Of a DNA stretch of 64,000 nucleotides, positions 1 to 64,000 are shown piece by piece; positions within the stretch are counted from its first letter, which is position 1; the number at the start of each line of letters is the position of its first letter. The DNA is from an uncultured Mycoplasmatota bacterium (GTDB lineage: Bacteria; Bacillota_I; Bacilli_A; RF39; UBA660), in contig CAMIXH010000003.1 of assembly GCA_946402735.1 (NCBI GenBank), positions 65,472-129,471 of the forward strand. The letters are read 5' to 3'. A program made the translations under genes and the position numbers. Below the pieces are notes generated by a model. The model was not told the DNA's origin. It worked only from the letters and a program-made list of their open reading frames with translations, and made no database searches.

Positions 1-403
1 TACTATGATCTCTAATTACTCTTTGAACTTCTTCATCATATAGTCTTACTTCTGGTATTAACTTAGGAAGTAAACCATCATCTTTTAATACTTTTGCTCC
101 TAAATCACCATGATCTTTCATACCAGGATAAAACTTAGGAATTTCTATATCTGCAAAAGTACCAGTTACTCTCATTTGTTCAAATCTACCTATATCATGA
201 AATAAACTTTCTATTACAAGTAAGTTTCTATAATTTAAGCTATATTTTGTAAATATAGCATCTACATTTAAAGCTTCATCCATAACAAATAAAGAATGAG
301 TTAACTTATCTTCATATCTTGGTGTTTTTTCATCTGGATTAGTAGATAAATAGTCATCTTTAACATAATCTTCAAATACTCTTTTAGTGTTACTTTCTTC
401 CAT
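1..403 (-). CDS. HD-domain phosphohydrolase, 3' end cut by window edge
   Basis: Hand translation from the ATG at 403..401 (AAGGAG 8 nt upstream): MEESNTKRVFEDYVKDDYL...ESLFHDIGRFEQ...MKDHGDLGAKVL. It shows the H..HD pattern of the HD superfamily. It is absent from the ORF track because no stop lies inside the window. Confidence 0.55.
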   Translation of the reverse strand, partial: MEESNTKRVFEDYVKDDYLSTNPDEKTPRYEDKLTHSLFVMDEALNVDAIFTKYSLNYRNLLVIESLFHDIGRFEQMRVTGTFADIEIPKFYPGMKDHGDLGAKVLKDDGLLPKLIPEVRLYDEEVQRVIRDHS

Positions 404-452
404 ATAGATAACTCCTTATTATCTATATTATATCATAAAAAAAAGTAGTTAC

Positions 453-845
453 CTACTTTTCTTTAAAATACATATTAACGTTTGATTGAGCAACTAACTT
501 ATCTTTATCATCATAAATATTAACATTATAATAACCTATTTTATTACCTTCTTTTAATATAGTTGCCTCTGCGATTAATTTGGTTCCAGTTGCTTGTTTT
601 AAGAAATTAATATTACTATTAGTAGTTAATGGAATATTGCCACTCATAAATGCTAGTGTTCCAGCACATGTATCAGCTAGTCCAAATAAAAGTCCTCCAT
701 GAACTATTCCATATGGATTTAATCCATCTTTTTTTATTTTATATTCCATTAAACAATGAGTACTGTTTAATTCAATTATTTTAAAGCCATTTGCTTTAAT
801 AAATCCTTCACCTTTATTAAAAGCCTCTACTATTTGGTTCTCCAT
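453..845 (-). CDS. PaaI-type hotdog-fold thioesterase
   Basis: 130 aa. GIVHGGLLFGLADTCAG matches the PaaI/thioesterase-superfamily active-site region. Confidence 0.75.
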   Translation of the reverse strand: MENQIVEAFNKGEGFIKANGFKIIELNSTHCLMEYKIKKDGLNPYGIVHGGLLFGLADTCAGTLAFMSGNIPLTTNSNINFLKQATGTKLIAEATILKEGNKIGYYNVNIYDDKDKLVAQSNVNMYFKEK

Positions 846-1737
846 ATTTTTCCTCCATTAAATATTTATCACTAAGAGTTTTAATAGCATCAACATTACT
901 TTTTAATTCTTGTAAATAATTTGCTTCTTGCATTTCATCTTGAATATCACAACCAATTGATTCAATATATAAATTATTCTCTAATGCAAAATCAATAAAT
1001 TTTAATAATTGATAGGAAGTATATGGTTGATTAGTAACAAGTAATATATTTTGATCTCTTACATTAAAGAAATTAAGAAATTCTTTAAATGTATCAAATG
1101 TATTAGCACGTCTTCCATCAGGATAATTTCTTGCACTAATCATATAGATGTGATTTCCATATAGTACCATATTATCTTCTCTTGATTGTTCTTGTACTCC
1201 AAAGCTTTCTGCTATTCCTACTCCTAAAGCATCAGCTTCTGTTTTAATTCTTAAACCATAATCTCTATAAACTGCTGTTTCAAGATCATTTATTGCTCTA
1301 TCACAAGTTAGTCCAACTACTACTGGTTTTTCTTCACATACATCATATACGTCTTTAGCTTTTTTTGGTCTTAAGAAATTATTCTTTCTAGCTCCACCTA
1401 ATATTAAAACAAAATCAGGTTTAGTCCCTAAAGGTCTTGGATGAACTAGATTTAGTTTTGATAATAAATCTCTTATTTCTTCTTGATGTTGAACAATAAA
1501 ATCATCATTTTTAATAGCCCATCTTTCCCTATTATTTCTATAATCCCATACTTTAACAAATTCATATAAATAATCTATTTTTTCTTTTAGACTCATAGCA
1601 GAATAGTCTATTCCTCCAAATAAAAGAACTAATCTTCTAAATTCTTCTGAATCAATATAACTCTCTATGTTTTTAAATAATAGATTTATTCTATCATCAA
1701 CACTTAAATCTTTAGGCGGACATTTTATTTCTACCAT
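817..1737 (-). CDS. conserved hypothetical protein (possibly DUF218/YdcF-like)
   Basis: 306-aa ORF overlapping the downstream gene by 29 nt. FVLILGGARKNN resembles the DUF218 core, but this is unconfirmed. Confidence 0.4.
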   Translation of the reverse strand: MVEIKCPPKDLSVDDRINLLFKNIESYIDSEEFRRLVLLFGGIDYSAMSLKEKIDYLYEFVKVWDYRNNRERWAIKNDDFIVQHQEEIRDLLSKLNLVHPRPLGTKPDFVLILGGARKNNFLRPKKAKDVYDVCEEKPVVVGLTCDRAINDLETAVYRDYGLRIKTEADALGVGIAESFGVQEQSREDNMVLYGNHIYMISARNYPDGRRANTFDTFKEFLNFFNVRDQNILLVTNQPYTSYQLLKFIDFALENNLYIESIGCDIQDEMQEANYLQELKSNVDAIKTLSDKYLMEEKYGEPNSRGF

Positions 1738-1751
1738 AACAATTACCTCTT

Positions 1752-2297
1752 TTATCTATATTTCTTTTGCATAACCATAACAGCTTCATCTATATGATGA
1801 GGTTGCAATCCTTCTAAATCAGGATTATCTTTATTATATTCTTCTGTTTTAACAACATATTCTCTAAATGATTCTAAATCTTGTAAATAATCATCTAATA
1901 TACAAATATGATCTACTTCAGGATGAAGATCTAAATATGCTTGTATTTCATATTCTTTCCATGTTTCTACATATGAAAATGGTGTAAGCCATTTTGGTAT
2001 AGTGGGAGTTATTCCATAAAAAGGAATATCATATTTTCTTATTTTTTCCAACATCTTTATAAAATATGGATTAGTAGGATGCATTTCATCTAATTCTTCA
2101 AATTCATCAATATTCCATGCTGCTGATGTTGAGGATGAAAATACCACTTTTGCTTTTGTAGCATCACAAATACGTTTTAGTATTTCTAATTTTCTTTCAT
2201 CAACATCATAACATTCACTACTATCATGAGATAGTGCTTCTTTTTGACGATGAAGTCCATTTAATGTACCATCTTTATCACAAAATATAATATTCAT
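1752..2297 (-). CDS. HAD-like phosphatase-fold protein
   Basis: N-terminal IIFCDKDGTLN is HAD motif I (DxDGT). A later ILDDY acidic motif is present. Confidence 0.5.
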   Translation of the reverse strand: MNIIFCDKDGTLNGLHRQKEALSHDSSECYDVDERKLEILKRICDATKAKVVFSSSTSAAWNIDEFEELDEMHPTNPYFIKMLEKIRKYDIPFYGITPTIPKWLTPFSYVETWKEYEIQAYLDLHPEVDHICILDDYLQDLESFREYVVKTEEYNKDNPDLEGLQPHHIDEAVMVMQKKYR

Positions 2298-2334
2298 ACC
2301 TTATTCCCAACCAATTAATATTATATCATACAAT

Positions 2335-2360
2335 AAAAAAAGACGAAATATATTCGTCTT
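2335..2360 (-). terminator. rho-independent terminator after the thioredoxin-like lipoprotein gene
   Basis: Arms aagacgaa (2340-2347) and ttcgtctt (2353-2360), loop atata. The plus-strand A-run at 2335-2341 gives a U-tract on the minus strand. Confidence 0.55.
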
Positions 2361-3048
2361 AGCATTTATCATCACATGTAGTAGCAGTTTTAAAGTAATT
2401 ATCAAATATTTGAGCTTCATCATTAAGTAATTCTTCAGTTAATTCTTGTCTTGGATCAGTTTGTTTATCAGAAGTTCCTTCTACCATTATTTTAACTTCA
2501 CCTTTATTAACATAGAAAAAGTTAGGTGCATAAATTCTCTTTTCTCCAGTTGATATTTTATTACCATTACTATCAGTTAGATTGTATTCTGATAATACAC
2601 TATCAAAATAAGTAAGTAATTTATTATATCCTTCTGTTCCTTCAACTGTTTTCTTCATTGTGCCATCTTCTTGTAATTCATATTTATCTCTAAATACTTC
2701 ATTATGATCAGCATCCCAAATATGAATATAATATATTTTCTTTACTCCATATTCTTTTGCTTTTTTAATAGCCATTTCAATAGCACTTCTACACCAAGGA
2801 CACATTGTATCTCCTACATAAAGATAGAATGTTTCTTTGTTTTCTATCATTTTTACTACATCTTCTCCTGTAGTATAAACAAATGGATTATCTTTATCGA
2901 TTGTTACTGTTCTATGAACTTTTCCATTTTGTTCTACTCCATTTAAAGATTCATAATCTTCTTTAAACTTAGCTGCATCATTATTACAGCATCCACTTAA
3001 AAACAAAACGCATAAAACTGTTAATACTGTTAATAAATATTTCTTCAT
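2359..3048 (-). CDS. thioredoxin-fold lipoprotein with CPWC active site (extracytoplasmic thiol-disulfide oxidoreductase)
   Basis: Lipobox signal MKKYLLTVLTVLCVLFLSGCC. CxxC motif in GDTMCPWCRS. A cis-Pro-like YAPNFFYVNKGEV lies near the C-terminal half. Confidence 0.65.
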   Translation of the reverse strand: MKKYLLTVLTVLCVLFLSGCCNNDAAKFKEDYESLNGVEQNGKVHRTVTIDKDNPFVYTTGEDVVKMIENKETFYLYVGDTMCPWCRSAIEMAIKKAKEYGVKKIYYIHIWDADHNEVFRDKYELQEDGTMKKTVEGTEGYNKLLTYFDSVLSEYNLTDSNGNKISTGEKRIYAPNFFYVNKGEVKIMVEGTSDKQTDPRQELTEELLNDEAQIFDNYFKTATTCDDKC

Positions 3049-3086
3049 TCTTACACCTCTACTTAATATGATAACACATTAATTTT

Positions 3087-3281
3087 TTAAAATAAACCTA
3101 AAGATTGATTTTCATAATCAGATAAATCATATCCTTCTTCTGCTGCTATTTTTAATAATTCATAATTGCTTGCTCTTTCTACTCTAGCAAGACTTAAATA
3201 AGCAGCTGGATATATTTGAGCTAGTGTACCAAAATGATCTATTAAATCTCTTCTAAGTCTGTCATAGTCATAATCATCCAT
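3087..3281 (-). CDS. small hypothetical protein
   Basis: 64-aa ORF whose start abuts the upstream IMPase stop, giving a coupled arrangement. No motif recognised. Confidence 0.35.
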   Translation of the reverse strand: MDDYDYDRLRRDLIDHFGTLAQIYPAAYLSLARVERASNYELLKIAAEEGYDLSDYENQSLGLF

Positions 3282-4060
3282 TATTTATATAACCTCCTTA
3301 GTATTTTTACTAAATCATCGTGAACTTCTTTATTAGTAGCAATAAATCCATCTATATCTCTATCATATTTTTGTGGTTCTCCATGAATATTTGAAGTAAT
3401 ACCACCAGCTTCTTCAACTATTAGTTTACTTGCTCCTATATCACATTCTCCATGAGCAGTACCTGGAAATATTTGACCACTTATTCTTCCGGTTGCTACC
3501 ATCATACAAGCATGAGCAACACTTCCAGAAGAACATGTTTTAACTTTGTCTCTTATTTCTTTTACTACATCTAAAGTATCATACTTCGCATTATTCCACA
3601 TACAGTAATCTATACTACATCCAAGTTCACCAAACTTTTTATTATTAACACTTATTTTCTTATCATTACAATATGCACCCTGTCCTTTAATAGCGCTATA
3701 CATTTCATCTAAGAAAGGATCATATACTACACCCACTATAGGTTCTCCATCATGCACTAAGGCAAGTGAGAATACAGATACTGGTAAATGCCTAGTAAAC
3801 ATACTAGTTCCATCTACTGGATCACAAACCCAAGCATATTCGCTATCATTATCTAATGATAATTCTTCTCCTATTACTTTAAAAGTAGGATATTCTTTTT
3901 TTACTTCTTCAATTAAATAAGCATTTATAGTTTTATCAGCTATTGTTACTGGAGTTCTATCTTCTTTAAATTCTACTTGTTGATCTTTATAAAAATAATC
4001 TTTAATTACATCTCCAGCATGATGAGCTATTCTTTTAGCAAATTCTAAATATTCTTCCAT
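3281..4060 (-). CDS. inositol monophosphatase family protein
   Basis: WVCDPVDGTSMF and GEELS motifs are typical of the IMPase/SuhB family. Confidence 0.8.
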   Translation of the reverse strand: MEEYLEFAKRIAHHAGDVIKDYFYKDQQVEFKEDRTPVTIADKTINAYLIEEVKKEYPTFKVIGEELSLDNDSEYAWVCDPVDGTSMFTRHLPVSVFSLALVHDGEPIVGVVYDPFLDEMYSAIKGQGAYCNDKKISVNNKKFGELGCSIDYCMWNNAKYDTLDVVKEIRDKVKTCSSGSVAHACMMVATGRISGQIFPGTAHGECDIGASKLIVEEAGGITSNIHGEPQKYDRDIDGFIATNKEVHDDLVKILRRLYK

Positions 4061-4086
4061 TTAATTCACCTACCATTATTATAATC

Positions 4087-4115
4087 AAAATAGAATCTCT
4101 ATTAAAGAGATTCTA
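4087..4115 (-). terminator. rho-independent terminator after SDR gene
   Basis: Perfect 10-bp arms tagaatctct (4091-4100) and agagattcta (4106-4115), loop attaa, with a flanking A-run at 4087-4090. Confidence 0.65.
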
Positions 4116-4126
4116 GATTTAATTTA

Positions 4127-4885
4127 CTATACAGCAGTATATCCACCATCTATTGGAAGTATAACTCCTGTTACATAAGAAGCTTCTTCACTTGCTAGGA
4201 ATATTGCTCCAGCATTAAGCTCTCCTTCTTTTCCATATCTTTTCATTGGAACATGAGACTTAGCAAATTCTTGAAATTGTGGAGTATCTAATACAGCAGT
4301 TGTTAACTCAGTATAGAAGTATCCAGGACATATTGCATTAACTGTAATATTATATGGAGCTAATTCAGCTGCAGCTGCACGAGTAAAGTTAACTACTCCA
4401 CCTTTACTTGAATGATATGCTATTGTTGGTATTTCACTATTACCTACCATTCCATACATCGAAGCAATGTTAATAACTCTACCATAATTATTCTTTTTCA
4501 TAATATTAGCAAATGCTCTAGTCATTCTAAATACACTTGTTAAATCTGTATCTATAGTAAAATTCCATTCTTCATCAGTCATTTCAAGTACGCCTTTATC
4601 TTTACTTGATCCAGCACAGTTTACTAGAATATCTACTTTACCAAATGTATTTTCCACTAAAGCAGCAGCATTGTTAATATCTTCTGTTAATGTTACATCA
4701 CATTTAATTGGTAATACTCTAACACCTGTACCTTCTAATTCAGTTTTTAATTCTTCTAATTTTTCTATTCTTCTTGCTAGAATTGCTAGGTTAGCTCCTT
4801 GTGCAGCAAAAGCTCTTGCCATTTGTTTTCCAAGTCCACTTGATGCTCCGCTAATAACAGCAACTCTTCCTTTTAAATTAAACAT
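4127..4885 (-). CDS. short-chain dehydrogenase/reductase (FabG / gluconate 5-dehydrogenase-like)
   Basis: GASSGLG cofactor motif, NCAG, and the YHSSK catalytic YxxxK. Confidence 0.85.
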   Translation of the reverse strand: MFNLKGRVAVISGASSGLGKQMARAFAAQGANLAILARRIEKLEELKTELEGTGVRVLPIKCDVTLTEDINNAAALVENTFGKVDILVNCAGSSKDKGVLEMTDEEWNFTIDTDLTSVFRMTRAFANIMKKNNYGRVINIASMYGMVGNSEIPTIAYHSSKGGVVNFTRAAAAELAPYNITVNAICPGYFYTELTTAVLDTPQFQEFAKSHVPMKRYGKEGELNAGAIFLASEEASYVTGVILPIDGGYTAV

Positions 4886-4920
4886 AACTTCACTCTCCTC
4901 ATAATAATTTTATCATATAA

Positions 4921-4944
4921 AAATGAGAATTAGTATTCTCATTT
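4921..4944 (-). terminator. hairpin overlapping trxB stop
   Basis: Arms aaatgagaat (4921-4930) and attctcattt (4935-4944), loop tagt. The U-tract on the minus strand is weak. Confidence 0.45.
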
Positions 4945-5847
4945 ATTTTTGTTTACATATTTTATTGCTTCATTAGCAGCATTAGCTCCATCGCTACATG
5001 CCGTTACTAATTGTCTTAGTTCCTTAGTTCTATTATCACCTGATACAAATATACCATCTATATTAGTATGACAATCTTCTCCAGAAACAATAAATCCTGT
5101 TTCATCAGTATTAATTAAATCTTTAATAAATTCATTTTGAGGATTTCTTCCTATTGATATAAATACTCCAGAAATACTCTTATCATATTCATTTCCATCA
5201 TTGTCTTTAATAGTTATACTCTCTACTTTATCAGTACCATTTATTTTAATAACATTAGAATTCATTAAACACTCAACATTATTCTTTGTTGATAACTTGT
5301 CTAATAATGATTCTTCTGCTTTAAATTCATTTTTAGGATTTATTAAATATACTTTTGAAGCTAAATTGCTTAAATATAAAGCAGCTTCAACAGCAGTATT
5401 AACTCCACCTACTACACATACTTCTTTTCCTTTAAAGAAATTACCATCACAAGTAGCACAATAAGAAACACCTTTACCAGTAAACTCTTTCTCACCAGGA
5501 ATATCTAAATTCTTATGAGCCATACCTGTTGCTAGTATTATTGACCTACATTTATATGTACCTTTTGAAGTAATTACTTCTTTATAATCATCACAATTAT
5601 TAATACCAGTAACTCTTTCAAATTTAAAATCTACATTTAATTCCTTTGTTTGATTATAAAGATTCATTGCAAAATCAAAACCACTAATATGAGGATTAGC
5701 GGGATAGTTTTCAATATTTAGTGTATTAATAATTTGTCCACCTGGACTAGATGATTCAAAAACTAATACACTTTTATTACTTCTTTTTGCATATATAGCT
5801 GCAGTAAGACCAGCAGGTCCTGCTCCAACAATTATAATATCGTACAT
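4939..5847 (-). CDS. trxB: thioredoxin-disulfide reductase
   Basis: GAGPAG FAD motif and the CATCDG redox-active disulfide. 302 aa. Confidence 0.9.
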   Translation of the reverse strand: MYDIIIVGAGPAGLTAAIYAKRSNKSVLVFESSSPGGQIINTLNIENYPANPHISGFDFAMNLYNQTKELNVDFKFERVTGINNCDDYKEVITSKGTYKCRSIILATGMAHKNLDIPGEKEFTGKGVSYCATCDGNFFKGKEVCVVGGVNTAVEAALYLSNLASKVYLINPKNEFKAEESLLDKLSTKNNVECLMNSNVIKINGTDKVESITIKDNDGNEYDKSISGVFISIGRNPQNEFIKDLINTDETGFIVSGEDCHTNIDGIFVSGDNRTKELRQLVTACSDGANAANEAIKYVNKNK

Positions 5848-5849
5848 TA

Positions 5850-6161
5850 TTATTCTCCTAACATACTTTCTAATTCTTCTTTATTCATAAATCCAATACT
5901 TCTTTTTACTTCTTCACCTTTATTAAATACTATTAAACATGGAATTGAAGATACGCCATATTGAATTGCTAATTCTTCAGCTTCATCTACATCAACAGCA
6001 GCAAAATTATATTTATCATTTTCACTAGCAACACTCTCTAATATTGGTGAAAGCATTCTACAAGGGCCACACCAAGTAGCATTAAAATCAACTAGTACTG
6101 GTTTATCTGATTTTAAAACAACACTTTCAAAATTATCATTATTACATTCAATTATTTTCAT
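5850..6161 (-). CDS. trxA: thioredoxin
   Basis: 103 aa with the WCGPC active site. Confidence 0.9.
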   Translation of the reverse strand: MKIIECNNDNFESVVLKSDKPVLVDFNATWCGPCRMLSPILESVASENDKYNFAAVDVDEAEELAIQYGVSSIPCLIVFNKGEEVKRSIGFMNKEELESMLGE

Positions 6162-6610
6162 AAGTAATTATTTCTATCCTCCAATAATTTATCTAGTATT
6201 ACTCTTAATGAATAAATTAGATCTCTTTCTTCATCATAAGTTAAATCTAATTCTTTTCTCATACTTTTAGCAACTATTTCAGCTTTATCTTTTAATCTTT
6301 CTCCTTCTTTAGTTAAAGCTAATACTAAATTTCTTTCATCTTCTATATTTCTTTCTCTTGTAATAAATCCTTTAGCTTCTAGCTTCTTTAATAAAGGAGT
6401 TAATGTACTGGAATCAAGCAACATTATTTTACCTAATTCTTTAACATTACTAGTCTTCTTCTCCCAAAAGAAAGTCATAACTATATATTGTGTATATGTT
6501 AAATCTATTGCTTCTAATAAAATAGAATATCTTCTAATTATTTCCTTTGAACATAAATATAATGGAAAAACAAGTTGATTATCTAAGTTTAAAATATCAT
6601 CTTTTCTCAT
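6158..6610 (-). CDS. MarR-family regulator, OhrR-like
   Basis: LDNQLVFPLYLCSKE...LDSSTLTPLLKKLEAKGFITRERNIEDERN closely parallels OhrR-type MarR proteins. There is a 4-nt overlap with trxA. Confidence 0.8.
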   Translation of the reverse strand: MRKDDILNLDNQLVFPLYLCSKEIIRRYSILLEAIDLTYTQYIVMTFFWEKKTSNVKELGKIMLLDSSTLTPLLKKLEAKGFITRERNIEDERNLVLALTKEGERLKDKAEIVAKSMRKELDLTYDEERDLIYSLRVILDKLLEDRNNYL

Positions 6611-6629
6611 ATTATCACCTCATAAAAAA

Positions 6630-6647
6630 TAATTTGTTTACAAATTA
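6630..6647. promoter_or_regulatory. 18-bp perfect palindrome in the marR-trxA-trxB leader (candidate operator)
   Basis: taatttgtttacaaatta lies 20-37 nt upstream of the MarR start codon, just downstream of a tatgat -10-like hexamer on the minus strand. Confidence 0.45.
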
Positions 6648-6671
6648 ATTTTATCATACAATCATAATATT

Positions 6672-7259
6672 TTAAAGATAATCTTTAAAGTCTTCTTTTA
6701 TTTTTTTGCTTAAAGAACCCTCTCTTAAAAAGATAATTTTATTATTTTCTACCTTTATTAAAGTAGATGATTCGTTTTCTAAAGTACCCGCATCATATAT
6801 ATAAGACATTTTATTTTCTAATTCTTCATTTAATAGTGATACATCTGTTATTACTTCTTCATTTGTAATATTAGCGCTTGTTGATATTAAAGGTTTACCA
6901 AATTTATTAATTAAATCAAGCAAAAAATTATTATTAGGCATACGAATACCAACATACTCACTACCTTTTGTTAATTCATCACTGATCTTATCATTCTTTT
7001 TAAATAAAATTGTTAATGTATTAGGCCAATATTTATCTATTAGTTTTCTTTGCAATTCATCTATTTCTGATGTATATTCTTCTAACATTTTAATATTTGA
7101 AACCAGAATTAAATGAGGCTTGTTACTATGTTTAGCCTCATCTATTTTTTTAATTGATTCTATATTTGTAGCATCAGCGTGTATACCATAAACTGTATCA
7201 GTTGGTAATACTGCTAAATCTCCATTATTTAATACCTCCAGTAATTTATTATCTATCAT
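6672..7259 (-). CDS. tsaC: L-threonylcarbamoyladenylate synthase (YrdC/TsaC family)
   Basis: VLPTDTVYGIHADA and ISTSANI motifs of the YrdC/Sua5 domain. 195 aa. Confidence 0.8.
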   Translation of the reverse strand: MIDNKLLEVLNNGDLAVLPTDTVYGIHADATNIESIKKIDEAKHSNKPHLILVSNIKMLEEYTSEIDELQRKLIDKYWPNTLTILFKKNDKISDELTKGSEYVGIRMPNNNFLLDLINKFGKPLISTSANITNEEVITDVSLLNEELENKMSYIYDAGTLENESSTLIKVENNKIIFLREGSLSKKIKEDFKDYL

Positions 7260-8395
7260 TTTCCACCTTTAAATTTCCTTTCAGATTTTTTAAGTGATTC
7301 ACTTCTATCTCTTAAGATATCAGAAATAGATAAATCATTATGAATATGATATATTACTTCAGCTAATTCTTTAGAACAATCACATACATGTAACCATTTT
7401 TCCTTTAAATACTCTTTTGGAATATAAGATAAGTTTGTTGTATAAATACCATTTATCTTTCCTTCTTTATAATATTTCTTAAATTCATCTATTCCTTTAG
7501 TAAATAAAGCATATGTTACGATGATATAAATTTTTTCTATTTCTAGTTTTTTAAGTTCTTTTACAACATCAAACATACTTCCACCACTAGAAATCATATC
7601 ATCTACTATAATAGCGGTCTTACCTTTTAAATCTTTATTACCACAATATTCATGAGAAACAATTGGATATTTTCCATCAACTAATTGATTAAAATCTCTT
7701 TGTTTAATAAAGCTTCCTGCTTCTCTGTGAATATATTTTGAAGAAAATGAATTTAGGTATACATTTCTTCTTCCAGTTGCTCCATTATCAGGTGCGATGA
7801 ATACAAGACTTTTTAATTCCTTCTTAGGTAAATCATCTATAAATTTATCAAGAATCATATCAGTGGCATAAAAATTATCAAATTCCATATTTCTAACAGC
7901 ATGTTCTACACCTTGATCATGAGCATCGAAAGTGATAAAGCTTCTAATTCTACATATTTCATCTATTTCCATAAGTGTTTGTCCACAAGTTAAATTTTCA
8001 CGAGTATTTCTTCTATGTTGACGTCCAGCATACAAAAGTGGCATTATTACATTTACTTTTTCAGCATGTCTTGAACATGCTCCGACACCATCTTTTAATT
8101 GCATTAATAAGTCACTAGGACTAGCATGATTAGTAAATCCATGAATATTATATGTTAGAGAATAATTTCCTATATCAGTTAAGAAATATACATCTTTTCC
8201 TCTAACAGTTTCACTTATCTCCACTTTTAAATGACCATCTTCAAAGAAACTCTCTTTAATTGGTAAGATAAAAGTATTTTTACTTGGATCAAGCTTATAC
8301 ATTTTAAGTAAATGCTTATCAACTTTTTCTCCTAATTCTTTAGCGCTATCAAACACCATCAGCCTTAATTTTTCATCGTTAACTTGTTTTTTCAT
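7256..8395 (-). CDS. prs: ribose-phosphate pyrophosphokinase (long form)
   Basis: IIVDDMISSGGS PRPP-binding loop and the Prs N-terminal domain pattern. Confidence 0.75.
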   Translation of the reverse strand: MKKQVNDEKLRLMVFDSAKELGEKVDKHLLKMYKLDPSKNTFILPIKESFFEDGHLKVEISETVRGKDVYFLTDIGNYSLTYNIHGFTNHASPSDLLMQLKDGVGACSRHAEKVNVIMPLLYAGRQHRRNTRENLTCGQTLMEIDEICRIRSFITFDAHDQGVEHAVRNMEFDNFYATDMILDKFIDDLPKKELKSLVFIAPDNGATGRRNVYLNSFSSKYIHREAGSFIKQRDFNQLVDGKYPIVSHEYCGNKDLKGKTAIIVDDMISSGGSMFDVVKELKKLEIEKIYIIVTYALFTKGIDEFKKYYKEGKINGIYTTNLSYIPKEYLKEKWLHVCDCSKELAEVIYHIHNDLSISDILRDRSESLKKSERKFKGGK

Positions 8396-8412
8396 ATTAA
8401 CACCTCACAAAC

Positions 8413-8441
8413 AAAAAAGAGTACTCAAAAAAGAATACTCT
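8413..8441 (-). terminator. terminator-like hairpin after DHH gene
   Basis: Arms agagtactc (8418-8426) and gaatactct (8433-8441) with one mismatch. The A-run at 8413-8418 gives a U-tract on the minus strand. Confidence 0.45.
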
Positions 8442-8512
8442 AAATCTCTAATTTTTTGGAACAATATGCATTTTTCATATTAACACTTCCTAATTATAGA
8501 ATACCATTTATA

Positions 8513-9586
8513 TTATTCATTTTCAATTCTTTTTAAAGATAATTGCATTTGATTGTCGTCAAGTATTTGATTTGGTGAATTTACTATGGCTGTTAACTCG
8601 TCTCTTACTTCACTTACAGTTTTTCCTTTTATTTTAGCAGCTGCTAGATGAGCTGATCCACCTGATTCGCTACTTAATAGTTTCATTATTCTTGATACAT
8701 CTATTGTCTCTTTACTTCTGGCACTAACAGACACAGTTTCTTCATCAACTTTTCCAATTGCGAATGTAATAAGAACATCAAAGTCAAGAAAATAGTCTGC
8801 TGCTTTTCCTATGTCTTCAGGGCAATATAGTAGTCTATTGTTTTCATCTTGACTACATATAGCATAGAATGGTTCTACAAGAGTAGCATGAGATATTATT
8901 CTTTGTATTTCTCTATCCTTTTTATAATTCTTTAAAAATAATTTATTTGCTTCAGTAGAATTAGCACCAATATGTACTAAATCAGCGCAAACTCTATATG
9001 TTTCTTCACTTGTATTAATTGTAGTTTTATTAGTATCTAAATATATACCTGCTAATAAGTAGTTAGCTTCATCTTTATTAATTGGAGCATCATATGCAAA
9101 TACTAATCTACTCATTTCTTCACAAGTACTAGATAGTGTAGGATTAGTAAATAAATAATCAGTCTTAATAGTATTTTCATCAACTTGATGATGATCTATA
9201 ACCATTATATTTTTAAATCTATCAAATATTTTTCTTGTTGATACCATATATGTTTTATTAACATCTACTGCTACCATTAAACTATTATCAGTAATTAGAC
9301 TTTCTGCTTCACTTAATGTAATTATTGGATACATTCCCTTTATTTTCTTTAATACCCCTCTAGTAGCAGATTCTATTTTTTCTATTTCATCATTTATAAT
9401 AATATAATATTTTTTATTATTCTTTTTGCAAATTGAAGCCAAAGCAATTGAAGAACCCAATGCATCCATATCGGGTCTATTATGTGGAACAATAAATACG
9501 GTATCACTTTGGGCTAACAGTTTATCAAGACAATCTTTAATAGCCATAGTATCCTGCATTGCTTCTTCTCCTTTTTTTATAAGCAT
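8513..9586 (-). CDS. DHH/DHHA1 family phosphoesterase (GdpP/NrnA-like catalytic domain only)
   Basis: HNRPDMDALGS, VIDHHQ and GGSAHLAAAKI motifs. No TM, PAS or GGDEF region. Confidence 0.75.
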   Translation of the reverse strand: MLIKKGEEAMQDTMAIKDCLDKLLAQSDTVFIVPHNRPDMDALGSSIALASICKKNNKKYYIIINDEIEKIESATRGVLKKIKGMYPIITLSEAESLITDNSLMVAVDVNKTYMVSTRKIFDRFKNIMVIDHHQVDENTIKTDYLFTNPTLSSTCEEMSRLVFAYDAPINKDEANYLLAGIYLDTNKTTINTSEETYRVCADLVHIGANSTEANKLFLKNYKKDREIQRIISHATLVEPFYAICSQDENNRLLYCPEDIGKAADYFLDFDVLITFAIGKVDEETVSVSARSKETIDVSRIMKLLSSESGGSAHLAAAKIKGKTVSEVRDELTAIVNSPNQILDDNQMQLSLKRIENE

Positions 9587-9634
9587 TATTTTAACTCTAA
9601 ATTTTTAAAAGTCAATTTGACAAATCAAAAAAAA

Positions 9635-9649
9635 TATGCTTTTAGCATA
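9635..9649 (-). terminator. weak AT-rich hairpin flanked by A/T runs
   Basis: tatgct ttt agcata, flanked by an A8 run upstream and an A5 run downstream. Confidence 0.35.
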
Positions 9650-9663
9650 AAAAAGATAGATTA

Positions 9664-10155
9664 TTATAATCTACCTTTTCCTCTTCCAACTTTTAGAAGT
9701 AAGTATTCTTCCATTTCTTCATCACTTTTTAAAGTTACTTCTTCTGTCTTTGGCCATATTCCATTATATGAACTTGTCCTAAATGTTTTTCCATCTTTAA
9801 CTTCATATTCATCATATACTCTATATTCTTTATCATCACCAAATACTAGTTCAAATAATCTATATACATTAGAAGTAACAAAATACTTACCATCTCTTAT
9901 TTCAACAGTGCCATATACCATTTTATTCTCTTCACCATTACTAATAGCACCATCAAATCTAACAATACTTCCTTCATCATTTAGATGCATAAATACAATA
10001 TCAAACTCTTTAGGTGAAGAATCTCTATAAACATATTTACTATTTTTTAATTCTATTGAATTTAATAATAAATTTAAAAAGAAATTTCTACTTTTTTCAT
10101 CCATATTTAATGCTGGAAATAATTGTTCTACTAATATACTCTCTTCGTTTGTCAT
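9664..10155 (-). CDS. hypothetical cytoplasmic protein
   Basis: The ORF track starts at 10176. I prefer the ATG at 10155 (MTNEES...) because a GGGGGT RBS sits 7 nt upstream. No motif recognised. Confidence 0.5.
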   Translation of the reverse strand: MTNEESILVEQLFPALNMDEKSRNFFLNLLLNSIELKNSKYVYRDSSPKEFDIVFMHLNDEGSIVRFDGAISNGEENKMVYGTVEIRDGKYFVTSNVYRLFELVFGDDKEYRVYDEYEVKDGKTFRTSSYNGIWPKTEEVTLKSDEEMEEYLLLKVGRGKGRL

Positions 10156-10210
10156 TTTAATACCCCCCAATTGCATAATATATTATACATATAATAATTT
10201 TTAATGCAAG

Positions 10211-10232
10211 AAAAAAGGAACAATTTGTTCCT
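10211..10232 (-). terminator. terminator after rpsP-KH operon
   Basis: Arms aggaaca (10216-10222) and tgttcct (10226-10232). The A-run at 10211-10215 gives a U-tract on the minus strand. Confidence 0.55.
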
Positions 10233-10473
10233 AAAATGAATCTATATTTACTTTAACTCTATTATTTCCTTCATTATAAGCTTTTGCTTGTATTAAAGTT
10301 TTAATACTGTTTGCTATTTTTCCTTTTTTACCTATTACACGACCCATATCTTCTTCGCTAACAGCAATTTCAATAACAGTTTCTTCACCATCTTCAAATT
10401 GTTGTACTTTAACTAGATCTGGTTCTTTAACAAGTTTTTTTACAATTAATTCAGAAAAGTCAACTAAATTCAT
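10231..10473 (-). CDS. KH-domain RNA-binding protein (YlqC family)
   Basis: 80 aa. GRVIGKKGKIANSIKTL is the KH GxxG loop. It sits in the conserved position directly after rpsP. Confidence 0.8.
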   Translation of the reverse strand: MNLVDFSELIVKKLVKEPDLVKVQQFEDGEETVIEIAVSEEDMGRVIGKKGKIANSIKTLIQAKAYNEGNNRVKVNIDSF

Positions 10474-10742
10474 TATTTATTCTTTTTAGAATTATGGAAT
10501 TCTTCCATAACACCTACTTCACTTAGAATGTTCTTAGCTGTATCTGTAGGTTGAGCTCCTTCCTTAAGCCATCTTAATGCAGATTCTTTATTAACATTAT
10601 ATTTTTCTGCTTCTAAAGGCATATAAGTTCCAATAGATTCAATTACATTTCCATCTCTTTTAGCTCTAGAATCAGCTACTACTAAACGATAGTATGGTCT
10701 TTTCTTAGCGCCCATTCTTTTTAATCTAATTTTAACTGCCAT
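10473..10742 (-). CDS. rpsP: 30S ribosomal protein S16
   Basis: [31 protein letters not shown] is the canonical S16 N-terminus. Confidence 0.95.
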
Positions 10743-10770
10743 ATTATTATCTCCTTCCCTTGCTTTATAA

Positions 10771-10799
10771 ATAATACTATATTTTACTAACTATGTCAA
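10771..10799 (-). promoter_or_regulatory. sigma-A type promoter of rpsP
   Basis: On the minus strand: TTGACA (plus 10794-10799), a 17-nt spacer, then TATTAT (plus 10771-10776). Confidence 0.6.
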
Positions 10800-10843
10800 C
10801 TATTTTTGGTTAACACATATAAAAATAAGTTAAATTAATTAAC

Positions 10844-12136
10844 TTATTTCTTTTTTAACATTTTTTTAAGCTTTCTTTTTACTCTAAAGAAGAAACTTGG
10901 TGGTATTTGTTTTAACTCCTTAATCTTTTCATTTCTTTGTCTAATTATTTCATTCTTTTCTTTATCTTTATCATATGAAGTTAAATATTTCTTTTCTGCT
11001 TTTCTAACCTTAAATATTAAATCCTTATAATCTTCTTCTCTAGATACATTTATTTTTTCTAAATACTCAGTTACTTGTTTAAAATTGAAACTCTTTTCTT
11101 TAGATTTAGTTATGTTAGACACTACTTTATAAATATAATCATATAAAGACATTAAATATTTTTCATCTGCTTTATAATCTTTATCTTTTATTAATTCATC
11201 TAGTTTTGATTCAAGTAATTCTTTATTAACATCATCTAATTCTACTGCTCTATTAGGATATCCAATATTATCATAGAAGAATCTTAATTTATCATTCCAA
11301 ACAATATTTATTGATGGAATATCAAGTGCATAAGATACAATAGATGAATGCATTCTAATACAGAATGCAACATCAAATCGTGACATAACATTAACAAAGT
11401 CTTCAGTTGTATCTACTATACGAACTTTTTCATCTGGAATATTACATTCTTTCTTATATATTCCAAGTGTATGATTATCTAAGAAACTACCATTAGTATA
11501 AAAAACATAATCTAGTTTTTTACTATCTAATATTTCTTTAATAGTATTTAAATACTTAAATTGATCATCCATAGTCCATGTCTTATCATTAGCTTTGAAT
11601 AATCCACCTCTAACAACGTTTATACCAACACATTTTTTCTTGTTATCCTTTTTTAAATGATAAACATATTTAGTCCATACTCCTGGATCACATACTAAAT
11701 CAATATCCTTAATCTTTGATTTAGGAACATAATTTTTAAAGAAGTCTTTATTTTCTCTAACTGAAATATATTTGATATTCTTTCTTTGTAAAATTCTCTT
11801 CATAGTATCATAGTCAGTATCAGTATAAGACATATTATTTACTCCTACTGATGAGAATACTACTGGAATATTATTCTTTTCAGCAATACTAGTTATTTCT
11901 TCTAAATATTGTGTGAAATCTAAATAACTAATTCCAAATAATCCTCCGCCTGGGAACATTATTATATCTGCGGAAGATACTTTTTCTTTGTTAATTTCTT
12001 TTAATGGCATTTCATCAATAACATAATCTGTTATTTTCAAATTATGAAGTGCTGTTTTCAATAATTGTTCAAAACATATTCTAATTAGCATGTCTCCATA
12101 GTTATCATCAAAGAAACCAACTACTAATATTTTCAT
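10844..12136 (-). CDS. polysaccharide pyruvyl transferase family protein with C-terminal coiled-coil/basic tail
   Basis: MKILVVGFFDDNYGDMLI and FPGGGLFG resemble the pyruvyl transferase (CsaB/WcaK-like) fold. Located inside the glycopolymer cluster. Confidence 0.55.
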   Translation of the reverse strand: MKILVVGFFDDNYGDMLIRICFEQLLKTALHNLKITDYVIDEMPLKEINKEKVSSADIIMFPGGGLFGISYLDFTQYLEEITSIAEKNNIPVVFSSVGVNNMSYTDTDYDTMKRILQRKNIKYISVRENKDFFKNYVPKSKIKDIDLVCDPGVWTKYVYHLKKDNKKKCVGINVVRGGLFKANDKTWTMDDQFKYLNTIKEILDSKKLDYVFYTNGSFLDNHTLGIYKKECNIPDEKVRIVDTTEDFVNVMSRFDVAFCIRMHSSIVSYALDIPSINIVWNDKLRFFYDNIGYPNRAVELDDVNKELLESKLDELIKDKDYKADEKYLMSLYDYIYKVVSNITKSKEKSFNFKQVTEYLEKINVSREEDYKDLIFKVRKAEKKYLTSYDKDKEKNEIIRQRNEKIKELKQIPPSFFFRVKRKLKKMLKKK

Positions 12137-12197
12137 AAAACCTCCAAATAAATGAATAATTACAACATTATTATAACTTAAAATTTGGCTTTTTCAA

Positions 12198-12809
12198 CTA
12201 TTTATTATTCTTAAATTGATATCCCCTTTTATATGTAATAAGTTTATTGCCTTCAACTACATATGCTACATTTGCCATTTCTAAAATAGGAATATCTACA
12301 CTAGAATCACTATATGAACAAGCAATAGTTGCTTTGGGGAATAATTGTTGTATCTTTCTTACCTTTTCTGCACCCTTACAATTACGATCTAATATATGTC
12401 CATCTGAATCAGTTCTTGTTGCGATTACATGTTTAACACCTAAGTTTCTAGCAAATAAACTAATCCATAATTCATAAGATGCACTTGCGATTAAATCATT
12501 TTGAGTTTTTCTAGCGTTATAAAAAGGTTTAATCTTCTTCATATGTGAAGAAACAAATTTATTAATAAATTTTGGATAATTTCTTATTTCAAATATGAAT
12601 GATAACAAAGCTTCTTTAACCTTTTCAAAAGGAACTAAACCAGCTTCATATTCTTTATTAAGTTTTTTAGCTTTTTTTAATGCTTTTAAAGTTAAAAAAG
12701 GATGCTTTTTAAGTCCATATTTAACTATGTCCTTACATGAATCTCCATCATATATGGTACCATCAAAATCATACACACAAATATTACCTTCATAATTAGA
12801 AGTATTCAT
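12198..12809 (-). CDS. HAD-IB family hydrolase
   Basis: VYDFDGTIYDGDS (motif I) and YSDSSVDIPIL (motif IV-like). Confidence 0.6.
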   Translation of the reverse strand: MNTSNYEGNICVYDFDGTIYDGDSCKDIVKYGLKKHPFLTLKALKKAKKLNKEYEAGLVPFEKVKEALLSFIFEIRNYPKFINKFVSSHMKKIKPFYNARKTQNDLIASASYELWISLFARNLGVKHVIATRTDSDGHILDRNCKGAEKVRKIQQLFPKATIACSYSDSSVDIPILEMANVAYVVEGNKLITYKRGYQFKNNK

Positions 12810-12821
12810 ATAATCACCCTT

Positions 12822-13559
12822 TTAATCTAATTTCATAAAATCTTCATATTTTGTCATTATAGTTTGAGGATCTCCCTCTTCCTTAATAACACCATTATGT
12901 AACCAAATAACTTTATCACATAATTCTACTAATGTTTTAGTACTATGAGATACTATAACAACAGTTCTATCATCATTACTAATTAATTCTTTCATTTTGT
13001 TATAACTTTTTTGTTTAAAATGTACATCTCCTACACTTAAAACTTCATCTATAAGCATAATGTCTGTTTCTAAAATAGCTGTAATTGAAAATGCCAATTT
13101 AGAATACATTCCTGAACTATAACTACTTACTGGTTTATAAATAAAATCTCCAAGTTCAGAGAACTCTATAATTTCATCTAATTTTTCTTCTATTTGTTCT
13201 TTAGTAAATCCAAGTAATAATCCAGATAGGAATATATTTTCATATCCAGTTAATCTCTTTTGAAATCCTACTCCAATTGATAAAAGTGAAATAGAATTTC
13301 CATGTAGATTAATACTTCCTTTATCTGGAGAGAATATACCAGATATTGCTCTTAATAAAGTAGATTTACCACTACCATTTTTACCTGTTATTCCAAGTAT
13401 TTGTCCTTTTGGTACTTCAAAAGATACACCTTTAACAGCTTTGAATAATTTTCCACTACCTTTACCTTTCAAACCGGCTTTCTTTAGTGAAAATCTATTC
13501 ATATCTCTATAATACACATGTAAATCTTTAACACTAATTGCTATTTCATTCTTTTCCAT
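12822..13559 (-). CDS. tagH: teichoic acid/polysaccharide export ABC transporter ATP-binding protein
   Basis: Walker A GKNGSGKST, signature SSYSSGM, Walker B MLIDEVLSVGD. Start/stop overlap with the ABC-2 permease. Confidence 0.85.
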   Translation of the reverse strand: MEKNEIAISVKDLHVYYRDMNRFSLKKAGLKGKGSGKLFKAVKGVSFEVPKGQILGITGKNGSGKSTLLRAISGIFSPDKGSINLHGNSISLLSIGVGFQKRLTGYENIFLSGLLLGFTKEQIEEKLDEIIEFSELGDFIYKPVSSYSSGMYSKLAFSITAILETDIMLIDEVLSVGDVHFKQKSYNKMKELISNDDRTVVIVSHSTKTLVELCDKVIWLHNGVIKEEGDPQTIMTKYEDFMKLD

Positions 13560-14347
13560 TATTTCATCACCTTCACATATGTATTTTCATATTTATAAAT
13601 AACATTGATTCCAAGAATACATAATAGTAATCCTACTACAAACCAAATAAATGTCCACATACCTACAGGTGAACTACTATATATCAATACATTTCTCATA
13701 TTATATATAAAATTAGCAAGTGGATTTAAATCAAGTAAAATAGTTCTATATACTACATTAGTAACTCTAGTACTTAAATCATAAAATACACCAGTTAAAT
13801 AGAATACTAATCTAAGAACAATAGTGACAACATTGGACATATCTTCAATAAATACACCAACATGCATCATTATTGTACATACTCCGAAAGTAAATACAAT
13901 TACTGTAATTAATATTGGTAAAAACCATAATATATTCCATGTAATAGGTACTTTATATATAACCATGAAAATAGCTACTAGTACAAATGATACTAGCATT
14001 TTAAATCCATTAACACCAATTTTTTCAATTAGCAAAACAAACTTTGGTAAATATACTTTAGTAACTGTATCTTTATTACTAGATACTAATTTAACACTAA
14101 CATTTACCATTTTATTAAAGAAATTCCAAATACTTAAACCAATAAATACAAATACTGGGAAGTAATCTACTTTTGTTTTAAAAATTACTCCTGCTAAAAA
14201 TGTATATATCAACATAAAACATAATGGTTCAAGTACTAACCATAGCCAACCTAAATAAGAATTAATAATCTCTGATTTTAACTCTGCCCAAGTAGAATAT
14301 AAAATATAATTCTTATATTTTTTTAAATCCCTTATAAATCTTTTCAT
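13559..14347 (-). CDS. tagG: ABC-2 type polysaccharide/teichoic acid export permease
   Basis: 262-aa polytopic protein directly upstream of and coupled to tagH. Confidence 0.8.
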   Translation of the reverse strand: MKRFIRDLKKYKNYILYSTWAELKSEIINSYLGWLWLVLEPLCFMLIYTFLAGVIFKTKVDYFPVFVFIGLSIWNFFNKMVNVSVKLVSSNKDTVTKVYLPKFVLLIEKIGVNGFKMLVSFVLVAIFMVIYKVPITWNILWFLPILITVIVFTFGVCTIMMHVGVFIEDMSNVVTIVLRLVFYLTGVFYDLSTRVTNVVYRTILLDLNPLANFIYNMRNVLIYSSSPVGMWTFIWFVVGLLLCILGINVIYKYENTYVKVMK

Positions 14348-14395
14348 ACTTTCTCCTTCAAGTCATAATAATTTTAGCATAAAAATCTAATCTTA

Positions 14396-15418
14396 TCAAT
14401 TTAATGCTTTGATATTAATCTTTCCTATTAGTATTGGACAATACTTTTTAACAAGTATTGAAAGTGGATATAATACAACTGTTATTCCTATAGATACTAA
14501 TAACGTATAAAGATTAGAATTAAATAATTTTGGATAAAATTTCATTAATACTAAAGCTAACATATAATGATATCCTAGATAAAATATAGTATTTTGCCCT
14601 ATTATTTTAATAAAATGAGATTTTTTCATAAACATATTAACAAATAATATTAAACCAAATATTGTACAAATGCTACTAGTAAAAAATAATGTTATTGATC
14701 CATATAAATTACCATCCATACTTACCCTTCTATTAACATATGCAGTAATAAAGCCAATACTTCCAATGGTTAATCCATATGATAACATTCTGAATTTATC
14801 TTTTAATATAAATTCAAATTTCTTAATATTCTTTATAAATAAATATCCTAAGAAATAAAACATAGTTCCCATTAAAACTGCTTCTATATGGAATGGAGTT
14901 TTAATTTGAAACTTACTTAAACTATTAACATAGCTAATTAATGCACATATAGTACATGATAGTCCCAATTGAAAATCATTTTTAGTATATTTTTTTAATA
15001 AATAGAATAATATATCAACTATAAATATTGACACTAAGAACCATGATGGATTACATGGAGTTGGTAATATTTTATTACTTGAATAGAATATACCAAAGAA
15101 TGCTCTAATATAATCAAATTCATCAATAATACCAGTATTAAAATAAATAACTTTAATAATGTAACAAATTATATTTAAAAACAAATATGGTATTATTAAA
15201 CCTTTAACTCTTTTCTTTACATAATCTTTAAATGGGAGTTTATCATTTTCACCAAATGTAAGTCCACTTATAAAGAAAAAAATAGGCATATGAAAAGAAT
15301 AGATATATTTTCTAATCAAAGTACCATTTTTTTGATTATGACCCCATACAACAAGGAACATAGCTAGTCCTCTTAATGTATCTATCCAATCAATTCTCTT
15401 TTTTTCTATTTTTTCCAT
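14396..15418 (-). CDS. acyltransferase family 3 (O-acyltransferase), paralog A
   Basis: RIDWIDTLRGLAMFLVVWGHN is the acyltransferase-3 signature. I prefer the ATG at 15418 (MEKIEKK) because GGAGG sits 7 nt upstream and it matches the paralog N-terminus. The ORF track starts at 15433. Confidence 0.8.
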   Translation of the reverse strand: MEKIEKKRIDWIDTLRGLAMFLVVWGHNQKNGTLIRKYIYSFHMPIFFFISGLTFGENDKLPFKDYVKKRVKGLIIPYLFLNIICYIIKVIYFNTGIIDEFDYIRAFFGIFYSSNKILPTPCNPSWFLVSIFIVDILFYLLKKYTKNDFQLGLSCTICALISYVNSLSKFQIKTPFHIEAVLMGTMFYFLGYLFIKNIKKFEFILKDKFRMLSYGLTIGSIGFITAYVNRRVSMDGNLYGSITLFFTSSICTIFGLILFVNMFMKKSHFIKIIGQNTIFYLGYHYMLALVLMKFYPKLFNSNLYTLLVSIGITVVLYPLSILVKKYCPILIGKINIKALN

Positions 15419-15436
15419 TATTTCCTCCATCAAGTA

Positions 15437-16459
15437 TTAATTTAATGCTTTTATATTTATCTTACCTATTAGTATTGGACAATACTTTTTAACAAGTATT
15501 GAAAGTGGATAAAGCACAATTGTCATACCAATAGCAATTAATAAAACGTATAAATTAGAATTAAATAACTTTATATAAAAATGTTTCATAACTAATATAA
15601 GCATAGAATGATATCCTAAATAAAATACTGTATTTTGACCTATTGTTTTTAAGAAATGAGATTTCTTCAAAAATAAATTAACAAATAATACAAGACCAAG
15701 TATTGTACAAATACTACTTATAAAGAATAAAGTAATTGATCCATATAAATTAGCATCCATACTTACTCTTCTATTAACATATGCTGTAATAAATCCTATA
15801 CTTCCAAGAGCTAATCCATAAAATAACATTCTTGTATTGTCTTTTAATAAAAAATCAAATTTCTTTATATTCTTTATAAATAAATAACCTAAATAATAGA
15901 ACATAACACCCATTAAGACTGCTTCAAAATGGAAAGGTCCCCTAATTTGAAATTTACTTAAACTATTAACATAACTAATTAAGGCACATATAAAACATGA
16001 AACCCCTAGTTCAAAATCACTATTAGTATTTCTCTTTAGAAAATAGAATATAATATCTACTAATAATAATGATATTAAGAACCATGATGGACCAGCTGGA
16101 ATTGGTAATATTTTATTATTAGCATAAAATACTCCTCCAATATATCCAATATAATCAAAACTAGCAATAATACCTGTCTTATAGAAAATTAATCTAATTA
16201 TATAACATACAATGTTTAAAACTATGTATGGTATTATTAGTCCTTTTACTTTCTTCTTAAGGAAATCTTTAAATGGTAATTTATCTGCTTCACCAAATGT
16301 TAATCCACTTATAAAGAAAAACATGGGCATATGAAATGAATAAATATATTTTCTTATTAATGTACCATTTTTTTGATTGTGTCCCCATACTACAAAGAAC
16401 ATGGCTAGTCCTCTTAATGTATCTATCCAATCAATTCTCTTCTTCTCTACCTTTTCCAT
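15437..16459 (-). CDS. acyltransferase family 3 (O-acyltransferase), paralog B
   Basis: MEKVEKKRIDWIDTLRGLAMFFVVWGHN. Collinear with paralog A along its full length. Confidence 0.8.
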   Translation of the reverse strand: MEKVEKKRIDWIDTLRGLAMFFVVWGHNQKNGTLIRKYIYSFHMPMFFFISGLTFGEADKLPFKDFLKKKVKGLIIPYIVLNIVCYIIRLIFYKTGIIASFDYIGYIGGVFYANNKILPIPAGPSWFLISLLLVDIIFYFLKRNTNSDFELGVSCFICALISYVNSLSKFQIRGPFHFEAVLMGVMFYYLGYLFIKNIKKFDFLLKDNTRMLFYGLALGSIGFITAYVNRRVSMDANLYGSITLFFISSICTILGLVLFVNLFLKKSHFLKTIGQNTVFYLGYHSMLILVMKHFYIKLFNSNLYVLLIAIGMTIVLYPLSILVKKYCPILIGKINIKALN

Positions 16460-16462
16460 CTA

Positions 16463-17584
16463 TTATTCCTCCAGTAAATCATATATTTTCTTAGCACTAT
16501 TTCCATCATAATTAATATATTTATTTATAAATTTGTTTAGTTTTTTGAAATCATATTTATCATGTTCAATAGAACTAATTATTTCTTCAACATTTCTAGT
16601 AACTACACCAGGTAAATCTTTAAAATAATCAATATTCAAACTTCTATTATTGTTATATGAATCATAATCAAAAGCATCAAAATATAATGGTTTATTAATA
16701 AATCCTGCCTCATATAATATACAAGAATAATCAGTAATAACATAATCTGATACTAATATCATTTCCATAGAATTAAAATCATCTGCTGTTATTACATTTT
16801 TATTATTTATTTTTACTTCACTTAATGGATGTAATTTAATAATTAAATTGTATTTTTTATAATCAATTAATTTTATTAATTTACTAACATGATTTTCAAA
16901 TTCAGTTTCATCTTTTCTAAATGTAGGAACATATATAATATTTTTCTTCTTTCTTAAAATAGGATATTTATTATATATCTTTTCTTTTGTTTCTTTTATA
17001 TATTCTTTATCAGCAAGTAAATCTAATCTAGGAAGAGGTATTATTCTAATAGATTTCTCATCACAATTAAATTGTCTAACTAAATCATCTTTATACCCTT
17101 CTCCAGCACATAAAACATAAGTATAGTTTTTATGCATATTTATGGTTTCTGCCATTTTTCTACTGTTACCTTCTTCTTGATCTAAAATATCATATCCAAA
17201 TTTCTTCATAGTACCAATAGAATGCCATATTTGTATTATTTTTAAATTCTTTTTATGTTTTAAAATGCTTATAACAATACAATATGTATCTAATATTACA
17301 GCTTTAGAAGTGGCTATATGATACATTTGTCTTAACATATGGAATCCATATTTAACTAAATCAAATAATGTAGCTTGTTCTTTTCCTTCTAGTTTTTTAC
17401 ACAATACAACTACTTTATATTTATTATGTTTTTCTATTTCTTCTTTTATTAATTTAAAATCTAAAACAATATCATTAGATTGTCTACTTATCATAGTTAT
17501 TTTATTCTTTGTAGGTAATAATTTCATAAAAAAATAAATTATACTTAAAAAGAAAATAACTATTTTGATTAATATGTATTTCAT
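16463..17584 (-). CDS. CDP-glycerol/CDP-ribitol poly(alditol phosphate) transferase (TagB/TagF family)
   Basis: IIYVPTFR, KLHP and SDYVITDYSCILYEAGF motifs of the TagF catalytic domain. The track start at 17596 is a GTG; the ATG at 17584 is equally plausible. Confidence 0.8.
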   Translation of the reverse strand: MKYILIKIVIFFLSIIYFFMKLLPTKNKITMISRQSNDIVLDFKLIKEEIEKHNKYKVVVLCKKLEGKEQATLFDLVKYGFHMLRQMYHIATSKAVILDTYCIVISILKHKKNLKIIQIWHSIGTMKKFGYDILDQEEGNSRKMAETINMHKNYTYVLCAGEGYKDDLVRQFNCDEKSIRIIPLPRLDLLADKEYIKETKEKIYNKYPILRKKKNIIYVPTFRKDETEFENHVSKLIKLIDYKKYNLIIKLHPLSEVKINNKNVITADDFNSMEMILVSDYVITDYSCILYEAGFINKPLYFDAFDYDSYNNNRSLNIDYFKDLPGVVTRNVEEIISSIEHDKYDFKKLNKFINKYINYDGNSAKKIYDLLEE

Positions 17585-17620
17585 AATACACCCCACGTAT
17601 TAATTTTACCATATTTCCAA

Positions 17621-17649
17621 AATAAAAAGTACATTATTGATGTACTTTT
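17621..17649 (-). terminator. hairpin overlapping stop of the SDR gene
   Basis: Arms aaaagtacat (17625-17634) and atgtactttt (17640-17649), loop tattg. Confidence 0.5.
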
Positions 17650-18722
17650 CTTTCTAACATAACTGGTTTTTCTTTCTTCATTTCACTTTCTAAATAATCA
17701 ATTGTTCTTTTAAATCCTTCAGATATTGAATATTTAGGTTTCCATTTTAGCTCTTTTCTAATTTTATCTGTAGCTAGAATACCTAAAGTGAAACTTGCAG
17801 TTCCTTGATTTTTAGTTTCTTTTGGAATATCAAATACTAATTTTAATCCTCTTTCAGGATATATTGATACCATAGTTTCAGCTAGTTCTCTAATTGATGT
17901 CTTACATGCTTCATCGGCAATGTTATAAACCATATCATCAGAATGTAATAATACTTTAAACATACCATTAACAGCATCTGCTATATATGTATATGTTCTT
18001 ACTGCTTCACCTTTACTCTTTAAAACTATATCTTCATTATTAACAACATTTTTTAAGAAGTCTGCTTGAACTCTACCATCATAAATAGACATACCTGGTC
18101 CATATGTATGAGCAAGTCTTACTACTTTAGTATTAAGTCCATACTCTTCTTTGAAACCAGCACACATATTTTCAGCAGCTTTCTTTCCTTCAGCATAACC
18201 ATTTCTTGGCACTAGATGATCTACTTGTCCTAGTTTTCCATCTTCATAGAAGAATTCTTGTCCTTCTTCTGGTTGTCCATATATTTCTCTTGATGATACA
18301 AATAAGAATCCTTTAGCTCCATGATTATTTGCATATGTTAATGCATTAGCTGTTCCAATTGTATTAGCAAAGTTTGTTTCAACTGGTTTTTCTTTCATAA
18401 TTAATGGGCTAGCTGGACTAGCTGCATGAATTACATAATCAACATCAACATCTGCTACTACTGGATTAACAATATCTTGTTCAATAATATGAACATTCTT
18501 ATTATCAAGTACATATTCTGGTAATTTTTTTGGATTTCTAACAACTAAATATAAATTAATATCATATCCATATAATTCATTTAATGTTAGTAATGTGTTA
18601 ACAAAATAAATACCAATCATTCCACTAGCACCAGTTATCATAAAATTAGTGCCTTTTAATTCTTTTAATTTATCATTATCTTCAATTATTTGAATAGCGT
18701 CGTCTCTTAAAATATCATTCAT
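17634..18722 (-). CDS. NAD-dependent epimerase/dehydratase-family SDR
   Basis: ITGASGMIG Rossmann motif and YAEGKKAAE (YxxxK). Immediately downstream of the cytidylyltransferase. Confidence 0.8.
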   Translation of the reverse strand: MNDILRDDAIQIIEDNDKLKELKGTNFMITGASGMIGIYFVNTLLTLNELYGYDINLYLVVRNPKKLPEYVLDNKNVHIIEQDIVNPVVADVDVDYVIHAASPASPLIMKEKPVETNFANTIGTANALTYANNHGAKGFLFVSSREIYGQPEEGQEFFYEDGKLGQVDHLVPRNGYAEGKKAAENMCAGFKEEYGLNTKVVRLAHTYGPGMSIYDGRVQADFLKNVVNNEDIVLKSKGEAVRTYTYIADAVNGMFKVLLHSDDMVYNIADEACKTSIRELAETMVSIYPERGLKLVFDIPKETKNQGTASFTLGILATDKIRKELKWKPKYSISEGFKRTIDYLESEMKKEKPVMLERKVHQ

Positions 18723-18725
18723 AGA

Positions 18726-19511
18726 TTATTCACTTCTTCCTTTATAAGTTCTAGTTAACTCACGAGCTTTTTCTTTATTAGTATATAATTCAAATATTTG
18801 TTTTTGGTCTTCTGCTGATAATTTAGCAAGTAAATCAAGATAATCTTCTGGAGTAGTAACTTTAATATTACCTCTAATTCCTTCAATTAAATGAGTTTGG
18901 AATCCATTTCTTTCCATTAAAGTACAACTATCAATAATATCAGTATACTCTGGATTTTCTTGTCTTACTTTTAGATGCATATTATATATATCTCCAAGTC
19001 TGAAACTTTGTGGTGCTTGTGCTGTATACACAAATTTTCTCTTTGGTAATTCATCTACATTAGTTCCATCATAACTTATAACTGGTGTTTCAAATGCTGG
19101 AGTACAAGTAATAGCTGATCCCCATTGTTTAACATTCTCAATATTTCTACTAATTAAACTTTCATCTATTAATGGTCTAACACCATCATGGATTAATACT
19201 ATTGAGTCCTCATCATTTTCTCTGTGTGCAGCATCTAATGCATTAAATATTGAGTCTTGTCCAGTTGCACCACCAGGTACAATTCCAGTAGCTGGAATCT
19301 TAGTTATATTATACTTTTGAACTAATTCCTTAAAATATGGAATTAAATCCTCCTTACATGCTACATATATTTTGTCAATATCTGGATGATATTGAAATTT
19401 CTCTAATGTATGGATTAAAATTGGTTTTCCATATACATTAAGAAATTGTTTAGGGATATTGCTTCCCATTCTTTGGCCTACGCCACCTGCAAAAATAATA
19501 GCTATATTCAT
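18726..19511 (-). CDS. IspD/TarI-family sugar-alcohol-phosphate cytidylyltransferase
   Basis: AIIFAGGVGQRMGSNIPKQFL is the N-terminal IspD/TarI signature. Confidence 0.8.
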   Translation of the reverse strand: MNIAIIFAGGVGQRMGSNIPKQFLNVYGKPILIHTLEKFQYHPDIDKIYVACKEDLIPYFKELVQKYNITKIPATGIVPGGATGQDSIFNALDAAHRENDEDSIVLIHDGVRPLIDESLISRNIENVKQWGSAITCTPAFETPVISYDGTNVDELPKRKFVYTAQAPQSFRLGDIYNMHLKVRQENPEYTDIIDSCTLMERNGFQTHLIEGIRGNIKVTTPEDYLDLLAKLSAEDQKQIFELYTNKEKARELTRTYKGRSE

Positions 19512-19527
19512 AAAAACCTCCTTATAA

Positions 19528-20736
19528 CTATTTAGTTAATTCTATAATCTTTTTAACAGTTTTAACTGATGCTTCTCCTTTTTCATAACATCCTAATCTA
19601 TCTAAATACTTATCTACCTCTTTCAAATATTTCTTTTCATTGAAATCAAGTATTTTATTATATAACTCTTCATTATTTTCTGCAACTTTAAATGGTGTTG
19701 AACTTAAAGGATAATAAAATCCTCTTTCATCATCAATATATTTTTGAATATCACTTGCATATAAGAATCCGGGTTTTCTAGTTAATACATAATCACACAT
19801 CCAACTAGAATAATCAGTAATACCTAAATCACATGCACATAATAATTCTTGCATATCATTATAATCAGTTACATTAATAACATTCTTAATGTACTTTTTA
19901 GGTATCTCAAGATTTCTTAATCTAAAATGGAATCTTACTAAAACAACCCATTTTCCACCAAATTTCTTTTCTAGGGCTTCTTTTAATTTATTATAATCTA
20001 AATCATATGATTCAAAAGAATAATTATCTCTAAATGTTGGGGCATATAATGCCATTTTAGTATTCTCTGGTATATTGTATAATTCTCTAACCTTTTTAGA
20101 ATACTTTTCAAATTCACCATGTTTATTAAATAAACAATCATTTCTAGTATGACCATATTTTAAGAAAGTAGTTTCTGGCCAATAACTTTCTCTAAATACA
20201 TCTTCTTCAAATTTACTATCTGTAATACAATAATCAGTAACATCTCCAAGATATTTAGCCTTTTTAACCCAATTCTTATCACTTACTGAAGCAGGATCTA
20301 ATCTCTTGAATCCCATAGAACCATGCCATGTTTGAATTATGATTTGTCCTTTTCTCTTCTTTAAATTCATAAATCCAAAGTTAGTAGAGTTATCAACTAT
20401 TATCTTAGAAGTAGCTACTGCTTTAAAGAATTTATACGTATCTCTTCTTACAATTGTTAATTCCTTTGGGTATTGTTCCAAGTCATTCATATTAACTTTT
20501 CTAATAGCCCAATACATTTTATATGGTAATTTTTGTTTAATTATTTCATCCGCAATTGCACGAGCATTGCAATTATAATTTCCTTGAAATGTTAAAAATA
20601 ATATTTGATTTTTATTGATTTTTGAAAATCTTCTAACAAATATTAATAAAAATTTTGAAATTAATGCAACTAATTTAACTTTTATTTTATGTAATAGTTG
20701 TCCTTCTCTTATTGCTATTATTATTTTTTTACACAT
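19528..20736 (-). CDS. TagF/TarL-family poly(alditol phosphate) transferase
   Basis: LYAPTFRD, VRFHF and CDLGITDYSSWMCDYVL motifs. Confidence 0.8.
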   Translation of the reverse strand: MCKKIIIAIREGQLLHKIKVKLVALISKFLLIFVRRFSKINKNQILFLTFQGNYNCNARAIADEIIKQKLPYKMYWAIRKVNMNDLEQYPKELTIVRRDTYKFFKAVATSKIIVDNSTNFGFMNLKKRKGQIIIQTWHGSMGFKRLDPASVSDKNWVKKAKYLGDVTDYCITDSKFEEDVFRESYWPETTFLKYGHTRNDCLFNKHGEFEKYSKKVRELYNIPENTKMALYAPTFRDNYSFESYDLDYNKLKEALEKKFGGKWVVLVRFHFRLRNLEIPKKYIKNVINVTDYNDMQELLCACDLGITDYSSWMCDYVLTRKPGFLYASDIQKYIDDERGFYYPLSSTPFKVAENNEELYNKILDFNEKKYLKEVDKYLDRLGCYEKGEASVKTVKKIIELTK

Positions 20737-20804
20737 CTTTTCTTCTCACCACAATTCAATTTTAACATATTTTTCTATCACTTACAAATTAACGAAACAC
20801 AAAA

Positions 20805-21776
20805 TTACTCTTTTTCTATAAGAAAACTAAGCATTTCTTCTTTTTCTTTTTTTCCGTTGATTATATCATAAATTAGATTAATTATCGGCATTTTTACTCT
20901 CTTTTTTCTAACTAATTTATGAATAGATTTTAATGTATACATACCTTCAACAGTAGTAGTTTCTAAATACTTATCTATTTCTCTTTTAGTAGCACCATTA
21001 CCAATCAAATAACCAAAACTAAAGTTTCTTGATTCTTTTGAAGTACATGTCATTAAAATATCACCAAAACCTGCAAAACTAAGAATTGTTTTCTTTTTTC
21101 CACCTAAAGCTTTTATTAGATTTTTAACATCATTCATACTTTCTGTTAAAAATAGTGCTCTAGTTGAATCAGTAACTCCCATTCCTTCTAACATACCTGA
21201 TGCTATTGCCATAACATTTTTAATGCTTCCACATATTTCTACGCCTTTAACATCTCTACTTCTTCTAAATTTAGTTGTACTATTTTCAAAACACTTTCTT
21301 ACTATTTTCTCTGTACTAGGATAAGTAGTAGCAAGAGAAAAACCTACAGGACTTTCTTTAATAATATCAACAGCAAAAGTAGGTCCTGATATAACACCAT
21401 ATTTATTTTTTGAATAATTTCTAAATATATCATTTAAAAACATACATGTGTCTTGTTGAATACCTTTAGTAGCAATTAATACATGTGCTTTTTTATCCAA
21501 ATGCTTAACTAATAATTTAGTTGTTTCTTCAAATGCAAAAGCAGGAACGGCTATTACTACTAAGTCCTTCCCTTCTACAGCATCTTTAATATTACTTTCT
21601 ATTGTTATATTTTTTGGTATTTTATATTCTGGTAATTTTTTACCTATTCTTGTTCTTTCTAATTCTTCTTTTTCTTCATCTCTATGTGTCCATAAGGTTA
21701 AGTCAATATTATTTTTTGATACAATACTTGATAAGGCTAAACCATAAGCTCCACAACCTAAAATACATACTTTCAT
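20805..21776 (-). CDS. gpsA: NAD(P)H-dependent glycerol-3-phosphate dehydrogenase
   Basis: MKVCILGCGAYG, ATKGI, GPTFA and KNVMAIASG motifs. Confidence 0.85.
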   Translation of the reverse strand: MKVCILGCGAYGLALSSIVSKNNIDLTLWTHRDEEKEELERTRIGKKLPEYKIPKNITIESNIKDAVEGKDLVVIAVPAFAFEETTKLLVKHLDKKAHVLIATKGIQQDTCMFLNDIFRNYSKNKYGVISGPTFAVDIIKESPVGFSLATTYPSTEKIVRKCFENSTTKFRRSRDVKGVEICGSIKNVMAIASGMLEGMGVTDSTRALFLTESMNDVKNLIKALGGKKKTILSFAGFGDILMTCTSKESRNFSFGYLIGNGATKREIDKYLETTTVEGMYTLKSIHKLVRKKRVKMPIINLIYDIINGKKEKEEMLSFLIEKE

Positions 21777-21801
21777 AAGGATACCTCTAAGAATATTGTA
21801 T

Positions 21802-21832
21802 AAAAAAAACCATATAATTGCAAACTATATGG
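21802..21832 (-). terminator. rho-independent terminator after tagO-like gene
   Basis: Arms ccatata (21810-21816) and tatatgg (21826-21832). The A8 run at 21802-21809 gives U8 on the minus strand. Confidence 0.65.
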
Positions 21833-21841
21833 TCTATTTTT

Positions 21842-22894
21842 TTATTTATTTTTCTTTTCAAAAATTACTTCTGTTTTTAGTACTAGGAATAACACTATAA
21901 GTATCAAAATAACATAACAAACCATTACTATTTTCTTAAATCCTAATATATAGAAGATTGTTGTTATTGAGAATACTAAGTTTATTCCATATATAGCAAG
22001 TAATGATGAAGTTTTACTAAGTCTTTTTAAGAATTGATGATGAATATGCTCTTTATCAGCATGATCAATTGCTTCACCTTTAAGTTTTCTTCTTATTATT
22101 GCAAATAGTGTATCCATAATTGGAATAGCTAGTAAGAACATTGGAATAATAAGTGATGTTAATGTAGTTGTTTTAAATCCAATTAAGAATACAACTGACA
22201 TCATTAATCCTAAGAATGTACTTCCTGCATCTCCTTGATATATTGAAGCTGGTGGGAAATTGTGAACTAAGTATCCTAAAGTACTACCTAGCATTATAAT
22301 AGTTAAAATAATATCTAGTCCACCAAACTTATTTAATAAAAATCCTATAATTGCTATTGTTAAAAAGTATATCGAAGATATTCCAGCACATAAACCATCT
22401 AATCCATCAATCAAGTTAATTGCATTTATCATAGCTACTATTATTAATATAGTAACAAATGGAGCAAATACACCAAAATTAATTGATAATCCAAATATAC
22501 TAGCCTTTGATAACTCTAGTCCTCCATAGAAAACTACTATACAAGCAACTATTATTTGAACAATTACTTTGTATTTATTAGGCATTGGTGTTTCACTCTT
22601 AGTCATATCATCAAATAATCCAAGTAACATTATCAAGAATGATGATATTAAAATTGATAGCATTAAATTATTCTTAGGAGCAAATAACATATAACCTAGT
22701 AAGAATGCAAAGAATATACCTATTCCACCTAGCAATGGTACTGGTTTTGTATGTATTTTTCTCTTATCATTAGGATAATCTAATACCTTTAAAAATATAG
22801 CTACTCTCTTCATTATTTCTACAAATACAATTGATGCTAAGAAAGTAACTCCTAATATCAAAAATATATTGTATCCGTTAACGTTAAAACTCAT
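21842..22894 (-). CDS. tagO: glycosyltransferase family 4, undecaprenyl-phosphate GlcNAc-1-P transferase (TagO/WecA-like)
   Basis: Polytopic protein with LFDDM, NAINLIDGLDGL and HHQF motifs of the MraY/WecA family. Confidence 0.85.
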   Translation of the reverse strand: MSFNVNGYNIFLILGVTFLASIVFVEIMKRVAIFLKVLDYPNDKRKIHTKPVPLLGGIGIFFAFLLGYMLFAPKNNLMLSILISSFLIMLLGLFDDMTKSETPMPNKYKVIVQIIVACIVVFYGGLELSKASIFGLSINFGVFAPFVTILIIVAMINAINLIDGLDGLCAGISSIYFLTIAIIGFLLNKFGGLDIILTIIMLGSTLGYLVHNFPPASIYQGDAGSTFLGLMMSVVFLIGFKTTTLTSLIIPMFLLAIPIMDTLFAIIRRKLKGEAIDHADKEHIHHQFLKRLSKTSSLLAIYGINLVFSITTIFYILGFKKIVMVCYVILILIVLFLVLKTEVIFEKKNK

Positions 22895-22994
22895 ATAATC
22901 ACGTCCTATGGATATTATACTATAATAAATTATAAATTTTCAACTAAATGCAGTGTAAAGTCCGTTGTATTCTAATGAAATGAGATTTGTTTTT

Positions 22995-23003
22995 TGCTAT
23001 AAT
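22995..23003 (+). promoter_or_regulatory. extended -10 element for the plus-strand operon
   Basis: tgctataat (TGnTATAAT) lies about 38 nt upstream of the ATG. AGGAGG RBS at 23026-23031. Confidence 0.4.
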
Positions 23004-23040
23004 GATATTAATAAAAATGAGGTATAGGAGGTGTATTTAA

Positions 23041-25308
23041 ATGAAAAAGAAGATATTATTCTTTATAATCGTTTCTTTATTCTTTTGTATGCCTACTGTT
23101 TTACTAGCCGATTATGATGCTTATATCAACGATAATTACGTTAATATAAGAAAGAGTGCTACTACCTCATCAACCTCTTTATATAAGGTGAATAAGAATA
23201 CTGAAATAAAAGTTGTTGATAAAAAGTTAATATCAGGATCTGGATGTTCTAGTAAATGGTATAAAATAACTTATAAAGGAACAACTGGATATGTTTGTTC
23301 TCGTTATGTAAGTTTTAAATCAACTACTTTTAGTGGAATAAATGTTATAGATTATACTGCAAGAGTAAATGCTAACAATGTAACAGTTAGAAAAGATAAA
23401 ACTACTAAATCAGATGCACTTGCTACACTAACTCTAGGAGCAAATGTAGAAATATTATCATCTCATGAAGCGTCTAATTCAGGATGTTCTACAAATATTT
23501 GGTATAAAATTAGTTATTACAATAATAAAATTGGATATATGTGTTCAAAATATGTAACAAAGAAATCTGATATAACATCAACTAATGAAGAGTATGCACA
23601 AGTATTAAGAGAAGAAGGTTTCCCAGATAGTTATATTCCATATTTAACATACTTACACAATAAATATCCAAATTGGACATTTAAAGCTAAAAATACAAAT
23701 TCTAATTTTGCTGATGCTGTAGATGCTGAAGAAGGCATTAACTATATGCAAACAACAAATAATAATTATAGAATTTCTACAGTTCCAGCTGAAGGATCTA
23801 CTTGGTTTAGAGTAAACGAAGGTGTTATAGCATTTTATATGGATCCTAGAAACTGGTTAACTAAAGAAAGAATATTCATGTTCGAAAAATTAGATTATGC
23901 TGATTCTTATGAAGATATGTATCTTGATTTAGTTAAAGCTCTATTTGGAGATGGAACACTAGGAGCTGATACATATACAGTACCAATGTGTACTTATGGA
24001 AAACAATATAGAGTTAGTCCACTTCACATTGGAAGTAGAATTAGATTAGAAGTTGGAAAGAATGGTAGTCATTCAACAGATGGTGGATCATTTACTTATA
24101 AAGGTAAAACATATAGTGGATATTATAACTTCTTTAATATAGGAGCTTATCCACAAACTATAGATGGTGTTGAATATTCAGCAATCACTATGGGACTTGT
24201 TAAAGCTAAAAGTAATGGATGGAATACTGTTGAAAAAGCAATCGAAGGTGGAGTTAAATTCCTAGCTAATGGTTATATTACTAAAGGACAAGGAACACTA
24301 TATTATCAAAAATTTAATGTTTCACCAGATTCAGAACCATATTCAACAAAATACTTACATCAATATATGACTAATATTCAAGCACCAGCTACTGAAGGAA
24401 ATCAAAACTATAATTCATATAAAAGTTCTGGAATACTTTCAAATCCATTTATTTTTGAAATACCAGTTTATAATAATATGCCAGCTTATACTTCTCTACC
24501 TGCTTCAGGAGATGGAGATAATACGCTTAAATCATTAAGTGTTACTGGATTCTCTATTGAACCTACATTTGATAAAGATGTATTAAATTATGAAGTTAAT
24601 GTACCAGCAGGAACTAATACAGTTACAATTGTTGCTAATGCTAATTCATCAAAAGCAACTATTAGTGGTGCTGGAGAAGTAGAAATAACTGAAGATACAA
24701 CTGTTATTACTATTACAGTAAAAGCTGAAGTTGGTGATGAAAAGAAATATGTTATTACTATATTAAGAAGTACTACTACAAATGGTGATAATGGTAATAG
24801 CGAAGTTCCAGGAAATGGTGGAAACACTGATCCAGGTGAAGGAGGAAATACTACTCCTACTACACCAGAAGTAACATATAAGAGTGTAGCTCAAATATTA
24901 AAAGATTCTGGAATTGATGTATCAAATAAAACAATAACTAATATAAAATATAATGTTAAAGCATCAACAGTATTAAATAAATTAACTAAGAATGGCGCTA
25001 GTAGTGTAGTACTTAAGAATAAGAGCAATACAGTTATTAAAGATAGTACACTAATAGGTACTGGTTCTACTGTAACAATAACTAGTGGAAATGAAACTGT
25101 TACTTATACATTCGCTATTAAAGGTGATATATCAGGTGATGGTAAAATAACTATGGTTGATTTATTACAAGTATTAAAACATATTAAAAATGATAAAAAA
25201 TTAAGTGGTGTTTATTTATCTTCAGCAGATACATCTCTAGATAATAAAGTAACTATGGTCGATTTATTAAAAATATTAAAACATATTAAAGGCGATAAAA
25301 AGTTATAG
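23041..25308 (+). CDS. secreted cell-wall hydrolase: 2x SH3b + GH73-like N-acetylglucosaminidase + cadherin-like beta-sandwich + C-terminal dockerin
   Basis: Signal peptide. Two repeats of the form NVRK..T..S..L..V......S..GCS..WYKI.Y....GY.CS.YV (SH3b). GTLYYQKFNV...HQYMTNIQAP (glucosaminidase-like). LKSLSVTGFSIEPTFDKDVLNYEVNV (cadherin-like). Two EF-hand loops, DISGDGKITMVD and DTSLDNKVTMVD (dockerin). Confidence 0.65.
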   Translation: MKKKILFFIIVSLFFCMPTVLLADYDAYINDNYVNIRKSATTSSTSLYKVNKNTEIKVVDKKLISGSGCSSKWYKITYKGTTGYVCSRYVSFKSTTFSGINVIDYTARVNANNVTVRKDKTTKSDALATLTLGANVEILSSHEASNSGCSTNIWYKISYYNNKIGYMCSKYVTKKSDITSTNEEYAQVLREEGFPDSYIPYLTYLHNKYPNWTFKAKNTNSNFADAVDAEEGINYMQTTNNNYRISTVPAEGSTWFRVNEGVIAFYMDPRNWLTKERIFMFEKLDYADSYEDMYLDLVKALFGDGTLGADTYTVPMCTYGKQYRVSPLHIGSRIRLEVGKNGSHSTDGGSFTYKGKTYSGYYNFFNIGAYPQTIDGVEYSAITMGLVKAKSNGWNTVEKAIEGGVKFLANGYITKGQGTLYYQKFNVSPDSEPYSTKYLHQYMTNIQAPATEGNQNYNSYKSSGILSNPFIFEIPVYNNMPAYTSLPASGDGDNTLKSLSVTGFSIEPTFDKDVLNYEVNVPAGTNTVTIVANANSSKATISGAGEVEITEDTTVITITVKAEVGDEKKYVITILRSTTTNGDNGNSEVPGNGGNTDPGEGGNTTPTTPEVTYKSVAQILKDSGIDVSNKTITNIKYNVKASTVLNKLTKNGASSVVLKNKSNTVIKDSTLIGTGSTVTITSGNETVTYTFAIKGDISGDGKITMVDLLQVLKHIKNDKKLSGVYLSSADTSLDNKVTMVDLLKILKHIKGDKKL

Positions 25309-25318
25309 GAGGATATAA

Positions 25319-26770
25319 ATGAAAAAGATAATTAAGGGATTATTACTTGTTTTGTTTGGGTTATTTATTACTATAAGTAATCCACAAAACTTACTAGCAT
25401 CTTCTGCATCAATTAGTATATCCTCTTCATCAAGTAAAGTTGTTGTAGGAAAAACATTTCATGTTTATTTTAAAGTATCATCTTCTTCTAAGATTGGTAC
25501 CGTTGAATTTACCCCAACATATGATAAAAGTGTATTAAAACTTGTAAGTGGAGATACTCATGTAACAGATTATGATGTTTATGGTAAAAAATCAAAAACA
25601 TATACTTATACTTTTAAAGCTATAAGTAGTGGTTCATCAAAAATATCTATTAAATCATATGAAGTATTAGACTTTGATACTAAAAGAATGTCTGTATCAG
25701 TTTCAACAAAAACAGTTAAAGTTATAACACAATCTCAACTAGAAGCTTCATATTCAAAAAATAATGATTTAAAAAGTTTAAAGATAGATGGATTAACACT
25801 TAGTCCTAAATTTGATGATGATACATTAAAATATACTGCTCAAGCAGGTGCTAATACTACTAGTATCAATATTAAAGCAACTGCAGAAGATTCAAGATCA
25901 AAAATAAGTGGTACTGGTAAAAAAACTGTATCTGAAGGAGAAAATAAATTCAAAATTGTAGTTACTGCTCAGAATGGAAGTACTAAAACATATACAGTAA
26001 TTGTTAATGTAACAGATCCTAATCCTATTGAAGTAGTAATTAATGATCAAAAATATACAATAGTTAAAAGAGAATCTAATTTAGGAAAAGTAACTGACTT
26101 TTCTAATAAAACAATAAAAATAAATAATCAAAACGTCCCTGCCCTATATAATGAAGATAATAAAATAACGCTTGTTGGTTTAAAAAATAGCGAAGGAGAC
26201 ATAGTATTATATAGTTATAATGAAGAAGATAACTCATATAAGGAATTTAATGATATAATATTATCAAAACTTAGAATGATACCGCTTGATATGGATAAAA
26301 AAATAAATGATTATAAAAGTGAAACAATTACTATTGATGAAGTAAATGTTGAAGCTTTAAATGTTAATGATCACATCTATATCATTAAAGCTAAGAATTT
26401 TGATACAACTGAAGAAGAATATTATTTCTATGATAAAGATAATAATACAGTAATTAAATATTATGAAGGTGAAAAAGATAATTCCCCTATCATAATAAAT
26501 TCTGATGTATCCCATTATAAAAAGATGATAATGCTTCTAGGTATAGAAACAGTTGTTATAATATTTGTTCTTATTTGTATATTGATTAGAAAAGTAAGAA
26601 GAAATAAGAAGAAAAGAGAATACTTACAAAAGAAGATAGAAGAAGAAAAGAAAAGAATTGAGGAAGTTGAACAACTAAAAAGTGAAATTAAAAAATTAGA
26701 AAGTAAAACTTCGAAAACTAAAGCTAGAAAGAAAGAAGTGTCAAAGGATGAAGTCAAGAAAAAGAAGTAG
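25319..26770 (+). CDS. membrane-anchored protein with cohesin-like module and cadherin-like beta-sandwich
   Basis: Signal peptide. VVVGKTFHVYFKVSSSSKIGTVEFTPTYDKSVLKLVSG resembles a cohesin beta-sandwich. LKSLKIDGLTLSPKFDDDTLKYTAQ is cadherin-like. C-terminal TM (IMLLGIETVVIIFVLICILI) followed by a K/E-rich tail. Confidence 0.5.
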   Translation: MKKIIKGLLLVLFGLFITISNPQNLLASSASISISSSSSKVVVGKTFHVYFKVSSSSKIGTVEFTPTYDKSVLKLVSGDTHVTDYDVYGKKSKTYTYTFKAISSGSSKISIKSYEVLDFDTKRMSVSVSTKTVKVITQSQLEASYSKNNDLKSLKIDGLTLSPKFDDDTLKYTAQAGANTTSINIKATAEDSRSKISGTGKKTVSEGENKFKIVVTAQNGSTKTYTVIVNVTDPNPIEVVINDQKYTIVKRESNLGKVTDFSNKTIKINNQNVPALYNEDNKITLVGLKNSEGDIVLYSYNEEDNSYKEFNDIILSKLRMIPLDMDKKINDYKSETITIDEVNVEALNVNDHIYIIKAKNFDTTEEEYYFYDKDNNTVIKYYEGEKDNSPIIINSDVSHYKKMIMLLGIETVVIIFVLICILIRKVRRNKKKREYLQKKIEEEKKRIEEVEQLKSEIKKLESKTSKTKARKKEVSKDEVKKKK

Positions 26771-28682
26771 ATTATTAAGAGCAATTATTAGTTTTATATT
26801 TATAGTAGTACAATTTGTATCCTTAGTAGCATTAAGTTATTCATTAATACTATATAAAGGTGTTGAAACATTCTATAGATGTTTTGCTATTTTAATATTC
26901 ATATATTTCTTTTTCTTTTTTTCTTACCTATTACTTAGAAGTATTAAACTAAAAACTAAAAAATCTATTTTGATTCCATTATTATTATCAATATTAATTT
27001 CAACATTATCATTTGGAGTCTTTTATTACTTAACAAAGATTTATTCTTCTATAAATCAATATAGTAATAAAGAAAATATGTATTATAGTTCTTTAGTTAC
27101 ATATAATAAAGAATTAAATAGTGAAAAAGATTTAAATAAAATGAAAATTGGTATTGTAAATGATCAAAAAGATATAGAAGGATATATTCTTCCTAGTGAA
27201 GCAATAAGTAATCTAAAATTAGATAAATCAAATACAATAGTTAAATATGATTCTACTATGGAATTATTACACGCATTAAAAAATAAAGAAATAGATGCTG
27301 CTTTCTTTAGTAGAAACTATATAGATATGTTCTATTCTGTTGAAGGATTTGAAAATATTGAAGAAGAAACTAAAGTACTATATACAATAGAAAAAGAATA
27401 TGAAAGTAATGAAGAAGATATAAAGAATTCAACAGCATCATTTGATAAACCACTTAGTATGTTATTAATTGGAGTAGATTCTTCACAAGATGGTGTTACT
27501 TCTGGATATAATGCTGATGTATTATTACTTGCTACATTTAATCCAGAAACACTAAGAGTGACACTTACTAGTGTACCAAGAGATATGTATCTTAAAACTG
27601 CATGTTCAAATGGTAAGTATAGAAGAATTAATACTACTACTTGGGGAAGCTCATCTAGTTGTGCTGTTCAAACAATAGAAAAATTATTTGATGTAGATAT
27701 TGATTATTATGCAAAAATTAATTTTAAGGGTGTTGTTAAATTAGTAAATGCTATTGGTGGAATAGATGTTAATGTAGACTACCCTATTTGTGAACAAAAT
27801 AGTTCAAGAAAATGGGGAAAGAATACTGTATTTATTAAAAAAGGAAAACAACATTTAAATGGTGAACAAGCTTTAGCTTTAGCAAGAAATAGACATAAAC
27901 CTAATGACGGAAGCAAAGCTGGTACACATATGGCTAAATATTGTCCTACATGGACTAAAGGATCAAGAAATGATTATACAAGAGGAAGAAATCAAATGAA
28001 AGTAATCTTAGGAATAGTTGATGCTGCTACTAAGATTAAAGATCCAAATAAAGTAATATCTGTATTAGATACAATTAAATCTAACTTCCAAACTAATGTT
28101 ACATCTAAAGACTTGCTTAAGATGTATAACTTAGCTAAATCAATTGTTATATCTGATAATACAAACTTAGTAAATGTACAAAGAAGTCAATTATCTGGAT
28201 ATGATGCTTGGGGATACGTATATGATGTATCATCAAAGAGTTATCCTGCTGTTACTATTCCATATAAAGGAAGTATTCAAGATATAAAAGATGAAATTAA
28301 AGCAAATTTAAATAATCAAAGTATTAAAGCAATTACTAAAATATCATTTGATTTAAATAATCCATATAAAGACACTATAGTTGGACAAGATAAATATAGT
28401 GAAGCTAAGATAGCTACATTAAAAAATTTATCATCATATTCACTTGAAAAGATTAAAACATATGCATCAAGTAATGGATTAAAAGTTAAGTTTATTGATA
28501 AATCTACTAATAAAGAAGTTATAGATATTGATAATTATAAATTTAGTTCTCAAAAAGAACATGTTGATACTATACTTGATCAAATAAGTACTTTAACTAT
28601 ATATGTTAAAGAAAAAGTTGTTTATACACCTCCTGAAGAAGAAAGTACAGAAAGTGAATCAGGAGATAATACTGGAGAATAA
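26748..28682 (+). CDS. LytR-CpsA-Psr (LCP) family glycopolymer-peptidoglycan ligase with C-terminal PASTA-like region
   Basis: N-terminal TM segments. LLIGVDSSQDG...NADVLLLATFNP...TSVPRDMYL and ALALARNRH motifs of the LCP domain. Confidence 0.85.
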   Translation: MKSRKRSRLLRAIISFIFIVVQFVSLVALSYSLILYKGVETFYRCFAILIFIYFFFFFSYLLLRSIKLKTKKSILIPLLLSILISTLSFGVFYYLTKIYSSINQYSNKENMYYSSLVTYNKELNSEKDLNKMKIGIVNDQKDIEGYILPSEAISNLKLDKSNTIVKYDSTMELLHALKNKEIDAAFFSRNYIDMFYSVEGFENIEEETKVLYTIEKEYESNEEDIKNSTASFDKPLSMLLIGVDSSQDGVTSGYNADVLLLATFNPETLRVTLTSVPRDMYLKTACSNGKYRRINTTTWGSSSSCAVQTIEKLFDVDIDYYAKINFKGVVKLVNAIGGIDVNVDYPICEQNSSRKWGKNTVFIKKGKQHLNGEQALALARNRHKPNDGSKAGTHMAKYCPTWTKGSRNDYTRGRNQMKVILGIVDAATKIKDPNKVISVLDTIKSNFQTNVTSKDLLKMYNLAKSIVISDNTNLVNVQRSQLSGYDAWGYVYDVSSKSYPAVTIPYKGSIQDIKDEIKANLNNQSIKAITKISFDLNNPYKDTIVGQDKYSEAKIATLKNLSSYSLEKIKTYASSNGLKVKFIDKSTNKEVIDIDNYKFSSQKEHVDTILDQISTLTIYVKEKVVYTPPEEESTESESGDNTGE

Positions 28683-28705
28683 TAATTCTCCTTTTTTAAT
28701 GCAAT

Positions 28706-28732
28706 AAAAAAGAGTATCACTACTCTCCTTTT
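28706..28732. terminator. bidirectional terminator between convergent genes
   Basis: Arms agagta (28711-28716) and tactct (28721-28726), loop tcac. Flanked by an A5 run and by ccTTTT. Confidence 0.45.
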
Positions 28733-29334
28733 ACTATATATAATAAATCTTTATCTTTTATTACTGTTAGTTTAATACTCGTTTCATAATTGTTTTCTTT
28801 AGTATATGTCCATTTTAATGATACTAAGTATGCTGGATATTCTGTTTTATTATAAGTATACTTTGTTTCAAATACATCTGTTACTTCAATACTTGCAACT
28901 TCAGGTAAAGTTTGTTTTCTTTTACCGTCTAAATTGTTTTTAACATTTTTATATAAAGTATTACCCATATTTTCTTTAAAGTTTTCTCTTAAATCCTTAT
29001 GAATAAAATCCAGACCACCTATATCAGTACCTGATACTTTATTACTAAGAGTAAATACATCTATTATAAAAAGTTTTGAGATACTTTTTGCATATTCTTC
29101 ATAATTTATAGGGGTTTCATTTAAAATCTTCTCTAGGGCCTTAAAATTAGTCTTAAACAGAGGAATATCTCTTTCTTTTAATGAATAACCATATAAATCT
29201 AATGATATTAACTTCTTAGTAGGACTTTGATCCTTAATAAAGTCATTATATGCTTTATATCCAACTATAGAAAATAACATTATTCCTATTAATACAAATA
29301 ATATAATTATTCTTCTATCTTGTTTCTTACTCAC
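28720..29334 (-). CDS. hypothetical N-terminally membrane-anchored protein, translationally coupled to ltaS
   Basis: GTG start (plus-strand cac at 29332-29334) overlapping the ltaS stop by 8 nt. Single TM IIILFVLIGIMLFSIVG. TAG stop. Confidence 0.5.
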   Translation of the reverse strand: MSKKQDRRIIILFVLIGIMLFSIVGYKAYNDFIKDQSPTKKLISLDLYGYSLKERDIPLFKTNFKALEKILNETPINYEEYAKSISKLFIIDVFTLSNKVSGTDIGGLDFIHKDLRENFKENMGNTLYKNVKNNLDGKRKQTLPEVASIEVTDVFETKYTYNKTEYPAYLVSLKWTYTKENNYETSIKLTVIKDKDLLYIVKGE

Positions 29335-31174
29335 TTGTACACTCTCCTATCTTGCTTTCTTCTCTCTTAATCAAATCATGTACTATTATACCATTAGATA
29401 CCTCTAGTATTTTACTAGCTTCAGTTTTTAATCTATCAATATAATCAGTTTCTATTGGTTCATTAGTAAATGAAATATATTCTTCATTTAAATCACTATA
29501 ATAAACTTTATCTGTTAATACATTTCCATTAGGAAATACTACTATCTTTTCATCATTACTAAATATATCATGTCCTAATGAGAATTTTTCTTTAAAACCA
29601 AACATATTAGCAATAGTAGGAAGTATATCATACATTCCCATAACACTATCTACTTCTTTATTAAATTTTTCTTCTCCACTCCATATTATTAAAGGAGTAT
29701 TTTTAAGTAGATCATAATTATAACCATATACATCATAATAATCTTCATCATCTTTAGATTTAATATTATTAGTTTTAGGATCATAATTATATAACAAATC
29801 AAATTCATTTCTAGGAAGTCTAGCTTCATGATCTCCATATAATATGAATATTGTATTTTCATATAAATTATTATCTTTTAATAATTCAAATAGTTCACCT
29901 AATGCTTCATCAGCATAATGAGATGATCTTATATAATTACCCATAGAAGAATTCTCTAAATATGGAGCATAATCTACTACCTTATTACCATCTCCATCTT
30001 CGTGTGAATATTTCATTCTAACATCAAATTCACCATATTTTGTTAAATCACTAAATGGTGAGTGATTAGATAATGTAATAATAGTGCCTAAATACTTTGA
30101 TTGAGTAGCTTTTATATTATTTAACATTGGTATTATTTGTTTATAAAATGCTTTATCTGATAAACCTAAACCTACTATATCTGGACTACTATTATCTTCT
30201 GGTATTTCTAAATTATCCTTAGCATAGAAATCCATATATCCTAAATTCTTATGCATTACTGCTCTATTCCAATACTCTCTATTATTCGCATGCATTGAGA
30301 ATGTATAATAACCATTATTTTTAAAATATTCAGGCATACCATAATATTCTCTATCAAAATAATTAACAAATACTGTTCCACTAGAAGATGGCATTAAACC
30401 AGTATTTAAAGTAAACTCTGTATCAGAAGAAGTACCTACACTTATTTGAGGATAGAATTTACTAAAGTATATTCCTTCATTAACTAACCTATTTATATTT
30501 GGGGTAACATATTCTCCATTTATTTTTAAATTAACTAAGAAATTTTGAATACTTTCCATATGTATAAATATAATATTCTTATCTTTAAAGATATTTGTAT
30601 ATTCATTTTGTGTATTATCTTCTTTTCTACAAGAATAGTATTCTCTAAATTTTAAAGCAGCTTCATCATATCCATTAAGTGTATTTAATTTAGGACTAAT
30701 ACTTTGAATAATATCATTAATAGTATATACATATAAACCATATTTATTAACTACAGAACCTCTATTCCATAATTTAACAAATCTACTACTATCAGCTGTA
30801 GTCATAGTTAAAGCTAAGAATACAAATATTAAGCAAGATACAATAAAAGTATTTCTAAACACTCTTTTATCATTCTTATTATTATCAACATAATCTATCT
30901 TTTTGAAATATCTATGAACTACGATTAATAAAATTGGATATATTACATAAACAAATTGTCTTAAATGCATTTTAGCCCATAATGAATCATTTACTTGAGT
31001 TACCATAGATGCCGTATCAATTAAATTAATAGAAATATATGATTGATAAAAATCGTAATACAAAGCATTTCCCCAAGCAAGAACACTATTGAATCCTAAA
31101 AATACCATATAATATAAAAATCTATGTTTAGGTTTTAATAAAAATGAAAATGAACCAACAAATAAAGAAAACAT
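29327..31174 (-). CDS. ltaS: lipoteichoic acid synthase family protein (sulfatase domain); the longest uninterrupted ORF lacks the first TM helix
   Basis: NIIFIHMESIQNFLVNLKINGEYVTPNINRL and TSSDTEFTLNTG are LtaS-type active-site motifs. See the pseudogene entry for the interrupted 5' end. Confidence 0.85.
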   Translation of the reverse strand: MFSLFVGSFSFLLKPKHRFLYYMVFLGFNSVLAWGNALYYDFYQSYISINLIDTASMVTQVNDSLWAKMHLRQFVYVIYPILLIVVHRYFKKIDYVDNNKNDKRVFRNTFIVSCLIFVFLALTMTTADSSRFVKLWNRGSVVNKYGLYVYTINDIIQSISPKLNTLNGYDEAALKFREYYSCRKEDNTQNEYTNIFKDKNIIFIHMESIQNFLVNLKINGEYVTPNINRLVNEGIYFSKFYPQISVGTSSDTEFTLNTGLMPSSSGTVFVNYFDREYYGMPEYFKNNGYYTFSMHANNREYWNRAVMHKNLGYMDFYAKDNLEIPEDNSSPDIVGLGLSDKAFYKQIIPMLNNIKATQSKYLGTIITLSNHSPFSDLTKYGEFDVRMKYSHEDGDGNKVVDYAPYLENSSMGNYIRSSHYADEALGELFELLKDNNLYENTIFILYGDHEARLPRNEFDLLYNYDPKTNNIKSKDDEDYYDVYGYNYDLLKNTPLIIWSGEEKFNKEVDSVMGMYDILPTIANMFGFKEKFSLGHDIFSNDEKIVVFPNGNVLTDKVYYSDLNEEYISFTNEPIETDYIDRLKTEASKILEVSNGIIVHDLIKREESKIGECTSE

Positions 31175-31336
31175 TAAATTAGAAAGTATAGATTTAGAAT
31201 GCCCTATTGTTCCAATTGTTAGTATATTTAAAGTTGATCCTAATAGAGTTAAAAGTAAAACAAAAATTATAAATAACTAGTTATTTATAATAAATGATTT
31301 AATACTATTTAATATGTTATTAACTCTCAATTTCAT
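29327..31336 (-). pseudogene. ltaS: full-length ltaS reading frame interrupted by an in-frame TAG at 31277..31279
   Basis: Hand translation. The ATG at 31336..31334 (GAGGAA RBS upstream) gives MKLRVNNILNSIKSFIINN, then TAG. The same frame continues LFIIFVLLLTLLGSTLNILTIGTIGHSKSILSNL into the M at 31174. Confidence 0.6.
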
Positions 31337-31387
31337 TCCTATTCCTCGCTAGTATTATAGCACTATAATCAAGTTTTTTCAAACAAG

Positions 31388-31407
31388 AAAAAAGAGCTTA
31401 CGCTCTT
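31388..31407 (-). terminator. terminator after the Tad-like block
   Basis: Arms aagagc (31392-31397) and gctctt (31402-31407), loop ttac. The upstream A-run gives a U-tract on the minus strand. Confidence 0.55.
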
Positions 31408-31414
31408 ATATTTA

Positions 31415-31783
31415 TTATTCTCCACCGCCGTCGTCGCTACCATCTTCGCCAGTTTTATTTGTACAAGACCATGGTGAATTAATACATGTCATACAATCTT
31501 CATATGAATTATCACCAACGATAGTCATAACTACACCAACTAGTGATACTACTAAGAATACAAGTACAGCTGCGATAGCACGTTTAATAAGTTTTTGTTG
31601 TGCTTCTTTAATTTTATCTTCACTCTTTTCAGTAACAGCTTTTGCTAAGTCAACCATACCTACTACGATTAAGATAATTGGTACAATAACTTTAATTCCC
31701 CAAATAACTATTCCTACTATTCTTAGTACTGGTCCTAAACCACTACATACTTCTGCAGCATCTAAAATATACATATCTAACAC
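31415..31783 (-). CDS. small two-TM membrane protein, paralogous to the N-terminal module of 57582..58757 (VirB2/TrbC-like topology?)
   Basis: VLRIVGIVIWGIKVIVPIILIVVG...KLIKRAIAAVLVFLV aligns with VIRIVKIIITIIKIVVPIILMVSL...KIIAAVLVFYI of the other protein. Cys-rich C-terminus CMTCINSPWSC. Confidence 0.5.
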   Translation of the reverse strand: MLDMYILDAAEVCSGLGPVLRIVGIVIWGIKVIVPIILIVVGMVDLAKAVTEKSEDKIKEAQQKLIKRAIAAVLVFLVVSLVGVVMTIVGDNSYEDCMTCINSPWSCTNKTGEDGSDDGGGE

Positions 31784-31850
31784 TCCTTTACTTTCTAATA
31801 TAATTTTATCTTAATTTCAATATATTTGTCAATCTATATTGACATTAATA

Positions 31851-32831
31851 TTACAAGTTAATCTTGTTAGCGAATTTTTTAATTGGATCAATATTCTCTT
31901 GTCTATCATCGACTGGAGGTATTGAAAATAATACGCTTAATTTTGTTTCATATTCAAATGTTGCTATATCTTCACTTCCAAGACTACATTTATTTAATAT
32001 AATCTTTTTATCTTTTAATTTTTCAAGTATACCTTTATTTTTCTTCATCATACGATTAATCATAATTGTTGATGGTTCAATTAAATAATATACTTCAGTA
32101 CAAATATCAACATCTTCATAACTATTTAAATCTACGAATATAATATCGCAAGCATTTCTCTTCATTATTTCTTTTAAAAGATCTGTAGCATTTGCACTAA
32201 CCATATCTTTATCATTGAAATATAAGAAATCTACTTTATCAACTTCTACAGCAGATACATTTCTATATCCATTTAGCATTTTCTTTAGCATATAGATAAG
32301 TGATGTACTACCTGCATGTGAAGTAACATTCTTAAATCCTATAATTCTTAGTTTTCTTCCACCACCATCAGATATAGGACCTGGATCTGAAACATAGTGC
32401 TCAACAATAGTTGTTTGTTGTTGAGGAGCTTCTTGTCCTTGATTTAAATCTTGTAAACTATGGATATTAACAACATCTCTATAAGTATGTGGATGTACTA
32501 ACAAATAGTTAATACCCTCAGCATTCTTAGTGAAGTTATAAATACCAAGTGAGATAAGTTTAGAAAGATATGATTTAGATTCAGTTTCTGGAGAATCATC
32601 TAATAAAAGTATAACATTCTCCATATTGATATTCATTGCTAGCTTTTGTAAATTATCAGTATTTTGATAATCTCTAATAGCAGTAATATCTAAAATCATT
32701 TTGTCATAATAGAAATTAGCAAAAGTATCTATAATTTCATCAACATTATAAACACCTTCTAATGACTTCATAACCTCAATGTTTAATCCCATTAATAGTT
32801 CTTTATATTTGTTATAAACCATTACATTCAT
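31851..32831 (-). CDS. TadZ/CpaE-like protein (receiver-like N-domain + ParA/MinD-like domain with degenerate P-loop)
   Basis: Position in the Tad cluster. RIIGFKNVTSHAGSTSLIYML occupies the place of the KGGVGKT deviant Walker A. IIFVDLN is Walker-B-like. Confidence 0.45.
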   Translation of the reverse strand: MNVMVYNKYKELLMGLNIEVMKSLEGVYNVDEIIDTFANFYYDKMILDITAIRDYQNTDNLQKLAMNINMENVILLLDDSPETESKSYLSKLISLGIYNFTKNAEGINYLLVHPHTYRDVVNIHSLQDLNQGQEAPQQQTTIVEHYVSDPGPISDGGGRKLRIIGFKNVTSHAGSTSLIYMLKKMLNGYRNVSAVEVDKVDFLYFNDKDMVSANATDLLKEIMKRNACDIIFVDLNSYEDVDICTEVYYLIEPSTIMINRMMKKNKGILEKLKDKKIILNKCSLGSEDIATFEYETKLSVLFSIPPVDDRQENIDPIKKFANKINL

Positions 32832-32851
32832 AATCCTTTTTCCTCCTAAAT

Positions 32852-33358
32852 CTAATCTAAGTTTTCAGTACAAGGATAATTACTCATATCAGAATAAATT
32901 GTTCTTGTTTCTCCAGTAATTGGTATTTTTACTGTTATATTAATAACTGGTAGTTTCAATGCAATATAAGTAGTAATTTTATAATGTGTGTTTGAATTTG
33001 GTACATTATTAGGACAATATTTAACAACACAATATCCACCTTCTGTTGTTACATTTTGTGAACCGTTTTGTGTTCCTTCACAAGCTATTCCTTGTGATCC
33101 AGTATAATTGTAACCTGTATTTCTTATAAGCTTATAAGCTTTTCCTTCCACAGTTTTACTCAATTCTTCTTCAGTTCTCGATGCTATATCACCTTCACCA
33201 ATAGTATATCCTTCATATTCTTCTATAAAAGATATAATATTGTTTTTAACATTGAAAGCTTTAGTATAACTAATAGAATAAGCTAAGAATCCAGAGAAAA
33301 AGAATATAAATACAATTACTATACCAAATAACCAAGCTCCACCAATTGACTCTCTCAT
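32852..33358 (-). CDS. TadE-like pseudopilin/minor pilin
   Basis: Short leader MRESIGG followed by the hydrophobic helix AWLFGIVIVFIFFFSGFLAY. It follows the pilin-like gene. Confidence 0.5.
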   Translation of the reverse strand: MRESIGGAWLFGIVIVFIFFFSGFLAYSISYTKAFNVKNNIISFIEEYEGYTIGEGDIASRTEEELSKTVEGKAYKLIRNTGYNYTGSQGIACEGTQNGSQNVTTEGGYCVVKYCPNNVPNSNTHYKITTYIALKLPVINITVKIPITGETRTIYSDMSNYPCTENLD

Positions 33359-33390
33359 ATATTTAAACTCCTTTTAATTCCCGTACTTAA

Positions 33391-33429
33391 AAAAACTATA
33401 AACTATAATCACTATAGTTTATAGTTTTT
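33391..33429 (-). terminator. strong hairpin directly after the pilin-like gene
   Basis: Perfect 14-bp arms aactataaactata (33394-33407) and tatagtttatagtt (33413-33426), extendable by 3 A:T pairs. Loop atcac. Confidence 0.8.
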
Positions 33430-33437
33430 ATTCTTTA

Positions 33438-33680
33438 TTAATTTATTCCTACACAGCTTTGACCTTTACAGCATTTCCACTCATTAACTTTTGCATTTGA
33501 ATCATTTAATTGAGTAGTAAGCTTTGAGGCTTGCCATCCGTCTCCATAAGTATTACATGTTTGTTGTACAAGCATTCTTTGTACCATAGGCCAAATAACT
33601 AGGTAAAAAACTGCTCCTAATGCTGCTACTGCAATTAAAGTAACAACTGTCATATTTAATTCACCTGTCGCTTCTTTCAT
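33438..33680 (-). CDS. Flp/type IV pilin-like small protein
   Basis: 80 aa. Leader MKEATG followed by the hydrophobic segment ELNMTVVTLIAVAALGAVFYLVIWPMV. Strong AAGGAGG RBS. The canonical Flp EY motif is absent. Confidence 0.5.
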   Translation of the reverse strand: MKEATGELNMTVVTLIAVAALGAVFYLVIWPMVQRMLVQQTCNTYGDGWQASKLTTQLNDSNAKVNEWKCCKGQSCVGIN

Positions 33681-33713
33681 TTATTAAATCCTCCTTATAT
33701 TTCTACTAATTTA

Positions 33714-33742
33714 ATTATATAACATAATTTTTTTTTATTCAA
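33714..33742 (-). promoter_or_regulatory. dedicated promoter for the pilin-like gene
   Basis: On the minus strand: TTGAAT (plus 33737-33742), a 17-nt spacer containing A9 (plus T9 at 33728-33736), then TATAAT (plus 33714-33719). Confidence 0.55.
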
Positions 33743-33752
33743 TCATTTTTCC

Positions 33753-34562
33753 TTACATACTGCCAAACATTTGTAAAAGAGAGAATAAAATGATTGCCAT
33801 AACACCTGCTCCTGTTGAAACAAGCATTGTCATTGTTTTCTTTTCCATTGTATCTAATCTTTCTTTATACTTAGTATCTCTTGATTTAGCTTGTAAGTTA
33901 GAAATTGTTCTAGAGAATGTAATCAATTGTTCTTGTTTTCTTTCTTGACTACCAAGACTAAGTCTATAAAGAAGTCTCATCATACGCATTGAATCTCTAA
34001 CTGGATAACGTCTAGCAAATGCCATATATGGCTCTATTGTAGAATCTCCAGCATCAATAGATGCAATTAATTCACGAAGACCAGGTTTAAACATTTCTGG
34101 TGCTTCTTCTAAACTTCTAGTAATTGCTACTGGAACTGTATAGTGTTGAATCAAGATTTCTAAACTCTTTAAATAATATGGTAGTTTTAAATTAATTTCA
34201 TGTAGATGAGCTTTATAAAATCTTTTTAACTTACTATAATCATCTTTAAATATTAAATATGTTAAACCAAATACAAGTACTAGTTTTACAGCAAAGTTTA
34301 TTCCAGATACACTAGTAATCATTATTACTATACCTATTATAAATGTTAATATTGCTGTTTTTACTCTTTTATTAAATCTTTCATTAGGATCTACTTTTTC
34401 TCCATATCTACTATTTACATAAAAGTCATAATCTTCTTCTTTTAGTTTTGAGAATACTGCTTTATTATCTGTAACAAATTTATTAAAACTAAATGCTCCT
34501 ATGTAATTAAATACTAATATTAAAATAACTCCTACTGCTAATATTTCAATTCCTGTAAACAT
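33753..34562 (-). CDS. tadC: type II secretion system F-family membrane protein (TadC-like)
   Basis: 269-aa polytopic protein with a central soluble helical domain. Start/stop overlap with the TadB-like gene, downstream of tadA. Confidence 0.6.
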   Translation of the reverse strand: MFTGIEILAVGVILILVFNYIGAFSFNKFVTDNKAVFSKLKEEDYDFYVNSRYGEKVDPNERFNKRVKTAILTFIIGIVIMITSVSGINFAVKLVLVFGLTYLIFKDDYSKLKRFYKAHLHEINLKLPYYLKSLEILIQHYTVPVAITRSLEEAPEMFKPGLRELIASIDAGDSTIEPYMAFARRYPVRDSMRMMRLLYRLSLGSQERKQEQLITFSRTISNLQAKSRDTKYKERLDTMEKKTMTMLVSTGAGVMAIILFSLLQMFGSM

Positions 34563-35461
34563 TACTCAGCACCTACATCCTCATGGTAATATTTAATTCC
34601 TGTAACTAGGAAGAATGTATTTATAAGTATTACCCCATGAAGTAATACTACTACATACCATTGTTCAAGTAATTTTATATAACTATCATTTCCTAATAAT
34701 AATTGAACTAATAATATCAAGAAATATAAGGCTATACCGAATGTTACAAATTGTTTAAAGAAGTTTGCTCTATCAATTCTATCACGATATACACTTTCAA
34801 CAAGCATATCTATATCTTGTGACATACCTTCTAAAGCTTCACCCGAGTCTTTAGAACCTTCTTTTGTTATTTGAATAAATAATTGATGCATATTTCTAAT
34901 AATGTAGTAATCATATTTTTCATTCATAAATCTTATTGCTTCATCTATAGTACCATTATCATATGCCATTTGAATCATTTCTTTAATATCACTTAGAAGT
35001 GGATCTTCAAGTACTCCTGAATCTCTAACACCTTCTAATGATTTAACGAATGATTGAGTTGTGTTATATTCCATAATAACGTTAGTTGTATATATTTGAA
35101 CTTCTTCAAATATATATTCACTATATACCTTTTTGCATCTTAGATATGCTAAATATGGAACAAACAATATTGCCGCTACAGCATATATTATTGACCAAAT
35201 AATACTATAGAAATATAAGTATGCAACAAAGGCAGCTACTACACCGAATAGTATAACTTGTCCTATATATTGCTTTGAAGTATATTCTTGTCCTAATTCT
35301 TTAGCTTTTTCTCTAACTACTTTAAAAGAATAAGGAGCATATCTTTCATAAGTATTACCTATTGTTCTTGCAATAAACTTATATGAATTGTTACCAGTAT
35401 TTTTTCTATAAATATAGATAAATACAAGAATTGCTGCAATTACAAATACTTCTATATACAT
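34562..35461 (-). CDS. tadB: type II secretion system F-family membrane protein (TadB-like)
   Basis: 299-aa protein with the same architecture, immediately after the ATPase. Confidence 0.6.
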   Translation of the reverse strand: MYIEVFVIAAILVFIYIYRKNTGNNSYKFIARTIGNTYERYAPYSFKVVREKAKELGQEYTSKQYIGQVILFGVVAAFVAYLYFYSIIWSIIYAVAAILFVPYLAYLRCKKVYSEYIFEEVQIYTTNVIMEYNTTQSFVKSLEGVRDSGVLEDPLLSDIKEMIQMAYDNGTIDEAIRFMNEKYDYYIIRNMHQLFIQITKEGSKDSGEALEGMSQDIDMLVESVYRDRIDRANFFKQFVTFGIALYFLILLVQLLLGNDSYIKLLEQWYVVVLLHGVILINTFFLVTGIKYYHEDVGAE

Positions 35462-35473
35462 CTTCTACACCTC

Positions 35474-36787
35474 CTACATTTCAACTATTTCTAGTCCATT
35501 ATTAACTTGTGTACTTACCCCCACTCCAACAGCACTTGTTGCTACTTGTGAAACTGGTGAAACCGGAGCAACTGCTGGTTTTGGTGTTACTGGAGCAGCT
35601 GGTGCAACTGGGGCTGCTGGTGCAGCTTGTGTTGTTTGTGCTACCGGAGCAACATTTGGTTGGGCAACTGATGTTGCCTCATTATTTATCTCACTGAATT
35701 CATCAGATGATTCCGTTATTTCTTCTCCTTTTGGAATAAAAGGATCTTCTCTCATTACTACACCTTGACTAGCTAAGTAATCAATTAAATGAGATGTTGG
35801 GTTATTATATCTTTCATTTCCTGCTAAATCTCTTTGATATAAAACATTTGCTTTAGCTTCATTAGCTTCATCATCTACATAGAACTCAACAACTTGAGTA
35901 ATTTCTCTTTGGAATCTATCATATTTCTTAGAATAGAAACCTTTAACATGAATACCCAATTGAATATATCTATGCATACTTTTAACAAATTGATCAATAT
36001 CTTGACTTGATTCAAGAAGTGAATATAAACGCATTGGAATACTTGATGCTTTATCAGAGTGTATTGTTGATAAAATGTTGTGTCCTGAAGAAATACTATT
36101 TCTAACAGCAGTAACAGCTTCAGCAGAACGAACCTCTGATAGTAAAATCCATCTTGGGTTTTGACGCATACAAGCTACAAGAACTTCTGAATATGAAGCA
36201 ATATTATTTGTTTTCATTGCTACAATATCTCTTGTTGGATAAATCTTATCTAAGTGAAGTTCTAGTGTATCTTCTATAGTTATTATCTTTTCATCTTCTT
36301 TTATATGGCTGGCTAAGTATTTAACAAGCTCTGTTTTACCTGAACCAGTTTCTCCACTAACAATTATATTGCAGTGTCCTACAACACAAGTCATTAAGAA
36401 TTCATGAAGTTTTAAAGATACATAATCTTCTTTTATTAATTTTTCTTTATTTAACCTAATCATCGCTGGTGTTTTTCTTATAAGAACAGCGATTCCATTA
36501 GTTGCTATTGAATCGTGAACAAAATTAAGACGTAACTCAGCACTTTCAGCATCTAGTAATGGATGGGCCATGTTAAAAGTTTTACCCATAACGTTAGAAC
36601 ATTGGAAAGCTAGTTTTTCCATAACATCATTATTTAAACCTTCTATATGTTCTTGGTATACACCTTTGGATAAAGATTTAACCCACAATTGTCCACCATT
36701 AGAATATGAAATATCGGTAATATCGTCATTTTCTAATAATGGCATTAGCAAACCAAAATCTATTTGTGAAAATACAATTGCGTCCAT
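35474..36787 (-). CDS. tadA: CpaF/TadA-type secretion ATPase with Pro/Ala/Val-rich C-terminal tail
   Basis: Walker A SGETGSGKTE, IITIEDTLELH, RQNPRWILLSEVR, and HNILSTIHS (His box). Confidence 0.9.
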   Translation of the reverse strand: MDAIVFSQIDFGLLMPLLENDDITDISYSNGGQLWVKSLSKGVYQEHIEGLNNDVMEKLAFQCSNVMGKTFNMAHPLLDAESAELRLNFVHDSIATNGIAVLIRKTPAMIRLNKEKLIKEDYVSLKLHEFLMTCVVGHCNIIVSGETGSGKTELVKYLASHIKEDEKIITIEDTLELHLDKIYPTRDIVAMKTNNIASYSEVLVACMRQNPRWILLSEVRSAEAVTAVRNSISSGHNILSTIHSDKASSIPMRLYSLLESSQDIDQFVKSMHRYIQLGIHVKGFYSKKYDRFQREITQVVEFYVDDEANEAKANVLYQRDLAGNERYNNPTSHLIDYLASQGVVMREDPFIPKGEEITESSDEFSEINNEATSVAQPNVAPVAQTTQAAPAAPVAPAAPVTPKPAVAPVSPVSQVATSAVGVGVSTQVNNGLEIVEM

Positions 36788-36825
36788 TTTTATTCCCTTT
36801 CGTTTATTCTTTTTTTAATTCTTTT

Positions 36826-37620
36826 TTATTCTATTACTGTAATACTCTTATCTACATCTATTTTTTCGATAATATCAGGTTCTAAATATTGAGAATTACT
36901 TTCGATATAAGATAATATCTTTTCATTACCTAATGTAGTTTCAGCATTATAGCTTGCATTTCTTGGAACTGGTAATATTGTTCCACCAGAAATGTAGTAA
37001 GCTCTCTTAATAACTGAGAACATTTCATCTGGTACAGCAAATATTAATGCTTCTGCATTCTTTTGTTCTGCACTCTTCTTGAAAATGTGTGATCCATTTT
37101 CATCTTTAACTGCTAGTACTTCAATACCTTCAATTAAAGGTCCTAAGAACATTTTATTATTTACTGTATTTTGATAATATAAGTCAATTTTATCTCCAGG
37201 ATAAATTGAGTTTCCAAATGTAGAAGTTGAATTAACTTTTAATGAGAAAATTGTGTATCCCTCTTGAATATCAGCCCAAGCTGAGTCTGGCATTTGTTTC
37301 CATTCAACTACTGCACTTCTATAGAACATTCCACCTTCTGGAATATAAGTATTATAATTAACATATTTTCCTAATAAGTCATTTTTATTAATAATAACAT
37401 TACTAGTAATCATAGAATGAGCAACTTTAACAGTTGTAAATAAATCTTCTGTGATTTCTTCTCTTGCTTGAATATCTCTTTTAGCAATTGGTACACTTAC
37501 AGCATTTATTGCTGTATTTACTCTATATCTATAAGCAAAGAATAGAATAACTATACAAGCTATTAATGATAATAAAGTAACAATACTTTTGTTATGAAAT
37601 AATTTACTAAAGAATTTCAT
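36826..37620 (-). CDS. CpaB/RcpC-like Flp pilus assembly protein (TM + SAF domain), copy 2
   Basis: N-terminal TM. VPIAKRDIQAREEITEDLFTTVKV is SAF-like. Collinear with copy 1. Confidence 0.55.
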   Translation of the reverse strand: MKFFSKLFHNKSIVTLLSLIACIVILFFAYRYRVNTAINAVSVPIAKRDIQAREEITEDLFTTVKVAHSMITSNVIINKNDLLGKYVNYNTYIPEGGMFYRSAVVEWKQMPDSAWADIQEGYTIFSLKVNSTSTFGNSIYPGDKIDLYYQNTVNNKMFLGPLIEGIEVLAVKDENGSHIFKKSAEQKNAEALIFAVPDEMFSVIKRAYYISGGTILPVPRNASYNAETTLGNEKILSYIESNSQYLEPDIIEKIDVDKSITVIE

Positions 37621-38438
37621 TATTCACTACACCTCCCTGTTTCTGCCTTATCTAATTGAAATAATTCATCACTTACAGCATTACTTCTAATTTCTTCTTC
37701 AATTAAACTATTTACTATTGCTGTTTGTTTTGGATTTTTTGAATAATTAGCATTTCTTTGAACAGGTATTATTCTACCAACGTTACGATTCTCAGCTATC
37801 TTCAAAAGTCTAAATACTTTGTTTGGCACACTAAATAACAAGAATGCTGGCACTCCTGGATCTCCATTAGTTTCAAATACATTGTTACCATTTGAATCAG
37901 TAACAGATAAAACTTTAATACTTTCAATAAATTTTCCAAACCATACCACTTGTTGTCTATTTACTACTTTAGATGTTTCAAAGTAAAGGTCAATATAGTT
38001 TCCTGGGAAAATTGAATTTCCATATGTTGTTTCAGGATCTACTTTCAAAGCATATACTGTATAACAATCTGGAATATCTTCAAATTCACTTGAAGGCATA
38101 TCCTCCCAATTAACTACCATACTACTATAGAACAAACCATTTTCTGGAATAACTGCCTTATTTGAAACATATTTTCCAATGATTAAGTCCTTATTAATTA
38201 TGGCTCCTCCCTTTACAATTCCACCTGGAACTTTCTTAACCGCAACCATATCAGATGTGATTAATGTTCTAGGTCCAAGCTCCCTTGTTGCATATGGAAC
38301 ACTAACTGGATCAGTAGCTTTCTTAATTCTAAGATAGTATGCTCCATATAGGATTCCTAGCGATGCTAAAATAGCAATAATAGTAACAGTATTTTTATTT
38401 TTTAAAAATCTTTTAATACCAACTAATATACTTCCCAT
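37620..38438 (-). CDS. CpaB/RcpC-like Flp pilus assembly protein (TM + SAF domain), copy 1
   Basis: N-terminal TM. VPYATRELGPRTLITSDMVAVKKV is SAF-like. Shares ..YGNSI(F/Y)PG..IDLY.. with copy 2. Confidence 0.55.
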   Translation of the reverse strand: MGSILVGIKRFLKNKNTVTIIAILASLGILYGAYYLRIKKATDPVSVPYATRELGPRTLITSDMVAVKKVPGGIVKGGAIINKDLIIGKYVSNKAVIPENGLFYSSMVVNWEDMPSSEFEDIPDCYTVYALKVDPETTYGNSIFPGNYIDLYFETSKVVNRQQVVWFGKFIESIKVLSVTDSNGNNVFETNGDPGVPAFLLFSVPNKVFRLLKIAENRNVGRIIPVQRNANYSKNPKQTAIVNSLIEEEIRSNAVSDELFQLDKAETGRCSE

Positions 38439-38475
38439 TTTTATTCCTCCATATATTCTTACATTATTCTAATTA

Positions 38476-38505
38476 ATTATAACACAATTCTTTTTTGTTT
38501 TTCAA
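38476..38505 (-). promoter_or_regulatory. promoter of the Tad-like operon
   Basis: On the minus strand: TTGAAA (plus 38500-38505), an 18-nt spacer ending in TGT, then TATAAT (plus 38476-38481), giving an extended -10. Confidence 0.55.
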
Positions 38506-38551
38506 TACAAACTAAAAAATATATATTAAATGGTTTACAATTAATATAAAT

Positions 38552-38583
38552 TAAAAATAGTTTAGGTTAAAAACCTAAACTAT
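38552..38583 (-). terminator. terminator after yfhO-like gene
   Basis: Arms atagtttaggtt (38557-38568) and aacctaaactat (38572-38583), with a U-tract on the minus strand. Confidence 0.7.
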
Positions 38584-38585
38584 TC

Positions 38586-41123
38586 TTAAAATAATGACAA
38601 AACATATATTTTTAATATGAAAAATGCAAATGCTATAAATGATATAGTAAACAATGGATAAACTATTATTTTACTATTCATAAAACGTAGCTTTTTATTA
38701 ATTAGATTTAGTACAACAAATATTAGAAGTGAAACCACTGATATTATAGCCCCCATCTTAAACCATTTTTGTTTATATACTACTTCAATTACATTATTAC
38801 CCTTCTTAACATCTATAGATAACAAGTTATATAAATTGCATTTATAATCAACTTTTTCACCATTAACTCTTACTTCATAATTAGAAGTATAATTAATTGG
38901 TAATAATACACTTGTATCTTCTAAAGCATTATATGTGTATGTTTTAGTTGTACCACTAGTTTTTACACTAACATCTTGATTTCCATATGTATTTATAAAT
39001 TTATTAAATTCAGTTTCATCAAATTCATACAATGTATAATTCATATCTATATTAGGTAATCCAAATTTAACAATTCCATCAACATTACTTTCGAAAGATA
39101 CCATATCTACAAAATACCTAATTGAAATATCTTTATAATATGAGATTTCTTTTTCTTTATACTTAAAGTCTAAATCTACTTGCTCTTGATTCTTCAATTT
39201 TTCATTTGCCTGATCTTTATCAAACTGAATAAACAATATATAAGTTTTACCCTTTTTTGCATTAAATACTAAATAATCATCTTGTATTTTAGAATTAATA
39301 CTATTATAAATATCTTTATTACCATTAAATAATGTTTTGTAAATCTTATTTGAATTAGCAAACACATCTTCTTCTGTTTCATTATATTCTTTTCCGTTAT
39401 ATGGAATTAAATAACTTAGATTATTAATAGCCTTATAATAATTGATATCATCTTTTGAAGTTATTAATTCGTAATACTTTTCATTTAGTTTTCTGCTTGT
39501 TATATAGTACTTGTTTTGCATTAAAGCATTATTAAAGAGATTACCACCTTTTGAATTTATTATAGTATCAGTACCACTATATCCCAAGTATTCTCTTTGA
39601 TCAATTTCACTTTGCTCTACAAAATGAATTCTATTTTCAAGACTAGGTACTTCCAATATATATGGAAAGTTCATATTAGTATCGGATAATTCTAAAACAT
39701 AATTATAATTATCATTTACTAAATCAAATTTATCTCTTAATGTTTGCATAATCAAAGATGTTTGATCTGGTAAGAATTGCATGTATAAAAGACCAAAGTT
39801 TAATGATTGCATTGTTACTAATACTGCTGTTAAGATTATTGCTTTCTTTTTATCATTTTTTAATATTAGCATGTATGCAATTATATAAACTATAAAGATA
39901 ACTAATAAAACTATGTAACTAGGTGTTTGAATATATCCACTTGCATAGTAGTTACCATCATAGAAGTCTTTTCTTGTCACCAAGAACGTGATAACTATAT
40001 TAATCATTAAAAATACAGGAACTAGTATTTTTAAATAACTAGTGTTTTTAGCAGGTTTATAATTGTTATTTAAATAATAAATACTTGTTAATATCATAAA
40101 GAACATTATTTGAAATCCATATCTTAATGGGAATCCAGAATGTGATCCTGTATGCCATAAAGCATTTATTGGTTCAATAAACACTCCAAGTAGTAGCATA
40201 GCTAACATAGCAATAATAAACTTATTATATTTTTTATCTTTCTTAACAAATAATTGTTTAATACATAAAACAAAAGGTATTGCTAAAGTAAATAGATATG
40301 ATGACTTTTCAATAAAGTAAGCAAATATACCATCATTACTTGCATTATTAGCCATTCTAGCACTACTACGAGCAAACATAAATCCTGGTAAGAATAATAT
40401 GCATGACATTAATAAAGAAAATAATGTACATACTAATACTTTAATAGCTTTCTCTTTTTTATGATCAGTTTTCATAAATATTAAAGCAAGTCCTGTTGTT
40501 CCAATTATGAATAATAAATCTAACCATGCTATATAATAATTCAACAATAATGTTATTGTTAATAATACAGTATAAAGTTTCCAATTACCCTTCTCTAATA
40601 GCTCTTTTAATGAATAAACAAGTAATGGATATATTGCTATTGCATCTAAATACAATAAATTAGTAGACATTATAAAGAAATAACAACTAAGTGAATATAT
40701 TAAAGTAAATATACATTTATATAATCCTTCTGTTTTAGGGAATATTTTTCCAATAGCTATATATGTCATTAAAGAAATAAATGCCATTTTTAATAAAAAT
40801 ACATATGAAATTGTATATGGAATACTATCTCTACTAAATAATCCAATTATCCAACATAGTGGAGAAATAAAACCATTTCCTATTAAAGAACCAAATGCAT
40901 TTAATCCACTTCCAAGATTCCAATCGAAAAGTGCAGTACTTCTAAAATGTAACACATCCCATAATTTATAATATGCAGGGATATATCCACTATCAAAATC
41001 TATTAATGTAATAGTTCTTGATCCAAATGGGTATATATTACTGCAATAAAAAATAATACCATACCCCGCAATAGTTAATAAAACGCATATAAGTAAATAC
41101 TTATCAAATTTAAATTTTTTCAT
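38586..41123 (-). CDS. YfhO-family polytopic membrane glycosyltransferase
   Basis: 845 aa. The N-terminus YPFGSRTITLIDFDSGYIPAYYKLWDVL...WNLGSGLNAFG matches the YfhO signature. Many TMs and a C-terminal extracytoplasmic domain. Confidence 0.8.
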   Translation of the reverse strand: MKKFKFDKYLLICVLLTIAGYGIIFYCSNIYPFGSRTITLIDFDSGYIPAYYKLWDVLHFRSTALFDWNLGSGLNAFGSLIGNGFISPLCWIIGLFSRDSIPYTISYVFLLKMAFISLMTYIAIGKIFPKTEGLYKCIFTLIYSLSCYFFIMSTNLLYLDAIAIYPLLVYSLKELLEKGNWKLYTVLLTITLLLNYYIAWLDLLFIIGTTGLALIFMKTDHKKEKAIKVLVCTLFSLLMSCILFLPGFMFARSSARMANNASNDGIFAYFIEKSSYLFTLAIPFVLCIKQLFVKKDKKYNKFIIAMLAMLLLGVFIEPINALWHTGSHSGFPLRYGFQIMFFMILTSIYYLNNNYKPAKNTSYLKILVPVFLMINIVITFLVTRKDFYDGNYYASGYIQTPSYIVLLVIFIVYIIAYMLILKNDKKKAIILTAVLVTMQSLNFGLLYMQFLPDQTSLIMQTLRDKFDLVNDNYNYVLELSDTNMNFPYILEVPSLENRIHFVEQSEIDQREYLGYSGTDTIINSKGGNLFNNALMQNKYYITSRKLNEKYYELITSKDDINYYKAINNLSYLIPYNGKEYNETEEDVFANSNKIYKTLFNGNKDIYNSINSKIQDDYLVFNAKKGKTYILFIQFDKDQANEKLKNQEQVDLDFKYKEKEISYYKDISIRYFVDMVSFESNVDGIVKFGLPNIDMNYTLYEFDETEFNKFINTYGNQDVSVKTSGTTKTYTYNALEDTSVLLPINYTSNYEVRVNGEKVDYKCNLYNLLSIDVKKGNNVIEVVYKQKWFKMGAIISVVSLLIFVVLNLINKKLRFMNSKIIVYPLFTISFIAFAFFILKIYVLSLF

Positions 41124-41165
41124 TTTCTCAAATCCTCTTCTAATACTAATTATACAATATTTCCA

Positions 41166-41197
41166 ATAAAAAAAATATCTAAATAAATTAGATATTT
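41166..41197 (-). terminator. terminator after dockerin-pilin gene
   Basis: Arms aaatatctaa (41173-41182) and ttagatattt (41188-41197). An A-run upstream gives a U-tract on the minus strand. Confidence 0.6.
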
Positions 41198-41204
41198 TTA
41201 TTTT

Positions 41205-42017
41205 TTAATGTGAATTAGCAAGTGCTGTCTTCATTCTTTCTAAATCAGCAGTGTTAATAGTTCCATTACTATCTGTATCAGCAATGATTCTTTGTCTTGC
41301 TGTTAAACCACCAGTATTACATGTATTCTTGCTTAAGCATCCTGCTATTATATCTACATCTGTTTGATTGAAGTTTCCATCTCCATTAACATCTAGAGGT
41401 GTTCCACTATATAATGCTTTCTTTAATAAGATAACATCTATATTATTACATGTATTATCATTGTTAACATCAATAACACTCTTCTTATCGCCACAAGATC
41501 CACGATTTAATGAAATGAATTGTTCAATTAGTGGAATATCATCTTCACTAAAGTTTCCATCTCCATTAAAATCTCCAGTAGTTGTTGAATAAATAATATT
41601 GAATTCTCCTGTTGTTTCAGTTGTTTCTAAAATACCAGTTATGAATGTATTTACTTCAATATCAGTTCCATTATTCTTAATTATTGTTTCACCTGTATTA
41701 GTTCTTATTCTAATTGTTGCTTTTGGTGGATATTCATAAATATCATAAAAGTCTAATTGATAAGTTCTATCAGGATTAACACTTTCAGCAAATCTTCTTG
41801 TAAATACTGAAACAAATTTTTCTCTAGACATAACTAATTTTCCAGATTTCATATATGTTCCATAATCGATAGCATCATACATAGATGCTCTTAGTATTTC
41901 TCTACTTAAATAATAATCTTGTTCATTTGTTGTTGTTAAATTTTGTACTAGGAATAATACAGCTATAATAACTAATCCTAGACCAATAATCATATAACCC
42001 CACATGGATTCTTTCAT
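41205..42017 (-). CDS. pilin-like (TadE-type leader) protein with two C-terminal dockerin modules
   Basis: Leader MKESMWG plus the helix YMIIGLGLVIIAVLFLV. Four EF-hand loops: DFNGDGNFSEDD, DVNNDNTCNNID, DVNGDGNFNQTD and DTDSNGTINTAD, each followed by an amphipathic helix. Confidence 0.55.
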   Translation of the reverse strand: MKESMWGYMIIGLGLVIIAVLFLVQNLTTTNEQDYYLSREILRASMYDAIDYGTYMKSGKLVMSREKFVSVFTRRFAESVNPDRTYQLDFYDIYEYPPKATIRIRTNTGETIIKNNGTDIEVNTFITGILETTETTGEFNIIYSTTTGDFNGDGNFSEDDIPLIEQFISLNRGSCGDKKSVIDVNNDNTCNNIDVILLKKALYSGTPLDVNGDGNFNQTDVDIIAGCLSKNTCNTGGLTARQRIIADTDSNGTINTADLERMKTALANSH

Positions 42018-42072
42018 ATATATACCTCTCTTCTATCTTACTGATATAATTATAACAAATTTTTTTTGGTTT

Positions 42073-42714
42073 TTAAATACCATGTTTAACTTTTCTATAT
42101 TTATCACTAAATAATGATATAGAAAGAATAGTACTAATTACTGCTAAAAGTATTTTAATGCCCCAAGTAGTTAAGAAAGTCATTACTTTTGACATCATCG
42201 TTTCTTCTGTTTCTACCTCTTCTTTAGTAGTTTTTTGACTAATAGTATGATTATAATTATAAATTGATTTTTCTAATAATGATTTAGTAACTTCAACGTT
42301 AGTAAATTGTGACTTACACATAAGTAGAGTTTCTTCATAACCATTACACATACTACTACCATAATATTTATTAAAATAAGGCTCTTTTGTTACGATTCTT
42401 TTTAAAGCAGTGCAACCATCATCTCCATAAATATCAATGGATACTTTTTCACCACAAGGTATTTTAGAAATAACTATTGTATTATCAGATCCTACTTTAT
42501 ATTTCTTATCATTATATTCAGCATACATTCCTCCAAATAAGTTATAAATTGTTATTGTAAAAGAATTAGCTGATTTTATATAGTTGTTATCATAAGTAAT
42601 ATCTTCTGATAAACTTATATACTCCTTATGTTTCTCCTTATCACAAGTTTTTTCTTCATCTGCATAAACAATAAAAGGAATCATTAATAGTATTAATAAA
42701 ACTATTTTTTTCAT
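42073..42714 (-). CDS. exported Cys-containing protein with C-terminal TM anchor (paralog of 48699..49355)
   Basis: Signal peptide and a C-terminal TM plus basic tail. SIDIYGDDGCTALKRIVTKEPYFNKYYGSSMCNGYEETLLMCKSQFTN aligns with TIEVYGNKESKCDGQLLKKLSYTVPRFNRKVKDARCVGNSDLELCKTFTN. Confidence 0.5.
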   Translation of the reverse strand: MKKIVLLILLMIPFIVYADEEKTCDKEKHKEYISLSEDITYDNNYIKSANSFTITIYNLFGGMYAEYNDKKYKVGSDNTIVISKIPCGEKVSIDIYGDDGCTALKRIVTKEPYFNKYYGSSMCNGYEETLLMCKSQFTNVEVTKSLLEKSIYNYNHTISQKTTKEEVETEETMMSKVMTFLTTWGIKILLAVISTILSISLFSDKYRKVKHGI

Positions 42715-44384
42715 TGCTTACCACCCTTTTCTTCTTTTAATAATACTGCATGTACTACAAGTCTTCTATTATTACCACCAGTACATGTAGATAATGTTAA
42801 TATTTTATCATTAACGCCAACTTTAGTATCATTCTTAAACATGCTTCTTTTTCTGATCATATTTATGAATTTTTCTTTATCTTTATTTGAACTAAATTTA
42901 ACTTTTAAATAATCAGTTGTGTAATCTACTTTATATACAGAGAATATTTTGAAACTCATTGTTCCTTTCTCTGTAGTTAAAGATATTACTAAATTATCCT
43001 CTTCTTTTCTCCAACTACTGTTAGTTACTTTTCTAAGTGTTCCAAACATAGTTCCATTTAACATACTATGTCCATATATTATTGTATTATCATCCATTTT
43101 TTTAACATTATTTCTATAATCAAAGAATAAAGCACCAATACTTGTTTTTCTCTTATAAATATCATGCTTTAAATAATAATTATTATCTGAATGCTTTAAT
43201 ACTGGATAAGATATTTTAGTATTTTTAACTATCAAATACCCTTGTACTTCTTTATTAATCTTTTTTAGCCCTTTTATTGAAGGAGTAAATGTATATCTAT
43301 CTGTAATTTCTTTCTCAGTTAATTTATTAGCATCTTCCATTCCATCTTCAGAAACTTCAGGAATATAAACTGATTCTTCTTCACCTAGTTCATCTAATTC
43401 GTCATCACTTGTATCTATAAAACTACTAGCATCACTTAATATTCTATTTCTCATTTGTTCTACATTGATTTCTTCAATATAATCATATGACTTTACTATT
43501 ATTAATGATACTACGCATACATAAATACATAATATTGATGCTAATTTTAAATTATTAAATGTTAATTGTTTAAATAAATTAGAACTCAAGAATGAATTAG
43601 CATATATTATTCTAAACTCACAAGTATAACTTTCTTTGCATTCATTACTTATTTTCTTTAACCATTCAAAGTTACTTACTATAAAGTCTCCTTTATCATA
43701 TCCTTGATGCAAATAAATAATTACATTTTTAGACTCATCATTTTTAACTTGTTTAACTATTGCTTCAATTAAACTTTTAGAATATGTATAAATATGAATA
43801 GCTTTAAGATTATAGTTTAATTTAAGAAACTCTCTTAAATCATCCATTACACCTGGATATTCCTCATTTATTTTAATTACCTTTTTATAATATAATGTAT
43901 CTATTTCAAAAGCATCTTGTTGCATTAAGAATCTATCACTTATTTTTATGTCAGATGAAAATACAACTTCACATCCTCTTTTTGAAAATTCATTTTTAAT
44001 CTCTTTAGGCATATAAAAGCAATATATATGTTTAAGTGTATTTAATTCTAGTAATTGATTATAATCAGTAAGACTAAGTGTAGAATCAAATTCTAAAACT
44101 AAAGTCTCAATACTTAGTTTTTTCATTACTTCAATTGGATATTTAAATGTTACTAATCTTAATATCTTTATTGAAGTAAATCCTCCGCTTGATAATACTC
44201 CAGTTATATCTTTTATATGTTTTTTAAAATATTTTAGATCATAATAAAGAGAATCTTTATAATAATTGTTTTTATTAATAAAGACAGTTTCATCATCAAG
44301 AAGCGTTCTATAATTAAACACTAATGTATTATCTAATTTTGTTAAAACAAAATATTCCTTCATTATATCTCCAATATTATACAT
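42711..44384 (-). CDS. class B-like sortase fused to a ~280-aa N-terminal cytoplasmic domain
   Basis: The C-terminal third carries NTIIYGHSM (His), ILTLSTCTGG (TLxTC Cys) and NRRLVVHAV (Arg). A TM (LASILCIYVCVVSLIIV) lies around residue 285. Confidence 0.7.
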   Translation of the reverse strand: MYNIGDIMKEYFVLTKLDNTLVFNYRTLLDDETVFINKNNYYKDSLYYDLKYFKKHIKDITGVLSSGGFTSIKILRLVTFKYPIEVMKKLSIETLVLEFDSTLSLTDYNQLLELNTLKHIYCFYMPKEIKNEFSKRGCEVVFSSDIKISDRFLMQQDAFEIDTLYYKKVIKINEEYPGVMDDLREFLKLNYNLKAIHIYTYSKSLIEAIVKQVKNDESKNVIIYLHQGYDKGDFIVSNFEWLKKISNECKESYTCEFRIIYANSFLSSNLFKQLTFNNLKLASILCIYVCVVSLIIVKSYDYIEEINVEQMRNRILSDASSFIDTSDDELDELGEEESVYIPEVSEDGMEDANKLTEKEITDRYTFTPSIKGLKKINKEVQGYLIVKNTKISYPVLKHSDNNYYLKHDIYKRKTSIGALFFDYRNNVKKMDDNTIIYGHSMLNGTMFGTLRKVTNSSWRKEEDNLVISLTTEKGTMSFKIFSVYKVDYTTDYLKVKFSSNKDKEKFINMIRKRSMFKNDTKVGVNDKILTLSTCTGGNNRRLVVHAVLLKEEKGGKQ

Positions 44385-44425
44385 AATAATAATATCATAA
44401 TTTTGAATAAAAAAAAATATGAAAC

Positions 44426-44956
44426 TTATTCAATTCCATATTTGTTTATAATATCTTGAAGGGTTCTATAGTTAATCATTCCCTTTGAACTATCTCTAGC
44501 TACTAAGGCATCTCCTTCTTTAATATATATTAATAAAGGAGCTTCATTAATATCTAGAGCTACATTAGGATATTTATTTCTTAACATTCCTATATATTCT
44601 TTATTTTTTAAATCTGTAACATCCCAATAAATAACTCTATCTGTGAGATTTTTATTTTCTATTTCTTTATATAGTTTATTTTCCATTCTATATATTTTTT
44701 TATCACCAGTATAACTTACATACATTATAGCTTCATTAGCTTCTAACATAGCATAATCAAAATCTTGAGTATTAATTTGATTAATTACTTTATTATTAGA
44801 GAAAATACCAATTTCAATTCTATTATTATCATAGTTTAAATAAACAGTTCTAACATATAAAGATAAAGCTATTACCAATAAAGATACACCAAATACTATA
44901 TAATAATTCTTTTTTGGTATCTTTCTTTCTGTTATTTTTTCAAATATTTTTTTCAT
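44426..44956 (-). CDS. membrane-anchored protein, possibly thioredoxin-fold without CxxC
   Basis: N-terminal TM. IMYVSYTGDKKIYRM and APLLIYIKEGDALV resemble the Trx-fold strand pattern, but no cysteines are present. The assignment is weak. Confidence 0.35.
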   Translation of the reverse strand: MKKIFEKITERKIPKKNYYIVFGVSLLVIALSLYVRTVYLNYDNNRIEIGIFSNNKVINQINTQDFDYAMLEANEAIMYVSYTGDKKIYRMENKLYKEIENKNLTDRVIYWDVTDLKNKEYIGMLRNKYPNVALDINEAPLLIYIKEGDALVARDSSKGMINYRTLQDIINKYGIE

Positions 44957-45014
44957 GATATCACCTACTAAATCTATGAATATTTTACCATATATTAATG
45001 TTGTTTTCCAACAA

Positions 45015-45046
45015 TAAAAAAGAAAGATTTTTAAAATCTTTCTTTA
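45015..45046 (-). terminator. terminator after giant gene 2
   Basis: Arms aagaaagatt(tt) (from 45021) and (aa)aatctttctt (to 45045). The upstream A-run gives a U-tract on the minus strand. Confidence 0.6.
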
Positions 45047-48000
45047 ATTCATATTATCAGTATTTACATTACCATATTGACCTGATCTATATTGTGAAGC
45101 GTTTCCTCTTAATACATCTAAGAAGTAACTATTACAATTGTAATAAATACCATCTACTGGATCCTTTTCACAATTATAAATTAGTTCATCAGAATATCCA
45201 CCATTACTATTGTTATATTCTTTAATATTTCTAATTTGTGTTGGATCTAATGTAATACTTGCATCTAAATACTTTTCATCAGTCTTTAGATCACTAGCAG
45301 AGTTTTCAATAGCTTCTTTTGCTTTTTGACCATTAGCAGTATTCCAGTTTGATCCTTCTTTAGTATTTCCTGATGGGAATAGATTTGCAGGATCAACGTT
45401 TCTATATAATGCTGCACTCTTATCTTCACAACTTGTCTTAGTTGGATCATCACAGTTTGGTTTTTGAACATCTACATAACATTTGAATGTATTGTCATCA
45501 TTAATTGTTAGTTTTTGAGTTGTATCATTTCTATAGAACATTAATGGTTTAATTGTTTGAGTTACTGTACATCTATGATATAAACCACCACTTAGTGAAG
45601 TTCTACAAGCATCTAAGTTGTAAGCATCTTTATCAACTGGATAAGAGAAGCTTGCTAATGTTAATAGGTTAGCATTTCCTGTTCCTCTAACAACTTTACC
45701 AGTTCCCATGTCTGCTTGGAATTTATCATTATTATAATAATTTATTTCAGCAGTTACTGTGAATCTAGCATAATCATTTGTTGGAACATCTATATTCTTA
45801 CCTCTAAATAATGTGTATGTCTTCTTTGCAGCTGGTTTATTTGCTGGGTAATTATATGATAATGCATCATTGTTTGGATCATATCCATAACATAATTCTC
45901 CAGTCTTATCTTTACAATAACTAATTCCTGATAACTTACCAGTAAATTTAGAAGCAGCACTGATATTATTTACTCTATTATTTGTTCCTGTTACATCTTT
46001 AATAAGTGCTCCAAATCCATATTTAATTGTATCAGCATTTGAACTTGTTGTCTTATTACCTTCTTTATCTGTTCCTAAACCATATGCATTATTTGAACTA
46101 TAAACTTCTTTAACTTTCTTCATTAATGAAGTTGTATAGTTACGTGGAATATCAACTCCAGCATTCTTGATTTGTTCGGTAGTATAGAAGTTACAATTAT
46201 AAATATCATAAATTATTTGATTTAAGTTGTCATTTCTTTCATTTTCGCCACTAGCTTTTGTTTTTAAGATATTAAATAATCCATCAAAAGTCTTAGTTTT
46301 CTTTAATTCTGTATATTCTTCAGAAGTTAAACCATAAGCAGTCTTTAATTCTTCTAAATTTCCTAAATGAGTATAGTAGATTTCAGATACACAATTTCTC
46401 TTTTCTGCTACGATACTTGTTAGTTTGTAATCTAACTTATTAGTTTTCTTAGCAGGGAATTCTATATCATACATGAATGTTTTACCAGATATAGCTTTTA
46501 CTTTATCTGCTAATGTATATTCAACTTCATCACTACAATATACTCTACAGAAGTTAGTATTAACACCAAAGTAACTACTATAATCGTATCTAGTCTTAGC
46601 AGCAGATTCATTTAAGTTAAGAATACACTTTAATGATGGATCTTTTACTGTTGCACTATATACTCCATTGTAATTATTTTGATCATTTACACACTTGTCG
46701 TCTCCCTCAGTTCTTAAGCTTGTGTCATCACATCCTCCTGCACACTTATAATTTGTTACTGAGAAAGTTGTTTCTGTTTCTTGTCTATCAACTTCAACTG
46801 GTTCTCCTTCTTCATGACCTTCTTCAGTTTCAGTCTCATCTTTGAAGAATGCGAATAATGTTTGATTGATATTAGCATTAGCACAAGAATAATACTTTCT
46901 TACGCTATAACTACTTCTTGTTCTTTCATAAGTTACTTTAATTTCAATATCTTTTCCAGCACTTTCTGTTATGTCACATATTGCAAAATTGAATTTTTCA
47001 GTTCTACATCCAGAACCTTTAATACATTTTTCCATTTCTTTTTCAGTTACAAGAATGTTTCCATCTTCGTCAACAACTTGAACTTTAACTTTACAATATG
47101 GTTTTATTTGAGCAATTACAGCATCTGCTTCACTAGCAGTTTTGCCTTCATTGATTAATTTTGTTCTTAATGCTCCTAATTCAGAATCAGTACATCCTAC
47201 TTGTTCATCATGAATTTCATTCCAGAATGATTCATGTTCGAATGATACTTCAATCCAAGATTCAGTAACTGTTTGAGCAGTTGCTTCTTCCATACTGAAT
47301 TCACTTTGTAATGTAGCTCCAGTTGGTTTAGAACCATCTCCACCACCAAATAATCTACTTAAGTGGTTCTTCATGTATTCGTTACCGATTACAGTATTGA
47401 AGAATAATTCAAATCCTACTAGATAATCAGAGTCATCACCACACATAACTCCTCTCATTGTTTTAACTTTAGCACTATTTTGATTTCTTAATTCCTCAGT
47501 AGTTAAGCAAGCAATCTTTTCAAATGTACTACCATTTAAAACTCCCATTGTATTTCCATTTTCTTCTGGTGGGATATGTGCGTATGTTTTAGCAACATCA
47601 TAGAATTTTTCTTTTGCTACATACATTATATAATCATGTGTATGTTTATAAACATTAACATACTCATCATTTTCATCTGTTGTATAGTATGTAATAGTCT
47701 TACAATCTGAACCACTTACATTTGCAATACCTGTTCTTTCATCTCCAGCTTGTCCAGAGTGAATAGACCAAAGTCTAAGTGCAGTATTAATTGCATCATC
47801 GCTTGTATTATAATAAGCACCTTCGATTAATATGTTAGCATAACCACAATCTACAGTACTATAACTGCTTGCACAGTCATAAACATTAAATGAATCATCA
47901 TATTGATAATTACCTACTCCACCATTGAACTTTTGACTTGGGTTAACACAATATGCTGGTTGACCATCTATTTCAAAGTCAGGAGTACAAGCTTCTATAT

Positions 48001-48697
48001 TTTTATAATATCTTTCGCATGTATATGTAGGACAGTTTAATGTATATTCTGCTACACAAGTACCATCATCACCAAAGCTTTCTCTAGCTGTTGTGATAAC
48101 ATCATCTGTAGCACCTATTTTACTATAAGAATATTCTTTACTATATGTACAAGTTGTTCCTCTATCAACATGTCCTGTTGGAGTATAACCATTTGGGCAT
48201 TCATAATATACAACTGTTCTACTATTACTTCCACCACATGTTTCAGTATCTGCATCCCATGTACAGCCTCCAGTACATTCTGATTCACTCTTATCTGGAC
48301 AAGTATTAGTTGTATCATATGAATGATAACTTGCAGTTGTTGTCTTTGTACATGTTACTTTTGCTGATACGTATCTATCAGGATCACTACATCTTGGTAC
48401 TTCTAGATGCATTATATCTTTGCCATCGTAGCTTTCAACAGTAATTCTTTCTGTTTCATAACCACTATCAAATGCGTCATCATATGTTGAGTAAGTTCCA
48501 CCTTCAACTTTATAATTTCCTGTCTTAGTCCATTTACATACTGGTAATAATACATCGAAACCAGCAGGTGTAATTCCTGTTTCAGTAATTGTTACTTCTT
48601 CATCATCAGGATTACAAACTAATGATGCATTAACAGTAGTTGTAAATAAAGCTACTAAGAATAAAGCAATAAATAATTTAAAGACATTCTTTTTCAT
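45044..48697 (-). CDS. giant secreted cysteine-rich protein, paralog 2 (function unknown; putative adhesin)
   Basis: I place the start at the ATG at 48697 (MKKNVFKLFIALFLVALFTTTVNA signal peptide, GAGAGGAA RBS, 1 nt after the upstream stop). The track extends to 48760. About 43 Cys by hand count. Collinear with 49448..53392. Confidence 0.7.
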   Translation of the reverse strand: MKKNVFKLFIALFLVALFTTTVNASLVCNPDDEEVTITETGITPAGFDVLLPVCKWTKTGNYKVEGGTYSTYDDAFDSGYETERITVESYDGKDIMHLEVPRCSDPDRYVSAKVTCTKTTTASYHSYDTTNTCPDKSESECTGGCTWDADTETCGGSNSRTVVYYECPNGYTPTGHVDRGTTCTYSKEYSYSKIGATDDVITTARESFGDDGTCVAEYTLNCPTYTCERYYKNIEACTPDFEIDGQPAYCVNPSQKFNGGVGNYQYDDSFNVYDCASSYSTVDCGYANILIEGAYYNTSDDAINTALRLWSIHSGQAGDERTGIANVSGSDCKTITYYTTDENDEYVNVYKHTHDYIMYVAKEKFYDVAKTYAHIPPEENGNTMGVLNGSTFEKIACLTTEELRNQNSAKVKTMRGVMCGDDSDYLVGFELFFNTVIGNEYMKNHLSRLFGGGDGSKPTGATLQSEFSMEEATAQTVTESWIEVSFEHESFWNEIHDEQVGCTDSELGALRTKLINEGKTASEADAVIAQIKPYCKVKVQVVDEDGNILVTEKEMEKCIKGSGCRTEKFNFAICDITESAGKDIEIKVTYERTRSSYSVRKYYSCANANINQTLFAFFKDETETEEGHEEGEPVEVDRQETETTFSVTNYKCAGGCDDTSLRTEGDDKCVNDQNNYNGVYSATVKDPSLKCILNLNESAAKTRYDYSSYFGVNTNFCRVYCSDEVEYTLADKVKAISGKTFMYDIEFPAKKTNKLDYKLTSIVAEKRNCVSEIYYTHLGNLEELKTAYGLTSEEYTELKKTKTFDGLFNILKTKASGENERNDNLNQIIYDIYNCNFYTTEQIKNAGVDIPRNYTTSLMKKVKEVYSSNNAYGLGTDKEGNKTTSSNADTIKYGFGALIKDVTGTNNRVNNISAASKFTGKLSGISYCKDKTGELCYGYDPNNDALSYNYPANKPAAKKTYTLFRGKNIDVPTNDYARFTVTAEINYYNNDKFQADMGTGKVVRGTGNANLLTLASFSYPVDKDAYNLDACRTSLSGGLYHRCTVTQTIKPLMFYRNDTTQKLTINDDNTFKCYVDVQKPNCDDPTKTSCEDKSAALYRNVDPANLFPSGNTKEGSNWNTANGQKAKEAIENSASDLKTDEKYLDASITLDPTQIRNIKEYNNSNGGYSDELIYNCEKDPVDGIYYNCNSYFLDVLRGNASQYRSGQYGNVNTDNMN

Positions 48698-48698
48698 A

Positions 48699-49355
48699 TT
48701 ATCTATTCCTCTCTTCTTTTTTAACTTGTCTAATTTTCCTAATGTATATAATTCCAACAATTAAGATAGGTAATACTATAAATAAACCATAACTGATGAT
48801 AGTTGATATTACATCGCTAACAGTAGAACCTTTTTCTTTAATATATTTGCTGATTTCTTTATTAAATTGTTCTTCAGTCATATCTTTTGTTGAATTAGTA
48901 AAAGTCTTACATAATTCTAAATCGCTATTACCTACACATCTTGCATCTTTTACTTTTCTATTAAATCTAGGAACAGTATATGATAACTTCTTAAGTAATT
49001 GTCCATCACATTTACTTTCCTTATTTCCATATACTTCAATTGTATATGTCTCCTCTTCTAAATTAGTAAAAGCTCCAACGCCATATAGATTAACATCTTT
49101 AAAGAATTGTCCATTTGCTTTGTTTCCTTTAGAATCAGCAACTACAATTCTAACATCCTCTCTATATGGAGTAATTGATAAGAAATAAGCATATTTAGAT
49201 ATGTCACTATTCATTACAGTGTTTTCTGTAAACTTAGCTTCTACCTTAGTAGCCCATTCATTTAAATCCTCGTCATTACACTCAGCATTAACGTAATTAA
49301 CGGCGATTAAACTAGCTACTATGAATCCCATCATAATTCTAATAATTTTTTTCAT
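48699..49355 (-). CDS. exported Cys-containing protein with C-terminal TM anchor (paralog of 42073..42714)
   Basis: Signal peptide and a C-terminal TM plus RKIRQVKKEERNR tail. Its stop lies 1 nt before the giant gene 2 start. Confidence 0.5.
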   Translation of the reverse strand: MKKIIRIMMGFIVASLIAVNYVNAECNDEDLNEWATKVEAKFTENTVMNSDISKYAYFLSITPYREDVRIVVADSKGNKANGQFFKDVNLYGVGAFTNLEEETYTIEVYGNKESKCDGQLLKKLSYTVPRFNRKVKDARCVGNSDLELCKTFTNSTKDMTEEQFNKEISKYIKEKGSTVSDVISTIISYGLFIVLPILIVGIIYIRKIRQVKKEERNR

Positions 49356-49410
49356 TTACTCACCTACTATCTAATCAATATTTTATCAAAAAAATATTGA
49401 TTATTCAACA

Positions 49411-49440
49411 ATAAAAGAGAAGATTAAGTAATCTTCTCTC
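49411..49440 (-). terminator. terminator after giant gene 1
   Basis: Arms gagaagatt (49417-49425) and aatcttctc (49430-49438), loop aagt, with a U-tract on the minus strand. Confidence 0.65.
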
Positions 49441-49447
49441 TATTTTT

Positions 49448-52400
49448 TTAATTTTTACCATTATGTTTTTGATCTATTGTTCCATATTCTCCATTTGTTC
49501 TTAATTCTTCCATAAATGGACTTATACAATTTCGGTATGTATCCCCTGAAATCTGGCAGTTAAACACGGCCTCATTAACATATGTATTATTGTTGTTATA
49601 ACTTTTGATATTCTCAATCTGTACTGGATTTAATGTAATACTATATTGAAGATATTCCTCTGTTGTCCTTATAGTACTAGCAGATTGAGTTATATTTAGC
49701 GTTGCTTTTTTACCATTTTCTGTGCCCCAGTTACTATTCGTTTTCGTTGTATATCCATCTGTAGAAGATGGGAACATATTAGCTATATCAACATTTCTAT
49801 AAGTTGTTCCAATTCTACATATTTGTTTTGATGGATCACATTCAGGTGATGGAATTTCAACATCAACATAACAGCTATGATTCTTATGATTATTAACAGT
49901 CGTATAGAATGAATCATTACTATTTTTTCTAAAGTATGTTTCAATTCTATTATAGCTATGTGTAATATTACATCTTCTATAATTAATTCCTTTTAAGAAA
50001 TCTCTATCTGAGCATACTCCTGAATTATATGCATTACGATCAACAGTATATGCATATGCATCAAGTAATAAGTAATTTTTACCTCTTTCACTACCAGCTG
50101 TTATAACTTTACCATCTGGTTTAACTTGATATCTAGAACTGTTATAGAATGATATATCTGTTTGAACAGTAAACATTACATAATCATTTATTGGTATATC
50201 TACTTTATCGCTTGAGAATACTTGACCACTTATACGAGTATTATCACCAAACGTTTCTTTAACATCTAATGTTTCTGTTGAACTAGTTTTATTAGTTGGA
50301 TAATTATATTCATTTTCTGGATGATCTAAATCGTAATAGAAGCAATCCTCTCCAGAACAATATATTAAATCACTAAGTGTATTTTTTGAACTAACAACAG
50401 ATTTCATTACAGCTGTTTTTCCTGCAGTTGGAGCTCCAAAATCATATTGAATATTATTCATACTAACACATTCTCTATCTCTTTCGGCATCACTAGCTCC
50501 AAATTTACAATTAGTATCTGTTCCAATACCATAATTATTACTCTTTTGGAATTTCTTAATAATTGTTTCTTTTATATTTTTAGCTTTATAATCTTTAGGT
50601 TTAACAACTCCAGCATCTTTTATTTCTTTTTCTGTATATAAATTACAATTGAATAAATCATATAGAATTCTATTGATGTTTTCTGTTCTTCCACCTTCGT
50701 TTTGAGCTTTTTTAACTAAAACTTCAAATAATGTTTTCCAACTATCAATACCTTCTATTTCTTCATCTGTTATACCATCAGAAGTTCCACGTGTAGTCTT
50801 ACCTAAATTATATATGCCTTTCCAATCAACACTATCAGAGAATTTATTTACATCATAGTATATTTCTGAAACACAGTTTCTCTTTTCTTCTACTATATTT
50901 GTAAATAAATATCTAATGTTTTTATCGTTTCTTACTGATCTTTCAATATCATAATAGAATCTCTTACCAGAAGTTTCTTTTATCTTATCGGCCATATGGA
51001 ATACTACTTCATCACTACAATAAATTCTACAGAATCTATTTCCGACTTCAAACTCATCACTATAATTGTATGAGTTCTTATAAGCAGCACTTCCCATATT
51101 TAAAATACATTTTAATGATGGATCTTTAAATGATGAATCATAAGTTCTATTATAATTGCTTGCGTTGTCATCACAATTATCTTTAGAATCTTCTCTTATT
51201 GAATAATCATCACAGAAACCAGCACATTTATAGTTACGTATTTCAAATGTCTCTGAATATGGTTCTCTTTCCTCTGTTGGATCAGTACTTGGATGAGTTT
51301 CTGTATCTGTCAAATCCGCATCAAATCCAAATAATATTTGATTATTTAATGGGTTAGAACATGATACGTATTTTGTAACACTTTTACTACTTGGTGATTT
51401 TTCATAAGTTACAACAATTTTAATTGGTGTTGTAATACTTTCATCTAAATCACAAATAGCAAAGTTTTCTAATTTTCTTCTACAATAGTTTTTAATACAA
51501 TAATCAGGATATGCAGGTCCATAACCTGGTAGTTCTCTGCCTCTTCCATCAACTAATGATATTTCAACTCTACAGAATGGTTCGATTTGTTCCTTTTGTT
51601 CTGCTGTTATTTTACCAGAACTTACCATTTCATCTAATTTTGTACAATCTATTTTAAGATTTGAGTTATGAGTTACTTCTCTTAATTCTTCAAAAGTAAC
51701 TTGAACATATTGTGTTCCATCTTCCGAAGTCATTAATTCTGCTGTTTCTACTTCTTCACTTATTTCCCCATCAAATAAATCTCTTAAGTGTTCTTGCATT
51801 TTATTGTTTCCAAGAACTGTATTAGCAAGTAAAGCAAGAGCTACTTTGTATTCTTGATCTCCTGTTCCACAGGCTACACCTAATTTATTTTTATCACATG
51901 TTATTTCAAATACACTCAAATCTCCTGTAGGAATTATTTCATCTTTATATCTAACTTTATCTAATATTACTTTTGCAAATTCCTTATATGTTTCTACATA
52001 AGGATTAATTAAGTCTCCTGAATATCCATTAGATAACATAAAGTAAGTTGCAGTTCCACAATTAGTACCTGTTCTATTTGATATACCAATTGTATCAAAA
52101 CCAGCTTGTTGTGTATGAACACCCCAAAGTCTCATTGCAAATTCTATTGTTTTGTCAGGGATTTCATATTTTGCTCCCTCAATTAATATATTTGCATATC
52201 CACAATCTACAGTACTATAACTTGTTTCACAATTTTTAACACTAAAATCAGAGTCCGGAATATACTCAGCAGTTGTTGAATATCCTGAAGAGAACTCTTG
52301 TCCAGGGTTAACACAGTAAACTGTTCCTCCTGTTGGAGTTTGAAACACTGGAGTACATAACTCGACTTCTTTATCTTCTTTTGTACAAGTATAAACTGGG

Positions 52401-53392
52401 CAATAGAATGCATAAGCTATATCGCTTGCATTACAAGTACATGAAGATACTGAATTAGCTGTTTTACATTCTGAAATAGCAGTAGAAACATTTACTTGTC
52501 TACTTGTATGTTCAGCATCCCCTTCTTTTTTATCTTCATAAGTCCATGTTTCTTCTTTTTCACACCATTGATCATCTTTATTTGAAGCTTTGTTGAAAGT
52601 CCAACCAGTATCGCAACTGATTGTATCTGGATCACTTACGGTTTTAGTTTTTATGCATGCAATCTCGTTTGCACTAAGACCACTTCGATCTACTTTTTTG
52701 TCGCATGTAGAACATCCGCCTCCGCCGCCATCATCTACAACCATAGCTTCCATATTTGAAACTTTTGGATTTATAATTAATTCATTATCGAAAATTTCAG
52801 GTTTAATATCTAAGAAAGATTTGCTTGCTTCCCTTACAATTTCAGGTCTTGGATTTGGTCTAACTGGGCTAATAACAGTATTGCCTCCGCCGCCACTTGG
52901 AGGTGAATCATCGTCTCCTTCTTCCAATTTTTTAACACAATCTTGATCTACATATTCTTCAGTATGTGAATGTGGAGTATATGTTGGACGAACCCTAGCA
53001 GTATAAGTACATGGTAAAATTCCTTTAACATACGATTTTGGATCTGAACATATTGGTAGTGAAACTGTAATAACTCCTTTGTTATCAGCTCTTTTTATTG
53101 TATACCAATCATGATAATCACCAATACCAGTAACCCAAGTATAGTCACTCCAGTCTTGCCTTCCTCCTTGAGGAACACCTACACCAGAACCAATACTAAC
53201 TTGTTGGAATCCTGAGATTGTGAATGTACCACAAACAGGCATAGTAGCAGTAATATGAGTTGGACCAAACATAGTTGTCTCAGTCATAAGAACTTTTTCT
53301 TCTGAACAAGTTAGTTCATCCGCTACTATCTTATTTGTATATATAAAAATCAAAAAAACTAATAATACTAATTTTGCAATTGTTTTTTTCAT
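49448..53392 (-). CDS. giant secreted cysteine-rich protein, paralog 1 (function unknown; putative adhesin)
   Basis: Start placed at the ATG at 53392 (MKKTIAKLVLLVFLIFIYTNKIVA signal peptide, GAGGAA RBS). The track extends to 53419. Blocks shared with paralog 2: SYSTVDCGYANILIEGA, KDPSLKCILN, FCR(I/V)YCSDEV, EKRNCVSEIYY. Confidence 0.7.
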   Translation of the reverse strand: MKKTIAKLVLLVFLIFIYTNKIVADELTCSEEKVLMTETTMFGPTHITATMPVCGTFTISGFQQVSIGSGVGVPQGGRQDWSDYTWVTGIGDYHDWYTIKRADNKGVITVSLPICSDPKSYVKGILPCTYTARVRPTYTPHSHTEEYVDQDCVKKLEEGDDDSPPSGGGGNTVISPVRPNPRPEIVREASKSFLDIKPEIFDNELIINPKVSNMEAMVVDDGGGGGCSTCDKKVDRSGLSANEIACIKTKTVSDPDTISCDTGWTFNKASNKDDQWCEKEETWTYEDKKEGDAEHTSRQVNVSTAISECKTANSVSSCTCNASDIAYAFYCPVYTCTKEDKEVELCTPVFQTPTGGTVYCVNPGQEFSSGYSTTAEYIPDSDFSVKNCETSYSTVDCGYANILIEGAKYEIPDKTIEFAMRLWGVHTQQAGFDTIGISNRTGTNCGTATYFMLSNGYSGDLINPYVETYKEFAKVILDKVRYKDEIIPTGDLSVFEITCDKNKLGVACGTGDQEYKVALALLANTVLGNNKMQEHLRDLFDGEISEEVETAELMTSEDGTQYVQVTFEELREVTHNSNLKIDCTKLDEMVSSGKITAEQKEQIEPFCRVEISLVDGRGRELPGYGPAYPDYCIKNYCRRKLENFAICDLDESITTPIKIVVTYEKSPSSKSVTKYVSCSNPLNNQILFGFDADLTDTETHPSTDPTEEREPYSETFEIRNYKCAGFCDDYSIREDSKDNCDDNASNYNRTYDSSFKDPSLKCILNMGSAAYKNSYNYSDEFEVGNRFCRIYCSDEVVFHMADKIKETSGKRFYYDIERSVRNDKNIRYLFTNIVEEKRNCVSEIYYDVNKFSDSVDWKGIYNLGKTTRGTSDGITDEEIEGIDSWKTLFEVLVKKAQNEGGRTENINRILYDLFNCNLYTEKEIKDAGVVKPKDYKAKNIKETIIKKFQKSNNYGIGTDTNCKFGASDAERDRECVSMNNIQYDFGAPTAGKTAVMKSVVSSKNTLSDLIYCSGEDCFYYDLDHPENEYNYPTNKTSSTETLDVKETFGDNTRISGQVFSSDKVDIPINDYVMFTVQTDISFYNSSRYQVKPDGKVITAGSERGKNYLLLDAYAYTVDRNAYNSGVCSDRDFLKGINYRRCNITHSYNRIETYFRKNSNDSFYTTVNNHKNHSCYVDVEIPSPECDPSKQICRIGTTYRNVDIANMFPSSTDGYTTKTNSNWGTENGKKATLNITQSASTIRTTEEYLQYSITLNPVQIENIKSYNNNNTYVNEAVFNCQISGDTYRNCISPFMEELRTNGEYGTIDQKHNGKN

Positions 53393-53498
53393 ATATTTCC
53401 TCACATTATACAAAATCATTTTATCAAAAATCTATAAAAATATCTACATTTATAGATAAAAAGTTTTAATTATTATATAATTAGTTAGAGGTATAATT

Positions 53499-54074
53499 AT
53501 GCATAAAATATTTAATAGAGAGATAAAATACATTAAAAATGAAAGAATAAAAAATAGTTTAATAACTATGTTAGATAAACTACCATCATACTTTTATGAA
53601 GTTCCAGCTAGTAGTACTGGTAAGTATCATCCAGAGTTTTCTCTAGGTAAAGGTGGATTAGTTAGACATACTAAAGCAGCTGTAAGAATAGCAATAGAAT
53701 TATTTATGGATGAATCATTAAATAATTTTACTGATGATGAAAAGGACTTAATAATAATGGCATTAACTCTACATGATGGTCTTAAAAGTGGACTAGTTAA
53801 AAGTGAATATACTGCATTTGAGCATCCAATATTAGTTGCTGATTATATTAGAGATAATAAAAAAGATTTAGAATTAACAGATGAAGAAATAAACTTTGTT
53901 TGTGATGCTATTATTACTCATATGGGACCATGGACAAAGAATTACAAAGGAGAAGAAGTATTATCTCCTCCAGAAACTAAATATCAAAGATTTGTTCATA
54001 TGTGTGATTATTTAGCCAGTAGAAAATTCTTAGATATAAAGTTTGATAAAAATGACAATATAAAAGATGAATAA
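53499..54074 (+). CDS. HD-domain phosphohydrolase
   Basis: SSTGKYHPEFSLGKGGLVRHT and ALTLHDGLKSG give the H...HD pattern, similar to the YhaM-type HD region. Confidence 0.65.
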   Translation: MHKIFNREIKYIKNERIKNSLITMLDKLPSYFYEVPASSTGKYHPEFSLGKGGLVRHTKAAVRIAIELFMDESLNNFTDDEKDLIIMALTLHDGLKSGLVKSEYTAFEHPILVADYIRDNKKDLELTDEEINFVCDAIITHMGPWTKNYKGEEVLSPPETKYQRFVHMCDYLASRKFLDIKFDKNDNIKDE

Positions 54075-54101
54075 TTAAAAATATTCATCTTCTTTTTTTT
54101 C
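54064..54101 (+). terminator. rho-independent terminator of the HD gene
   Basis: Arms aagatgaata (54064-54073) and tattcatctt (54082-54091), followed by cTTTTTTTT. Confidence 0.7.
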
Positions 54102-54263
54102 TGGATCTTTTACTTCAGCATTTCCTTTTAAAGTATTAAATTCATCATTATCTTTAAATAACTCATTTGCCTTTTTAGATTCACAAAAGCTTTTAATATA
54201 TTGTTTATATGATGATTTATCTTCTTTCATTTCATCAATTTTCTTTTTTAAATCTTCTTTCAT
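54075..54263 (-). CDS. small K/E-rich hypothetical protein
   Basis: 62-aa ORF starting 10 nt after the upstream stop, with a GGTGA RBS. Its 3' end overlaps the plus-strand terminator. Confidence 0.35.
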   Translation of the reverse strand: MKEDLKKKIDEMKEDKSSYKQYIKSFCESKKANELFKDNDEFNTLKGNAEVKDPEKKEDEYF

Positions 54264-54273
54264 ATTTCACCTA

Positions 54274-56862
54274 TTAACTTTGTATTTCTACAATCTTTAG
54301 ATTATTATCTCTTGCTATTTCTAATAAATCCGAAGTTAGTTTACTAGTTACTATAATATAAGAAGCTTCCATCTTTTTATCATTATAACTATCACTATTA
54401 ACTTTTACTATAATTTTATCATCTTCACTTGTGAATCTAATACTTCTTCCTTCGACTAATGTATTATACGCATAAACATTTTTAGTTAATTGACTAACAT
54501 TTAAGCATTCAAAATTGCTGCCATCATCATTAGTTGAGCATAATACTCTAAAGTCTTGATTAACTACAGTATATACTTCTACACCTTCACGTTCATTCTT
54601 AATAACTATATCAGGTCTAGAATTATAAAGAGCTTCTATTTCTCCTATTGAAACAATTTCATTGTTAATTAAATCAACTCTATATTTCTTTAGTTTATTA
54701 AATAATTCCATTGTTCCTAGTATATTTCTTTTAACTTTGTTCTTAATAACATTTTCAATAAAAGTAATTAATAAATCAAAATCATTTATTGAGAATAATA
54801 ACTTAGTCATTGAGAATAATTCAACTTCATCATTAGTAAATACTTTTTTGCCATCTATTTCTAATGTTTTTAAAGCATCTATTTCATATATATCACATAC
54901 TTGTTTAACAGTATCTGTTTCTAACCATCCTACATCACCTTTTTCATCATAAGACTTATTAAATAAGTAATGACATAGTATATTTTTATATATTTTCTCA
55001 TCTTTAATATTTGTTAATTCATTAACAACCTTTTTAATAGAAATAATATCATAATCACTTAATTGATCTTTCTTTTCTATCTTATATGGATTAAAGAATG
55101 TTGCTAATAATAATGCTAAGTTCTCTAATTCTTCTCTATTTAATTCTTTATCTTGTATATCAGTTATTATTCCTTTATAGTAATTAAAGTTTTCAATTAT
55201 TCTATATAATGTTTCTTTATTCTCTCCATAGATATGTATTACTATTTCATAATATAATTTAAATAACTCATATATTTTATCTGATTTAACAATTAACAAT
55301 AGATTAGATATATTAACAAAATTATATTTAGAAAAATCATCTAATAATTCTTTACTAATAAATGATAATTTTGGATCAAATAATTCTAATGAACTTAGAT
55401 TATATATTTCTTTATTATTATTAACTGTTGTATTATATGCAGTTGATAATATTTCATTTAATAATTTAACACATAGTTTCTTTGAAGTATCAGTTGCATT
55501 GTTTTTATACATTAAACATGTACCAATATATATTGATATTTTTTCAAAATTATTCTTTTCAATTATACTTTTATTAAATAGAATCTTCAATAATTCTAAA
55601 ATACATCTATAATCTCTAGCAAAATTATAATCTTCTAAGTTTTCTAAGTATTCATTATATATTTTATTTATTATTTTATAATATTTAGCATATATATCAT
55701 TTCCATAGTATGCTTTAAATACATTTAAACATCTAAGGTTAGAATCTATAATTATTCTTTCTTTTTCTTCTTTTGAAACAGTATCTATATATAATGGTGC
55801 TACATATGGAAGTATATAATTAGCATCTACCATTATTAAAGTAACTATTTGATCTATTGATAATTTTTGTATCTTACGCATTAAAGTTTTAGTATATTGA
55901 TAGCTTATATCATTGCTCTTAGGATGAAATCTATATAATTTACCCTTAGCATTTAATACACATTTATTAACTAAAACATTAACTATTTCTTTATTACTTT
56001 TACTTTGAATACTATCAAGTAATTCACATATCATTTCTTGAGTATCTTCATTCTTTCTATTTGATAATGATAAATTAACATTCTTTATTAATGAAAAATC
56101 ATATTTTAATAAACTTATAATAGTAGGCGTTTCTAAATAATTCATTATATATGGACGTCTCTTGACATACTCTCTTTGGATATCCATATCAGATTGTTTA
56201 AGTAAATTAATGTCTTCTTCTATTTTTTCTAATTGTGAATTTATATATTTTTCTCTAGCTTCTCCATTTAAATACATAACAAACTTTTCATCTTCAGCTT
56301 TTTCTTTTTGAATGTTTTGAGAAGCATACTTAATAAACACTGGGTTAACATCAATTATATATTCCCATTGTCTATCTATAAACTTATCTTTAGCTGCCTC
56401 AATAATAGCTTCAGTTTGTTTTAAATCATATTCACTAAGAACTTTAACTACTGTTCTTAAGTCATTCATGAATAGTAAAGGTAAATCCTTAGGTTGTTTA
56501 AAGTATAATTTTATATATTCTTTTTGTTCTTCTTCAGTTAAACCAACGTTAGCAGCATTCATAAAGAACTTATTGCCACTAATCCAAGAACTAACTAAGC
56601 CTCTTTTGGCTTCATCACTACCCTGTTTAAACATTTGAAGATTGCTATTGATTCTTGATTTTTGGAAATCAACAGGCATTATTCTTATTAAAGAAGGGTA
56701 GTTAAAAAATAGGTAGCTTAAAACTATCTCATTATTTTCGAATTCTTTATTGTCTAAATAAGCTTGTTCAACCTCTTTTTCACTCTTGTTTTTTAGAGTT
56801 TTAATAAAGTTGTTAGCTTTTCTTGCTATTTGTCTACTTTGAAATTGCTTAAATAGTGACAT
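54274..56862 (-). CDS. large (862 aa) predicted cytoplasmic helical protein, no recognisable domain
   Basis: Long uninterrupted ORF with no signal peptide or TM and no motif I recognise. Confidence 0.6.
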   Translation of the reverse strand: MSLFKQFQSRQIARKANNFIKTLKNKSEKEVEQAYLDNKEFENNEIVLSYLFFNYPSLIRIMPVDFQKSRINSNLQMFKQGSDEAKRGLVSSWISGNKFFMNAANVGLTEEEQKEYIKLYFKQPKDLPLLFMNDLRTVVKVLSEYDLKQTEAIIEAAKDKFIDRQWEYIIDVNPVFIKYASQNIQKEKAEDEKFVMYLNGEAREKYINSQLEKIEEDINLLKQSDMDIQREYVKRRPYIMNYLETPTIISLLKYDFSLIKNVNLSLSNRKNEDTQEMICELLDSIQSKSNKEIVNVLVNKCVLNAKGKLYRFHPKSNDISYQYTKTLMRKIQKLSIDQIVTLIMVDANYILPYVAPLYIDTVSKEEKERIIIDSNLRCLNVFKAYYGNDIYAKYYKIINKIYNEYLENLEDYNFARDYRCILELLKILFNKSIIEKNNFEKISIYIGTCLMYKNNATDTSKKLCVKLLNEILSTAYNTTVNNNKEIYNLSSLELFDPKLSFISKELLDDFSKYNFVNISNLLLIVKSDKIYELFKLYYEIVIHIYGENKETLYRIIENFNYYKGIITDIQDKELNREELENLALLLATFFNPYKIEKKDQLSDYDIISIKKVVNELTNIKDEKIYKNILCHYLFNKSYDEKGDVGWLETDTVKQVCDIYEIDALKTLEIDGKKVFTNDEVELFSMTKLLFSINDFDLLITFIENVIKNKVKRNILGTMELFNKLKKYRVDLINNEIVSIGEIEALYNSRPDIVIKNEREGVEVYTVVNQDFRVLCSTNDDGSNFECLNVSQLTKNVYAYNTLVEGRSIRFTSEDDKIIVKVNSDSYNDKKMEASYIIVTSKLTSDLLEIARDNNLKIVEIQS

Positions 56863-56958
56863 AATCCAACCTCTTCTATTCCATTCTATAGTTTATTATA
56901 ACATAATAAAAAATGAAAAAAAAGACGAATAAATAAAAACAAATAAGTTATTTCTAAC

Positions 56959-57573
56959 CTATTCGTTATTTTTTTGTTTCTTTTTTAAATAAATGATTCC
57001 AATTACTATGCCTATTCCCACTAGTACAAATAGTATATTTTGTAAAGTAAATATATTATTTTTTAATATTTCTTTGCTGATATTGAAATGAATATCATTG
57101 TTTTCTTTTTGTACATTCCAAATATATTCATTATTACTCTTTTCATCAGCATTATTACTCATCATTCTATTATCTGCTTTAACATTTAAAGTAAATGGAG
57201 CACATTCACTTTTTCCTTTTAAATAGATAAATATTGTTTTATCATCTTCTTCAACAGCAGCATATTCAAAACATCTTTTTAAAATATCATTCTCTTTAAA
57301 ATTATCATATGTGTATGTATAACTATATTCTCCTTTGTAATTACCATTTTGATCACTATAGCTTACTTCTTTATATATTTCATCATATGAATCCTTTATA
57401 GGACGAGCTTCATTTATTATAGCTTCTATATCCATACCAGATTGATTATATTCTACTTCAGTAAATGAAAATTCTATTTTAGTATCTATTTTATCATTAA
57501 AATCAATAGTTAGTTTATTAGTACATCCCGCTAGGATAAAACATATTAGAATTAAAATTAGTCCTTTTTTCAT
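56959..57573 (-). CDS. lipoprotein with additional C-terminal TM anchor
   Basis: Lipobox LILICFILAGC. C-terminal ILFVLVGIGIVIGIIYLKKKQK. Confidence 0.55.
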   Translation of the reverse strand: MKKGLILILICFILAGCTNKLTIDFNDKIDTKIEFSFTEVEYNQSGMDIEAIINEARPIKDSYDEIYKEVSYSDQNGNYKGEYSYTYTYDNFKENDILKRCFEYAAVEEDDKTIFIYLKGKSECAPFTLNVKADNRMMSNNADEKSNNEYIWNVQKENNDIHFNISKEILKNNIFTLQNILFVLVGIGIVIGIIYLKKKQKNNE

Positions 57574-57581
57574 AATTCCTC

Positions 57582-58757
57582 CTATAACTTAGAATATGCT
57601 TCTGCCCTTCTAATAGTTCCATATATTGATTCTATATCACTCACTGATTTGAATTCTCCACTCTTCTTTCTCTTATCGGCCCAATTAACATATGGATCTA
57701 GAAGAACTACATTTCCTCTACTACTATAAGATAAAACTATATAATGTCCTGGTACTAAAGCTAATACTGGTTTCCCTGATTTTAAAGCAGACTCTATTTG
57801 ACCTCTACTAACTGTCTCACACTTTAGATTATAATGAGCAATCATTTTATTATTACCTATTTCGCCCCAACTAGCTGCTCCATAACCTCTATGAATTAAT
57901 TCACCATCTTTAATATTTCTCATATATTTAATAACACTATATGGATTAATATTAGGGTCATTATTCAAACCAGCTGCTATCATAGCAAATGATGTGTATC
58001 CACAAGCAGATGAACATAAAGTAGCTGGTCCACCATTTGAACCTCCACCTATATCATATTGTATATTTTTCCATCTATCATCACATTGTTTATAATAGTA
58101 AATTCCCATTACGTTATCTACATTACCACTTACGCCAACAGCAAAACTAGTGTTACCTCCACCACCAGTGCTTCCACCTGATGAGCCCCCTGAAGAACCT
58201 CCTTCTCTTTCTCTTCTTGCTTGTTCTTCTCTTTCTTTTCTTTGGCGCTCTTTTTCTTCTTCCTCTTTTTTCTCTTTTTCCTTTATAGCATTTTCTATTT
58301 CTTCTAATTCTTTTTCTAATTCTTTTCTTGACGATTCATCTTTAACTTTATGAACCATATTAGTTGCTAACATAAGATCGTTTCTCTTTAATGATTGTTT
58401 TGCAAAATTCAAATATATTTTAGCATCACTAACTAATACTTGAGCAATATATTCTTTATTAGCATTTGTTAAACATTTTGTATAATTATTACTATCATAA
58501 GATGAAATACTAGCAATTACACTTACAAATGTAGGTATGTAAAAAACAAGTACTGCTGCTATTATTTTAGGAGCCAATGCTTTATTAGCTTTAGCTAAAG
58601 CATCAAAATCACTAGATTTTACAGCAATTAAATAATTAATAGAAAGTGAAACCATTAATATAATAGGAACAACTATTTTAATAATTGTTATAATTATTTT
58701 CACTATTCTAATTACTGATAATATTTCTGCATTGTCACAAATACTAGTTATTAACAT
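57582..58757 (-). CDS. fusion: two-TM membrane module + K/E coiled coil + G/S linker + C39-like (YvpB/Peptidase_C39_2-type) cysteine peptidase domain
   Basis: The N-terminus is paralogous to 31415..31783. YYYKQCDDRW...TLCSSACGYTSFAMIAAGL (Cys) and PVLALVPGHYIVLSY...VVLLDP (His/Asp) fit a papain-like C39_2 domain. Confidence 0.55.
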   Translation of the reverse strand: MLITSICDNAEILSVIRIVKIIITIIKIVVPIILMVSLSINYLIAVKSSDFDALAKANKALAPKIIAAVLVFYIPTFVSVIASISSYDSNNYTKCLTNANKEYIAQVLVSDAKIYLNFAKQSLKRNDLMLATNMVHKVKDESSRKELEKELEEIENAIKEKEKKEEEEKERQRKEREEQARREREGGSSGGSSGGSTGGGGNTSFAVGVSGNVDNVMGIYYYKQCDDRWKNIQYDIGGGSNGGPATLCSSACGYTSFAMIAAGLNNDPNINPYSVIKYMRNIKDGELIHRGYGAASWGEIGNNKMIAHYNLKCETVSRGQIESALKSGKPVLALVPGHYIVLSYSSRGNVVLLDPYVNWADKRKKSGEFKSVSDIESIYGTIRRAEAYSKL

Positions 58758-58794
58758 ATTTCTTTCACCTATTTTATCTTATCATATTTTAGCA

Positions 58795-58826
58795 TAAATA
58801 AAAATGATTTATCAAATAAATCATTT
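58795..58826 (-). terminator. terminator after pcrA
   Basis: Arms aaatgatttat (58802-58812) and ataaatcattt (58816-58826), loop caa. Confidence 0.55.
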
Positions 58827-60922
58827 TATTTTTTCTTTAAATATTTATGGTTTATAGCAATTTGTTTTATTCCAAATTGATGTGAAAATGCTATTGTACC
58901 AATAGTACCATTAACACTTATTACTACACCTTCACCAAATACATTATGTATTACTTTATCCCCTGCTTTAATTGATTCAGTTACTTCATCACTATTATAC
59001 ATATTATTAATAAATGTTTGAGTTTTCTCTATAGGTCTATCTTCTTTTCTTCCTTCATCAGTTACATTTAATGTGTCTTTATCAATTTCTCTTATAAATC
59101 TACTTTCAACACATCCACTTGTTAGACCAAAGATAGTTCTTTGTCTTGCGCTTAATAAATATAGTTTTGTCTTAGCACGAGTTATTCCAACATAGCAAAG
59201 TCTTCTTTCTTCTTCTAATTCAGTTCCACTTTCAAAGCTTCTAATATGTGGGAATAATCCTTCTTCCATTCCAACTATAAACACTACTTTAAATTCTAAT
59301 CCTTTAGCAGAATGAAGAGTCATTAAAGTAATAACATCATCACTCATAGAGTATTGTCCAGTATCGCTAACAAGCATAATGTTTTCTAAAAATGATTCTA
59401 AATCATATATACCATTATCTTCAAAGTTTATAGCTAAACTCTTAAACTCTTCTAGGTTTTCTAGTTTTCTATAGCTTTCAACAGATTTATCACTTTCATA
59501 TTCACTTCTCATTCCTGTTTTAACAAGAACATCTTCAATTAATTCTTCTAAGTTCATATCTTTAGAGTCTTCAATTAAATCAAGAATTATTTTTTTCCAT
59601 TCTAATTCTTTCCCTGAATCAATTGCTTCAAACATACTTGTGTTTTCAATAAGTGCTTTTCCTCTTATTGATTCAATTGTTTTAGCACCTATTCCCCTTT
59701 TAGGGGTATTTATTACTCTTTCAAGGCTTACTGAATCATCAGGATTATATATAATCTTTAAATATGAAACTAAATCTTTTATCTCTTTTCTTTCTAAGAA
59801 TTTATAAGATCCAATTACATTGTATGGAATACCATTACTAGTGCATGTTTGTTCTATAACACGGCTTTGAGCATTTGTTCTATATAAAACTGCAAAGTCA
59901 CTATATTTATATCCCATCTCCATTAAATCTTTTATTTTGCTTATAACAAATTCCGCTTCTTTTATTTCATTATCTACTCTAATATATTCAACCTTATCTC
60001 CATCTCCACTACTAGTCCATAGATTTAACTTCTTACCTTCACTATTATTCTTTATAACAGAGTTAGCTGCTTTTAATATATTATTAGTGCTTCTATAGTT
60101 TTCTTCCAATAAAATTACACACGCATTTTTATAATCGTGTTCAAAATTTAATATATTCCTATAATCTGCGTTTCTCCAAGAGTAAATAGATTGATTATGA
60201 TCTCCTACTACAAATATATTTTTATACTTATCTGCTAACATTTTGCAAAGATTATATTGAATACTATTTGTATCTTGGTATTCATCAATTAATATATATC
60301 TAAATCTTTCTTGATAACGCTCTAATATATCTTTATTAGTTTTGAATAACTTAACTGGCATTAATAATAAATCATCAAAATCAACAGAATTATTTTCTTT
60401 TAATAGATTATTATACTTTTCATATACTCTAGCTATTACTTTATCATCTTCTCTTAAAAATAATCTACTATACTCTCCTGGAGTAACTCCATCATTCTTA
60501 GATGAGCTAATCCTATTAACTATATGTTTAATGTCATAATCATTTGGATCTAAATCTTCTTCTTTTAGAATTCTTTTTACTAAAGACTTAGTATCATCTT
60601 GATCTAAAATAGTAATATTATTCTTTAAACCTAATTCTAAGTAATTCTCTCTTATTATTCTAAGGCCAAAAGAATGGAATGTTCCAATAAAGATAGAATC
60701 TGCTAAAGTACCTAGTTTTGCTTCTACTCTAAGTTTCATTTCACGCGCTGCTTTATTAGTAAAAGTAATAGCAAGTATATTATATGGACTAATTCCATCA
60801 TCTATTAATTTAATTATTCTTTCAGTTAAAACTCTAGTCTTTCCACTTCCTGCTCCTGCTAGAACAAGACAAGGTCCTTCTTTATGATTTACTGCTTCTA
60901 ATTGTTTATCATTTAATGTCAT
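58826..60922 (-). CDS. pcrA: UvrD/PcrA-family ATP-dependent DNA helicase
   Basis: LNDKQLEAV, GPCLVLAGAGSGKT (Walker A), ILIDEYQDTN, and the TLMTLHSAKGLEF and VGITRAK motifs. Confidence 0.85.
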   Translation of the reverse strand: MTLNDKQLEAVNHKEGPCLVLAGAGSGKTRVLTERIIKLIDDGISPYNILAITFTNKAAREMKLRVEAKLGTLADSIFIGTFHSFGLRIIRENYLELGLKNNITILDQDDTKSLVKRILKEEDLDPNDYDIKHIVNRISSSKNDGVTPGEYSRLFLREDDKVIARVYEKYNNLLKENNSVDFDDLLLMPVKLFKTNKDILERYQERFRYILIDEYQDTNSIQYNLCKMLADKYKNIFVVGDHNQSIYSWRNADYRNILNFEHDYKNACVILLEENYRSTNNILKAANSVIKNNSEGKKLNLWTSSGDGDKVEYIRVDNEIKEAEFVISKIKDLMEMGYKYSDFAVLYRTNAQSRVIEQTCTSNGIPYNVIGSYKFLERKEIKDLVSYLKIIYNPDDSVSLERVINTPKRGIGAKTIESIRGKALIENTSMFEAIDSGKELEWKKIILDLIEDSKDMNLEELIEDVLVKTGMRSEYESDKSVESYRKLENLEEFKSLAINFEDNGIYDLESFLENIMLVSDTGQYSMSDDVITLMTLHSAKGLEFKVVFIVGMEEGLFPHIRSFESGTELEEERRLCYVGITRAKTKLYLLSARQRTIFGLTSGCVESRFIREIDKDTLNVTDEGRKEDRPIEKTQTFINNMYNSDEVTESIKAGDKVIHNVFGEGVVISVNGTIGTIAFSHQFGIKQIAINHKYLKKK

Positions 60923-60989
60923 TTTTTTACCTCTAAAAGATATTATAGCAAAATAAAAACCAATTTAATAGCAAACAAACAGAAAGTTT

Positions 60990-61523
60990 TTACTTTCTGT
61001 TTGAAATCTTTGGTTCAACTGGAAAATCATGAATTGTCTTATCAAATAATAATATTGATATATTAGAAATAATAATTAATGCTGAGTCAATAACACCAGA
61101 ATATGATTTATACTTAATATCATATACAATCCATAATATACATGATACTATTGCTCCTATTAATACTATTTTTTTATGCTTTGTTAATGAATAGCCATCA
61201 TTAATACTAGCTACTGTTGGTAGAATATCTACAAGTGTATTAAAACTCATATAACCAGCTAGTATATAAAATGGAACTGATACAAAAAATATCAATCTAT
61301 CTTTATCAGTCTTGTAATACAATAAGTCTCTTATGAAGTCTAATAAACACATAAATAATCCTGTAAAAGCACCTAGTAATAAATAATGAACAGCATAGCT
61401 TAATGAACTTAATAATTGCACAACCAAAATTTGGTTAGTATTCTTTCTTCTATAACTAACCAATAATAGCAAGAATGCTTCAAAACCAATTAATTGTGCA
61501 ATCCAAAAACTCATATTTTCCAT
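60990..61523 (-). CDS. YgjV-like inner membrane protein
   Basis: 177 aa with about 5 TMs. The resemblance to the Imp-YgjV family is weak. Confidence 0.4.
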   Translation of the reverse strand: MENMSFWIAQLIGFEAFLLLLVSYRRKNTNQILVVQLLSSLSYAVHYLLLGAFTGLFMCLLDFIRDLLYYKTDKDRLIFFVSVPFYILAGYMSFNTLVDILPTVASINDGYSLTKHKKIVLIGAIVSCILWIVYDIKYKSYSGVIDSALIIISNISILLFDKTIHDFPVEPKISNRK

Positions 61524-61585
61524 AATACGATTATATCACAGACACTATATTTAGAACTATTTTGTTTTATCTCTTTACACAAAAT

Positions 61586-61611
61586 AAAAAATTGTTTTAA
61601 AACAATTTTTT
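61586..61611 (-). terminator. AT-rich palindromic hairpin after the ESAT-6-like pair
   Basis: aaaaaattgttttaaaacaatttttt is a near-perfect palindrome overlapping the stop at 61610. Confidence 0.45.
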
Positions 61612-61936
61612 ACATTCTAGTTAAATCTTGATTAAGAACTGATGTCTTGTTCTTTAACTCTTGTTCATGAGTACTTAAACGATTTAATGCATCATCGTAT
61701 TCTTTAGCAAAACTTCTAACTAATTTAAGAAATTCACCATATTGATTCTTTAAAACAGTATAATCAGTTCCTACAGATTCTGCTGCAATTCCTTTAAAGA
61801 ACTCAGGATCTAGAGCTTTATTCATAGAAGTATCAAATTCTCCGAATAATGATTCCATTCTATTAGCATATTCATTTATTTTAGCAACACCATTACGAAC
61901 TCTCTCGTAATCAATAGTAGTTGAAATATCTGCCAT
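61610..61936 (-). CDS. WXG100/ESAT-6-like small helical protein (FxG variant)
   Basis: 108 aa with a helix-turn-helix-hairpin composition. The central FFKGIAAESV sits where W-x-G-x-A-A is expected. Confidence 0.4.
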   Translation of the reverse strand: MADISTTIDYERVRNGVAKINEYANRMESLFGEFDTSMNKALDPEFFKGIAAESVGTDYTVLKNQYGEFLKLVRSFAKEYDDALNRLSTHEQELKNKTSVLNQDLTRM

Positions 61937-62247
61937 TATTTAACGCCCTCCCCTACTTTAATACTTTTAGCTATTTCATCATCAACGTTAATTGTTTGAC
62001 CACCAGCTTCAACCATATAAGATCCATAGTTAGCAAAAGTTTTTGTAACTCCATCTAACATCATTTTACTTGATTGAATTTGAGTATATAATTCTCTAGC
62101 TGCTGGAGATGTATAACCTGTTTGTAATAATTCTTCAACTTCTTTATATAATTCTGATGTTATATGCTTCATTTCACCAGCATGGCTAATTTGAGTTCTT
62201 CCCTCTCTTATAGACTCTTCAGGTGATTGTTTAAATACGTTTCCCAT
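61936..62247 (-). CDS. small helical protein, WXG100-superfamily-like partner
   Basis: 103 aa, start/stop coupled to the downstream gene. No clear WXG motif. Confidence 0.3.
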   Translation of the reverse strand: MGNVFKQSPEESIREGRTQISHAGEMKHITSELYKEVEELLQTGYTSPAARELYTQIQSSKMMLDGVTKTFANYGSYMVEAGGQTINVDDEIAKSIKVGEGVK

Positions 62248-62396
62248 ATAATAATCCTCCTATTTTCTAATTTCATTTTAACACATGAAATGTTTCAAGT
62301 AAATAAAACCATTGTTTTAAAAGTAAACAAAAAGTAAAGTTCTATAAAACTGGTATTGTTTTATGATAAAATATAGTTTCAAAGGAGGAAGCGTTT

Positions 62397-62918
62397 ATGA
62401 ATAATAGTAAAAAAGATAGAATTAAAAAACTAATATTTCTATTAACTACTTATTTTACTATATTATTAACTGTTAAAGCTGGTACAAACAATACTGGTAA
62501 AAATGAGTTATATCCATATAACACTACTCCAACAGAAACAATATGTCCTTATACTACTTATGGAAATAGGAACATCTATATCGCAGATGAAGAAACTATT
62601 AAAAGAATTATAGTTGAATCAAATGATATTTATATAATAGATGAAAGAGATGAAAAAGATCCTAACATGTGTATTTGTAATTCACATTTAATTAAATCTA
62701 CCCAAGAAATAGAAGATATAATTGATATACTTCTACAGTATGAAAAAGAGAATCCATCAGATTGGGAAAGAACAAGAGATTCATTAATTAACGAATGGAT
62801 TATGCATAACTTAGGATTTGATTTTGGTATTAAAAGATTACGTACTAGAAATGTAGATTTAAACAATGCTGATGAAGAAAATTATGATGATCTTATCTTA
62901 AGTAGAATACTAAAATAA
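62397..62918 (+). CDS. hypothetical secreted protein
   Basis: N-terminal signal/anchor LIFLLTTYFTILLTVKA. No motif recognised. Confidence 0.4.
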   Translation: MNNSKKDRIKKLIFLLTTYFTILLTVKAGTNNTGKNELYPYNTTPTETICPYTTYGNRNIYIADEETIKRIIVESNDIYIIDERDEKDPNMCICNSHLIKSTQEIEDIIDILLQYEKENPSDWERTRDSLINEWIMHNLGFDFGIKRLRTRNVDLNNADEENYDDLILSRILK

Positions 62919-62944
62919 AAATAAACTTTTAAAAGTTTATTTTT

Positions 62945-63553
62945 TTATATACTATCAGGTCCATATTTTTCAAATTTATTTTTTGCTGTTATTAATTTAA
63001 TTAATTTATATACATCATATACTAATATTACTATAGCTGGTATTAATATTGCTATTAACCAACCTGTTTTTGATGCTAAAAAGAATTGTACTTTTCCAAG
63101 TTGTGGTATTCTAAATAATACTTTTCCAATAACATTACTTGGAAAAACTTTTTCTTCATCTGCTTCTTCATTAGCATCTCCCTTAACTCTAAACATAGTT
63201 CCAGTTTCAGGTACATCTAATATTTCGACTATTCTATGAGTAATTGGAGTTCCACCAAAGAATGCATTTGTTGAATAAAAAGTTATAACATCATTTACTT
63301 TTAATGTATTAGTATCCACATTTTTAACAAATACTACATCATATACTTTTATATTAGGTGTCATACTTGGACTAATAATAGTATATAATCCAAATGGTGG
63401 TGTTTTGCCTTCTTTTTCTGCTAGTTTTCCACTAATAACATAGAAAATAAAGAAAGCAGCAATTACCATTAAAATAATGATTATAGTATAACTAATTATC
63501 TTATAGAAAGTTTTCCAAATTTTTTTAAGTTTTATAGATTTATCTTCTTCCAT
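62945..63553 (-). CDS. sipW: signal peptidase I, SipW (archaeal/ER) type
   Basis: The ISPSMTPNIKVYDVVFV serine motif and ITHRIVE histidine motif are characteristic of SipW-type S26 peptidases. A C-terminal TM is present. Confidence 0.8.
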   Translation of the reverse strand: MEEDKSIKLKKIWKTFYKIISYTIIIILMVIAAFFIFYVISGKLAEKEGKTPPFGLYTIISPSMTPNIKVYDVVFVKNVDTNTLKVNDVITFYSTNAFFGGTPITHRIVEILDVPETGTMFRVKGDANEEADEEKVFPSNVIGKVLFRIPQLGKVQFFLASKTGWLIAILIPAIVILVYDVYKLIKLITAKNKFEKYGPDSI

Positions 63554-63561
63554 AGTTTCAC

Positions 63562-64000
63562 CTAATCAGCATTTACTACTTTAACTCTAACTGAAAAAAC
63601 ATTTCCAGAAGGATATTTCTTTGCTCCCTTTTTTAATCTAAATACTATTTTATAACTATGAGTGTTTTTTGGAGTAATTGAAGCAGTACCTAAATCCTTT
63701 GTAATAACAGGAATTGGAGTTTCACTTACATTAATAACTTTATTTGTCGTATCATTACTTTCAGATATACCTTCTACAGTGTATACAAAATTCTCATCAA
63801 TCATATTAGATAAAGGAGTAATGATTTCTAAAATAATATTATATTTTCCAATAGTATCAGTACTATAGTTTTCAATTGTGAACTCTCTTGAATCTTCCCA
63901 CCCTGCTTTAATATTATGACCATTTATTTGATCATCTTTATTAAACATTAATAACATATCAAACTTATTAACAATTGTTTCTTTGTTAGTAGGATCAATT
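63562..64000 (-). CDS. TasA/camelysin-like SipW-dependent secreted protein, 5' end beyond window
   Basis: The frame stays open upstream of the M at 63957 to the window edge (...IDPTNKETIVNKFD MLLMFNKDD...). Beta-rich composition, and located directly upstream of sipW. Confidence 0.45.
   Translation of the reverse strand, partial: IDPTNKETIVNKFDMLLMFNKDDQINGHNIKAGWEDSREFTIENYSTDTIGKYNIILEIITPLSNMIDENFVYTVEGISESNDTTNKVINVSETPIPVITKDLGTASITPKNTHSYKIVFRLKKGAKKYPSGNVFSVRVKVVNAD

Follow-up and report, generated by a model that had tools for sequence, protein, structure and literature searches.

In uncultured gut Bacilli that are walled and low in GC, the gene block at 31415-58757 would encode a single machine that builds a surface filament, with giant adhesins presented by modular DUF5411 pseudopilins. 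We assign this reading a probability of roughly 0.55. The evidence for a filament machine is computational throughout. The window is the whole 64,000-nt stretch of DNA that was analyzed.

Organization of the locus

The ORF listing agrees with the initial annotation in showing 21 close-packed minus-strand genes, including a 62-aa gene at 54075..54263, and a sole plus-strand gene, the HD gene at 53499..54074. Genes overlap or abut at 37620, 34562 and 42711-42714, and also at 48697-48701 if giant B starts at its internal ATG. Internal terminators had been placed at about 49.4, 45.0, 41.2 and 38.6 kb. The sites at 49.4 and 38.6 kb carry a G+C hairpin and a T-run, as does the block end, but the hairpins at 45.0 and 41.2 kb are purely A+T.

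49414..49441, minus strand: terminator-like hairpin (G+C hairpin and T-run), 3' of giant A
38551..38589, minus strand: terminator-like hairpin (G+C hairpin and T-run), 3' of the YfhO gene
31392..31407, minus strand: terminator-like hairpin (G+C hairpin and T-run), block end

An extended -10 promoter match (11/12) lies at 38505-38476, between the 38551..38589 hairpin and the Tad core. In agreement with the reported lack of an A24 prepilin peptidase, Peptidase_A24 matched none of 51 window proteins scanned, a set that takes in all multi-TM ORFs but not about 12 cytoplasmic-looking ORFs of the first 12.8 kb.

A divergent Tad-type core

Profile and homology searches support the presence of a divergent, monoderm Tad/type-IVc-like core at the 3' end of the block.

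37620..38438, minus strand: CpaB/RcpC-like protein 1 (TM, SAF-like and RcpC-like regions); RcpC 20.7 bits, under the cut-off; TIGR03177 1.8e-7
36826..37620, minus strand: CpaB/RcpC-like protein 2; RcpC 31.4 bits, over the cut-off of 28.8
35474..36787, minus strand: CpaF/TadA-VirB11-family secretion ATPase with a C-terminal tail rich in Pro/Ala/Val; T2SSE 97.7 bits
34562..35461, minus strand: TadB-position polytopic platform protein
33753..34562, minus strand: TadC-position polytopic platform protein
33438..33680, minus strand: Flp-sized pilin candidate, 80 aa, invariant N-terminus MKEATGELNMTV
32852..33358, minus strand: minor-pilin candidate in the TadE position, 168 aa, N-terminus MRE[SA]xGG and then a hydrophobic helix
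31851..32831, minus strand: conserved cytoplasmic protein, 326 aa
31415..31783, minus strand: two-TM hairpin protein of a VirB2-like T4SS_pilin-type family, 122 aa, last block gene; PF18895 18 bits

The initial annotation had described a recognizable Tad/type IVc set, which holds for the ATPase and for one CpaB protein above the cut-off, but not for the pilin, TadE and TadZ calls, which lack HMM support. The CpaF/TadA assignment is borne out by the T2SSE score and by the best PDB matches (CpaF, 1.6e-19; FlaI, 2.4e-18; VirB11, 7e-14). The ATPase retains 70-93% identity across the lineage, and both it and the TadB-position protein are conserved above the housekeeping neighbor PcrA (59-77% identity, substantial matches only). 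As to the two proteins called CpaB/SAF, the second passes the Pfam RcpC cut-off but the first does not; they are 39% identical to each other, and the first is 32% identical (E 3e-25) to a Priestia SAF-domain protein. The TadB- and TadC-like calls receive no direct profile support, neither protein having a direct Pfam or PDB match, and their link to T2SSF runs only through homology to a Priestia plasmid gene and its neighbor. The TadB-position protein matches a Priestia 'T2SS F family' protein (BLASTP E 2e-7; family hhalign 90.4%), which itself scores 24.2 bits against PF00482, below the 25.2-bit cut-off. The TadC-position protein is homologous to the gene after that T2SSF gene (28% identity, E 6e-22, hhalign 97.8%), and its more than 7000 homologues are every one unnamed.

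Profile searches matched neither the 80-aa nor the 168-aa pilin candidate to any family, and a G/XXXXEY or G/FxxxE processing motif is absent from both. The N-terminus of the 80-aa protein is unchanged in 28 relatives; that of the TadE-position protein is also conserved, and its gene is present in two copies in L062, L076 and L079. The TadZ-like call finds no support for the 326-aa protein (43-85% identity in relatives): it has no Pfam, NCBIfam or PDB match, and hhalign does not relate it to the AAA_31 protein of Priestia. By profile match, both the gene that closes the block and the N-terminal part of a C39-like protein at its other end are assigned to a VirB2-like T4SS_pilin-type family that the first reading missed. 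PF18895 is matched by 14 of 22 members of the hairpin protein's family (best E 8.9e-6); the protein has four conserved external Cys, and its gene reaches three tandem copies in L062.

The giants and DUF5411, their proposed carrier

Upstream of the core lie the giants, their small membrane partners and the DUF5411 gene.

49448..53419, minus strand: giant A, Cys-rich secreted protein with a Sec signal; probable start ATG 53392
48699..49355, minus strand: 's', 218-aa signal-peptide/C-terminal-TM protein with Cys, first member of an s-giant-DUF5411 triad
45044..48760, minus strand: giant B; probable start ATG 48697, overlapping the stop of the gene upstream
44426..44956, minus strand: 'P', DUF6568/PedC-like protein, membrane-anchored, Cys-free; PF20207 78.7 bits
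42711..44384, minus strand: 'S', SrtB fusion, ~340-aa N-terminal region (cytoplasmic domain and one TM) and class B sortase
42073..42714, minus strand: 't', 213-aa signal-peptide/C-terminal-TM protein with a conserved YRKxKHGI tail
41205..42017, minus strand: 'D', DUF5411 module and two C-terminal type I dockerins; PF17424 168 bits, Dockerin_1 52 bits

Several calls made from the sequence alone were confirmed here. The giants are paralogs (38% identity over 1059 aa), as are the families of 's' and 't' (hhalign 99.3%); the protein said to end in two dockerins does so and is also a DUF5411 protein; and the sortase-B fusion carries, in its C-terminal third, a sortase domain at 169 bits against TIGR03064 (cut-off 153.75), with a PDB SrtB match of 1e-34 and a visible TLSTC motif. 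The window yielded no sortase substrate that bears a sorting signal. The PedC-like protein, whose family carries that label among the precomputed Pfam names of the protein collection and which would have a thioredoxin fold judging from its family name, occurs alongside the SrtB fusion in 35 loci. Its identity, like that of the YfhO/PgfM-like protein at 38586..41123, had not been named in the initial annotation.

The giants have signal peptides, 27 invariant Cys and no Pfam match, and giant A has no NCBIfam match either; P0001, which is 100% identical to giant A, begins 9 residues later. The AF2 model of giant B (pLDDT 78.7, pTM 0.59) finds nothing at E<=1e-3 by Foldseek in PDB or BFVD, and its family numbers 368 representatives (E<=1e-3) among 1.84 billion proteins. 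Across the lineage the giants share 22-67% identity where the ATPase retains its much higher values, which indicates fast evolution. Of 32 distant members, 3 carry Flg_new and 1 has a thioester domain. The giants are probably surface or adhesion proteins.

The AF2 model of DUF5411 (pLDDT 80) shows a 48-residue N-terminal helix and a β-sheet; Foldseek finds no significant match to a solved pilin, and we regard the protein, on its predicted shape, as a candidate pilin-shaped pseudopilin. Its C-terminal modules swap between genomes (dockerin, C39-like, Flg_new/InlB-type repeats, YbbR). Wherever the DNA upstream of a DUF5411 gene is long enough (75 genes), the gene comes after a Cys-rich secreted giant ORF of at least 700 aa (68) or a 't' gene (7), and the window has the latter arrangement, with DUF5411 directly after this g10-like gene. 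Such strict coupling suggests a stoichiometric complex rather than an enzyme and its substrate.

Miller et al. labeled related DUF5411 operons in Lachnospiraceae/Ruminococcaceae 'secretion-related'. Read in that way, the Tad-like machine would work either as a pseudopilus piston like that of a T2SS or as a conduit across the wall; it would carry the Sec-exported giants, and the modules borne on DUF5411, past the peptidoglycan/teichoic-acid layer for release, and the giants would be substrates, not pilus-bound adhesins. T2SS and Tad share ancestry among type IV filaments, the sequences of the giants show neither a membrane anchor nor a sorting signal, and the two CpaB/RcpC ring-type proteins occur in a thick-wall context, with teichoic-acid and LtaS genes within the window. 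We nevertheless consider secretion in place of display unlikely: we know of no T2SS-type wall-crossing system demonstrated in monoderms, DUF5411 with dockerin or InlB-type modules resembles a display scaffold, and the giant-DUF5411 coupling points to a complex.

Conservation of the gene set

Across 76 species-level loci from uncultured gut Bacilli, the Trx-like protein 'P', SrtB fusion, ~215-aa membrane paralogs, giant, DUF5411 and Tad core occur together. Two internal gene orders are seen among them, (s)G..PStD and PSt sGD (G, giant), and retention of the set despite two orders speaks for selection acting on the set itself and against mere inheritance of an order. The 't' gene invariably follows the SrtB fusion, and an 's' gene lies upstream of a giant in nearly every locus. 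Among 51 loci with both flanks, 29 have giant, SrtB and ATPase, and 4 more have giant and ATPase. These data support a tie between the uncharacterized genes and the Tad core beyond adjacency in one genome.

Tandem duplicates of the sGD triad are seen in L022, L027, L028, L031, L033 and L036, and in about 9-14 of the 51 loci triads occupy satellite sites that have no Tad gene within 10 kb. Giants without adjacent Tad genes in relatives, which the initial annotation had named as evidence against linkage, are thus found in part of the loci; cis-linkage is not obligatory, and giants could act without the filament. The original idea of a single envelope-spanning display or secretion apparatus gains from the recurrence of the set in two orders but is weakened by these satellites.

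The pcrA...ltaS neighborhood is syntenic in the lineage, so that gene order seems more significant than it is, and conserved order by itself is weaker evidence. With PcrA upstream and LtaS downstream also fixed in position, terminator-like hairpins and a strong promoter match dividing the block, and triads found apart from Tad genes, the block could hold two or more unrelated systems in one conserved neighborhood: an ordinary divergent Tad pilus beside a separate wall-protein set (giants, SrtB, PedC-like, DUF5411). This is quite improbable in our view, as internal rearrangement leaves the set intact, DUF5411 has a pilin-like N-terminal helix, and outside the lineage DUF5411 has CpaB, ATPase and T2SSF genes for neighbors, both on the plasmid of Priestia and in the Lachnospiraceae/Ruminococcaceae operons.

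Additions in this genome and upstream neighbors

57582..58757, minus strand: C39 fusion, 391 aa, two-TM hairpin, charged Gly/Ser-rich linker and extracytoplasmic Peptidase_C39_2-like domain
56959..57573, minus strand: 204-aa protein, lipoprotein-type signal peptide and C-terminal TM; window-specific
54274..56862, minus strand: cytoplasmic protein, 862 aa, frequent upstream neighbor
54075..54263, minus strand: charged protein, 62 aa, always after the 862-aa gene
53499..54074, plus strand: HD-domain protein, conserved neighbor; PF01966 27.6 bits
38586..41123, minus strand: YfhO/PgfM-like polytopic glycosyltransferase; PF09586 228 bits, PgfM2 5.9e-26

The C39 fusion, 204-aa and YfhO genes are window-specific additions. 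The C39-like peptidase call stands as a resemblance, but Peptidase_C39_2 scores 22.9 bits, under the cut-off of 24; the T4SS_pilin match is weak. Its N-terminus is, as proposed, paralogous to the last gene (38% identity over 107 aa). The bracketing of the block by these paralogs is, however, an accident of one genome: relatives whose contig reaches pcrA have neither the C39 fusion nor the 204-aa gene, and in them pcrA adjoins the 862-aa gene or the HD gene, and in L002 and L005 no C39 fusion lies between pcrA and the 862-aa gene. The same C39-like domain is joined to DUF5411 in L038 and L047. The 204-aa protein has no match in Pfam, NCBIfam or, by tblastn, 82 loci, and shows a weak likeness to the 218-aa family (24%, E 0.22). 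The YfhO gene, between DUF5411 and the Tad core, is likewise an insertion in this genome; elsewhere it is seen solely in L047, inverted and 23% identical.

The 862-aa protein has no Pfam, NCBIfam or PDB match and 15 homologous ORFs in the loci (40-73% identity). Its gene is dispensable, since it is absent from L015 and L017, where pcrA adjoins the HD gene. The 62-aa protein shows 43-72% identity in relatives, with a 50-60 aa gene at the same position in L001, L002, L005 and L006, and the HD gene is inverted in 22 loci (59-87% identity).

Relatives on plasmids

The Priestia plasmid has the same order, large surface protein, DUF5411, SAF/CpaB, ATPase, T2SSF, and shares with the window the pairing of a large surface protein and DUF5411 with a Tad core. 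On plasmids, the position of the giants is taken by an Ig-like protein in one case and a thioester adhesin in another. Among plasmid ATPases, the nearest belong to the CpaF/VirB11 family and come from Bacillota plasmids; 1078 of the 2052 records that match are typed conjugative. The cassette of Paraclostridium, which includes a thioester adhesin and a T4SS_pilin gene (27.8 bits), has VirD4-like and pLS20_p028 conjugation genes next to it. These plasmid links, the VirB2-like gene that closes the locus, and the DNA uptake mediated by Tad-type pili in Micrococcus could suggest a filament domesticated from Bacillota plasmid modules for mating-contact pili or adhesins, or one that serves natural transformation, in place of adhesion to a host or partner, but this is very unlikely, as profile searches recognized no VirB4, VirD4, relaxase, ComEC or ComEA in the block or scanned flanking proteins, the chromosomal position between pcrA and ltaS is fixed in many species, and the fast-evolving giants, like the dockerin/InlB modules of DUF5411, indicate adhesion.

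A proposed filament that presents giants

In the filament machine that we favor, the CpaF-type ATPase would form a motor seated on the two TadB/TadC-position platform proteins, and the two CpaB/RcpC-like proteins may form a conduit or collar in the wall zone. The 80-aa Flp-sized pilin and the TadE-position minor pilin would polymerize into the filament, with the VirB2-like hairpin protein as a possible further membrane or filament subunit. The adhesin cassette would consist of 's' as a ~215-aa membrane-anchored helper, the Sec-exported, Cys-rich giant of 1200-1300 aa, and DUF5411 as carrier, whose N-terminal helix could enter the filament and whose small β-domain would be followed by exchangeable C-terminal modules (two dockerins in the window). 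DUF5411 may hold or carry the giant at the tip or the base of the filament, much as minor pilins hold PilC/PilY1 or CpaL/TadG. The Cys-rich cargo may be matured or anchored by the PedC-like protein, which has no Cys, together with the SrtB fusion and 't'.

A giant-presenting Tad-type filament is partly anticipated in the literature: a CpaF, PilC/GspF and DUF5411 operon was predicted independently in Clostridia (PMC9523054), the uncultured TANB77 clade has a divergent Tad cluster (PMC11680825), and minor pilins hold tip adhesins via β-strand complementation (PMC12918778). The conserved block of Tad-type motor, giants and DUF5411 is probably one adhesive machine of a little-studied kind.

Organization of the locus and its flanks

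The minus-strand gene run between 58757 and 31415 probably encodes a divergent Tad-type (type IVc-like) filament machine, in which cassettes of three genes would supply adhesive cargo and the DUF5411 protein would be a modular pseudopilin that holds a giant secreted protein (probability about 0.55). The ORF listing agrees with the initial annotation on the layout: the run holds 21 minus-strand genes, a count that takes in a 62-aa gene kept in relatives, and the HD gene, whose HD domain is confirmed by HMM search, is the sole plus-strand gene inside it. The main features are as follows.

57582..58757 (-), C39 fusion (hairpin module plus Peptidase_C39_2-like domain)
56959..57573 (-), 204-aa gene
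54274..56862 (-), 862-aa gene
54075..54263 (-), 62-aa gene
53499..54074 (+), HD gene
49448..53419 (-), giant A, Cys-rich secreted protein
45044..48760 (-), giant B, paralog of giant A
44426..44956 (-), DUF6568/PedC-like protein
42711..44384 (-), SrtB fusion
41205..42017 (-), DUF5411 protein with two dockerin repeats
38586..41123 (-), YfhO/PgfM-like glycosyltransferase
36826..37620 (-), CpaB/RcpC protein
34562..35461 (-), TadB-position protein
33753..34562 (-), TadC-position protein
32852..33358 (-), TadE-position protein, 168 aa
31851..32831 (-), 326-aa protein
31415..31783 (-), VirB2-like hairpin protein

Many gene junctions of the block abut or overlap, and the G+C content of the window is about 27%. 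All paralogies proposed earlier are real, and the glycosyltransferase and the PedC-like protein, left unnamed then, are now named. Among the four internal terminators that had been proposed, G+C-containing hairpins are present at 49.4 and 38.6 kb, whereas only A+T-only hairpins are found at 45.0 and 41.2 kb; a terminator-like G+C-containing hairpin also lies at 31.4 kb.

The teichoic-acid, LtaS and LCP functions encoded in the flanks mark the carrier as a walled monoderm, although related MAGs are titled "Tenericutes" or "Mollicutes". LtaS lies at 29327..31174 and the LCP protein at 26748..28682, and a wall teichoic-acid-type cluster at 12822..22894 (-) contains two TagF-like glycerophosphotransferases, a GT4 TagO-like gene, an ABC-2 permease, two Acyl_transf_3 paralogs and a pyruvyl transferase. 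Two adjoining helical proteins of about 105 aa (61610..62247, -) look WXG100-like by eye, and a 202-aa and 131-aa pair (62945..63957, -) has the look of a SipW-type signal peptidase next to a small secreted product; neither the WXG100-like nor the SipW-like genes have a Pfam match at E<=1e-3.

The Tad-like core and the pilin candidates

The ATPase is of the CpaF/TadA type of the PilT/VirB11 superfamily that Tad systems use. It matches PF00437 (T2SSE) at 97.7 bits, contains the Walker A motif GETGSGKT and has CpaF as its best PDB match (1.6e-19), while its matches to the TadA-family model TIGR03819 (3.9e-28) and to VirB11 (3.1e-33) are both under the equivalog cut-offs. The C-terminus of the ATPase (35474..35670, -) is a Pro/Ala/Val-rich low-complexity tail of about 60 residues (…AQPNVAPVAQTTQAAPAAPVAPAAPVTPKPAVAPV…), unusual among CpaF-type ATPases, which registers as plus-strand hairpins at 35611-35679 in the terminator scan. 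The CpaB/RcpC protein at 36826..37620, another Tad component, scores 31.4 bits on PF16976 and its paralog 20.7 bits (cut-off 28.8); the TIGR03177 match is under its cut-off. Direct HMM or PDB sequence searches with CpaB2, the number given to the protein at 36826..37620, and with the 862-aa protein yielded nothing usable.

The initial annotation had also called TadB-, TadC-, pilin-, TadE- and TadZ-like proteins, and none of these calls has direct profile or PDB support. The TadB- and TadC-position proteins do not match PF00482 even at E<=10, and neither they as single sequences nor the TadC-position family profile match the PDB. Their apparent link to T2SSF is indirect and runs through proteins of a Priestia plasmid: the TadB-position protein is related to a T2SSF-family protein (BLASTP 2e-7, family hhalign 90.4%) that itself scores 24.2 bits on PF00482, just under the 25.2-bit cut-off, and the TadC-position protein to the product of the following gene (6e-22, hhalign 97.8%). 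This bridge was obtained by tblastn against plasmids; a homology search with the TadC-position protein (more than 7000 homologues, all unnamed) gave none, because its matches are only near-identical unnamed proteins. No paralogy between the TadB- and TadC-position families is detected by hhalign, since profiles with an Neff of about 1.7 lack the depth for it. The 326-aa protein, considered as TadZ/CpaE, has no Pfam, NCBIfam or PDB match and is not linked by hhalign to the AAA_31 protein of Priestia.

The N-terminus of the 80-aa pilin candidate (MKEATGELNMTV) is invariant in 28 relatives; the protein lacks a Glu at +5 after any Gly, as the Flp motif G/XXXXEY has it, and does not match PF04964. 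The 168-aa protein, which begins MRE[SA]xGG, has no TadE/TadF (PF07811) match at E<=10 and is TadE-compatible only in position, size and N-terminal hydrophobic helix. Both share with DUF5411 an N-terminus of the type M-[KR]-E-x-x-[GW] followed by a hydrophobic helix, and a canonical prepilin cleavage motif is found in none of the three. The reported lack of a dedicated A24 prepilin peptidase (TadV/CpaA) holds for the 51 window proteins scanned with PF01478, a set that takes in every multi-TM ORF but, within the first 12.8 kb, not some 12 ORFs of cytoplasmic appearance.

Giants, DUF5411 and the other exported proteins

The giants have signal peptides and 27 invariant cysteines, and no Pfam match. 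The AF2 model of mature giant B (pLDDT 78.7, pTM 0.59, usable confidence) is a predicted mixed α/β, multidomain protein without a Foldseek match in the PDB or BFVD at E<=1e-3, and the giants show neither sequence nor fold similarity to PilC/PilY1 with its C-terminal β-propeller. A word-indexed search gave 28 giant relatives, and an exhaustive profile search extended the family to 368 cluster representatives at E<=1e-3, 133 of them at E<=1e-30. Among 32 distant members, three carry Listeria-Bacteroides (Flg_new) repeats and one a thioester domain. Exact-sequence look-ups of the window DUF5411 protein and of P0001, a 100% identical relative of giant A, returned no match.

The DUF5411 (PF17424) match is full-length (168.3 bits, model positions 1-133 of 134), and the N-terminus MKESxWGY is invariant. 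In the model (pLDDT 80), an N-terminal helix of 48 residues (2-49) precedes a small α/β domain with a 4-5-stranded sheet, a predicted shape that is the "lollipop" of pilins, with no Foldseek match in the PDB at E<=1e-3, solved pilins included. Across genomes, the C-terminal modules of DUF5411 proteins are dockerin pairs, Peptidase_C39_2, Flg_new/InlB repeats, YbbR or uncharacterised extensions of up to about 350 residues. The window protein carries two Dockerin_1 repeats (52.3 bits), and no cohesin was detected in any scanned window protein. The organism has several dockerin-bearing surface proteins: a second one, outside the locus, is encoded at 23041..25308 (+) (755 aa; two SH3_3 domains, a cadherin-like domain and Dockerin_1), directly followed by a cadherin-like 483-aa protein (25319..26770, +).

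The last gene of the locus, like the module at the N-terminus of the C39 fusion, belongs to a two-TM hairpin family, in which 14 of 22 aligned members match PF18895 (T4SS_pilin) at E<=0.01 (best 8.9e-6); the window hairpin protein scores 18 bits (cut-off 26.6). The C39-like domain of the window fusion scores 22.9 bits on Peptidase_C39_2 (cut-off 24), and that on DUF5411 in the homologous locus L038 scores 24.6 bits. The domain is thus a passenger swapped between two membrane-helix carriers, the VirB2-like hairpin in the window and DUF5411 elsewhere. Its fusion to DUF5411 is seen in L038, L039-L044, L047, L052 and L056, in genes of about 370-385 aa. Tandem arrays of two or three hairpin paralogs end the locus in L062 (16636..18305) and L076 (17181..20006), some with Cys-rich N-terminal extensions of 130-270 residues.

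The SrtB fusion has a class B sortase domain (TIGR03064, 169.3 bits, cut-off 153.75; PDB SrtB structures, 1e-34), with the motif TLSTC, behind about 340 uncharacterised residues. A sorting-signal scan of all window ORFs found no recognisable substrate; its one match, NPLAN in an ABC permease, is due to chance. Members of the 's' (218-aa) and 't' (213-aa) families have type I membrane topology, share conserved cysteines and lack a sorting motif. A classical sortase-assembled pilus is rejected, no LPXTG-type pilins being found in the window.

A rival reading, a T2SS-like device that secretes the giants across the wall, we consider unlikely.

Comparative anatomy of the locus

A scan of one genome per species with the DUF5411 alignment as query gave 228 confirmed matches, and 76 loci were kept, all from uncultured gut MAGs. 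The record titles are Bacilli, Tenericutes, Mollicutes, Mycoplasmatota, Erysipelotrichaceae and "Clostridium sp. CAG:524/CAG:1000", and judging from these titles the carriers would be RF39-type lineages. All window proteins were compared with the loci by tblastn, and the genes are coded here as s and t for the two type I membrane families, G for giant, P for PedC-like, S for SrtB fusion, D for DUF5411, B for CpaB-like, E for ATPase, F and C for the platform pair, p and e for the pilin candidates, Z for the 326-aa protein and v for the hairpin. About ten loci have the window-type order (s)G(sG) P S t D BB E F C p e Z v, and the majority type is P S t sG D (sGD) BB E F C p e Z v. The gene set therefore survives internal rearrangement. 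The sGD triad is tandemly duplicated in L022, L027, L028, L031, L033 and L036, and lone triads occupy satellite sites, where 10 kb of surrounding sequence holds no Tad genes, in L013, L014, L036, L057 and others.

Among the 51 loci with long flanks on both sides, giant, SrtB and ATPase occur together in 29, giant and ATPase in four, and only the giant is detectable in seven; tblastn finds none of the three in five, and in each of the four of these that were inspected a large Cys-rich secreted ORF lies directly upstream of DUF5411. The position of DUF5411 follows a rule without exception: of the 75 genes preceded by 3.6 kb or more of available sequence, 68 directly follow a Cys-rich secreted ORF of at least 700 aa and seven follow 't', as in the window. 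Identity across loci is 70-93% for the ATPase, 55-93% and 48-82% for the TadB- and TadC-position proteins, and 22-67% for the giants; the housekeeping neighbours PcrA and LtaS, counted where the match is substantial, show 59-77% and 50-74%. The motor is therefore more strongly constrained than a housekeeping helicase, and the giants evolve in the manner of exposed surface proteins.

PcrA upstream and LtaS downstream are likewise syntenic in the lineage, and order conservation within the lineage is therefore not independent evidence; the rearrangement, the duplications and the cassettes outside the lineage are. That the genes are unrelated neighbours in a syntenic lineage is a reading that we regard as quite improbable.

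Some features are specific to the window. L007, the closest species-level relative, has one giant, not two, and the 862-aa gene is missing in L015 and L017. Relatives whose loci reach pcrA have neither the C39 fusion nor the 204-aa gene. The proposed bracketing of the block by paralogs is therefore incidental to this genome, and it is rejected as a structural feature of the system because relatives lack the C39 fusion. The YfhO gene is missing from relatives, except for an inverted copy with 23% identity at the same junction in L047, which suggests that a glycosyltransferase has been repeatedly recruited to the DUF5411/CpaB junction. This YfhO-like gene of L047 (Clostridium sp. CAG:524) lies at 12595..13635, on the opposite strand.

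Relation to plasmid cassettes and known systems

Searched by tblastn against plasmids, the ATPase finds CpaF/VirB11-family genes of Bacillota plasmids at 30-34% identity. In Priestia koreensis NZ_CP061869.1 the order is SLH protein, Ig-like protein (993 aa), DUF5411, SAF-domain (CpaB) protein, AAA_31, CpaF/VirB11 ATPase, T2SS F family protein, 279-aa protein and DUF4320. Paraclostridium bifermentans NZ_CP079739.1 has a related cassette with a thioester adhesin (783 aa), small Flp-like genes and a T4SS_pilin gene over the cut-off, and it adjoins VirD4-like and pLS20_p028 conjugation genes. Between the Paraclostridium cassette and the conjugation genes (12196..13168) sit two nearly identical 47-aa Flp-sized genes and the 75-aa T4SS_pilin gene (27.8 bits), a group that could form a pilus module in conjugative plasmids of Gram-positive bacteria.

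Like the window, the plasmid cassettes place a large surface protein (followed by DUF5411 in Priestia) before SAF/CpaB, CpaF/VirB11 ATPase, T2SSF (only indirectly linked in the window), TadC-like and small pilin-like genes, the T4SS_pilin gene being in the Paraclostridium cassette. Unlike the window locus, they are carried on plasmids, in one case beside conjugation genes, and have large proteins that bear no relation to the Cys-rich giants; an AAA_31 (TadZ/CpaE-like) gene is present, and the SrtB fusion and PedC-like gene are absent. A domesticated conjugation or DNA-uptake module, to which the hairpins and the Paraclostridium neighbourhood could point, is very improbable, with no VirB4 or VirB6/VirB8-type channel proteins among the proteins of the block or flanks. 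A T4SS is rejected because no VirB4 or VirB6 was recognised in the block, and a prophage or phage-tail origin because of the lack of a viral fold match and the fixed chromosomal position.

With Tad/Flp (type IVc) pili (Aggregatibacter Tad, Caulobacter Cpa, Bifidobacterium breve Tad) the locus shares a single CpaF/TadA-type ATPase, two separate candidate platform proteins right after it, CpaB/RcpC-type proteins before it, and, following the platform pair, genes for a short, Flp-sized pilin candidate and for larger minor-pilin candidates. It differs in lacking a G/XXXXEY leader, an A24 TadV/CpaA in the window and recognisable TadZ/CpaE, TadE/F (PF07811) and Flp (PF04964), and in having two CpaB paralogs. 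It also adds the giants, DUF5411, the SrtB fusion, the PedC-like protein, the s/t paralogs and the VirB2-like hairpin, which to our knowledge have never been described in Tad loci.

The core association is already in the literature. It was partly anticipated by Miller et al. (2022; PMC9523054), who computationally predicted a new secretion-related system, a CpaF + PilC/GspF + DUF5411 + InlB-like operon found in Roseburia, Ruminococcus and Eubacterium. That operon shares the DUF5411-Tad core association, and InlB-type (Flg_new) repeats also occur on DUF5411 and giants in relatives of the window locus; it differs in having 8-9 genes, belonging to Clostridia, and having no reported giants, sortase fusion or PedC-like gene. 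The TANB77 cluster (PMC11680825) is a parallel from another uncultured, reduced-genome gut Firmicute, with a Tad core recognisable mainly by structure and several unannotatable pilin-like genes, but with fused TadC/TadB, with TadZ and CpaE, and with no DUF5411, giants or sortase reported. Patescibacteria have arrays of two-TM hairpins of the same Pfam family PF18895, sometimes in tandem (bioRxiv 10.1101/2025.01.22.634366), comparable to the three copies in L062; there they accompany VirB4-type T4SS genes, and in the window locus a CpaF-type ATPase. PilC/PilY1 with PilK-type minor pilins and CpaL/TadG place a Sec-exported non-pilin of about 1000 aa or a large minor-pilin-like protein at the filament tip (PMC12918778, PMC12607857). 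The shared concept is a large protein coupled to a minor pilin, and its proposed counterpart here is the giant gene directly coupled to the DUF5411 gene; the giants have no sequence or Foldseek similarity to PilY1, PilC or any other solved protein, and DUF5411 does not match solved minor pilins.

Interpretation and significance

The finding is real and wholly computational. Identities, co-occurrence and predicted shapes are observed, whereas we infer that a filament exists, that the giant touches DUF5411, and what the accessory proteins do. In the filament machine that we favour, the sGD cassettes would supply the adhesive cargo; DUF5411, as a modular pseudopilin, would enter the filament through its N-terminal helix, present its own C-terminal module and hold the giant encoded immediately upstream, analogous to PilC/PilY1 on PilK-type minor pilins or CpaL/TadG in Tad pili (PMC12918778). 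Maturation or anchoring of the Cys-rich cargo would fall to the PedC-like protein, the SrtB fusion and 't'. The locus would be Tad-like in its working, a variant of the type IV filament kind; it is not filed as canonical Tad because several defining features are lacking (a processing motif of the Flp kind, profile matches to TadZ and TadE/F and, within the window, an A24 peptidase) and because the T2SSF link is only indirect.

More speculatively, and rather doubtfully, the locus could represent a distinct type IV filament class of walled Bacillota. Its pilins, with a very short invariant M-K/R-E-x-x-G N-terminus, would be matured without an A24 prepilin peptidase, and VirB2-like hairpin subunits would be part of the machine. 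The filament would serve as a modular scaffold for display, in which DUF5411 pseudopilins would plug interchangeable dockerins, peptidase-like domains and InlB repeats, and new-fold, disulfide-rich giant adhesins, onto the cell surface; the cargo would be matured by a fused sortase of its own and by a PedC-like helper (thioredoxin-fold by inference). Such a machine would be the main attachment organ to host or partner cells in genome-reduced gut Bacilli.

The locus ties gut-commensal chromosomes to Bacillota plasmid cassettes. If the favoured filament machine is real, DUF5411 gains a function as a modular pseudopilin, a new family of Cys-rich surface proteins of about 1200 aa without known fold relatives is added, a sortase and the PedC-like helper would join the accessory factors of type IV filaments, and the locus would be a test case for monoderm Tad-type filaments without recognisable prepilin processing. 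The carriers are abundant yet uncultured low-GC gut Bacilli, and the combination of a conserved motor with fast-evolving, duplicating giants is what one would expect of a central organ of attachment that faces host or partner.

Follow-up and report, generated by a model that had tools for sequence, protein, structure and literature searches.

In the window, the 64,000-nucleotide stretch of DNA analysed here, three proteins of a single locus share an N-terminal signature, M-[KR]-E-[SA]-x-(x)-G, that runs directly into a hydrophobic segment of ~20 residues. Our analysis supports the view that they represent a distinct, conserved class of pilin-like N-termini belonging to one Tad-like machine, which is a core locus of RF39-like gut Bacilli. 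The reading we favour, with a probability of roughly 0.5, is that they are near-leaderless Flp/TadE-like subunits of a divergent Tad/Flp-type machine and that the conserved Gly is not an A24 cut site. If the Gly is indeed left uncut, these subunits may assemble without the cleavage that known type IV filaments need.

Three proteins share an exclusive N-terminal signature

All three genes lie on the reverse strand, and each is the longest possible ORF at its position. The first encodes an 80-aa candidate Flp-like major pilin (33438-33680(-), N-terminus MKEATGELNMTVVTLIAVAAL), in which MKEATGELNMT leads into a hydrophobic helix and the C-terminal head carries 4 Cys. The second encodes a 168-aa pilin-like protein in the TadE position (32852-33358(-), N-terminus MRESIGGAWLFGIVIVFIFFF) with four invariant Cys, and the third a 270-aa modular pilin-like protein (41205-42017(-), N-terminus MKESMWGYMIIGLGLVIIAVLF) that starts MKESMWGY and carries two C-terminal dockerin repeats (Dockerin_1, E 6e-14). 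The proposed leaders occupy codons 1-6 of the pilin gene (MKEATG, 33663-33680(-)), codons 1-7 of the 168-aa gene (MRESIGG, 33338-33358(-)) and codons 1-7 of the 270-aa gene (MKESMWG, 41997-42017(-)). These N-termini are as originally noted, and each follows a Shine-Dalgarno site (AAGGAGG, AAAGGAG and AGAGAGG) located 6-9 nt 5' of the ATG.

No other ORF of the genome carries the signature: among the 3223 that reach 40 aa or more, scanning with ^M[KR]E[SA].{1,2}G returned three, the locus proteins. At a minimum length of 60 aa (1839 ORFs), 38 begin with M[KR]E (33 with MKE) and three with M[KR]E[SA], all three within 9.2 kb of the 1.28-Mb genome. None of the proteins has a Glu at +5 from the Gly, and the putative leader has a net charge of ~0 and no basic residue at -2. 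Their invariant Cys are confined to the C-terminal parts, in keeping with an N-in/C-out topology.

The N-termini are conserved

Across 24 species of the genus and a second family, the consensus start is MKEA[TS]GELNMT for the pilin, M[RK]E[SA][IM]G[GSA]xW for the 168-aa protein and MKE[SA]xW[GA]Y for the 270-aa protein, residues 1-133 of which correspond to Pfam DUF5411 (PF17424, E 1e-49). The pilin N-terminus is invariant in 26 species. Over ~40 genera of the family, RF39-like uncultured Bacilli ("Clostridium sp. CAG:1000"), its core reads M-K-[EA]-A-x-G-E, with K2, A4 and G6 near-invariant and E7 invariant. A profile search of 1.84 billion representatives gave a pilin family of 594 clusters, nearly all of which align profile position 1 to residue 1; over these clusters MKEATGELNMT is near-invariant, residues 2-6 vary as little as the helix does, and the C-terminal halves diverge. 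The 168-aa protein has 221 homologues, all 'hypothetical' and lacking a Pfam domain, and its G6 is kept in 119 of 120. Among 119 homologues of the DUF5411 protein, 106 have G and 13 have A at position 7, and 118 keep Y8; the C-terminal extensions of this protein differ between species (137 to 489 aa).

A divergent Tad-like locus

The locus is a very divergent Tad-like machine with two CpaB proteins, a CpaF-like ATPase, and TadB/C-like and TadZ-like proteins, in the conserved order DUF5411 - CpaB - ATPase - TadB-like - TadC-like - pilin - 168aa - TadZ-like. The CpaB/RcpC-like proteins (37620-38438(-), Pfam RcpC and SAF, TIGR03177 1.8e-7; 36826-37620(-), Pfam RcpC 2e-7, TIGR03177 2.5e-10) are followed by a CpaF/TadA/VirB11-type secretion ATPase (35474-36787(-), Pfam T2SSE 7e-28) whose best PDB relatives are CpaF (8rkd/9e24, E 1.6e-19) and FlaI. 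Next come two polytopic proteins that match nothing in Pfam or PDB and are named from position and topology: a TadB-like platform protein (34562-35461(-)), whose gene adjoins the ATPase gene in all related loci, and a TadC-like one (33753-34562(-)), found in 43 of 49 sampled family genomes, with remote versions in four other families. The pilin gene is directly 3' of the TadC-like gene in all loci, and every related locus encodes small proteins with an N-terminal helix on the flanks of its machine genes. The gene 3' of the 168-aa gene (31851-32831(-)) is conserved there, including in the relative G037 (38% identity); its product has no Pfam or NCBIfam match and is read as TadZ/CpaE-like from its position and from GFKNVTSHAGSTS, taken as a putative degenerate P-loop. 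Conserved at the end of the locus is a 122-aa membrane protein (31415-31783(-)) that weakly resembles T4SS_pilin/Mbov_0395 (PF18895 E 0.003, NF045849 E 0.009, both below cut-off). The conserved core does not include the YfhO-family membrane protein (38586-41123(-), Pfam YfhO 4e-67), whose gene separates the DUF5411 gene from cpaB here and is missing at the corresponding position in four genomes (G003, G011, G022 and G037).

Neither the 80-aa nor the 168-aa protein matched a family in Pfam (Flp included, for the pilin) or NCBIfam, and neither matched any known pilin in Pfam, NCBIfam, PDB sequences or Foldseek; the names 'TadE-like' and 'pilin-like' derive from where the genes lie and from protein architecture. 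AlphaFold2 predicted a helix at residues 5-47 plus a β-sheet for the 168-aa protein (pLDDT 86), and a helix at residues 2-48 plus a β-sheet for the DUF5411 protein (pLDDT 81). These models support a pilin layout for the two larger proteins, namely an N-terminal helix of ~45 residues and a small β-sheet domain. The Tad-like locus and this predicted layout together support describing the proteins as pilin-like subunits with a common N-terminal signature. As the original prediction held, their N-termini differ from both Flp G/xxxxEY and type IVa G/FTLxE; they form a distinct conserved class of pilin-like N-termini.

Prepilin peptidase and the register with Flp

The shared prefix had also been taken to suggest a common A24-family processing enzyme, with the Gly at -1 of a class III signal peptide. 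Such a peptidase is indeed present, as a single PilD-type gene (C1:290.8 kb), but none of the genomes examined has an A24 gene within or close to the locus. One PilD-type peptidase also occurs in 49 of 50 other pilin-bearing genomes (~98%). This genome encodes 13 canonical prepilins of the M..[KN]G/FTL[IV]ELL type with Glu(+5), whose basic leaders vary freely in length and sequence.

Evidence against a common A24 enzyme comes from G037, a 99% complete genome that retains the locus intact, with core proteins 50-63% identical and a pilin starting MKEASGELNMT. It yielded no A24 match (best E 3.9) and neither GFTL[IV]E motifs nor pilins of that type, versus 13-14 in family members. Among close relatives only G037 is without A24, and its locus, which neighbours T4SS genes, may have been acquired recently. 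A remote version of the module is carried by four genomes of another family, none of which gave an A24 match even at E<=10.

In sister loci (G311 and G074), pilins of 48-57 aa lie 3' of the TadC-like gene and start MKAFFEEYG, MKAFIEEYG or MKLFIEEYGMTVV; they are the longest ORFs, and no Gly precedes the EY pair. One sister-locus pilin matches Pfam Flp1_like (E 1.3e-4). Aligning the window pilin to the EEYG-type pilins with hhalign gave a 1:1 register with E7 on E7, from 3 sequences and with a weak score (E 0.0034, probability 9.6%). Flp has E at +5 and Y at +6 (PMC3244431), and in this register E7 of the window pilin would fall on the Flp +5 Glu, with only Met-Lys ahead.

Interpretation of the N-termini

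We propose that the 80-aa Flp-like pilin would be the fibre subunit of a very divergent Tad/Flp-type type IV filament machine, with the 168-aa protein and the modular DUF5411-dockerin protein as pilin-like accessory or minor subunits. The hydrophobic segment would begin a long alpha-1 helix, acting as an N-in/C-out membrane anchor and later packing in the filament core. Each gene appears to start at, or 1-2 codons before, the position matching the mature N-terminus of canonical Flp/TadE, and because of this the ATPase and platform may extract and polymerise the subunits without A24 cleavage, or with the loss of only 1-2 residues. The invariant E7 of the pilin would then be the counterpart of the Flp/T4P Glu(+5), W6-G7-Y8 of the DUF5411 protein may echo the Flp aromatic-Gly motif, and K/R2 may give the positive charge normally supplied by the new N-terminal amine. 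Two observations fit this proposal less well: in the DUF5411 protein, a pre-helix G with A as its main substitute is what a -1 position tolerates, and the near-invariance of pilin G6 is not accounted for by a +4 register.

The same Gly could instead end a short class III signal peptide, M-[KR]-E-[SA]-x-(x)-G, cut by an A24 peptidase, here the single PilD, to leave mature starts of ELNMT..., AWLFG... and YMIIG... and thereby define a new prepilin class without Glu(+5). Such cleavage is possible, since one PilD is encoded here and in 49 of 50 other genomes with the pilin. The strongly conserved Gly, or its substitute Ala, abuts the hydrophobic helix, and a short polar N-terminus, Gly and ~20 hydrophobic residues fit a Tad-like locus. 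However, the leader, with its net charge of ~0, lacks the basic -2 residue and the Glu at +5, and it is as invariant as the helix, whereas the genome's canonical PilD substrates ([KN]G/FTL[IV]E) look quite different. Moreover, the homologous MKAFFEEYG pilins have no Gly ahead of EY, and G037 retains the locus without A24. We consider this reading unlikely, and the conserved Gly is probably not the -1 residue of a prepilin-peptidase site.

Somewhat more doubtful is the notion that only the 80-aa protein, if any, is a fibre subunit, the 168-aa and DUF5411 proteins being ordinary N-in/C-out anchored accessory proteins whose short, conserved N-terminal stub in the cytoplasm contacts the ATPase or platform or merely reflects a favoured context for translation initiation (AAA/AGA GAA after ATG). 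Neither protein has a pilin family or fold match, the MKE start is common in this AT-rich genome, and the dockerins of DUF5411 would fit a wall-anchored role. Yet the conservation of [SA] at position 4 and of the Gly (in ~40 genera for the pilin and 168-aa protein, and in the genus and 119 homologue clusters for DUF5411) goes much further than codon context would produce, the predicted continuous helix and β-sheet domain have the pilin layout, and every related locus has equivalent small N-terminal-helix proteins flanking its machine genes. Processing by a non-A24 enzyme, such as an unrecognised membrane protease, encoded within the locus or outside it, that recognises M-[KR]-E-[SA], would suit a highly conserved prefix on three otherwise unrelated proteins, a locus that persists in an A24-free genome and several conserved locus proteins without family assignment, but it is improbable, as it adds a component without direct support, none of the conserved locus proteins showed a protease-like domain, and we know of no precedent in type IV filament systems.

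Comparison with known systems

We compared the locus with the Tad/Flp (type IVc) systems of Caulobacter (Cpa), Aggregatibacter and Bifidobacterium breve (Tad) and with Gram-positive 'Flp-like' loci (Imam et al. 2011, PMC3244431). Like these, it has a CpaF-type ATPase, CpaB/RcpC-like proteins, two polytopic platform proteins and a TadZ-position protein, with a tiny pilin gene right 3' of tadC and then a TadE-position N-terminal-helix protein; as would be expected in a monoderm, it has no secretin. Unlike them, it lacks TadV and any Pfam match to Flp_Fap, TadE or T2SSF, its proteins carry an invariant polar N-terminus of 6-7 residues instead of G/xxxxEY, its pilin has a disulfide-rich head, and it includes the DUF5411 modular subunit and the T4SS_pilin-like protein. 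With the genome's canonical type IV prepilins, the three proteins share a short N-terminal segment up to Gly, a hydrophobic helix and N-in/C-out topology, but not [KN]G/FTL[IV]ELL, a variable basic leader or Glu(+5).

A similar arrangement is found in the pLS20-family conjugation operon, where genes 34-41 comprise a TIE thioester adhesin, gene 36, the 'VirB11' gene 37 and genes 38-41 of unassigned function, with no pilus function attributed to them in published work (PMC8557374, PMC8092201). The window ATPase is 32% identical to this 'VirB11' (E 1e-49), and order and sizes match: a large adhesin, a ~126-aa N-terminal-TM protein, the ATPase, two polytopic proteins, a ~115-aa N-terminal-TM protein and mini-proteins, the last being single-TM proteins of 47-65 aa in the plasmids with 6-residue polar starts (MEQNSGRLF...). 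ATPase aside, the only match is a weak one between platform proteins (E 2.5e-4 to a sister locus). The plasmids lack CpaB or TadZ-like genes, whereas the window locus is chromosomal, syntenic across the family and without adjoining VirB4/VirD4.

The TANB77 Tad-like cluster (Kim et al. 2024, PMC11680825) belongs to a Clostridia lineage and has a fused TadB/C, unlike the window. It comes, like the window locus, from an uncultured gut Firmicute with a reduced genome, and resembles it in gene content, with CpaB, TadZ/CpaE, TadA, TadB/C and several short 1-TM proteins, unclassifiable and 'pilin-like', that were called pilins from context only.

Three proteins of a Tad-like locus share an exclusive N-terminus

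The minus strand, which carries every gene of the region, encodes an 80-aa pilin candidate (33438-33680, minus strand, N-terminus MKEATGELNMTVVTLIAVAAL), a 168-aa protein at the position of TadE (32852-33358, minus strand, MRESIGGAWLFGIVIVFIFFF) and a 270-aa protein consisting of DUF5411 and two dockerin repeats (41205-42017, minus strand, MKESMWGYMIIGLGLVIIAVLF). Each open reading frame (ORF) is the longest possible, with a Shine-Dalgarno site 6-9 nt 5' of its ATG. Searched by profile, a set of 1.84 billion representative proteins yielded 594 pilin clusters; in almost all of them profile position 1 is the protein's own residue 1, and no longer leader was found in any member. Because the ORFs are the longest available, have Shine-Dalgarno sites and share their first residue with these clusters, we consider the starts correctly called and rejected mis-called starts.

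To place these N-termini in a wider frame, we counted across the whole genome (1.28 Mb, 15 contigs, 27% GC, 85% complete). Among the 3223 ORFs that encode 40 aa or more, these three proteins alone match the pattern ^M[KR]E[SA].{1,2}G; with the limit raised to 60 aa (1839 ORFs), 38 start with M[KR]E, and just these three continue with S or A. All three genes lie inside 9.2 kb, and in each the Gly is followed by a transmembrane segment. The shared M-[KR]-E-[SA]…Gly start in the original prediction is therefore real and beyond chance, and the pattern is not common in the proteome. Its distinctness from the Flp and type IVa motifs also held, as the pilin has no EY pair and none of the three has Glu or Asp at +5 from the Gly. 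The shared N-terminus is a family signature, and on the best reading a divergent, Tad-related filament machine has one of the three proteins as its pilin and the other two as pilin-like subunits; both processing and filament formation are inferred.

The neighbouring genes are consistent with such a machine. The locus contains both a CpaF/TadA-type ATPase and CpaB/RcpC of the Tad machinery: RcpC and TIGR03177 match both CpaB/RcpC-like proteins (37620-38438 and 36826-37620, minus strand; Pfam, NCBIfam), and the ATPase (35474-36787, minus strand) matches T2SSE at 7e-28 (Pfam/NCBIfam), its nearest solved structures being the Tad ATPase CpaF (8rkd, 9e24) and archaeal FlaI (PDB). Two polytopic proteins and the proteins of 80, 168 and 326 aa sit at the tadB, tadC, flp, tadE and tadZ positions; none of the five matches a Pfam or NCBIfam family, the polytopic pair lacks a T2SSF domain in Pfam and PDB searches, and PDB sequence and profile searches with the three proteins and the TadB/C-like proteins returned nothing meaningful. 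The window holds no A24 gene (TadV).

The core order (large protein, DUF5411, one or two CpaB, ATPase, TadB-like, TadC-like, pilin, 168 aa, TadZ-like, T4SS_pilin-like 122 aa) is kept by further species of the genus and by G037, a genome from a different family. A YfhO gene is inserted in the window's locus and not in that of other species, and LtaS-like and LCP genes flank the locus in the window's genus. The TadC-like protein occurs in 43 of 49 sampled genomes of the family (~40 genera), with remote versions in four other families. The 122-aa membrane protein at the locus end (31415-31783) has a weak T4SS-pilin likeness (PF18895 E 0.003, Mbov_0395 E 0.009) and is conserved with the locus, G037 included. 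A 557-aa sortase-domain protein (42711-44384) is extended at its N-terminus by ~380 residues that match no family, and the large proteins beside it have no obvious C-terminal sorting signal.

The N-terminal motifs are strongly conserved

Across 24 species of the genus, the pilin motif MKEA[TS]GELNMT is invariant despite only ~55% overall identity, and the corresponding motifs are M[RK]E[SA][IM]G[GSA]xW in the 168-aa protein and MKE[SA]xW[GA]Y in DUF5411. Family-wide the pilin core is looser (M-K-[EA]-A-x-G-E-x-x-x-T), with E7 invariant, G6 nearly so and E3 not fixed. MKEATGELNMT is retained across the pilin clusters while the C-terminal halves diverge; the pilin, 80 aa in the window, ranges from 47 to 110 aa in relatives, and its gene lies immediately 3' of the TadC-like gene in every locus. 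It is encoded in at least 534 species genomes, titled as uncultured Bacilli, Mycoplasmatota/Tenericutes or 'Clostridium sp. CAG:1000/CAG:628/CAG:524', which we take to be the RF39 group. The Gly of the 168-aa family is present in 119 of 120 sequences, and position 7 of DUF5411 is G in 106 homologues and A in 13. Many other genera of the family have two pilin paralogues and two or three tandem 168-aa paralogues (loci L098, L099, L103, L108, L110, L114), in a few of which the Gly is replaced (MKEAISELN, MKEATQEVN, MKESINNAF, MKATISLTT).

The conserved glycine as a proposed prepilin-peptidase site

The original prediction took the short leader for a class III signal peptide, cut after Gly by a common prepilin peptidase, which in this genome would be PilD. 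This reading is unlikely in our view, although one feature fits it. A Gly at residue 6 or 7 directly precedes a ~20-residue hydrophobic stretch in all three proteins, as in class III leaders, where -1 is Gly or, rarely, Ala. The genome encodes exactly one A24 peptidase, of PilD type with a Cys-rich N-domain, adjoining a PilC-like gene on contig C1 (289.3-291.3 kb). The flanking residues do not follow the class: the leaders MKEATG, MRESIGG and MKESMWG each have one basic and one acidic residue and so are not positively charged, -2 is T, G or W, and +5 is T in the pilin, G (cut after G7) or F (after G6) in the 168-aa protein and G in DUF5411. The pilin has Glu at +5 solely if residue 3 is +1, which makes E7 the +5 residue.

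The same genome has 13 canonical prepilins of the form M..[KN]G/FTL[IV]ELL, with K or N at -2. In these prepilins the mature N-terminus is invariant, while the leader differs in length and sequence from one to the next. The Tad-like pilin family shows no such contrast, which argues against a cut after the Gly: residues 2-6 are conserved as strictly as residues 7-13 and behave like mature residues. The canonical genes are located on contigs C1 (for example, 240620-241148 and 321028-324490), C2, C3 (outside the window) and C5; among them are giants of 1153 and 973 aa and, at a contig end (C3 and C5), an almost identical N-terminal copy.

The distribution of A24 peptidases also bears on cleavage. 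In favour of a PilD cut, A24 is present in 48 of 49 and 49 of 50 genomes of the window's family; the same genomes carry canonical pilins, which make PilD near-universal there, so that co-occurrence inside the family is uninformative. Outside it, two results argue against cleavage after the Gly. G037 (99% complete, 1% contamination) keeps an intact locus with core proteins 50-63% identical and the N-termini MKEASGELNMTV (pilin), MREALGF (168-aa homologue) and MKEPFLLVGF (DUF5411), yet has no A24 match (best E 3.9). GFTL[IV]E motifs, of which the window's genome (G000) and the family members G041 and G235 have 13-14, number zero in G037. Four genomes of another family (f8; G077, G278, G285, G362) with a remote module likewise gave no A24 match even at E<=10. 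We did not count G235, the one apparent exception in the family, as A24-free, since it has 14 canonical prepilin motifs and its missing A24 is probably an assembly gap.

The f8 module (L211-L214) is minimal, with the ATPase and proteins of 235, 226, 112 and ~50 aa. Its 112-aa proteins start M[SGA][YS]K[LIF]G/F[LI]LSL, a sequence that, taken alone, resembles a prepilin leader of six residues; MSEFKATLLG or MSEIKGQLLG opens the ~50-aa proteins.

Sister loci suggest a near-leaderless register

Remote sister loci in the genomes G311 and G074 offer a different reading. They keep the order DUF5411-like, CpaB, ATPase, TadB-like, TadC-like, and right after the platform genes encode 48-57-aa proteins, each the longest ORF, that start MKAFFEEYGLVLVV, MKAFIEEYGSTCVV and MKLFIEEYGMTVV, have no Gly before the EY pair and carry EEYG; one matches Flp1_like PF16982 at E 1.3e-4, below the cut-off. 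Flp pilins are defined by Glu +5 and Tyr +6 after the TadV site (PMC3244431), and these small proteins therefore correspond to Met-Lys plus a mature Flp. Aligned without gaps, these proteins and the short pilins of the family agree at the initial MKA, E7 and the C-terminal QW, and hhalign places the two families in 1:1 register, MKEATGELNMTVV on MKAFFEEYGLVLV, albeit weakly (E 0.0034, probability 9.6%).

In this register, the invariant E7 of the window's pilin would be the Flp/T4P Glu(+5), G6 would be +4, and just Met-Lys would stand ahead of the canonical mature N-terminus. Accessory proteins of these loci likewise open with a stretch of 6-9 polar or aromatic residues that ends in an aromatic residue and Gly (IYG, VYG, FEFG, SQFG; SMWG in DUF5411). 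Such an ending resembles the Flp 'EYG' element immediately ahead of the hydrophobic core more than it does a Gly at -1. A near-leaderless register accounts for the invariance of both E7 and the 'leader', for the relative without A24 and for the missing Glu(+5) after Gly, and leaves the strong conservation of G6 unexplained. We assign a probability of about 0.5 to the three proteins being near-leaderless and uncut by an A24 peptidase.

Predicted architecture of the two larger subunits

The DUF5411 match (PF17424, 168 bits, E 1e-49) passes the gathering threshold and places residues 1-133 on positions 1-133 of the 134-position profile, so the profile itself begins at Met1. Confident AF2 models built from 112-sequence alignments gave, for the 168-aa protein, a helix at 5-47, two short helices and a β-sheet (pLDDT 86) and, for the DUF5411 module, a helix at 2-48 and a β-sheet (pLDDT 81). 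The predicted helix plus β-sheet is the pilin layout, with fold membership assigned by architecture only; Foldseek against the PDB found nothing at E<0.06 for either model. Invariant Cys are confined to the C-terminal parts, which fits an N-in/C-out topology. That the two larger proteins are no more than accessory factors anchored in the membrane seems quite unlikely to us. Processing of all three by another protease seems very unlikely, and we rejected SPase I cleavage of a Sec-type signal peptide because the n-region is not basic, the hydrophobic segment is invariant throughout, and in the models this segment and the following amphipathic part are predicted as one continuous helix.

The ~135-aa DUF5411 module is constant between species, with a downstream extension of 0 (137-aa protein) to ~350 residues (489 aa). 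Two DUF5411 genes stand in tandem in some species (G002, G010, G012). In-frame stops (1-8) in the DUF5411 genes of two species of the genus, known from metagenome-assembled genomes (G004:C5:16434-21479, G007:C1:772863-773261), and in the 168-aa gene of G007, may reflect locus decay or assembly error.

Relation to conjugative plasmids and known filament systems

As many as 632 plasmids of Gram-positive bacteria carry an ATPase homologue of ~30% identity, and 362 of these plasmids are conjugative. In a pLS20-family plasmid the neighbourhood comprises a thioester-domain protein, a 126-aa protein with an N-terminal transmembrane segment, CpaF/VirB11, and proteins of 267, 245, 114, 47 and 65 aa, and the gene order on the Bacillus velezensis plasmid NZ_CP019039.1 (pLS20 family; 3981-10337, locus L217) parallels that of the window's locus. 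Two plasmid proteins only are related by sequence to those of the window's or sister loci: the ATPase, at 32% identity (E 1e-49), and one platform protein, whose match to a sister locus is weak (E 2.5e-4). When plasmids were searched by tblastn with the TadB-like protein, a single weak match appeared, in Exiguobacterium. pLS20 genes 36 and 38-41 are listed as unknown, and these plasmids are said to encode no pilus components (PMC8557374). The Tad-like module may have originated in a Gram-positive conjugation system or be carried along with one. In G037 (C76 9843-18628, L090), the only close relative outside the family, T4SS-like genes directly follow the Tad-like locus: they encode two T4SS_pilin-like proteins, a membrane protein of 765 aa, a 595-aa P-loop ATPase (TraG/VirB4-like) and an 853-aa M23/amidase wall hydrolase.

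We put forward only tentatively the broader idea that Tad-related type IV filament machines of a large, widely distributed lineage (RF39-like Bacilli, Erysipelotrichales-like relatives and pLS20-type genes 36-41) polymerise subunits made essentially mature, with no prepilin peptidase. Here, invariant Lys2/Glu7 would stand in for the salt bridge between the N-terminal amine and Glu5 of classical pilins. The plasmid mini-proteins MEQNSGRLFLAMGAVII and MEPNTDRLYWTIGVII (MEQNSGR, MEPNTDR) have E2/R7 versus K2/E7 in the pilin, which in these two sequences looks like a charge swap; what it would mean is speculation. Such a machine would provide a filament for Gram-positive conjugation systems thought pilus-less, and the link suggests a testable function for the block of genes 36-41. 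The hosts are gut Bacilli, abundant and uncultured, whose genomes are reduced; in them, surface filaments and dockerin-tagged subunits are probably central to attachment to partners or hosts. The searchable literature describes neither this N-terminal class nor a peptidase-independent Tad-like system; a search for 'leaderless Flp pilin' returned nothing relevant, and one for DUF5411 a single incidental mention.

Compared with known Tad systems, the 80-aa protein has in common with Flp/Fap being a very small pilin beside tadB/tadC, and it has no match to PF04964 at E<=0.1 and lacks the EY pair and G/xxxxEY motif. The 168-aa protein has in common with TadE/TadF only its place after the pilin gene and its N-terminal helix, with no Pfam or NCBIfam match, TadE PF07811 included. 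To our knowledge, A24 cleavage is regarded as universal in type IV filament biogenesis (T4P, T2SS, Com, Tad, archaella and archaeal pili). At minimum, these proteins would define a new substrate class. If the subunits of this conserved, widespread system (at least 534 species genomes, 594 pilin clusters) carry an invariant non-canonical start of 6-7 residues and the system persists where A24 is missing, it would be a clear exception; the broader idea above, if true, would break the rule that all members of the type IV filament superfamily need A24.

Follow-up and report, generated by a model that had tools for sequence, protein, structure and literature searches.

The concept of modular pilins is well established (PMC8179133) and explains how simple filaments can gain new functions. 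In case of the modular type IV minor pilins of Streptococcus sanguinis, PilB combines a pilin module with a vWA domain and PilC combines a pilin module with a lectin domain (PMC8179133, PMC9934059); both carry a canonical class III signal (IPR012902, G|F-x-x-x-E), and their processing and incorporation have been shown. Dockerins are not mentioned in the main text of PMC8179133.

Type I dockerins are known from cellulosomal enzymes, such as C. thermocellum Xyn10B (1ohz/2ccl) and C. acetobutylicum CelL (6kge); each module contains two 12-residue Ca loops plus helices, and the modules are located on secreted glycoside hydrolases. Dockerins have also been reported on non-cellulosomal proteins, among them enzymes of the lysozyme type and giant proteins from bacteria that depend on a host (PMC6487960, PMC10066038). 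Omnitrophota encode giant ORFs with dockerins as well as a Tad complex (PMC10066038), and in syntrophic sulfate reducers cohesin/dockerin proteins adjoin PilY1 (PMC10553843). These diderm bacteria and the case described here have in common that dockerins occur together with pili and very large surface proteins in organisms thought to live attached to partners, but in the diderms the dockerins belong to giant proteins or to separate ones rather than being joined to a pilin-like module. Pilus-like clusters that have been published as uncharacterised systems of uncultured or gut Firmicutes resemble the present cluster in having a CpaF-type ATPase and several proteins in which a short peptide in the cytoplasm is followed by one membrane helix and an outer domain, and DUF5411 has already been named as a component of one of them; the two papers concerned do not describe dockerin fusions, a common MKE leader or a coupling to giant proteins, and the TANB77 cluster is a putative relative of the present one at most.

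The protein analysed here is encoded on the minus strand of a 64-kb stretch of DNA, to which we refer as the window, and it represents a real, previously undescribed variant of a modular carrier of pilin-like type, equipped with dockerins. The preliminary description of the DNA knew of no precedent for such an arrangement, and our literature searches likewise gave no described dockerin on a pilin-like module.

Two dockerins behind a DUF5411 module

The reading frame at 41205..42017 (minus strand) is real and its limits in the ORF list are exact: it encodes 270 aa plus stop, the ribosome-binding site GAAGAGAGG is found about 8 nt 5' of the start, and a protein identical to the deduced product is present in public metagenomes (P0001). 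In the Pfam analysis, DUF5411 (PF17424) covers aa 1-133 (E=1e-49; 168.3 bits, cut-off 30), which corresponds to the leader, helix and globular region that had been noticed, and Dockerin_1 (PF00404) matches in two stretches (E=6.3e-14; 52.3 bits for the whole protein). No NCBIfam family matches the protein. When the two C-terminal halves were tested singly against the Dockerin_1 cut-off of 22.9 bits, both exceeded it: Dockerin 1 (aa 147-205, 41403..41579) reached 35.1 bits and Dockerin 2 (aa 206-270, 41208..41402) 32.2 bits, and a sequence search of the PDB matched them to the solved dockerins 6kge_D (1.6e-4) and 2ccl_B (2e-4), respectively. On the basis of the Pfam statistics for the whole protein and its halves, chance EF-hand-like repeats were rejected as an explanation.

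According to the translation, the Ca loops are located at aa 149-160 (DFNGDGNFSEDD, 41538..41573) and aa 183-194 (DVNNDNTCNNID, 41436..41471) in Dockerin 1, and at aa 209-220 (DVNGDGNFNQTD, 41358..41393) and aa 247-258 (DTDSNGTINTAD, 41244..41279) in Dockerin 2. The sites and sequences of these four EF-hand-type loops had been given correctly before, with the exception that position 9 of loop 1, which had been listed as Asp/Asn, is Ser. At the Ca-ligand positions 1, 3, 5 and 12, nearly all of 19 homologues (45-83% identity) have D/N. In the AlphaFold2 model, the dockerin region is predicted with a pLDDT of 83-95, and a helix follows each of the four Ca loops. Foldseek superposed the dockerin region on C. 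thermocellum 2ccl_B with a probability of 1.00, a TM of 0.82 and an rmsd of 1.6 Å over 59 columns, with the reservation that for the whole model this match has an E-value of only 0.2. At the level of sequence and predicted structure, tandem type I dockerins at the C-terminus, as the preliminary description had claimed them, are confirmed.

The modules thus have the two Ca loops and the helices of cellulosomal type I dockerins, pass the same Pfam model and are predicted to superpose, but here a tandem pair is borne by a membrane-anchored pilin-like carrier instead of a secreted glycoside hydrolase, and the host shows no cellulosome context, with no cohesin detected in the DNA scanned. DUF5411 is joined to dockerins in 36 clusters (90% identity), with two or three dockerin modules each.

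The carrier module and its leader

The DUF5411 carrier module (aa 1-146, 41580..42017) was modelled by AlphaFold2 with 145 sequences (pLDDT 87.5, pTM 0.76) and is predicted to consist of a long helix, two short helices and a four-stranded antiparallel sheet, with a single helix at residues 3-48 (46 residues, pLDDT about 90) that precedes the four strands. The protein starts with the leader-like, putatively cleaved heptapeptide MKESMWG (41997..42017), and the adjoining hydrophobic segment YMIIGLGLVIIAVLFLV (aa 8-24, 41946..41996) begins the long N-terminal helix of the model. Among 260 DUF5411 family members, the leader is near-invariant as MKESxW[G/A]Y, with G or A at the variable end position.

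This leader is shared with two other proteins of the downstream gene cluster. A start with M[KR]E[SA] is found in the target, in an 80-aa protein and in a 168-aa protein, and in no other of the 158 ORFs of the window. When both strands of 67 related loci were searched for M[KR]E[SA]xxG followed by a hydrophobic stretch, only the DUF5411, 68-109-aa and 140-190-aa classes were found, and all matches were on the strand of the cluster. The similarity ends shortly thereafter: BLASTP aligned DUF5411 with the 168-aa and 80-aa proteins only in the first 19-27 residues, and hhalign alignments among the three classes were confined to the same range (probability 17-44%). Such a similarity of three classes at the N-terminus only is consistent with the pattern that is usual for sets of pilins.

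Of the prepilin-like N-terminus that had been postulated, the short leader and the long hydrophobic helix are indeed present, but a canonical prepilin motif is not. The Pfam models N_methyl, Flp and TadE do not match the protein, the class III signal (G|F/M-x-x-x-E, IPR012902 / PF07963) is absent, with Gly7 being followed by YMIIGLG and no Glu5, and the Flp motif G|xxxxEY is absent from the N-terminus as well. A prepilin peptidase (Peptidase_A24) is encoded neither by the window genes scanned nor within +/-10 kb of five annotated related loci. Foldseek with the N-domain model found no solved pilin, the best matches being NTF2-like (E 0.01-0.06, TM about 0.2); with the full-length model, the dockerin alone was matched and the N-domain gave insignificant NTF2-like matches, and a profile of the N-domain found no match among PDB sequences. 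As these N-domain matches are weak and include no pilin, the fold decides neither for nor against a pilin.

The family as a whole is modular. In each of the 150 representatives listed (of 621 clusters), DUF5411 occupies the N-terminus, from residue 1 to about residue 140, and the proteins range from 87 to 1224 aa. C-terminally, members of the family carry either no further domain or dockerins, Flg_new/InlB repeats, Big_2, Peptidase_M15, M23, VanY or C39_2. PilB and PilC of S. sanguinis and the DUF5411 proteins are therefore alike in that a small N-terminal carrier with a long hydrophobic helix bears a grafted generic functional domain, in that one carrier has received many grafts across species, and in that the gene lies beside a type IV filament machine of a monoderm host. 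Unlike the S. sanguinis pilins, DUF5411 proteins have the signature MKESxW[G/A]Y without Glu5, a leader whose processing is putative, and no fold match to a solved pilin.

A diverged Tad-like cluster and its neighbours

The Tad-type setting that had been proposed for the gene is borne out by genes that lie downstream on the same strand. Of two CpaB/RcpC-like genes (36826..38438), one reaches 31.4 bits and the other 20.7 bits with Pfam RcpC, for which the cut-off is 28.8; with TIGR03177 they score 40 and 30.7 bits, which is below its cut-off of 71. The secretion-superfamily ATPase that follows (35474..36787, CpaF/TadA-like; Pfam T2SSE 7.3e-28) has its best PDB match in CpaF (1.6e-19), then in FlaI and VirB11, and as it misses all NCBIfam equivalog cut-offs, it is a diverged member of the CpaF/TadA group. 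Two polytopic membrane proteins of 299 and 269 aa (33753..35461) occupy the TadB/TadC position by gene order, and their number of membrane segments fits as well; they did not match T2SSF in Pfam at E<=10, and the PDB contains no match to a profile built from the 299-aa family. The gene order after the ATPase is kept in 47-49 of the 67 related loci, which are from uncultured gut and rumen Bacilli.

Further downstream, the 80-aa major-pilin-like protein (33438..33680, MKEATGELNMTVVTLIAVAAL...), which combines the common leader with a small Cys-containing C-terminus and has no Pfam match, Flp_Fap included, belongs to a class of 68-109 aa whose N-terminus is nearly identical in 40 species. It is followed by the 168-aa second pilin-like protein (32852..33358, MRESIGGAWLFGIVIVF...), likewise with the common leader, and by conserved cluster members of 326 aa and 122 aa (31415..32831) that are found in the same order in 38/67 and 35/67 loci. 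The 122-aa protein has a weak Pfam match to T4SS_pilin. This match and the VirB11-like scores of the ATPase led us to consider an origin from a conjugation-type T4SS, which was rejected: the ATPase is nearest to CpaF, CpaB-like genes are present, no VirB4/VirD4-type genes were seen in the cluster, and the locus lies on the chromosome, with synteny in about 60 species.

Upstream of the target, again on the minus strand, are genes for a 213-aa protein with signal peptide and C-terminal anchor, a class B sortase fusion (557 aa) and a PedC-like DUF6568 protein (42073..44956), an order that is the same in the dockerin-type loci L001 and L006-L009. These are adjoined by two paralogous giant secreted Cys-rich proteins of 1238 and 1323 aa with a membrane-anchored 218-aa protein between them (45044..53419, minus strand). 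In about 40 related loci, the gene of a giant secreted orphan ends at the start codon of DUF5411. Neither Pfam nor a PDB search with one of the giants (giant B) nor a 24-sequence profile of the giants revealed a cohesin or any other known domain in them.

With Tad/Flp systems, the cluster has in common the ATPase nearest to CpaF, the two CpaB-like proteins, the two polytopic proteins after the ATPase, and the set of a very small major-pilin-like protein plus larger pilin-like proteins. TadG-like proteins have an N-terminal hydrophobic segment and a large extracellular domain. In contrast to Tad/Flp systems, Pfam matches to Flp, TadE or T2SSF are missing, as are the G|xxxxEY motif and a nearby TadV gene, and unlike classical Tad loci, the cluster belongs to a monoderm host and includes the additional giant Cys-rich proteins, the class B sortase fusion and the PedC-like protein.

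A model for docking and its alternatives

We favour, with modest confidence, the view that the protein is a bimodular surface protein, in which two extracellular Ca-binding dockerins are grafted onto DUF5411 as a pilin-like carrier, the carrier belonging to a type IV filament machine of a diverged Tad-like kind. This machine is conserved among uncultured Bacilli of gut and rumen that have small genomes. The carrier would comprise the 7-residue cytoplasmic peptide, a helix of about 46 residues that crosses the membrane with its first part, and a small head of alpha/beta type, and the protein would insert N-in, C-out. As the N-terminal signature is common to the DUF5411 protein and the small major-pilin-like protein, the former is probably handled by the same machine, which may include processing of the leader and incorporation into the filament. 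It would be a low-abundance minor subunit, probably at the tip or in priming, and the dockerins would be exposed beyond the wall and tether a partner protein there. The likeliest partners would be the giant secreted orphan proteins, which are genetically coupled to DUF5411 genes; alternatively, a cohesin-type module that is encoded elsewhere may serve as partner. Because neither a canonical prepilin signal nor a pilin fold was found in the protein, and neither a peptidase nor a cohesin in the DNA scanned, incorporation into a fibre and a cohesin partner are matters that we infer.

At 23041..25308, the window encodes a second dockerin protein, which is an autolysin of the GH73 type. Cohesins were not found by Pfam in about 37 of the ~60 large ORFs of the window, nor in the flanks of related loci, and PDB searches with 25319..26770, 23041..25308 and giant B gave no cohesin. 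The module at 25319..26770, which had been suggested to be cohesin-like, is a Cadherin-like beta-sandwich by Pfam and was rejected as a cohesin partner. As the search covered 64 kb of the genome, a cohesin may be encoded elsewhere. It is nevertheless possible, albeit rather unlikely in our opinion, that the dockerins have no cohesin partner at all and serve a structural or adhesive purpose in a Ca2+-dependent manner, by binding a ligand other than a cohesin or by simply stiffening the exposed end. The same role has been proposed for many non-cellulosomal dockerins. Points in favour are that no cohesin was detected in the window proteins scanned and in the related flanks, that dockerins have been reported on non-cellulosomal proteins (PMC6487960, PMC10066038), and that the host, judged by related records, seems to be a gut bacterium with a small genome and without cellulolytic capacity. 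However, the second dockerin protein suggests a dedicated docking system, and the conservation of the Ca ligands and of both helices per module over 45-83% identity is what would be expected for functional binding.

Doubts can also be raised with regard to the carrier. DUF5411 might be no filament subunit but a bitopic membrane accessory, comparable to VirB8, PilN/PilO or TadG, that keeps its C-terminal domain in the wall zone, in which case the dockerins would recruit a partner to the assembly site and the same carrier would elsewhere be fused to hydrolases that open the thick peptidoglycan wall. Bitopic assembly proteins of the VirB8 type have an NTF2-like fold, and the weak fold matches of the N-domain are all NTF2-like, but VirB8 is absent among the 50 Foldseek matches listed. 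Fusions to Peptidase_M15, M23, VanY and C39_2 would suit an enzyme acting beside the membrane, and the dockerin-bearing autolysin hints at a dockerin-based targeting of wall enzymes; the missing canonical prepilin motif, and the missing peptidase gene in the window genes scanned and near the five annotated loci, are in line with this as well. On the other hand, the cytoplasmic part has merely 7 residues and is common to the small major-pilin-like protein, whereas the leader is absent from the other bitopic proteins of the cluster (CpaB-like, PedC-like and 204-aa), and a distal display is a better fit to the adhesin repeats (Flg_new, Big_2) that are fused to DUF5411 elsewhere and to its tight coupling with giant secreted proteins. 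We regard an accessory role as unlikely. Very improbable is the assumption that the gene is a mere neighbour of the pilus-like cluster and encodes an independent, N-terminally anchored surface protein. In the window, a yfhO gene and terminator-like hairpins do set the target apart from the machine operon, and the AT-rich hairpin with T-run after the target stop and an own promoter-like site before the CpaB-like genes would separate transcription. This insertion of yfhO, however, is peculiar to this genome, with only L041 among the 67 loci having another in opposite orientation, and DUF5411 is upstream of and on the same strand as the CpaB-like and ATPase genes in 52-53 of the 67 loci, directly adjoining the CpaB-like genes in the five annotated ones. 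In addition, the N-terminal signature is common to two more proteins of the cluster.

Under the favoured model of a pilin-like carrier with extracellular dockerins, one may go further and envisage, as a speculation to which we assign a low probability, that DUF5411-dockerin proteins at the tip of a Tad-like filament constitute a “pluggable” pilus, whose two or three dockerins would capture the cell's own giant orphans as exchangeable tip cargo or would dock onto cohesin-bearing scaffoldins of neighbouring fibre- or starch-degrading bacteria. If such a docking to scaffoldins were true, a small-genome gut bacterium could attach to a producer of cellulosomes or amylosomes and feed at its side.

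As a working role, DUF5411 would provide a diverged Tad-like system with its N-terminal carrier, and a conserved cluster of about 15-20 genes is outlined in uncultured, small-genome gut and rumen Bacilli, comprising a pilus-like machine, giant Cys-rich orphans and a sortase B fusion. The attachment of these bacteria to a host or partner becomes directly testable in this way. The grafting of dockerins would give modular pilins a general plug-and-socket connector, and it would extend cohesin-dockerin biology beyond cellulosomes, to pilus-mediated attachment.

Two tandem dockerins on a DUF5411 carrier

The target region of the preliminary description corresponds exactly to one ORF, 41205..42017 (-), which encodes 270 aa from an ATG start behind the ribosome-binding site GAAGAGAGG, in a window of ~26% G+C whose minus strand carries nearly all genes. 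Pfam finds Dockerin_1 in two stretches (E=6.3e-14), and the two halves scanned singly reach 35.1 and 32.2 bits, both above the curated cut-off of 22.9 bits. Both halves also match solved dockerins in sequence searches, namely C. acetobutylicum CelL (6kge) and C. thermocellum Xyn10B (2ccl, 1ohz). The C-terminal 120 residues are modeled by AlphaFold2 with pLDDT 83-95, and Foldseek superimposes one module onto 2ccl_B with probability 1.00, TM 0.82 and rmsd 1.6 A; the E-value for the whole model, however, is only 0.2. The four Ca loops (aa 149-160, 183-194, 209-220 and 247-258) are present as originally quoted, with Asp/Asn at positions 1, 3, 5, 9 and 12 except for a Ser at position 9 of loop 1, and in 19 dockerin-bearing homologues (45-83% identical) each of the four loops nearly always has Asp/Asn at positions 1, 3, 5 and 12. 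Pfam scores, PDB sequence matches, model fold and conserved ligands therefore all indicate that the two tandem dockerins are real and under selection, and the Pfam scan and structure prediction suggested in the preliminary description thus bear out the two dockerin modules that it describes.

Residues 1-133 constitute a DUF5411 module (Pfam, E=1e-49). A word-index search recovered 129 relatives; in all 36 closest clusters (263-348 aa), DUF5411 is joined to two or three dockerin modules, and further relatives consist of the DUF5411 module alone (~150 aa) or carry a Peptidase_C39_2 domain or unknown extensions. An exhaustive profile search yielded 621 representative clusters. Among the 150 matches listed, profile positions 1 to ~140 always align from the first protein residues, the exceptions being fragments truncated at the N-terminus and one match in two stretches, and total protein length ranges from 87 to 1224 aa. 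The C-terminal grafts, as seen in 140 representatives, include Flg_new/InlB-type repeats, Big_2, Peptidase_M15, M23, VanY, C39_2, PT-HINT and dockerin. This N-terminal position and the varied C-terminal additions thus mark DUF5411 as a carrier module that is always N-terminal and to which different extracellular domains can be attached.

N-terminal signature and predicted fold

Almost all of the 260 DUF5411 family members collected share MKESxW[G/A]Y as residues 1-8. An M[KR]E[SA] start occurs in only 3 of 158 window ORFs, which are the target, an 80-aa protein (33438..33680 (-), starting MKEATGELNMTVVTLIAVAAL...) and a 168-aa protein (32852..33358 (-), starting MRESIGGAWLFGIV...). In all three, a hydrophobic stretch comes next, and when 67 related loci were searched on both strands for leader plus hydrophobic stretch, only these three protein classes were recovered, always on the cluster strand. 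The class of the 80-aa protein (68-109 aa), with its nearly invariant N-terminus and its small, variable, Cys-containing C-terminus, looks like a major pilin. Similarity confined to the N-terminus is usual for pilin sets, and the profile comparisons, which align the three classes only over the first 19-27 residues and with low probability, would fit this pattern, weak as they are as statistics.

The AlphaFold2 model of the N-domain (145-sequence alignment, pLDDT 87.5, pTM 0.76) consists of one helix (3-48), two short helices (52-58, 65-79) and a four-stranded antiparallel sheet (86-94, 99-113, 116-132, 139-145), a predicted layout that is generally that of a type IV pilin. In Foldseek searches against the PDB, no solved pilin was matched and the best hits were NTF2-like (E 0.01-0.06, TM ~0.2); the sequence profile matched nothing in the PDB. 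The modeled fold is thus compatible with a pilin, not diagnostic.

Of the prepilin-like leader and helix initially described, the short conserved leader, the hydrophobic stretch and the predicted helix stand, but a canonical prepilin motif is absent. The signature differs from the canonical class III signal in lacking G|F-x-x-x-E, the Flp G|xxxxEY and Glu5, and N_methyl, Flp and TadE of Pfam do not match. Neither the scanned genes of the window nor five related loci with annotation include an A24 prepilin peptidase gene. In one related locus, a 362-aa protein that combines DUF6273 with a canonical prepilin N_methyl motif (PF07963) is encoded beside the PedC-like and sortase genes (L004:1922-3010); classical type IV pilin processing therefore also exists in at least this relative.

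A conserved Tad-like gene neighborhood

Downstream of the target, on the same strand, follow in order yfhO (38586..41123 (-)), two CpaB/RcpC-like genes, the ATPase gene (35474..36787 (-)), genes for two polytopic membrane proteins (299 and 269 aa), for the 80-aa and 168-aa proteins and for 326-aa and 122-aa proteins, and finally LtaS with a 204-aa protein. The ATPase matches T2SSE (Pfam, 7.3e-28), and its best solved relatives are CpaF (1.6e-19), then FlaI and VirB11. Its C-terminus (~aa 360-437) is a Pro/Ala/Val-rich low-complexity tail, which seems unusual for ATPases of the CpaF-like cytoplasmic family. As the two putative platform proteins have neither a T2SSF nor a PDB match, the machine is termed Tad-like here and regarded as diverged rather than as a Tad system proper; a Tad-type setting is supported by the CpaF-related ATPase and the CpaB/RcpC-like genes, but not by the platform. 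The 299-aa protein (34562..35461 (-)) is conserved far above its neighbors (78% mean column identity in 31 species, length 297-303 aa), yet matches no Pfam family or PDB chain.

The gene order recurs in the loci of five homologues and also in 61 genome loci at species level; the latter come exclusively from uncultured bacteria of the gut or rumen, which are labeled Bacilli, 'Tenericutes', 'Mollicutes', Erysipelotrichaceae or 'Clostridium sp. CAG:1000/524' and whose complete genomes measure 1.2-1.5 Mb. According to tblastn, the ATPase gene lies downstream of the DUF5411 gene on the same strand in 53 of the 67 loci. The YfhO-family membrane protein gene between the DUF5411 and CpaB-like genes, bordered by terminator-like hairpins and a promoter-like site, is peculiar to the window among these loci, being found otherwise only in one (L041), inverted.

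Upstream of the target lie the gene of an anchored protein (213 aa), a class B sortase fusion gene, a gene for a PedC-like DUF6568 protein and two genes for giant proteins, which flank that of a 218-aa anchored protein. In the sortase fusion (42711..44384 (-)), the class B sortase domain (TIGR03064, 169 bits) is preceded by a ~350-aa N-terminal region without known domain, and neighboring proteins showed no obvious sortase B sorting signal. The giants (45044..48760 and 49448..53419, both (-); 1238 and 1323 aa) are secreted, paralogous and Cys-rich, with 15 cysteines invariant in 24 homologues; they contain no Pfam domain and resemble no PDB sequence, not even when 24 sequences are combined in a profile. 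In ~40 related loci, the DUF5411 start coincides with the end of a giant gene (1000-1600 aa, signal peptide) or lies no more than ~20 nt from it, and pairs of this kind occur twice in some genomes. In the dockerin-type loci (the window and loci L001, L006-L009 and L039), there is only one DUF5411-dockerin gene for two giants, with the PedC-like, sortase and 213-aa genes in between.

A 391-aa protein (57582..58757 (-)) resembles in its two-helix membrane N-terminus the 122-aa protein of the cluster (31415..31783 (-)), which has a weak T4SS_pilin match, and has a Peptidase_C39_2-like C-terminus, a domain fused to DUF5411 in other species. For two adjacent small ORFs (61610..62247 (-); 108 and 103 aa), Pfam gave no convincing match.

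Proposed role of the protein and its dockerins

We consider it somewhat probable that the target is a modular, pilin-like minor subunit of the diverged Tad-like filament system, with the dockerin pair as its graft. This reading is the best supported, because DUF5411 occupies an obligatory N-terminal carrier position and has a long predicted N-terminal helix, synteny is conserved, the signature is common to the major-pilin-like protein and absent from the other bitopic proteins of the cluster, and the graft catalogue resembles that of modular pilins (PMC8179133). The main alternative is that the protein does not polymerize and acts as a bitopic accessory, with its C-terminal domain positioned in the wall zone. 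In its favor are the weak signal for an NTF2-like fold, the numerous fusions of DUF5411 to peptidoglycan hydrolases and the absent canonical prepilin signal; we regard it as rather unlikely. That the target is merely an unrelated neighbor gene of this cluster is very improbable.

No dockerin partner was found within the 64-kb window, in which Pfam was run on about 37 of roughly 60 large ORFs. The cohesin-like module proposed at 25319..26770 was rejected, as it is a Cadherin-like beta-sandwich without cohesin similarity. A second dockerin protein, autolysin-like and GH73-type (23041..25308 (+)), combines two SH3_3 modules with a region of the GH73 N-acetylglucosaminidase type (PDB 6fxo, 6.6e-12) and a Cadherin-like module, and has its dockerin at the C-terminus; at least two surface proteins of the organism thus carry dockerins. 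That the dockerins of the target bind no cohesin is conceivable, if doubtful.

Modular pilins are an established concept, and a dockerin graft is not mentioned in the main text of the respective paper (PMC8179133). Literature searches on dockerins combined with pilins, minor pilins or Tad/Flp yielded no protein of the DUF5411-dockerin architecture, in agreement with the initial statement that no described precedent was known. Ecological parallels come from lysozyme-type enzymes with non-cellulosomal dockerins (PMC6487960), from host-dependent, Tad-bearing bacteria whose giant proteins carry such modules (PMC10066038), and from syntrophs in which cohesin/dockerin proteins are located next to PilY1 (PMC10553843). 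The DUF5411-dockerin architecture is of interest for pilus biology as well as for cohesin-dockerin biology.
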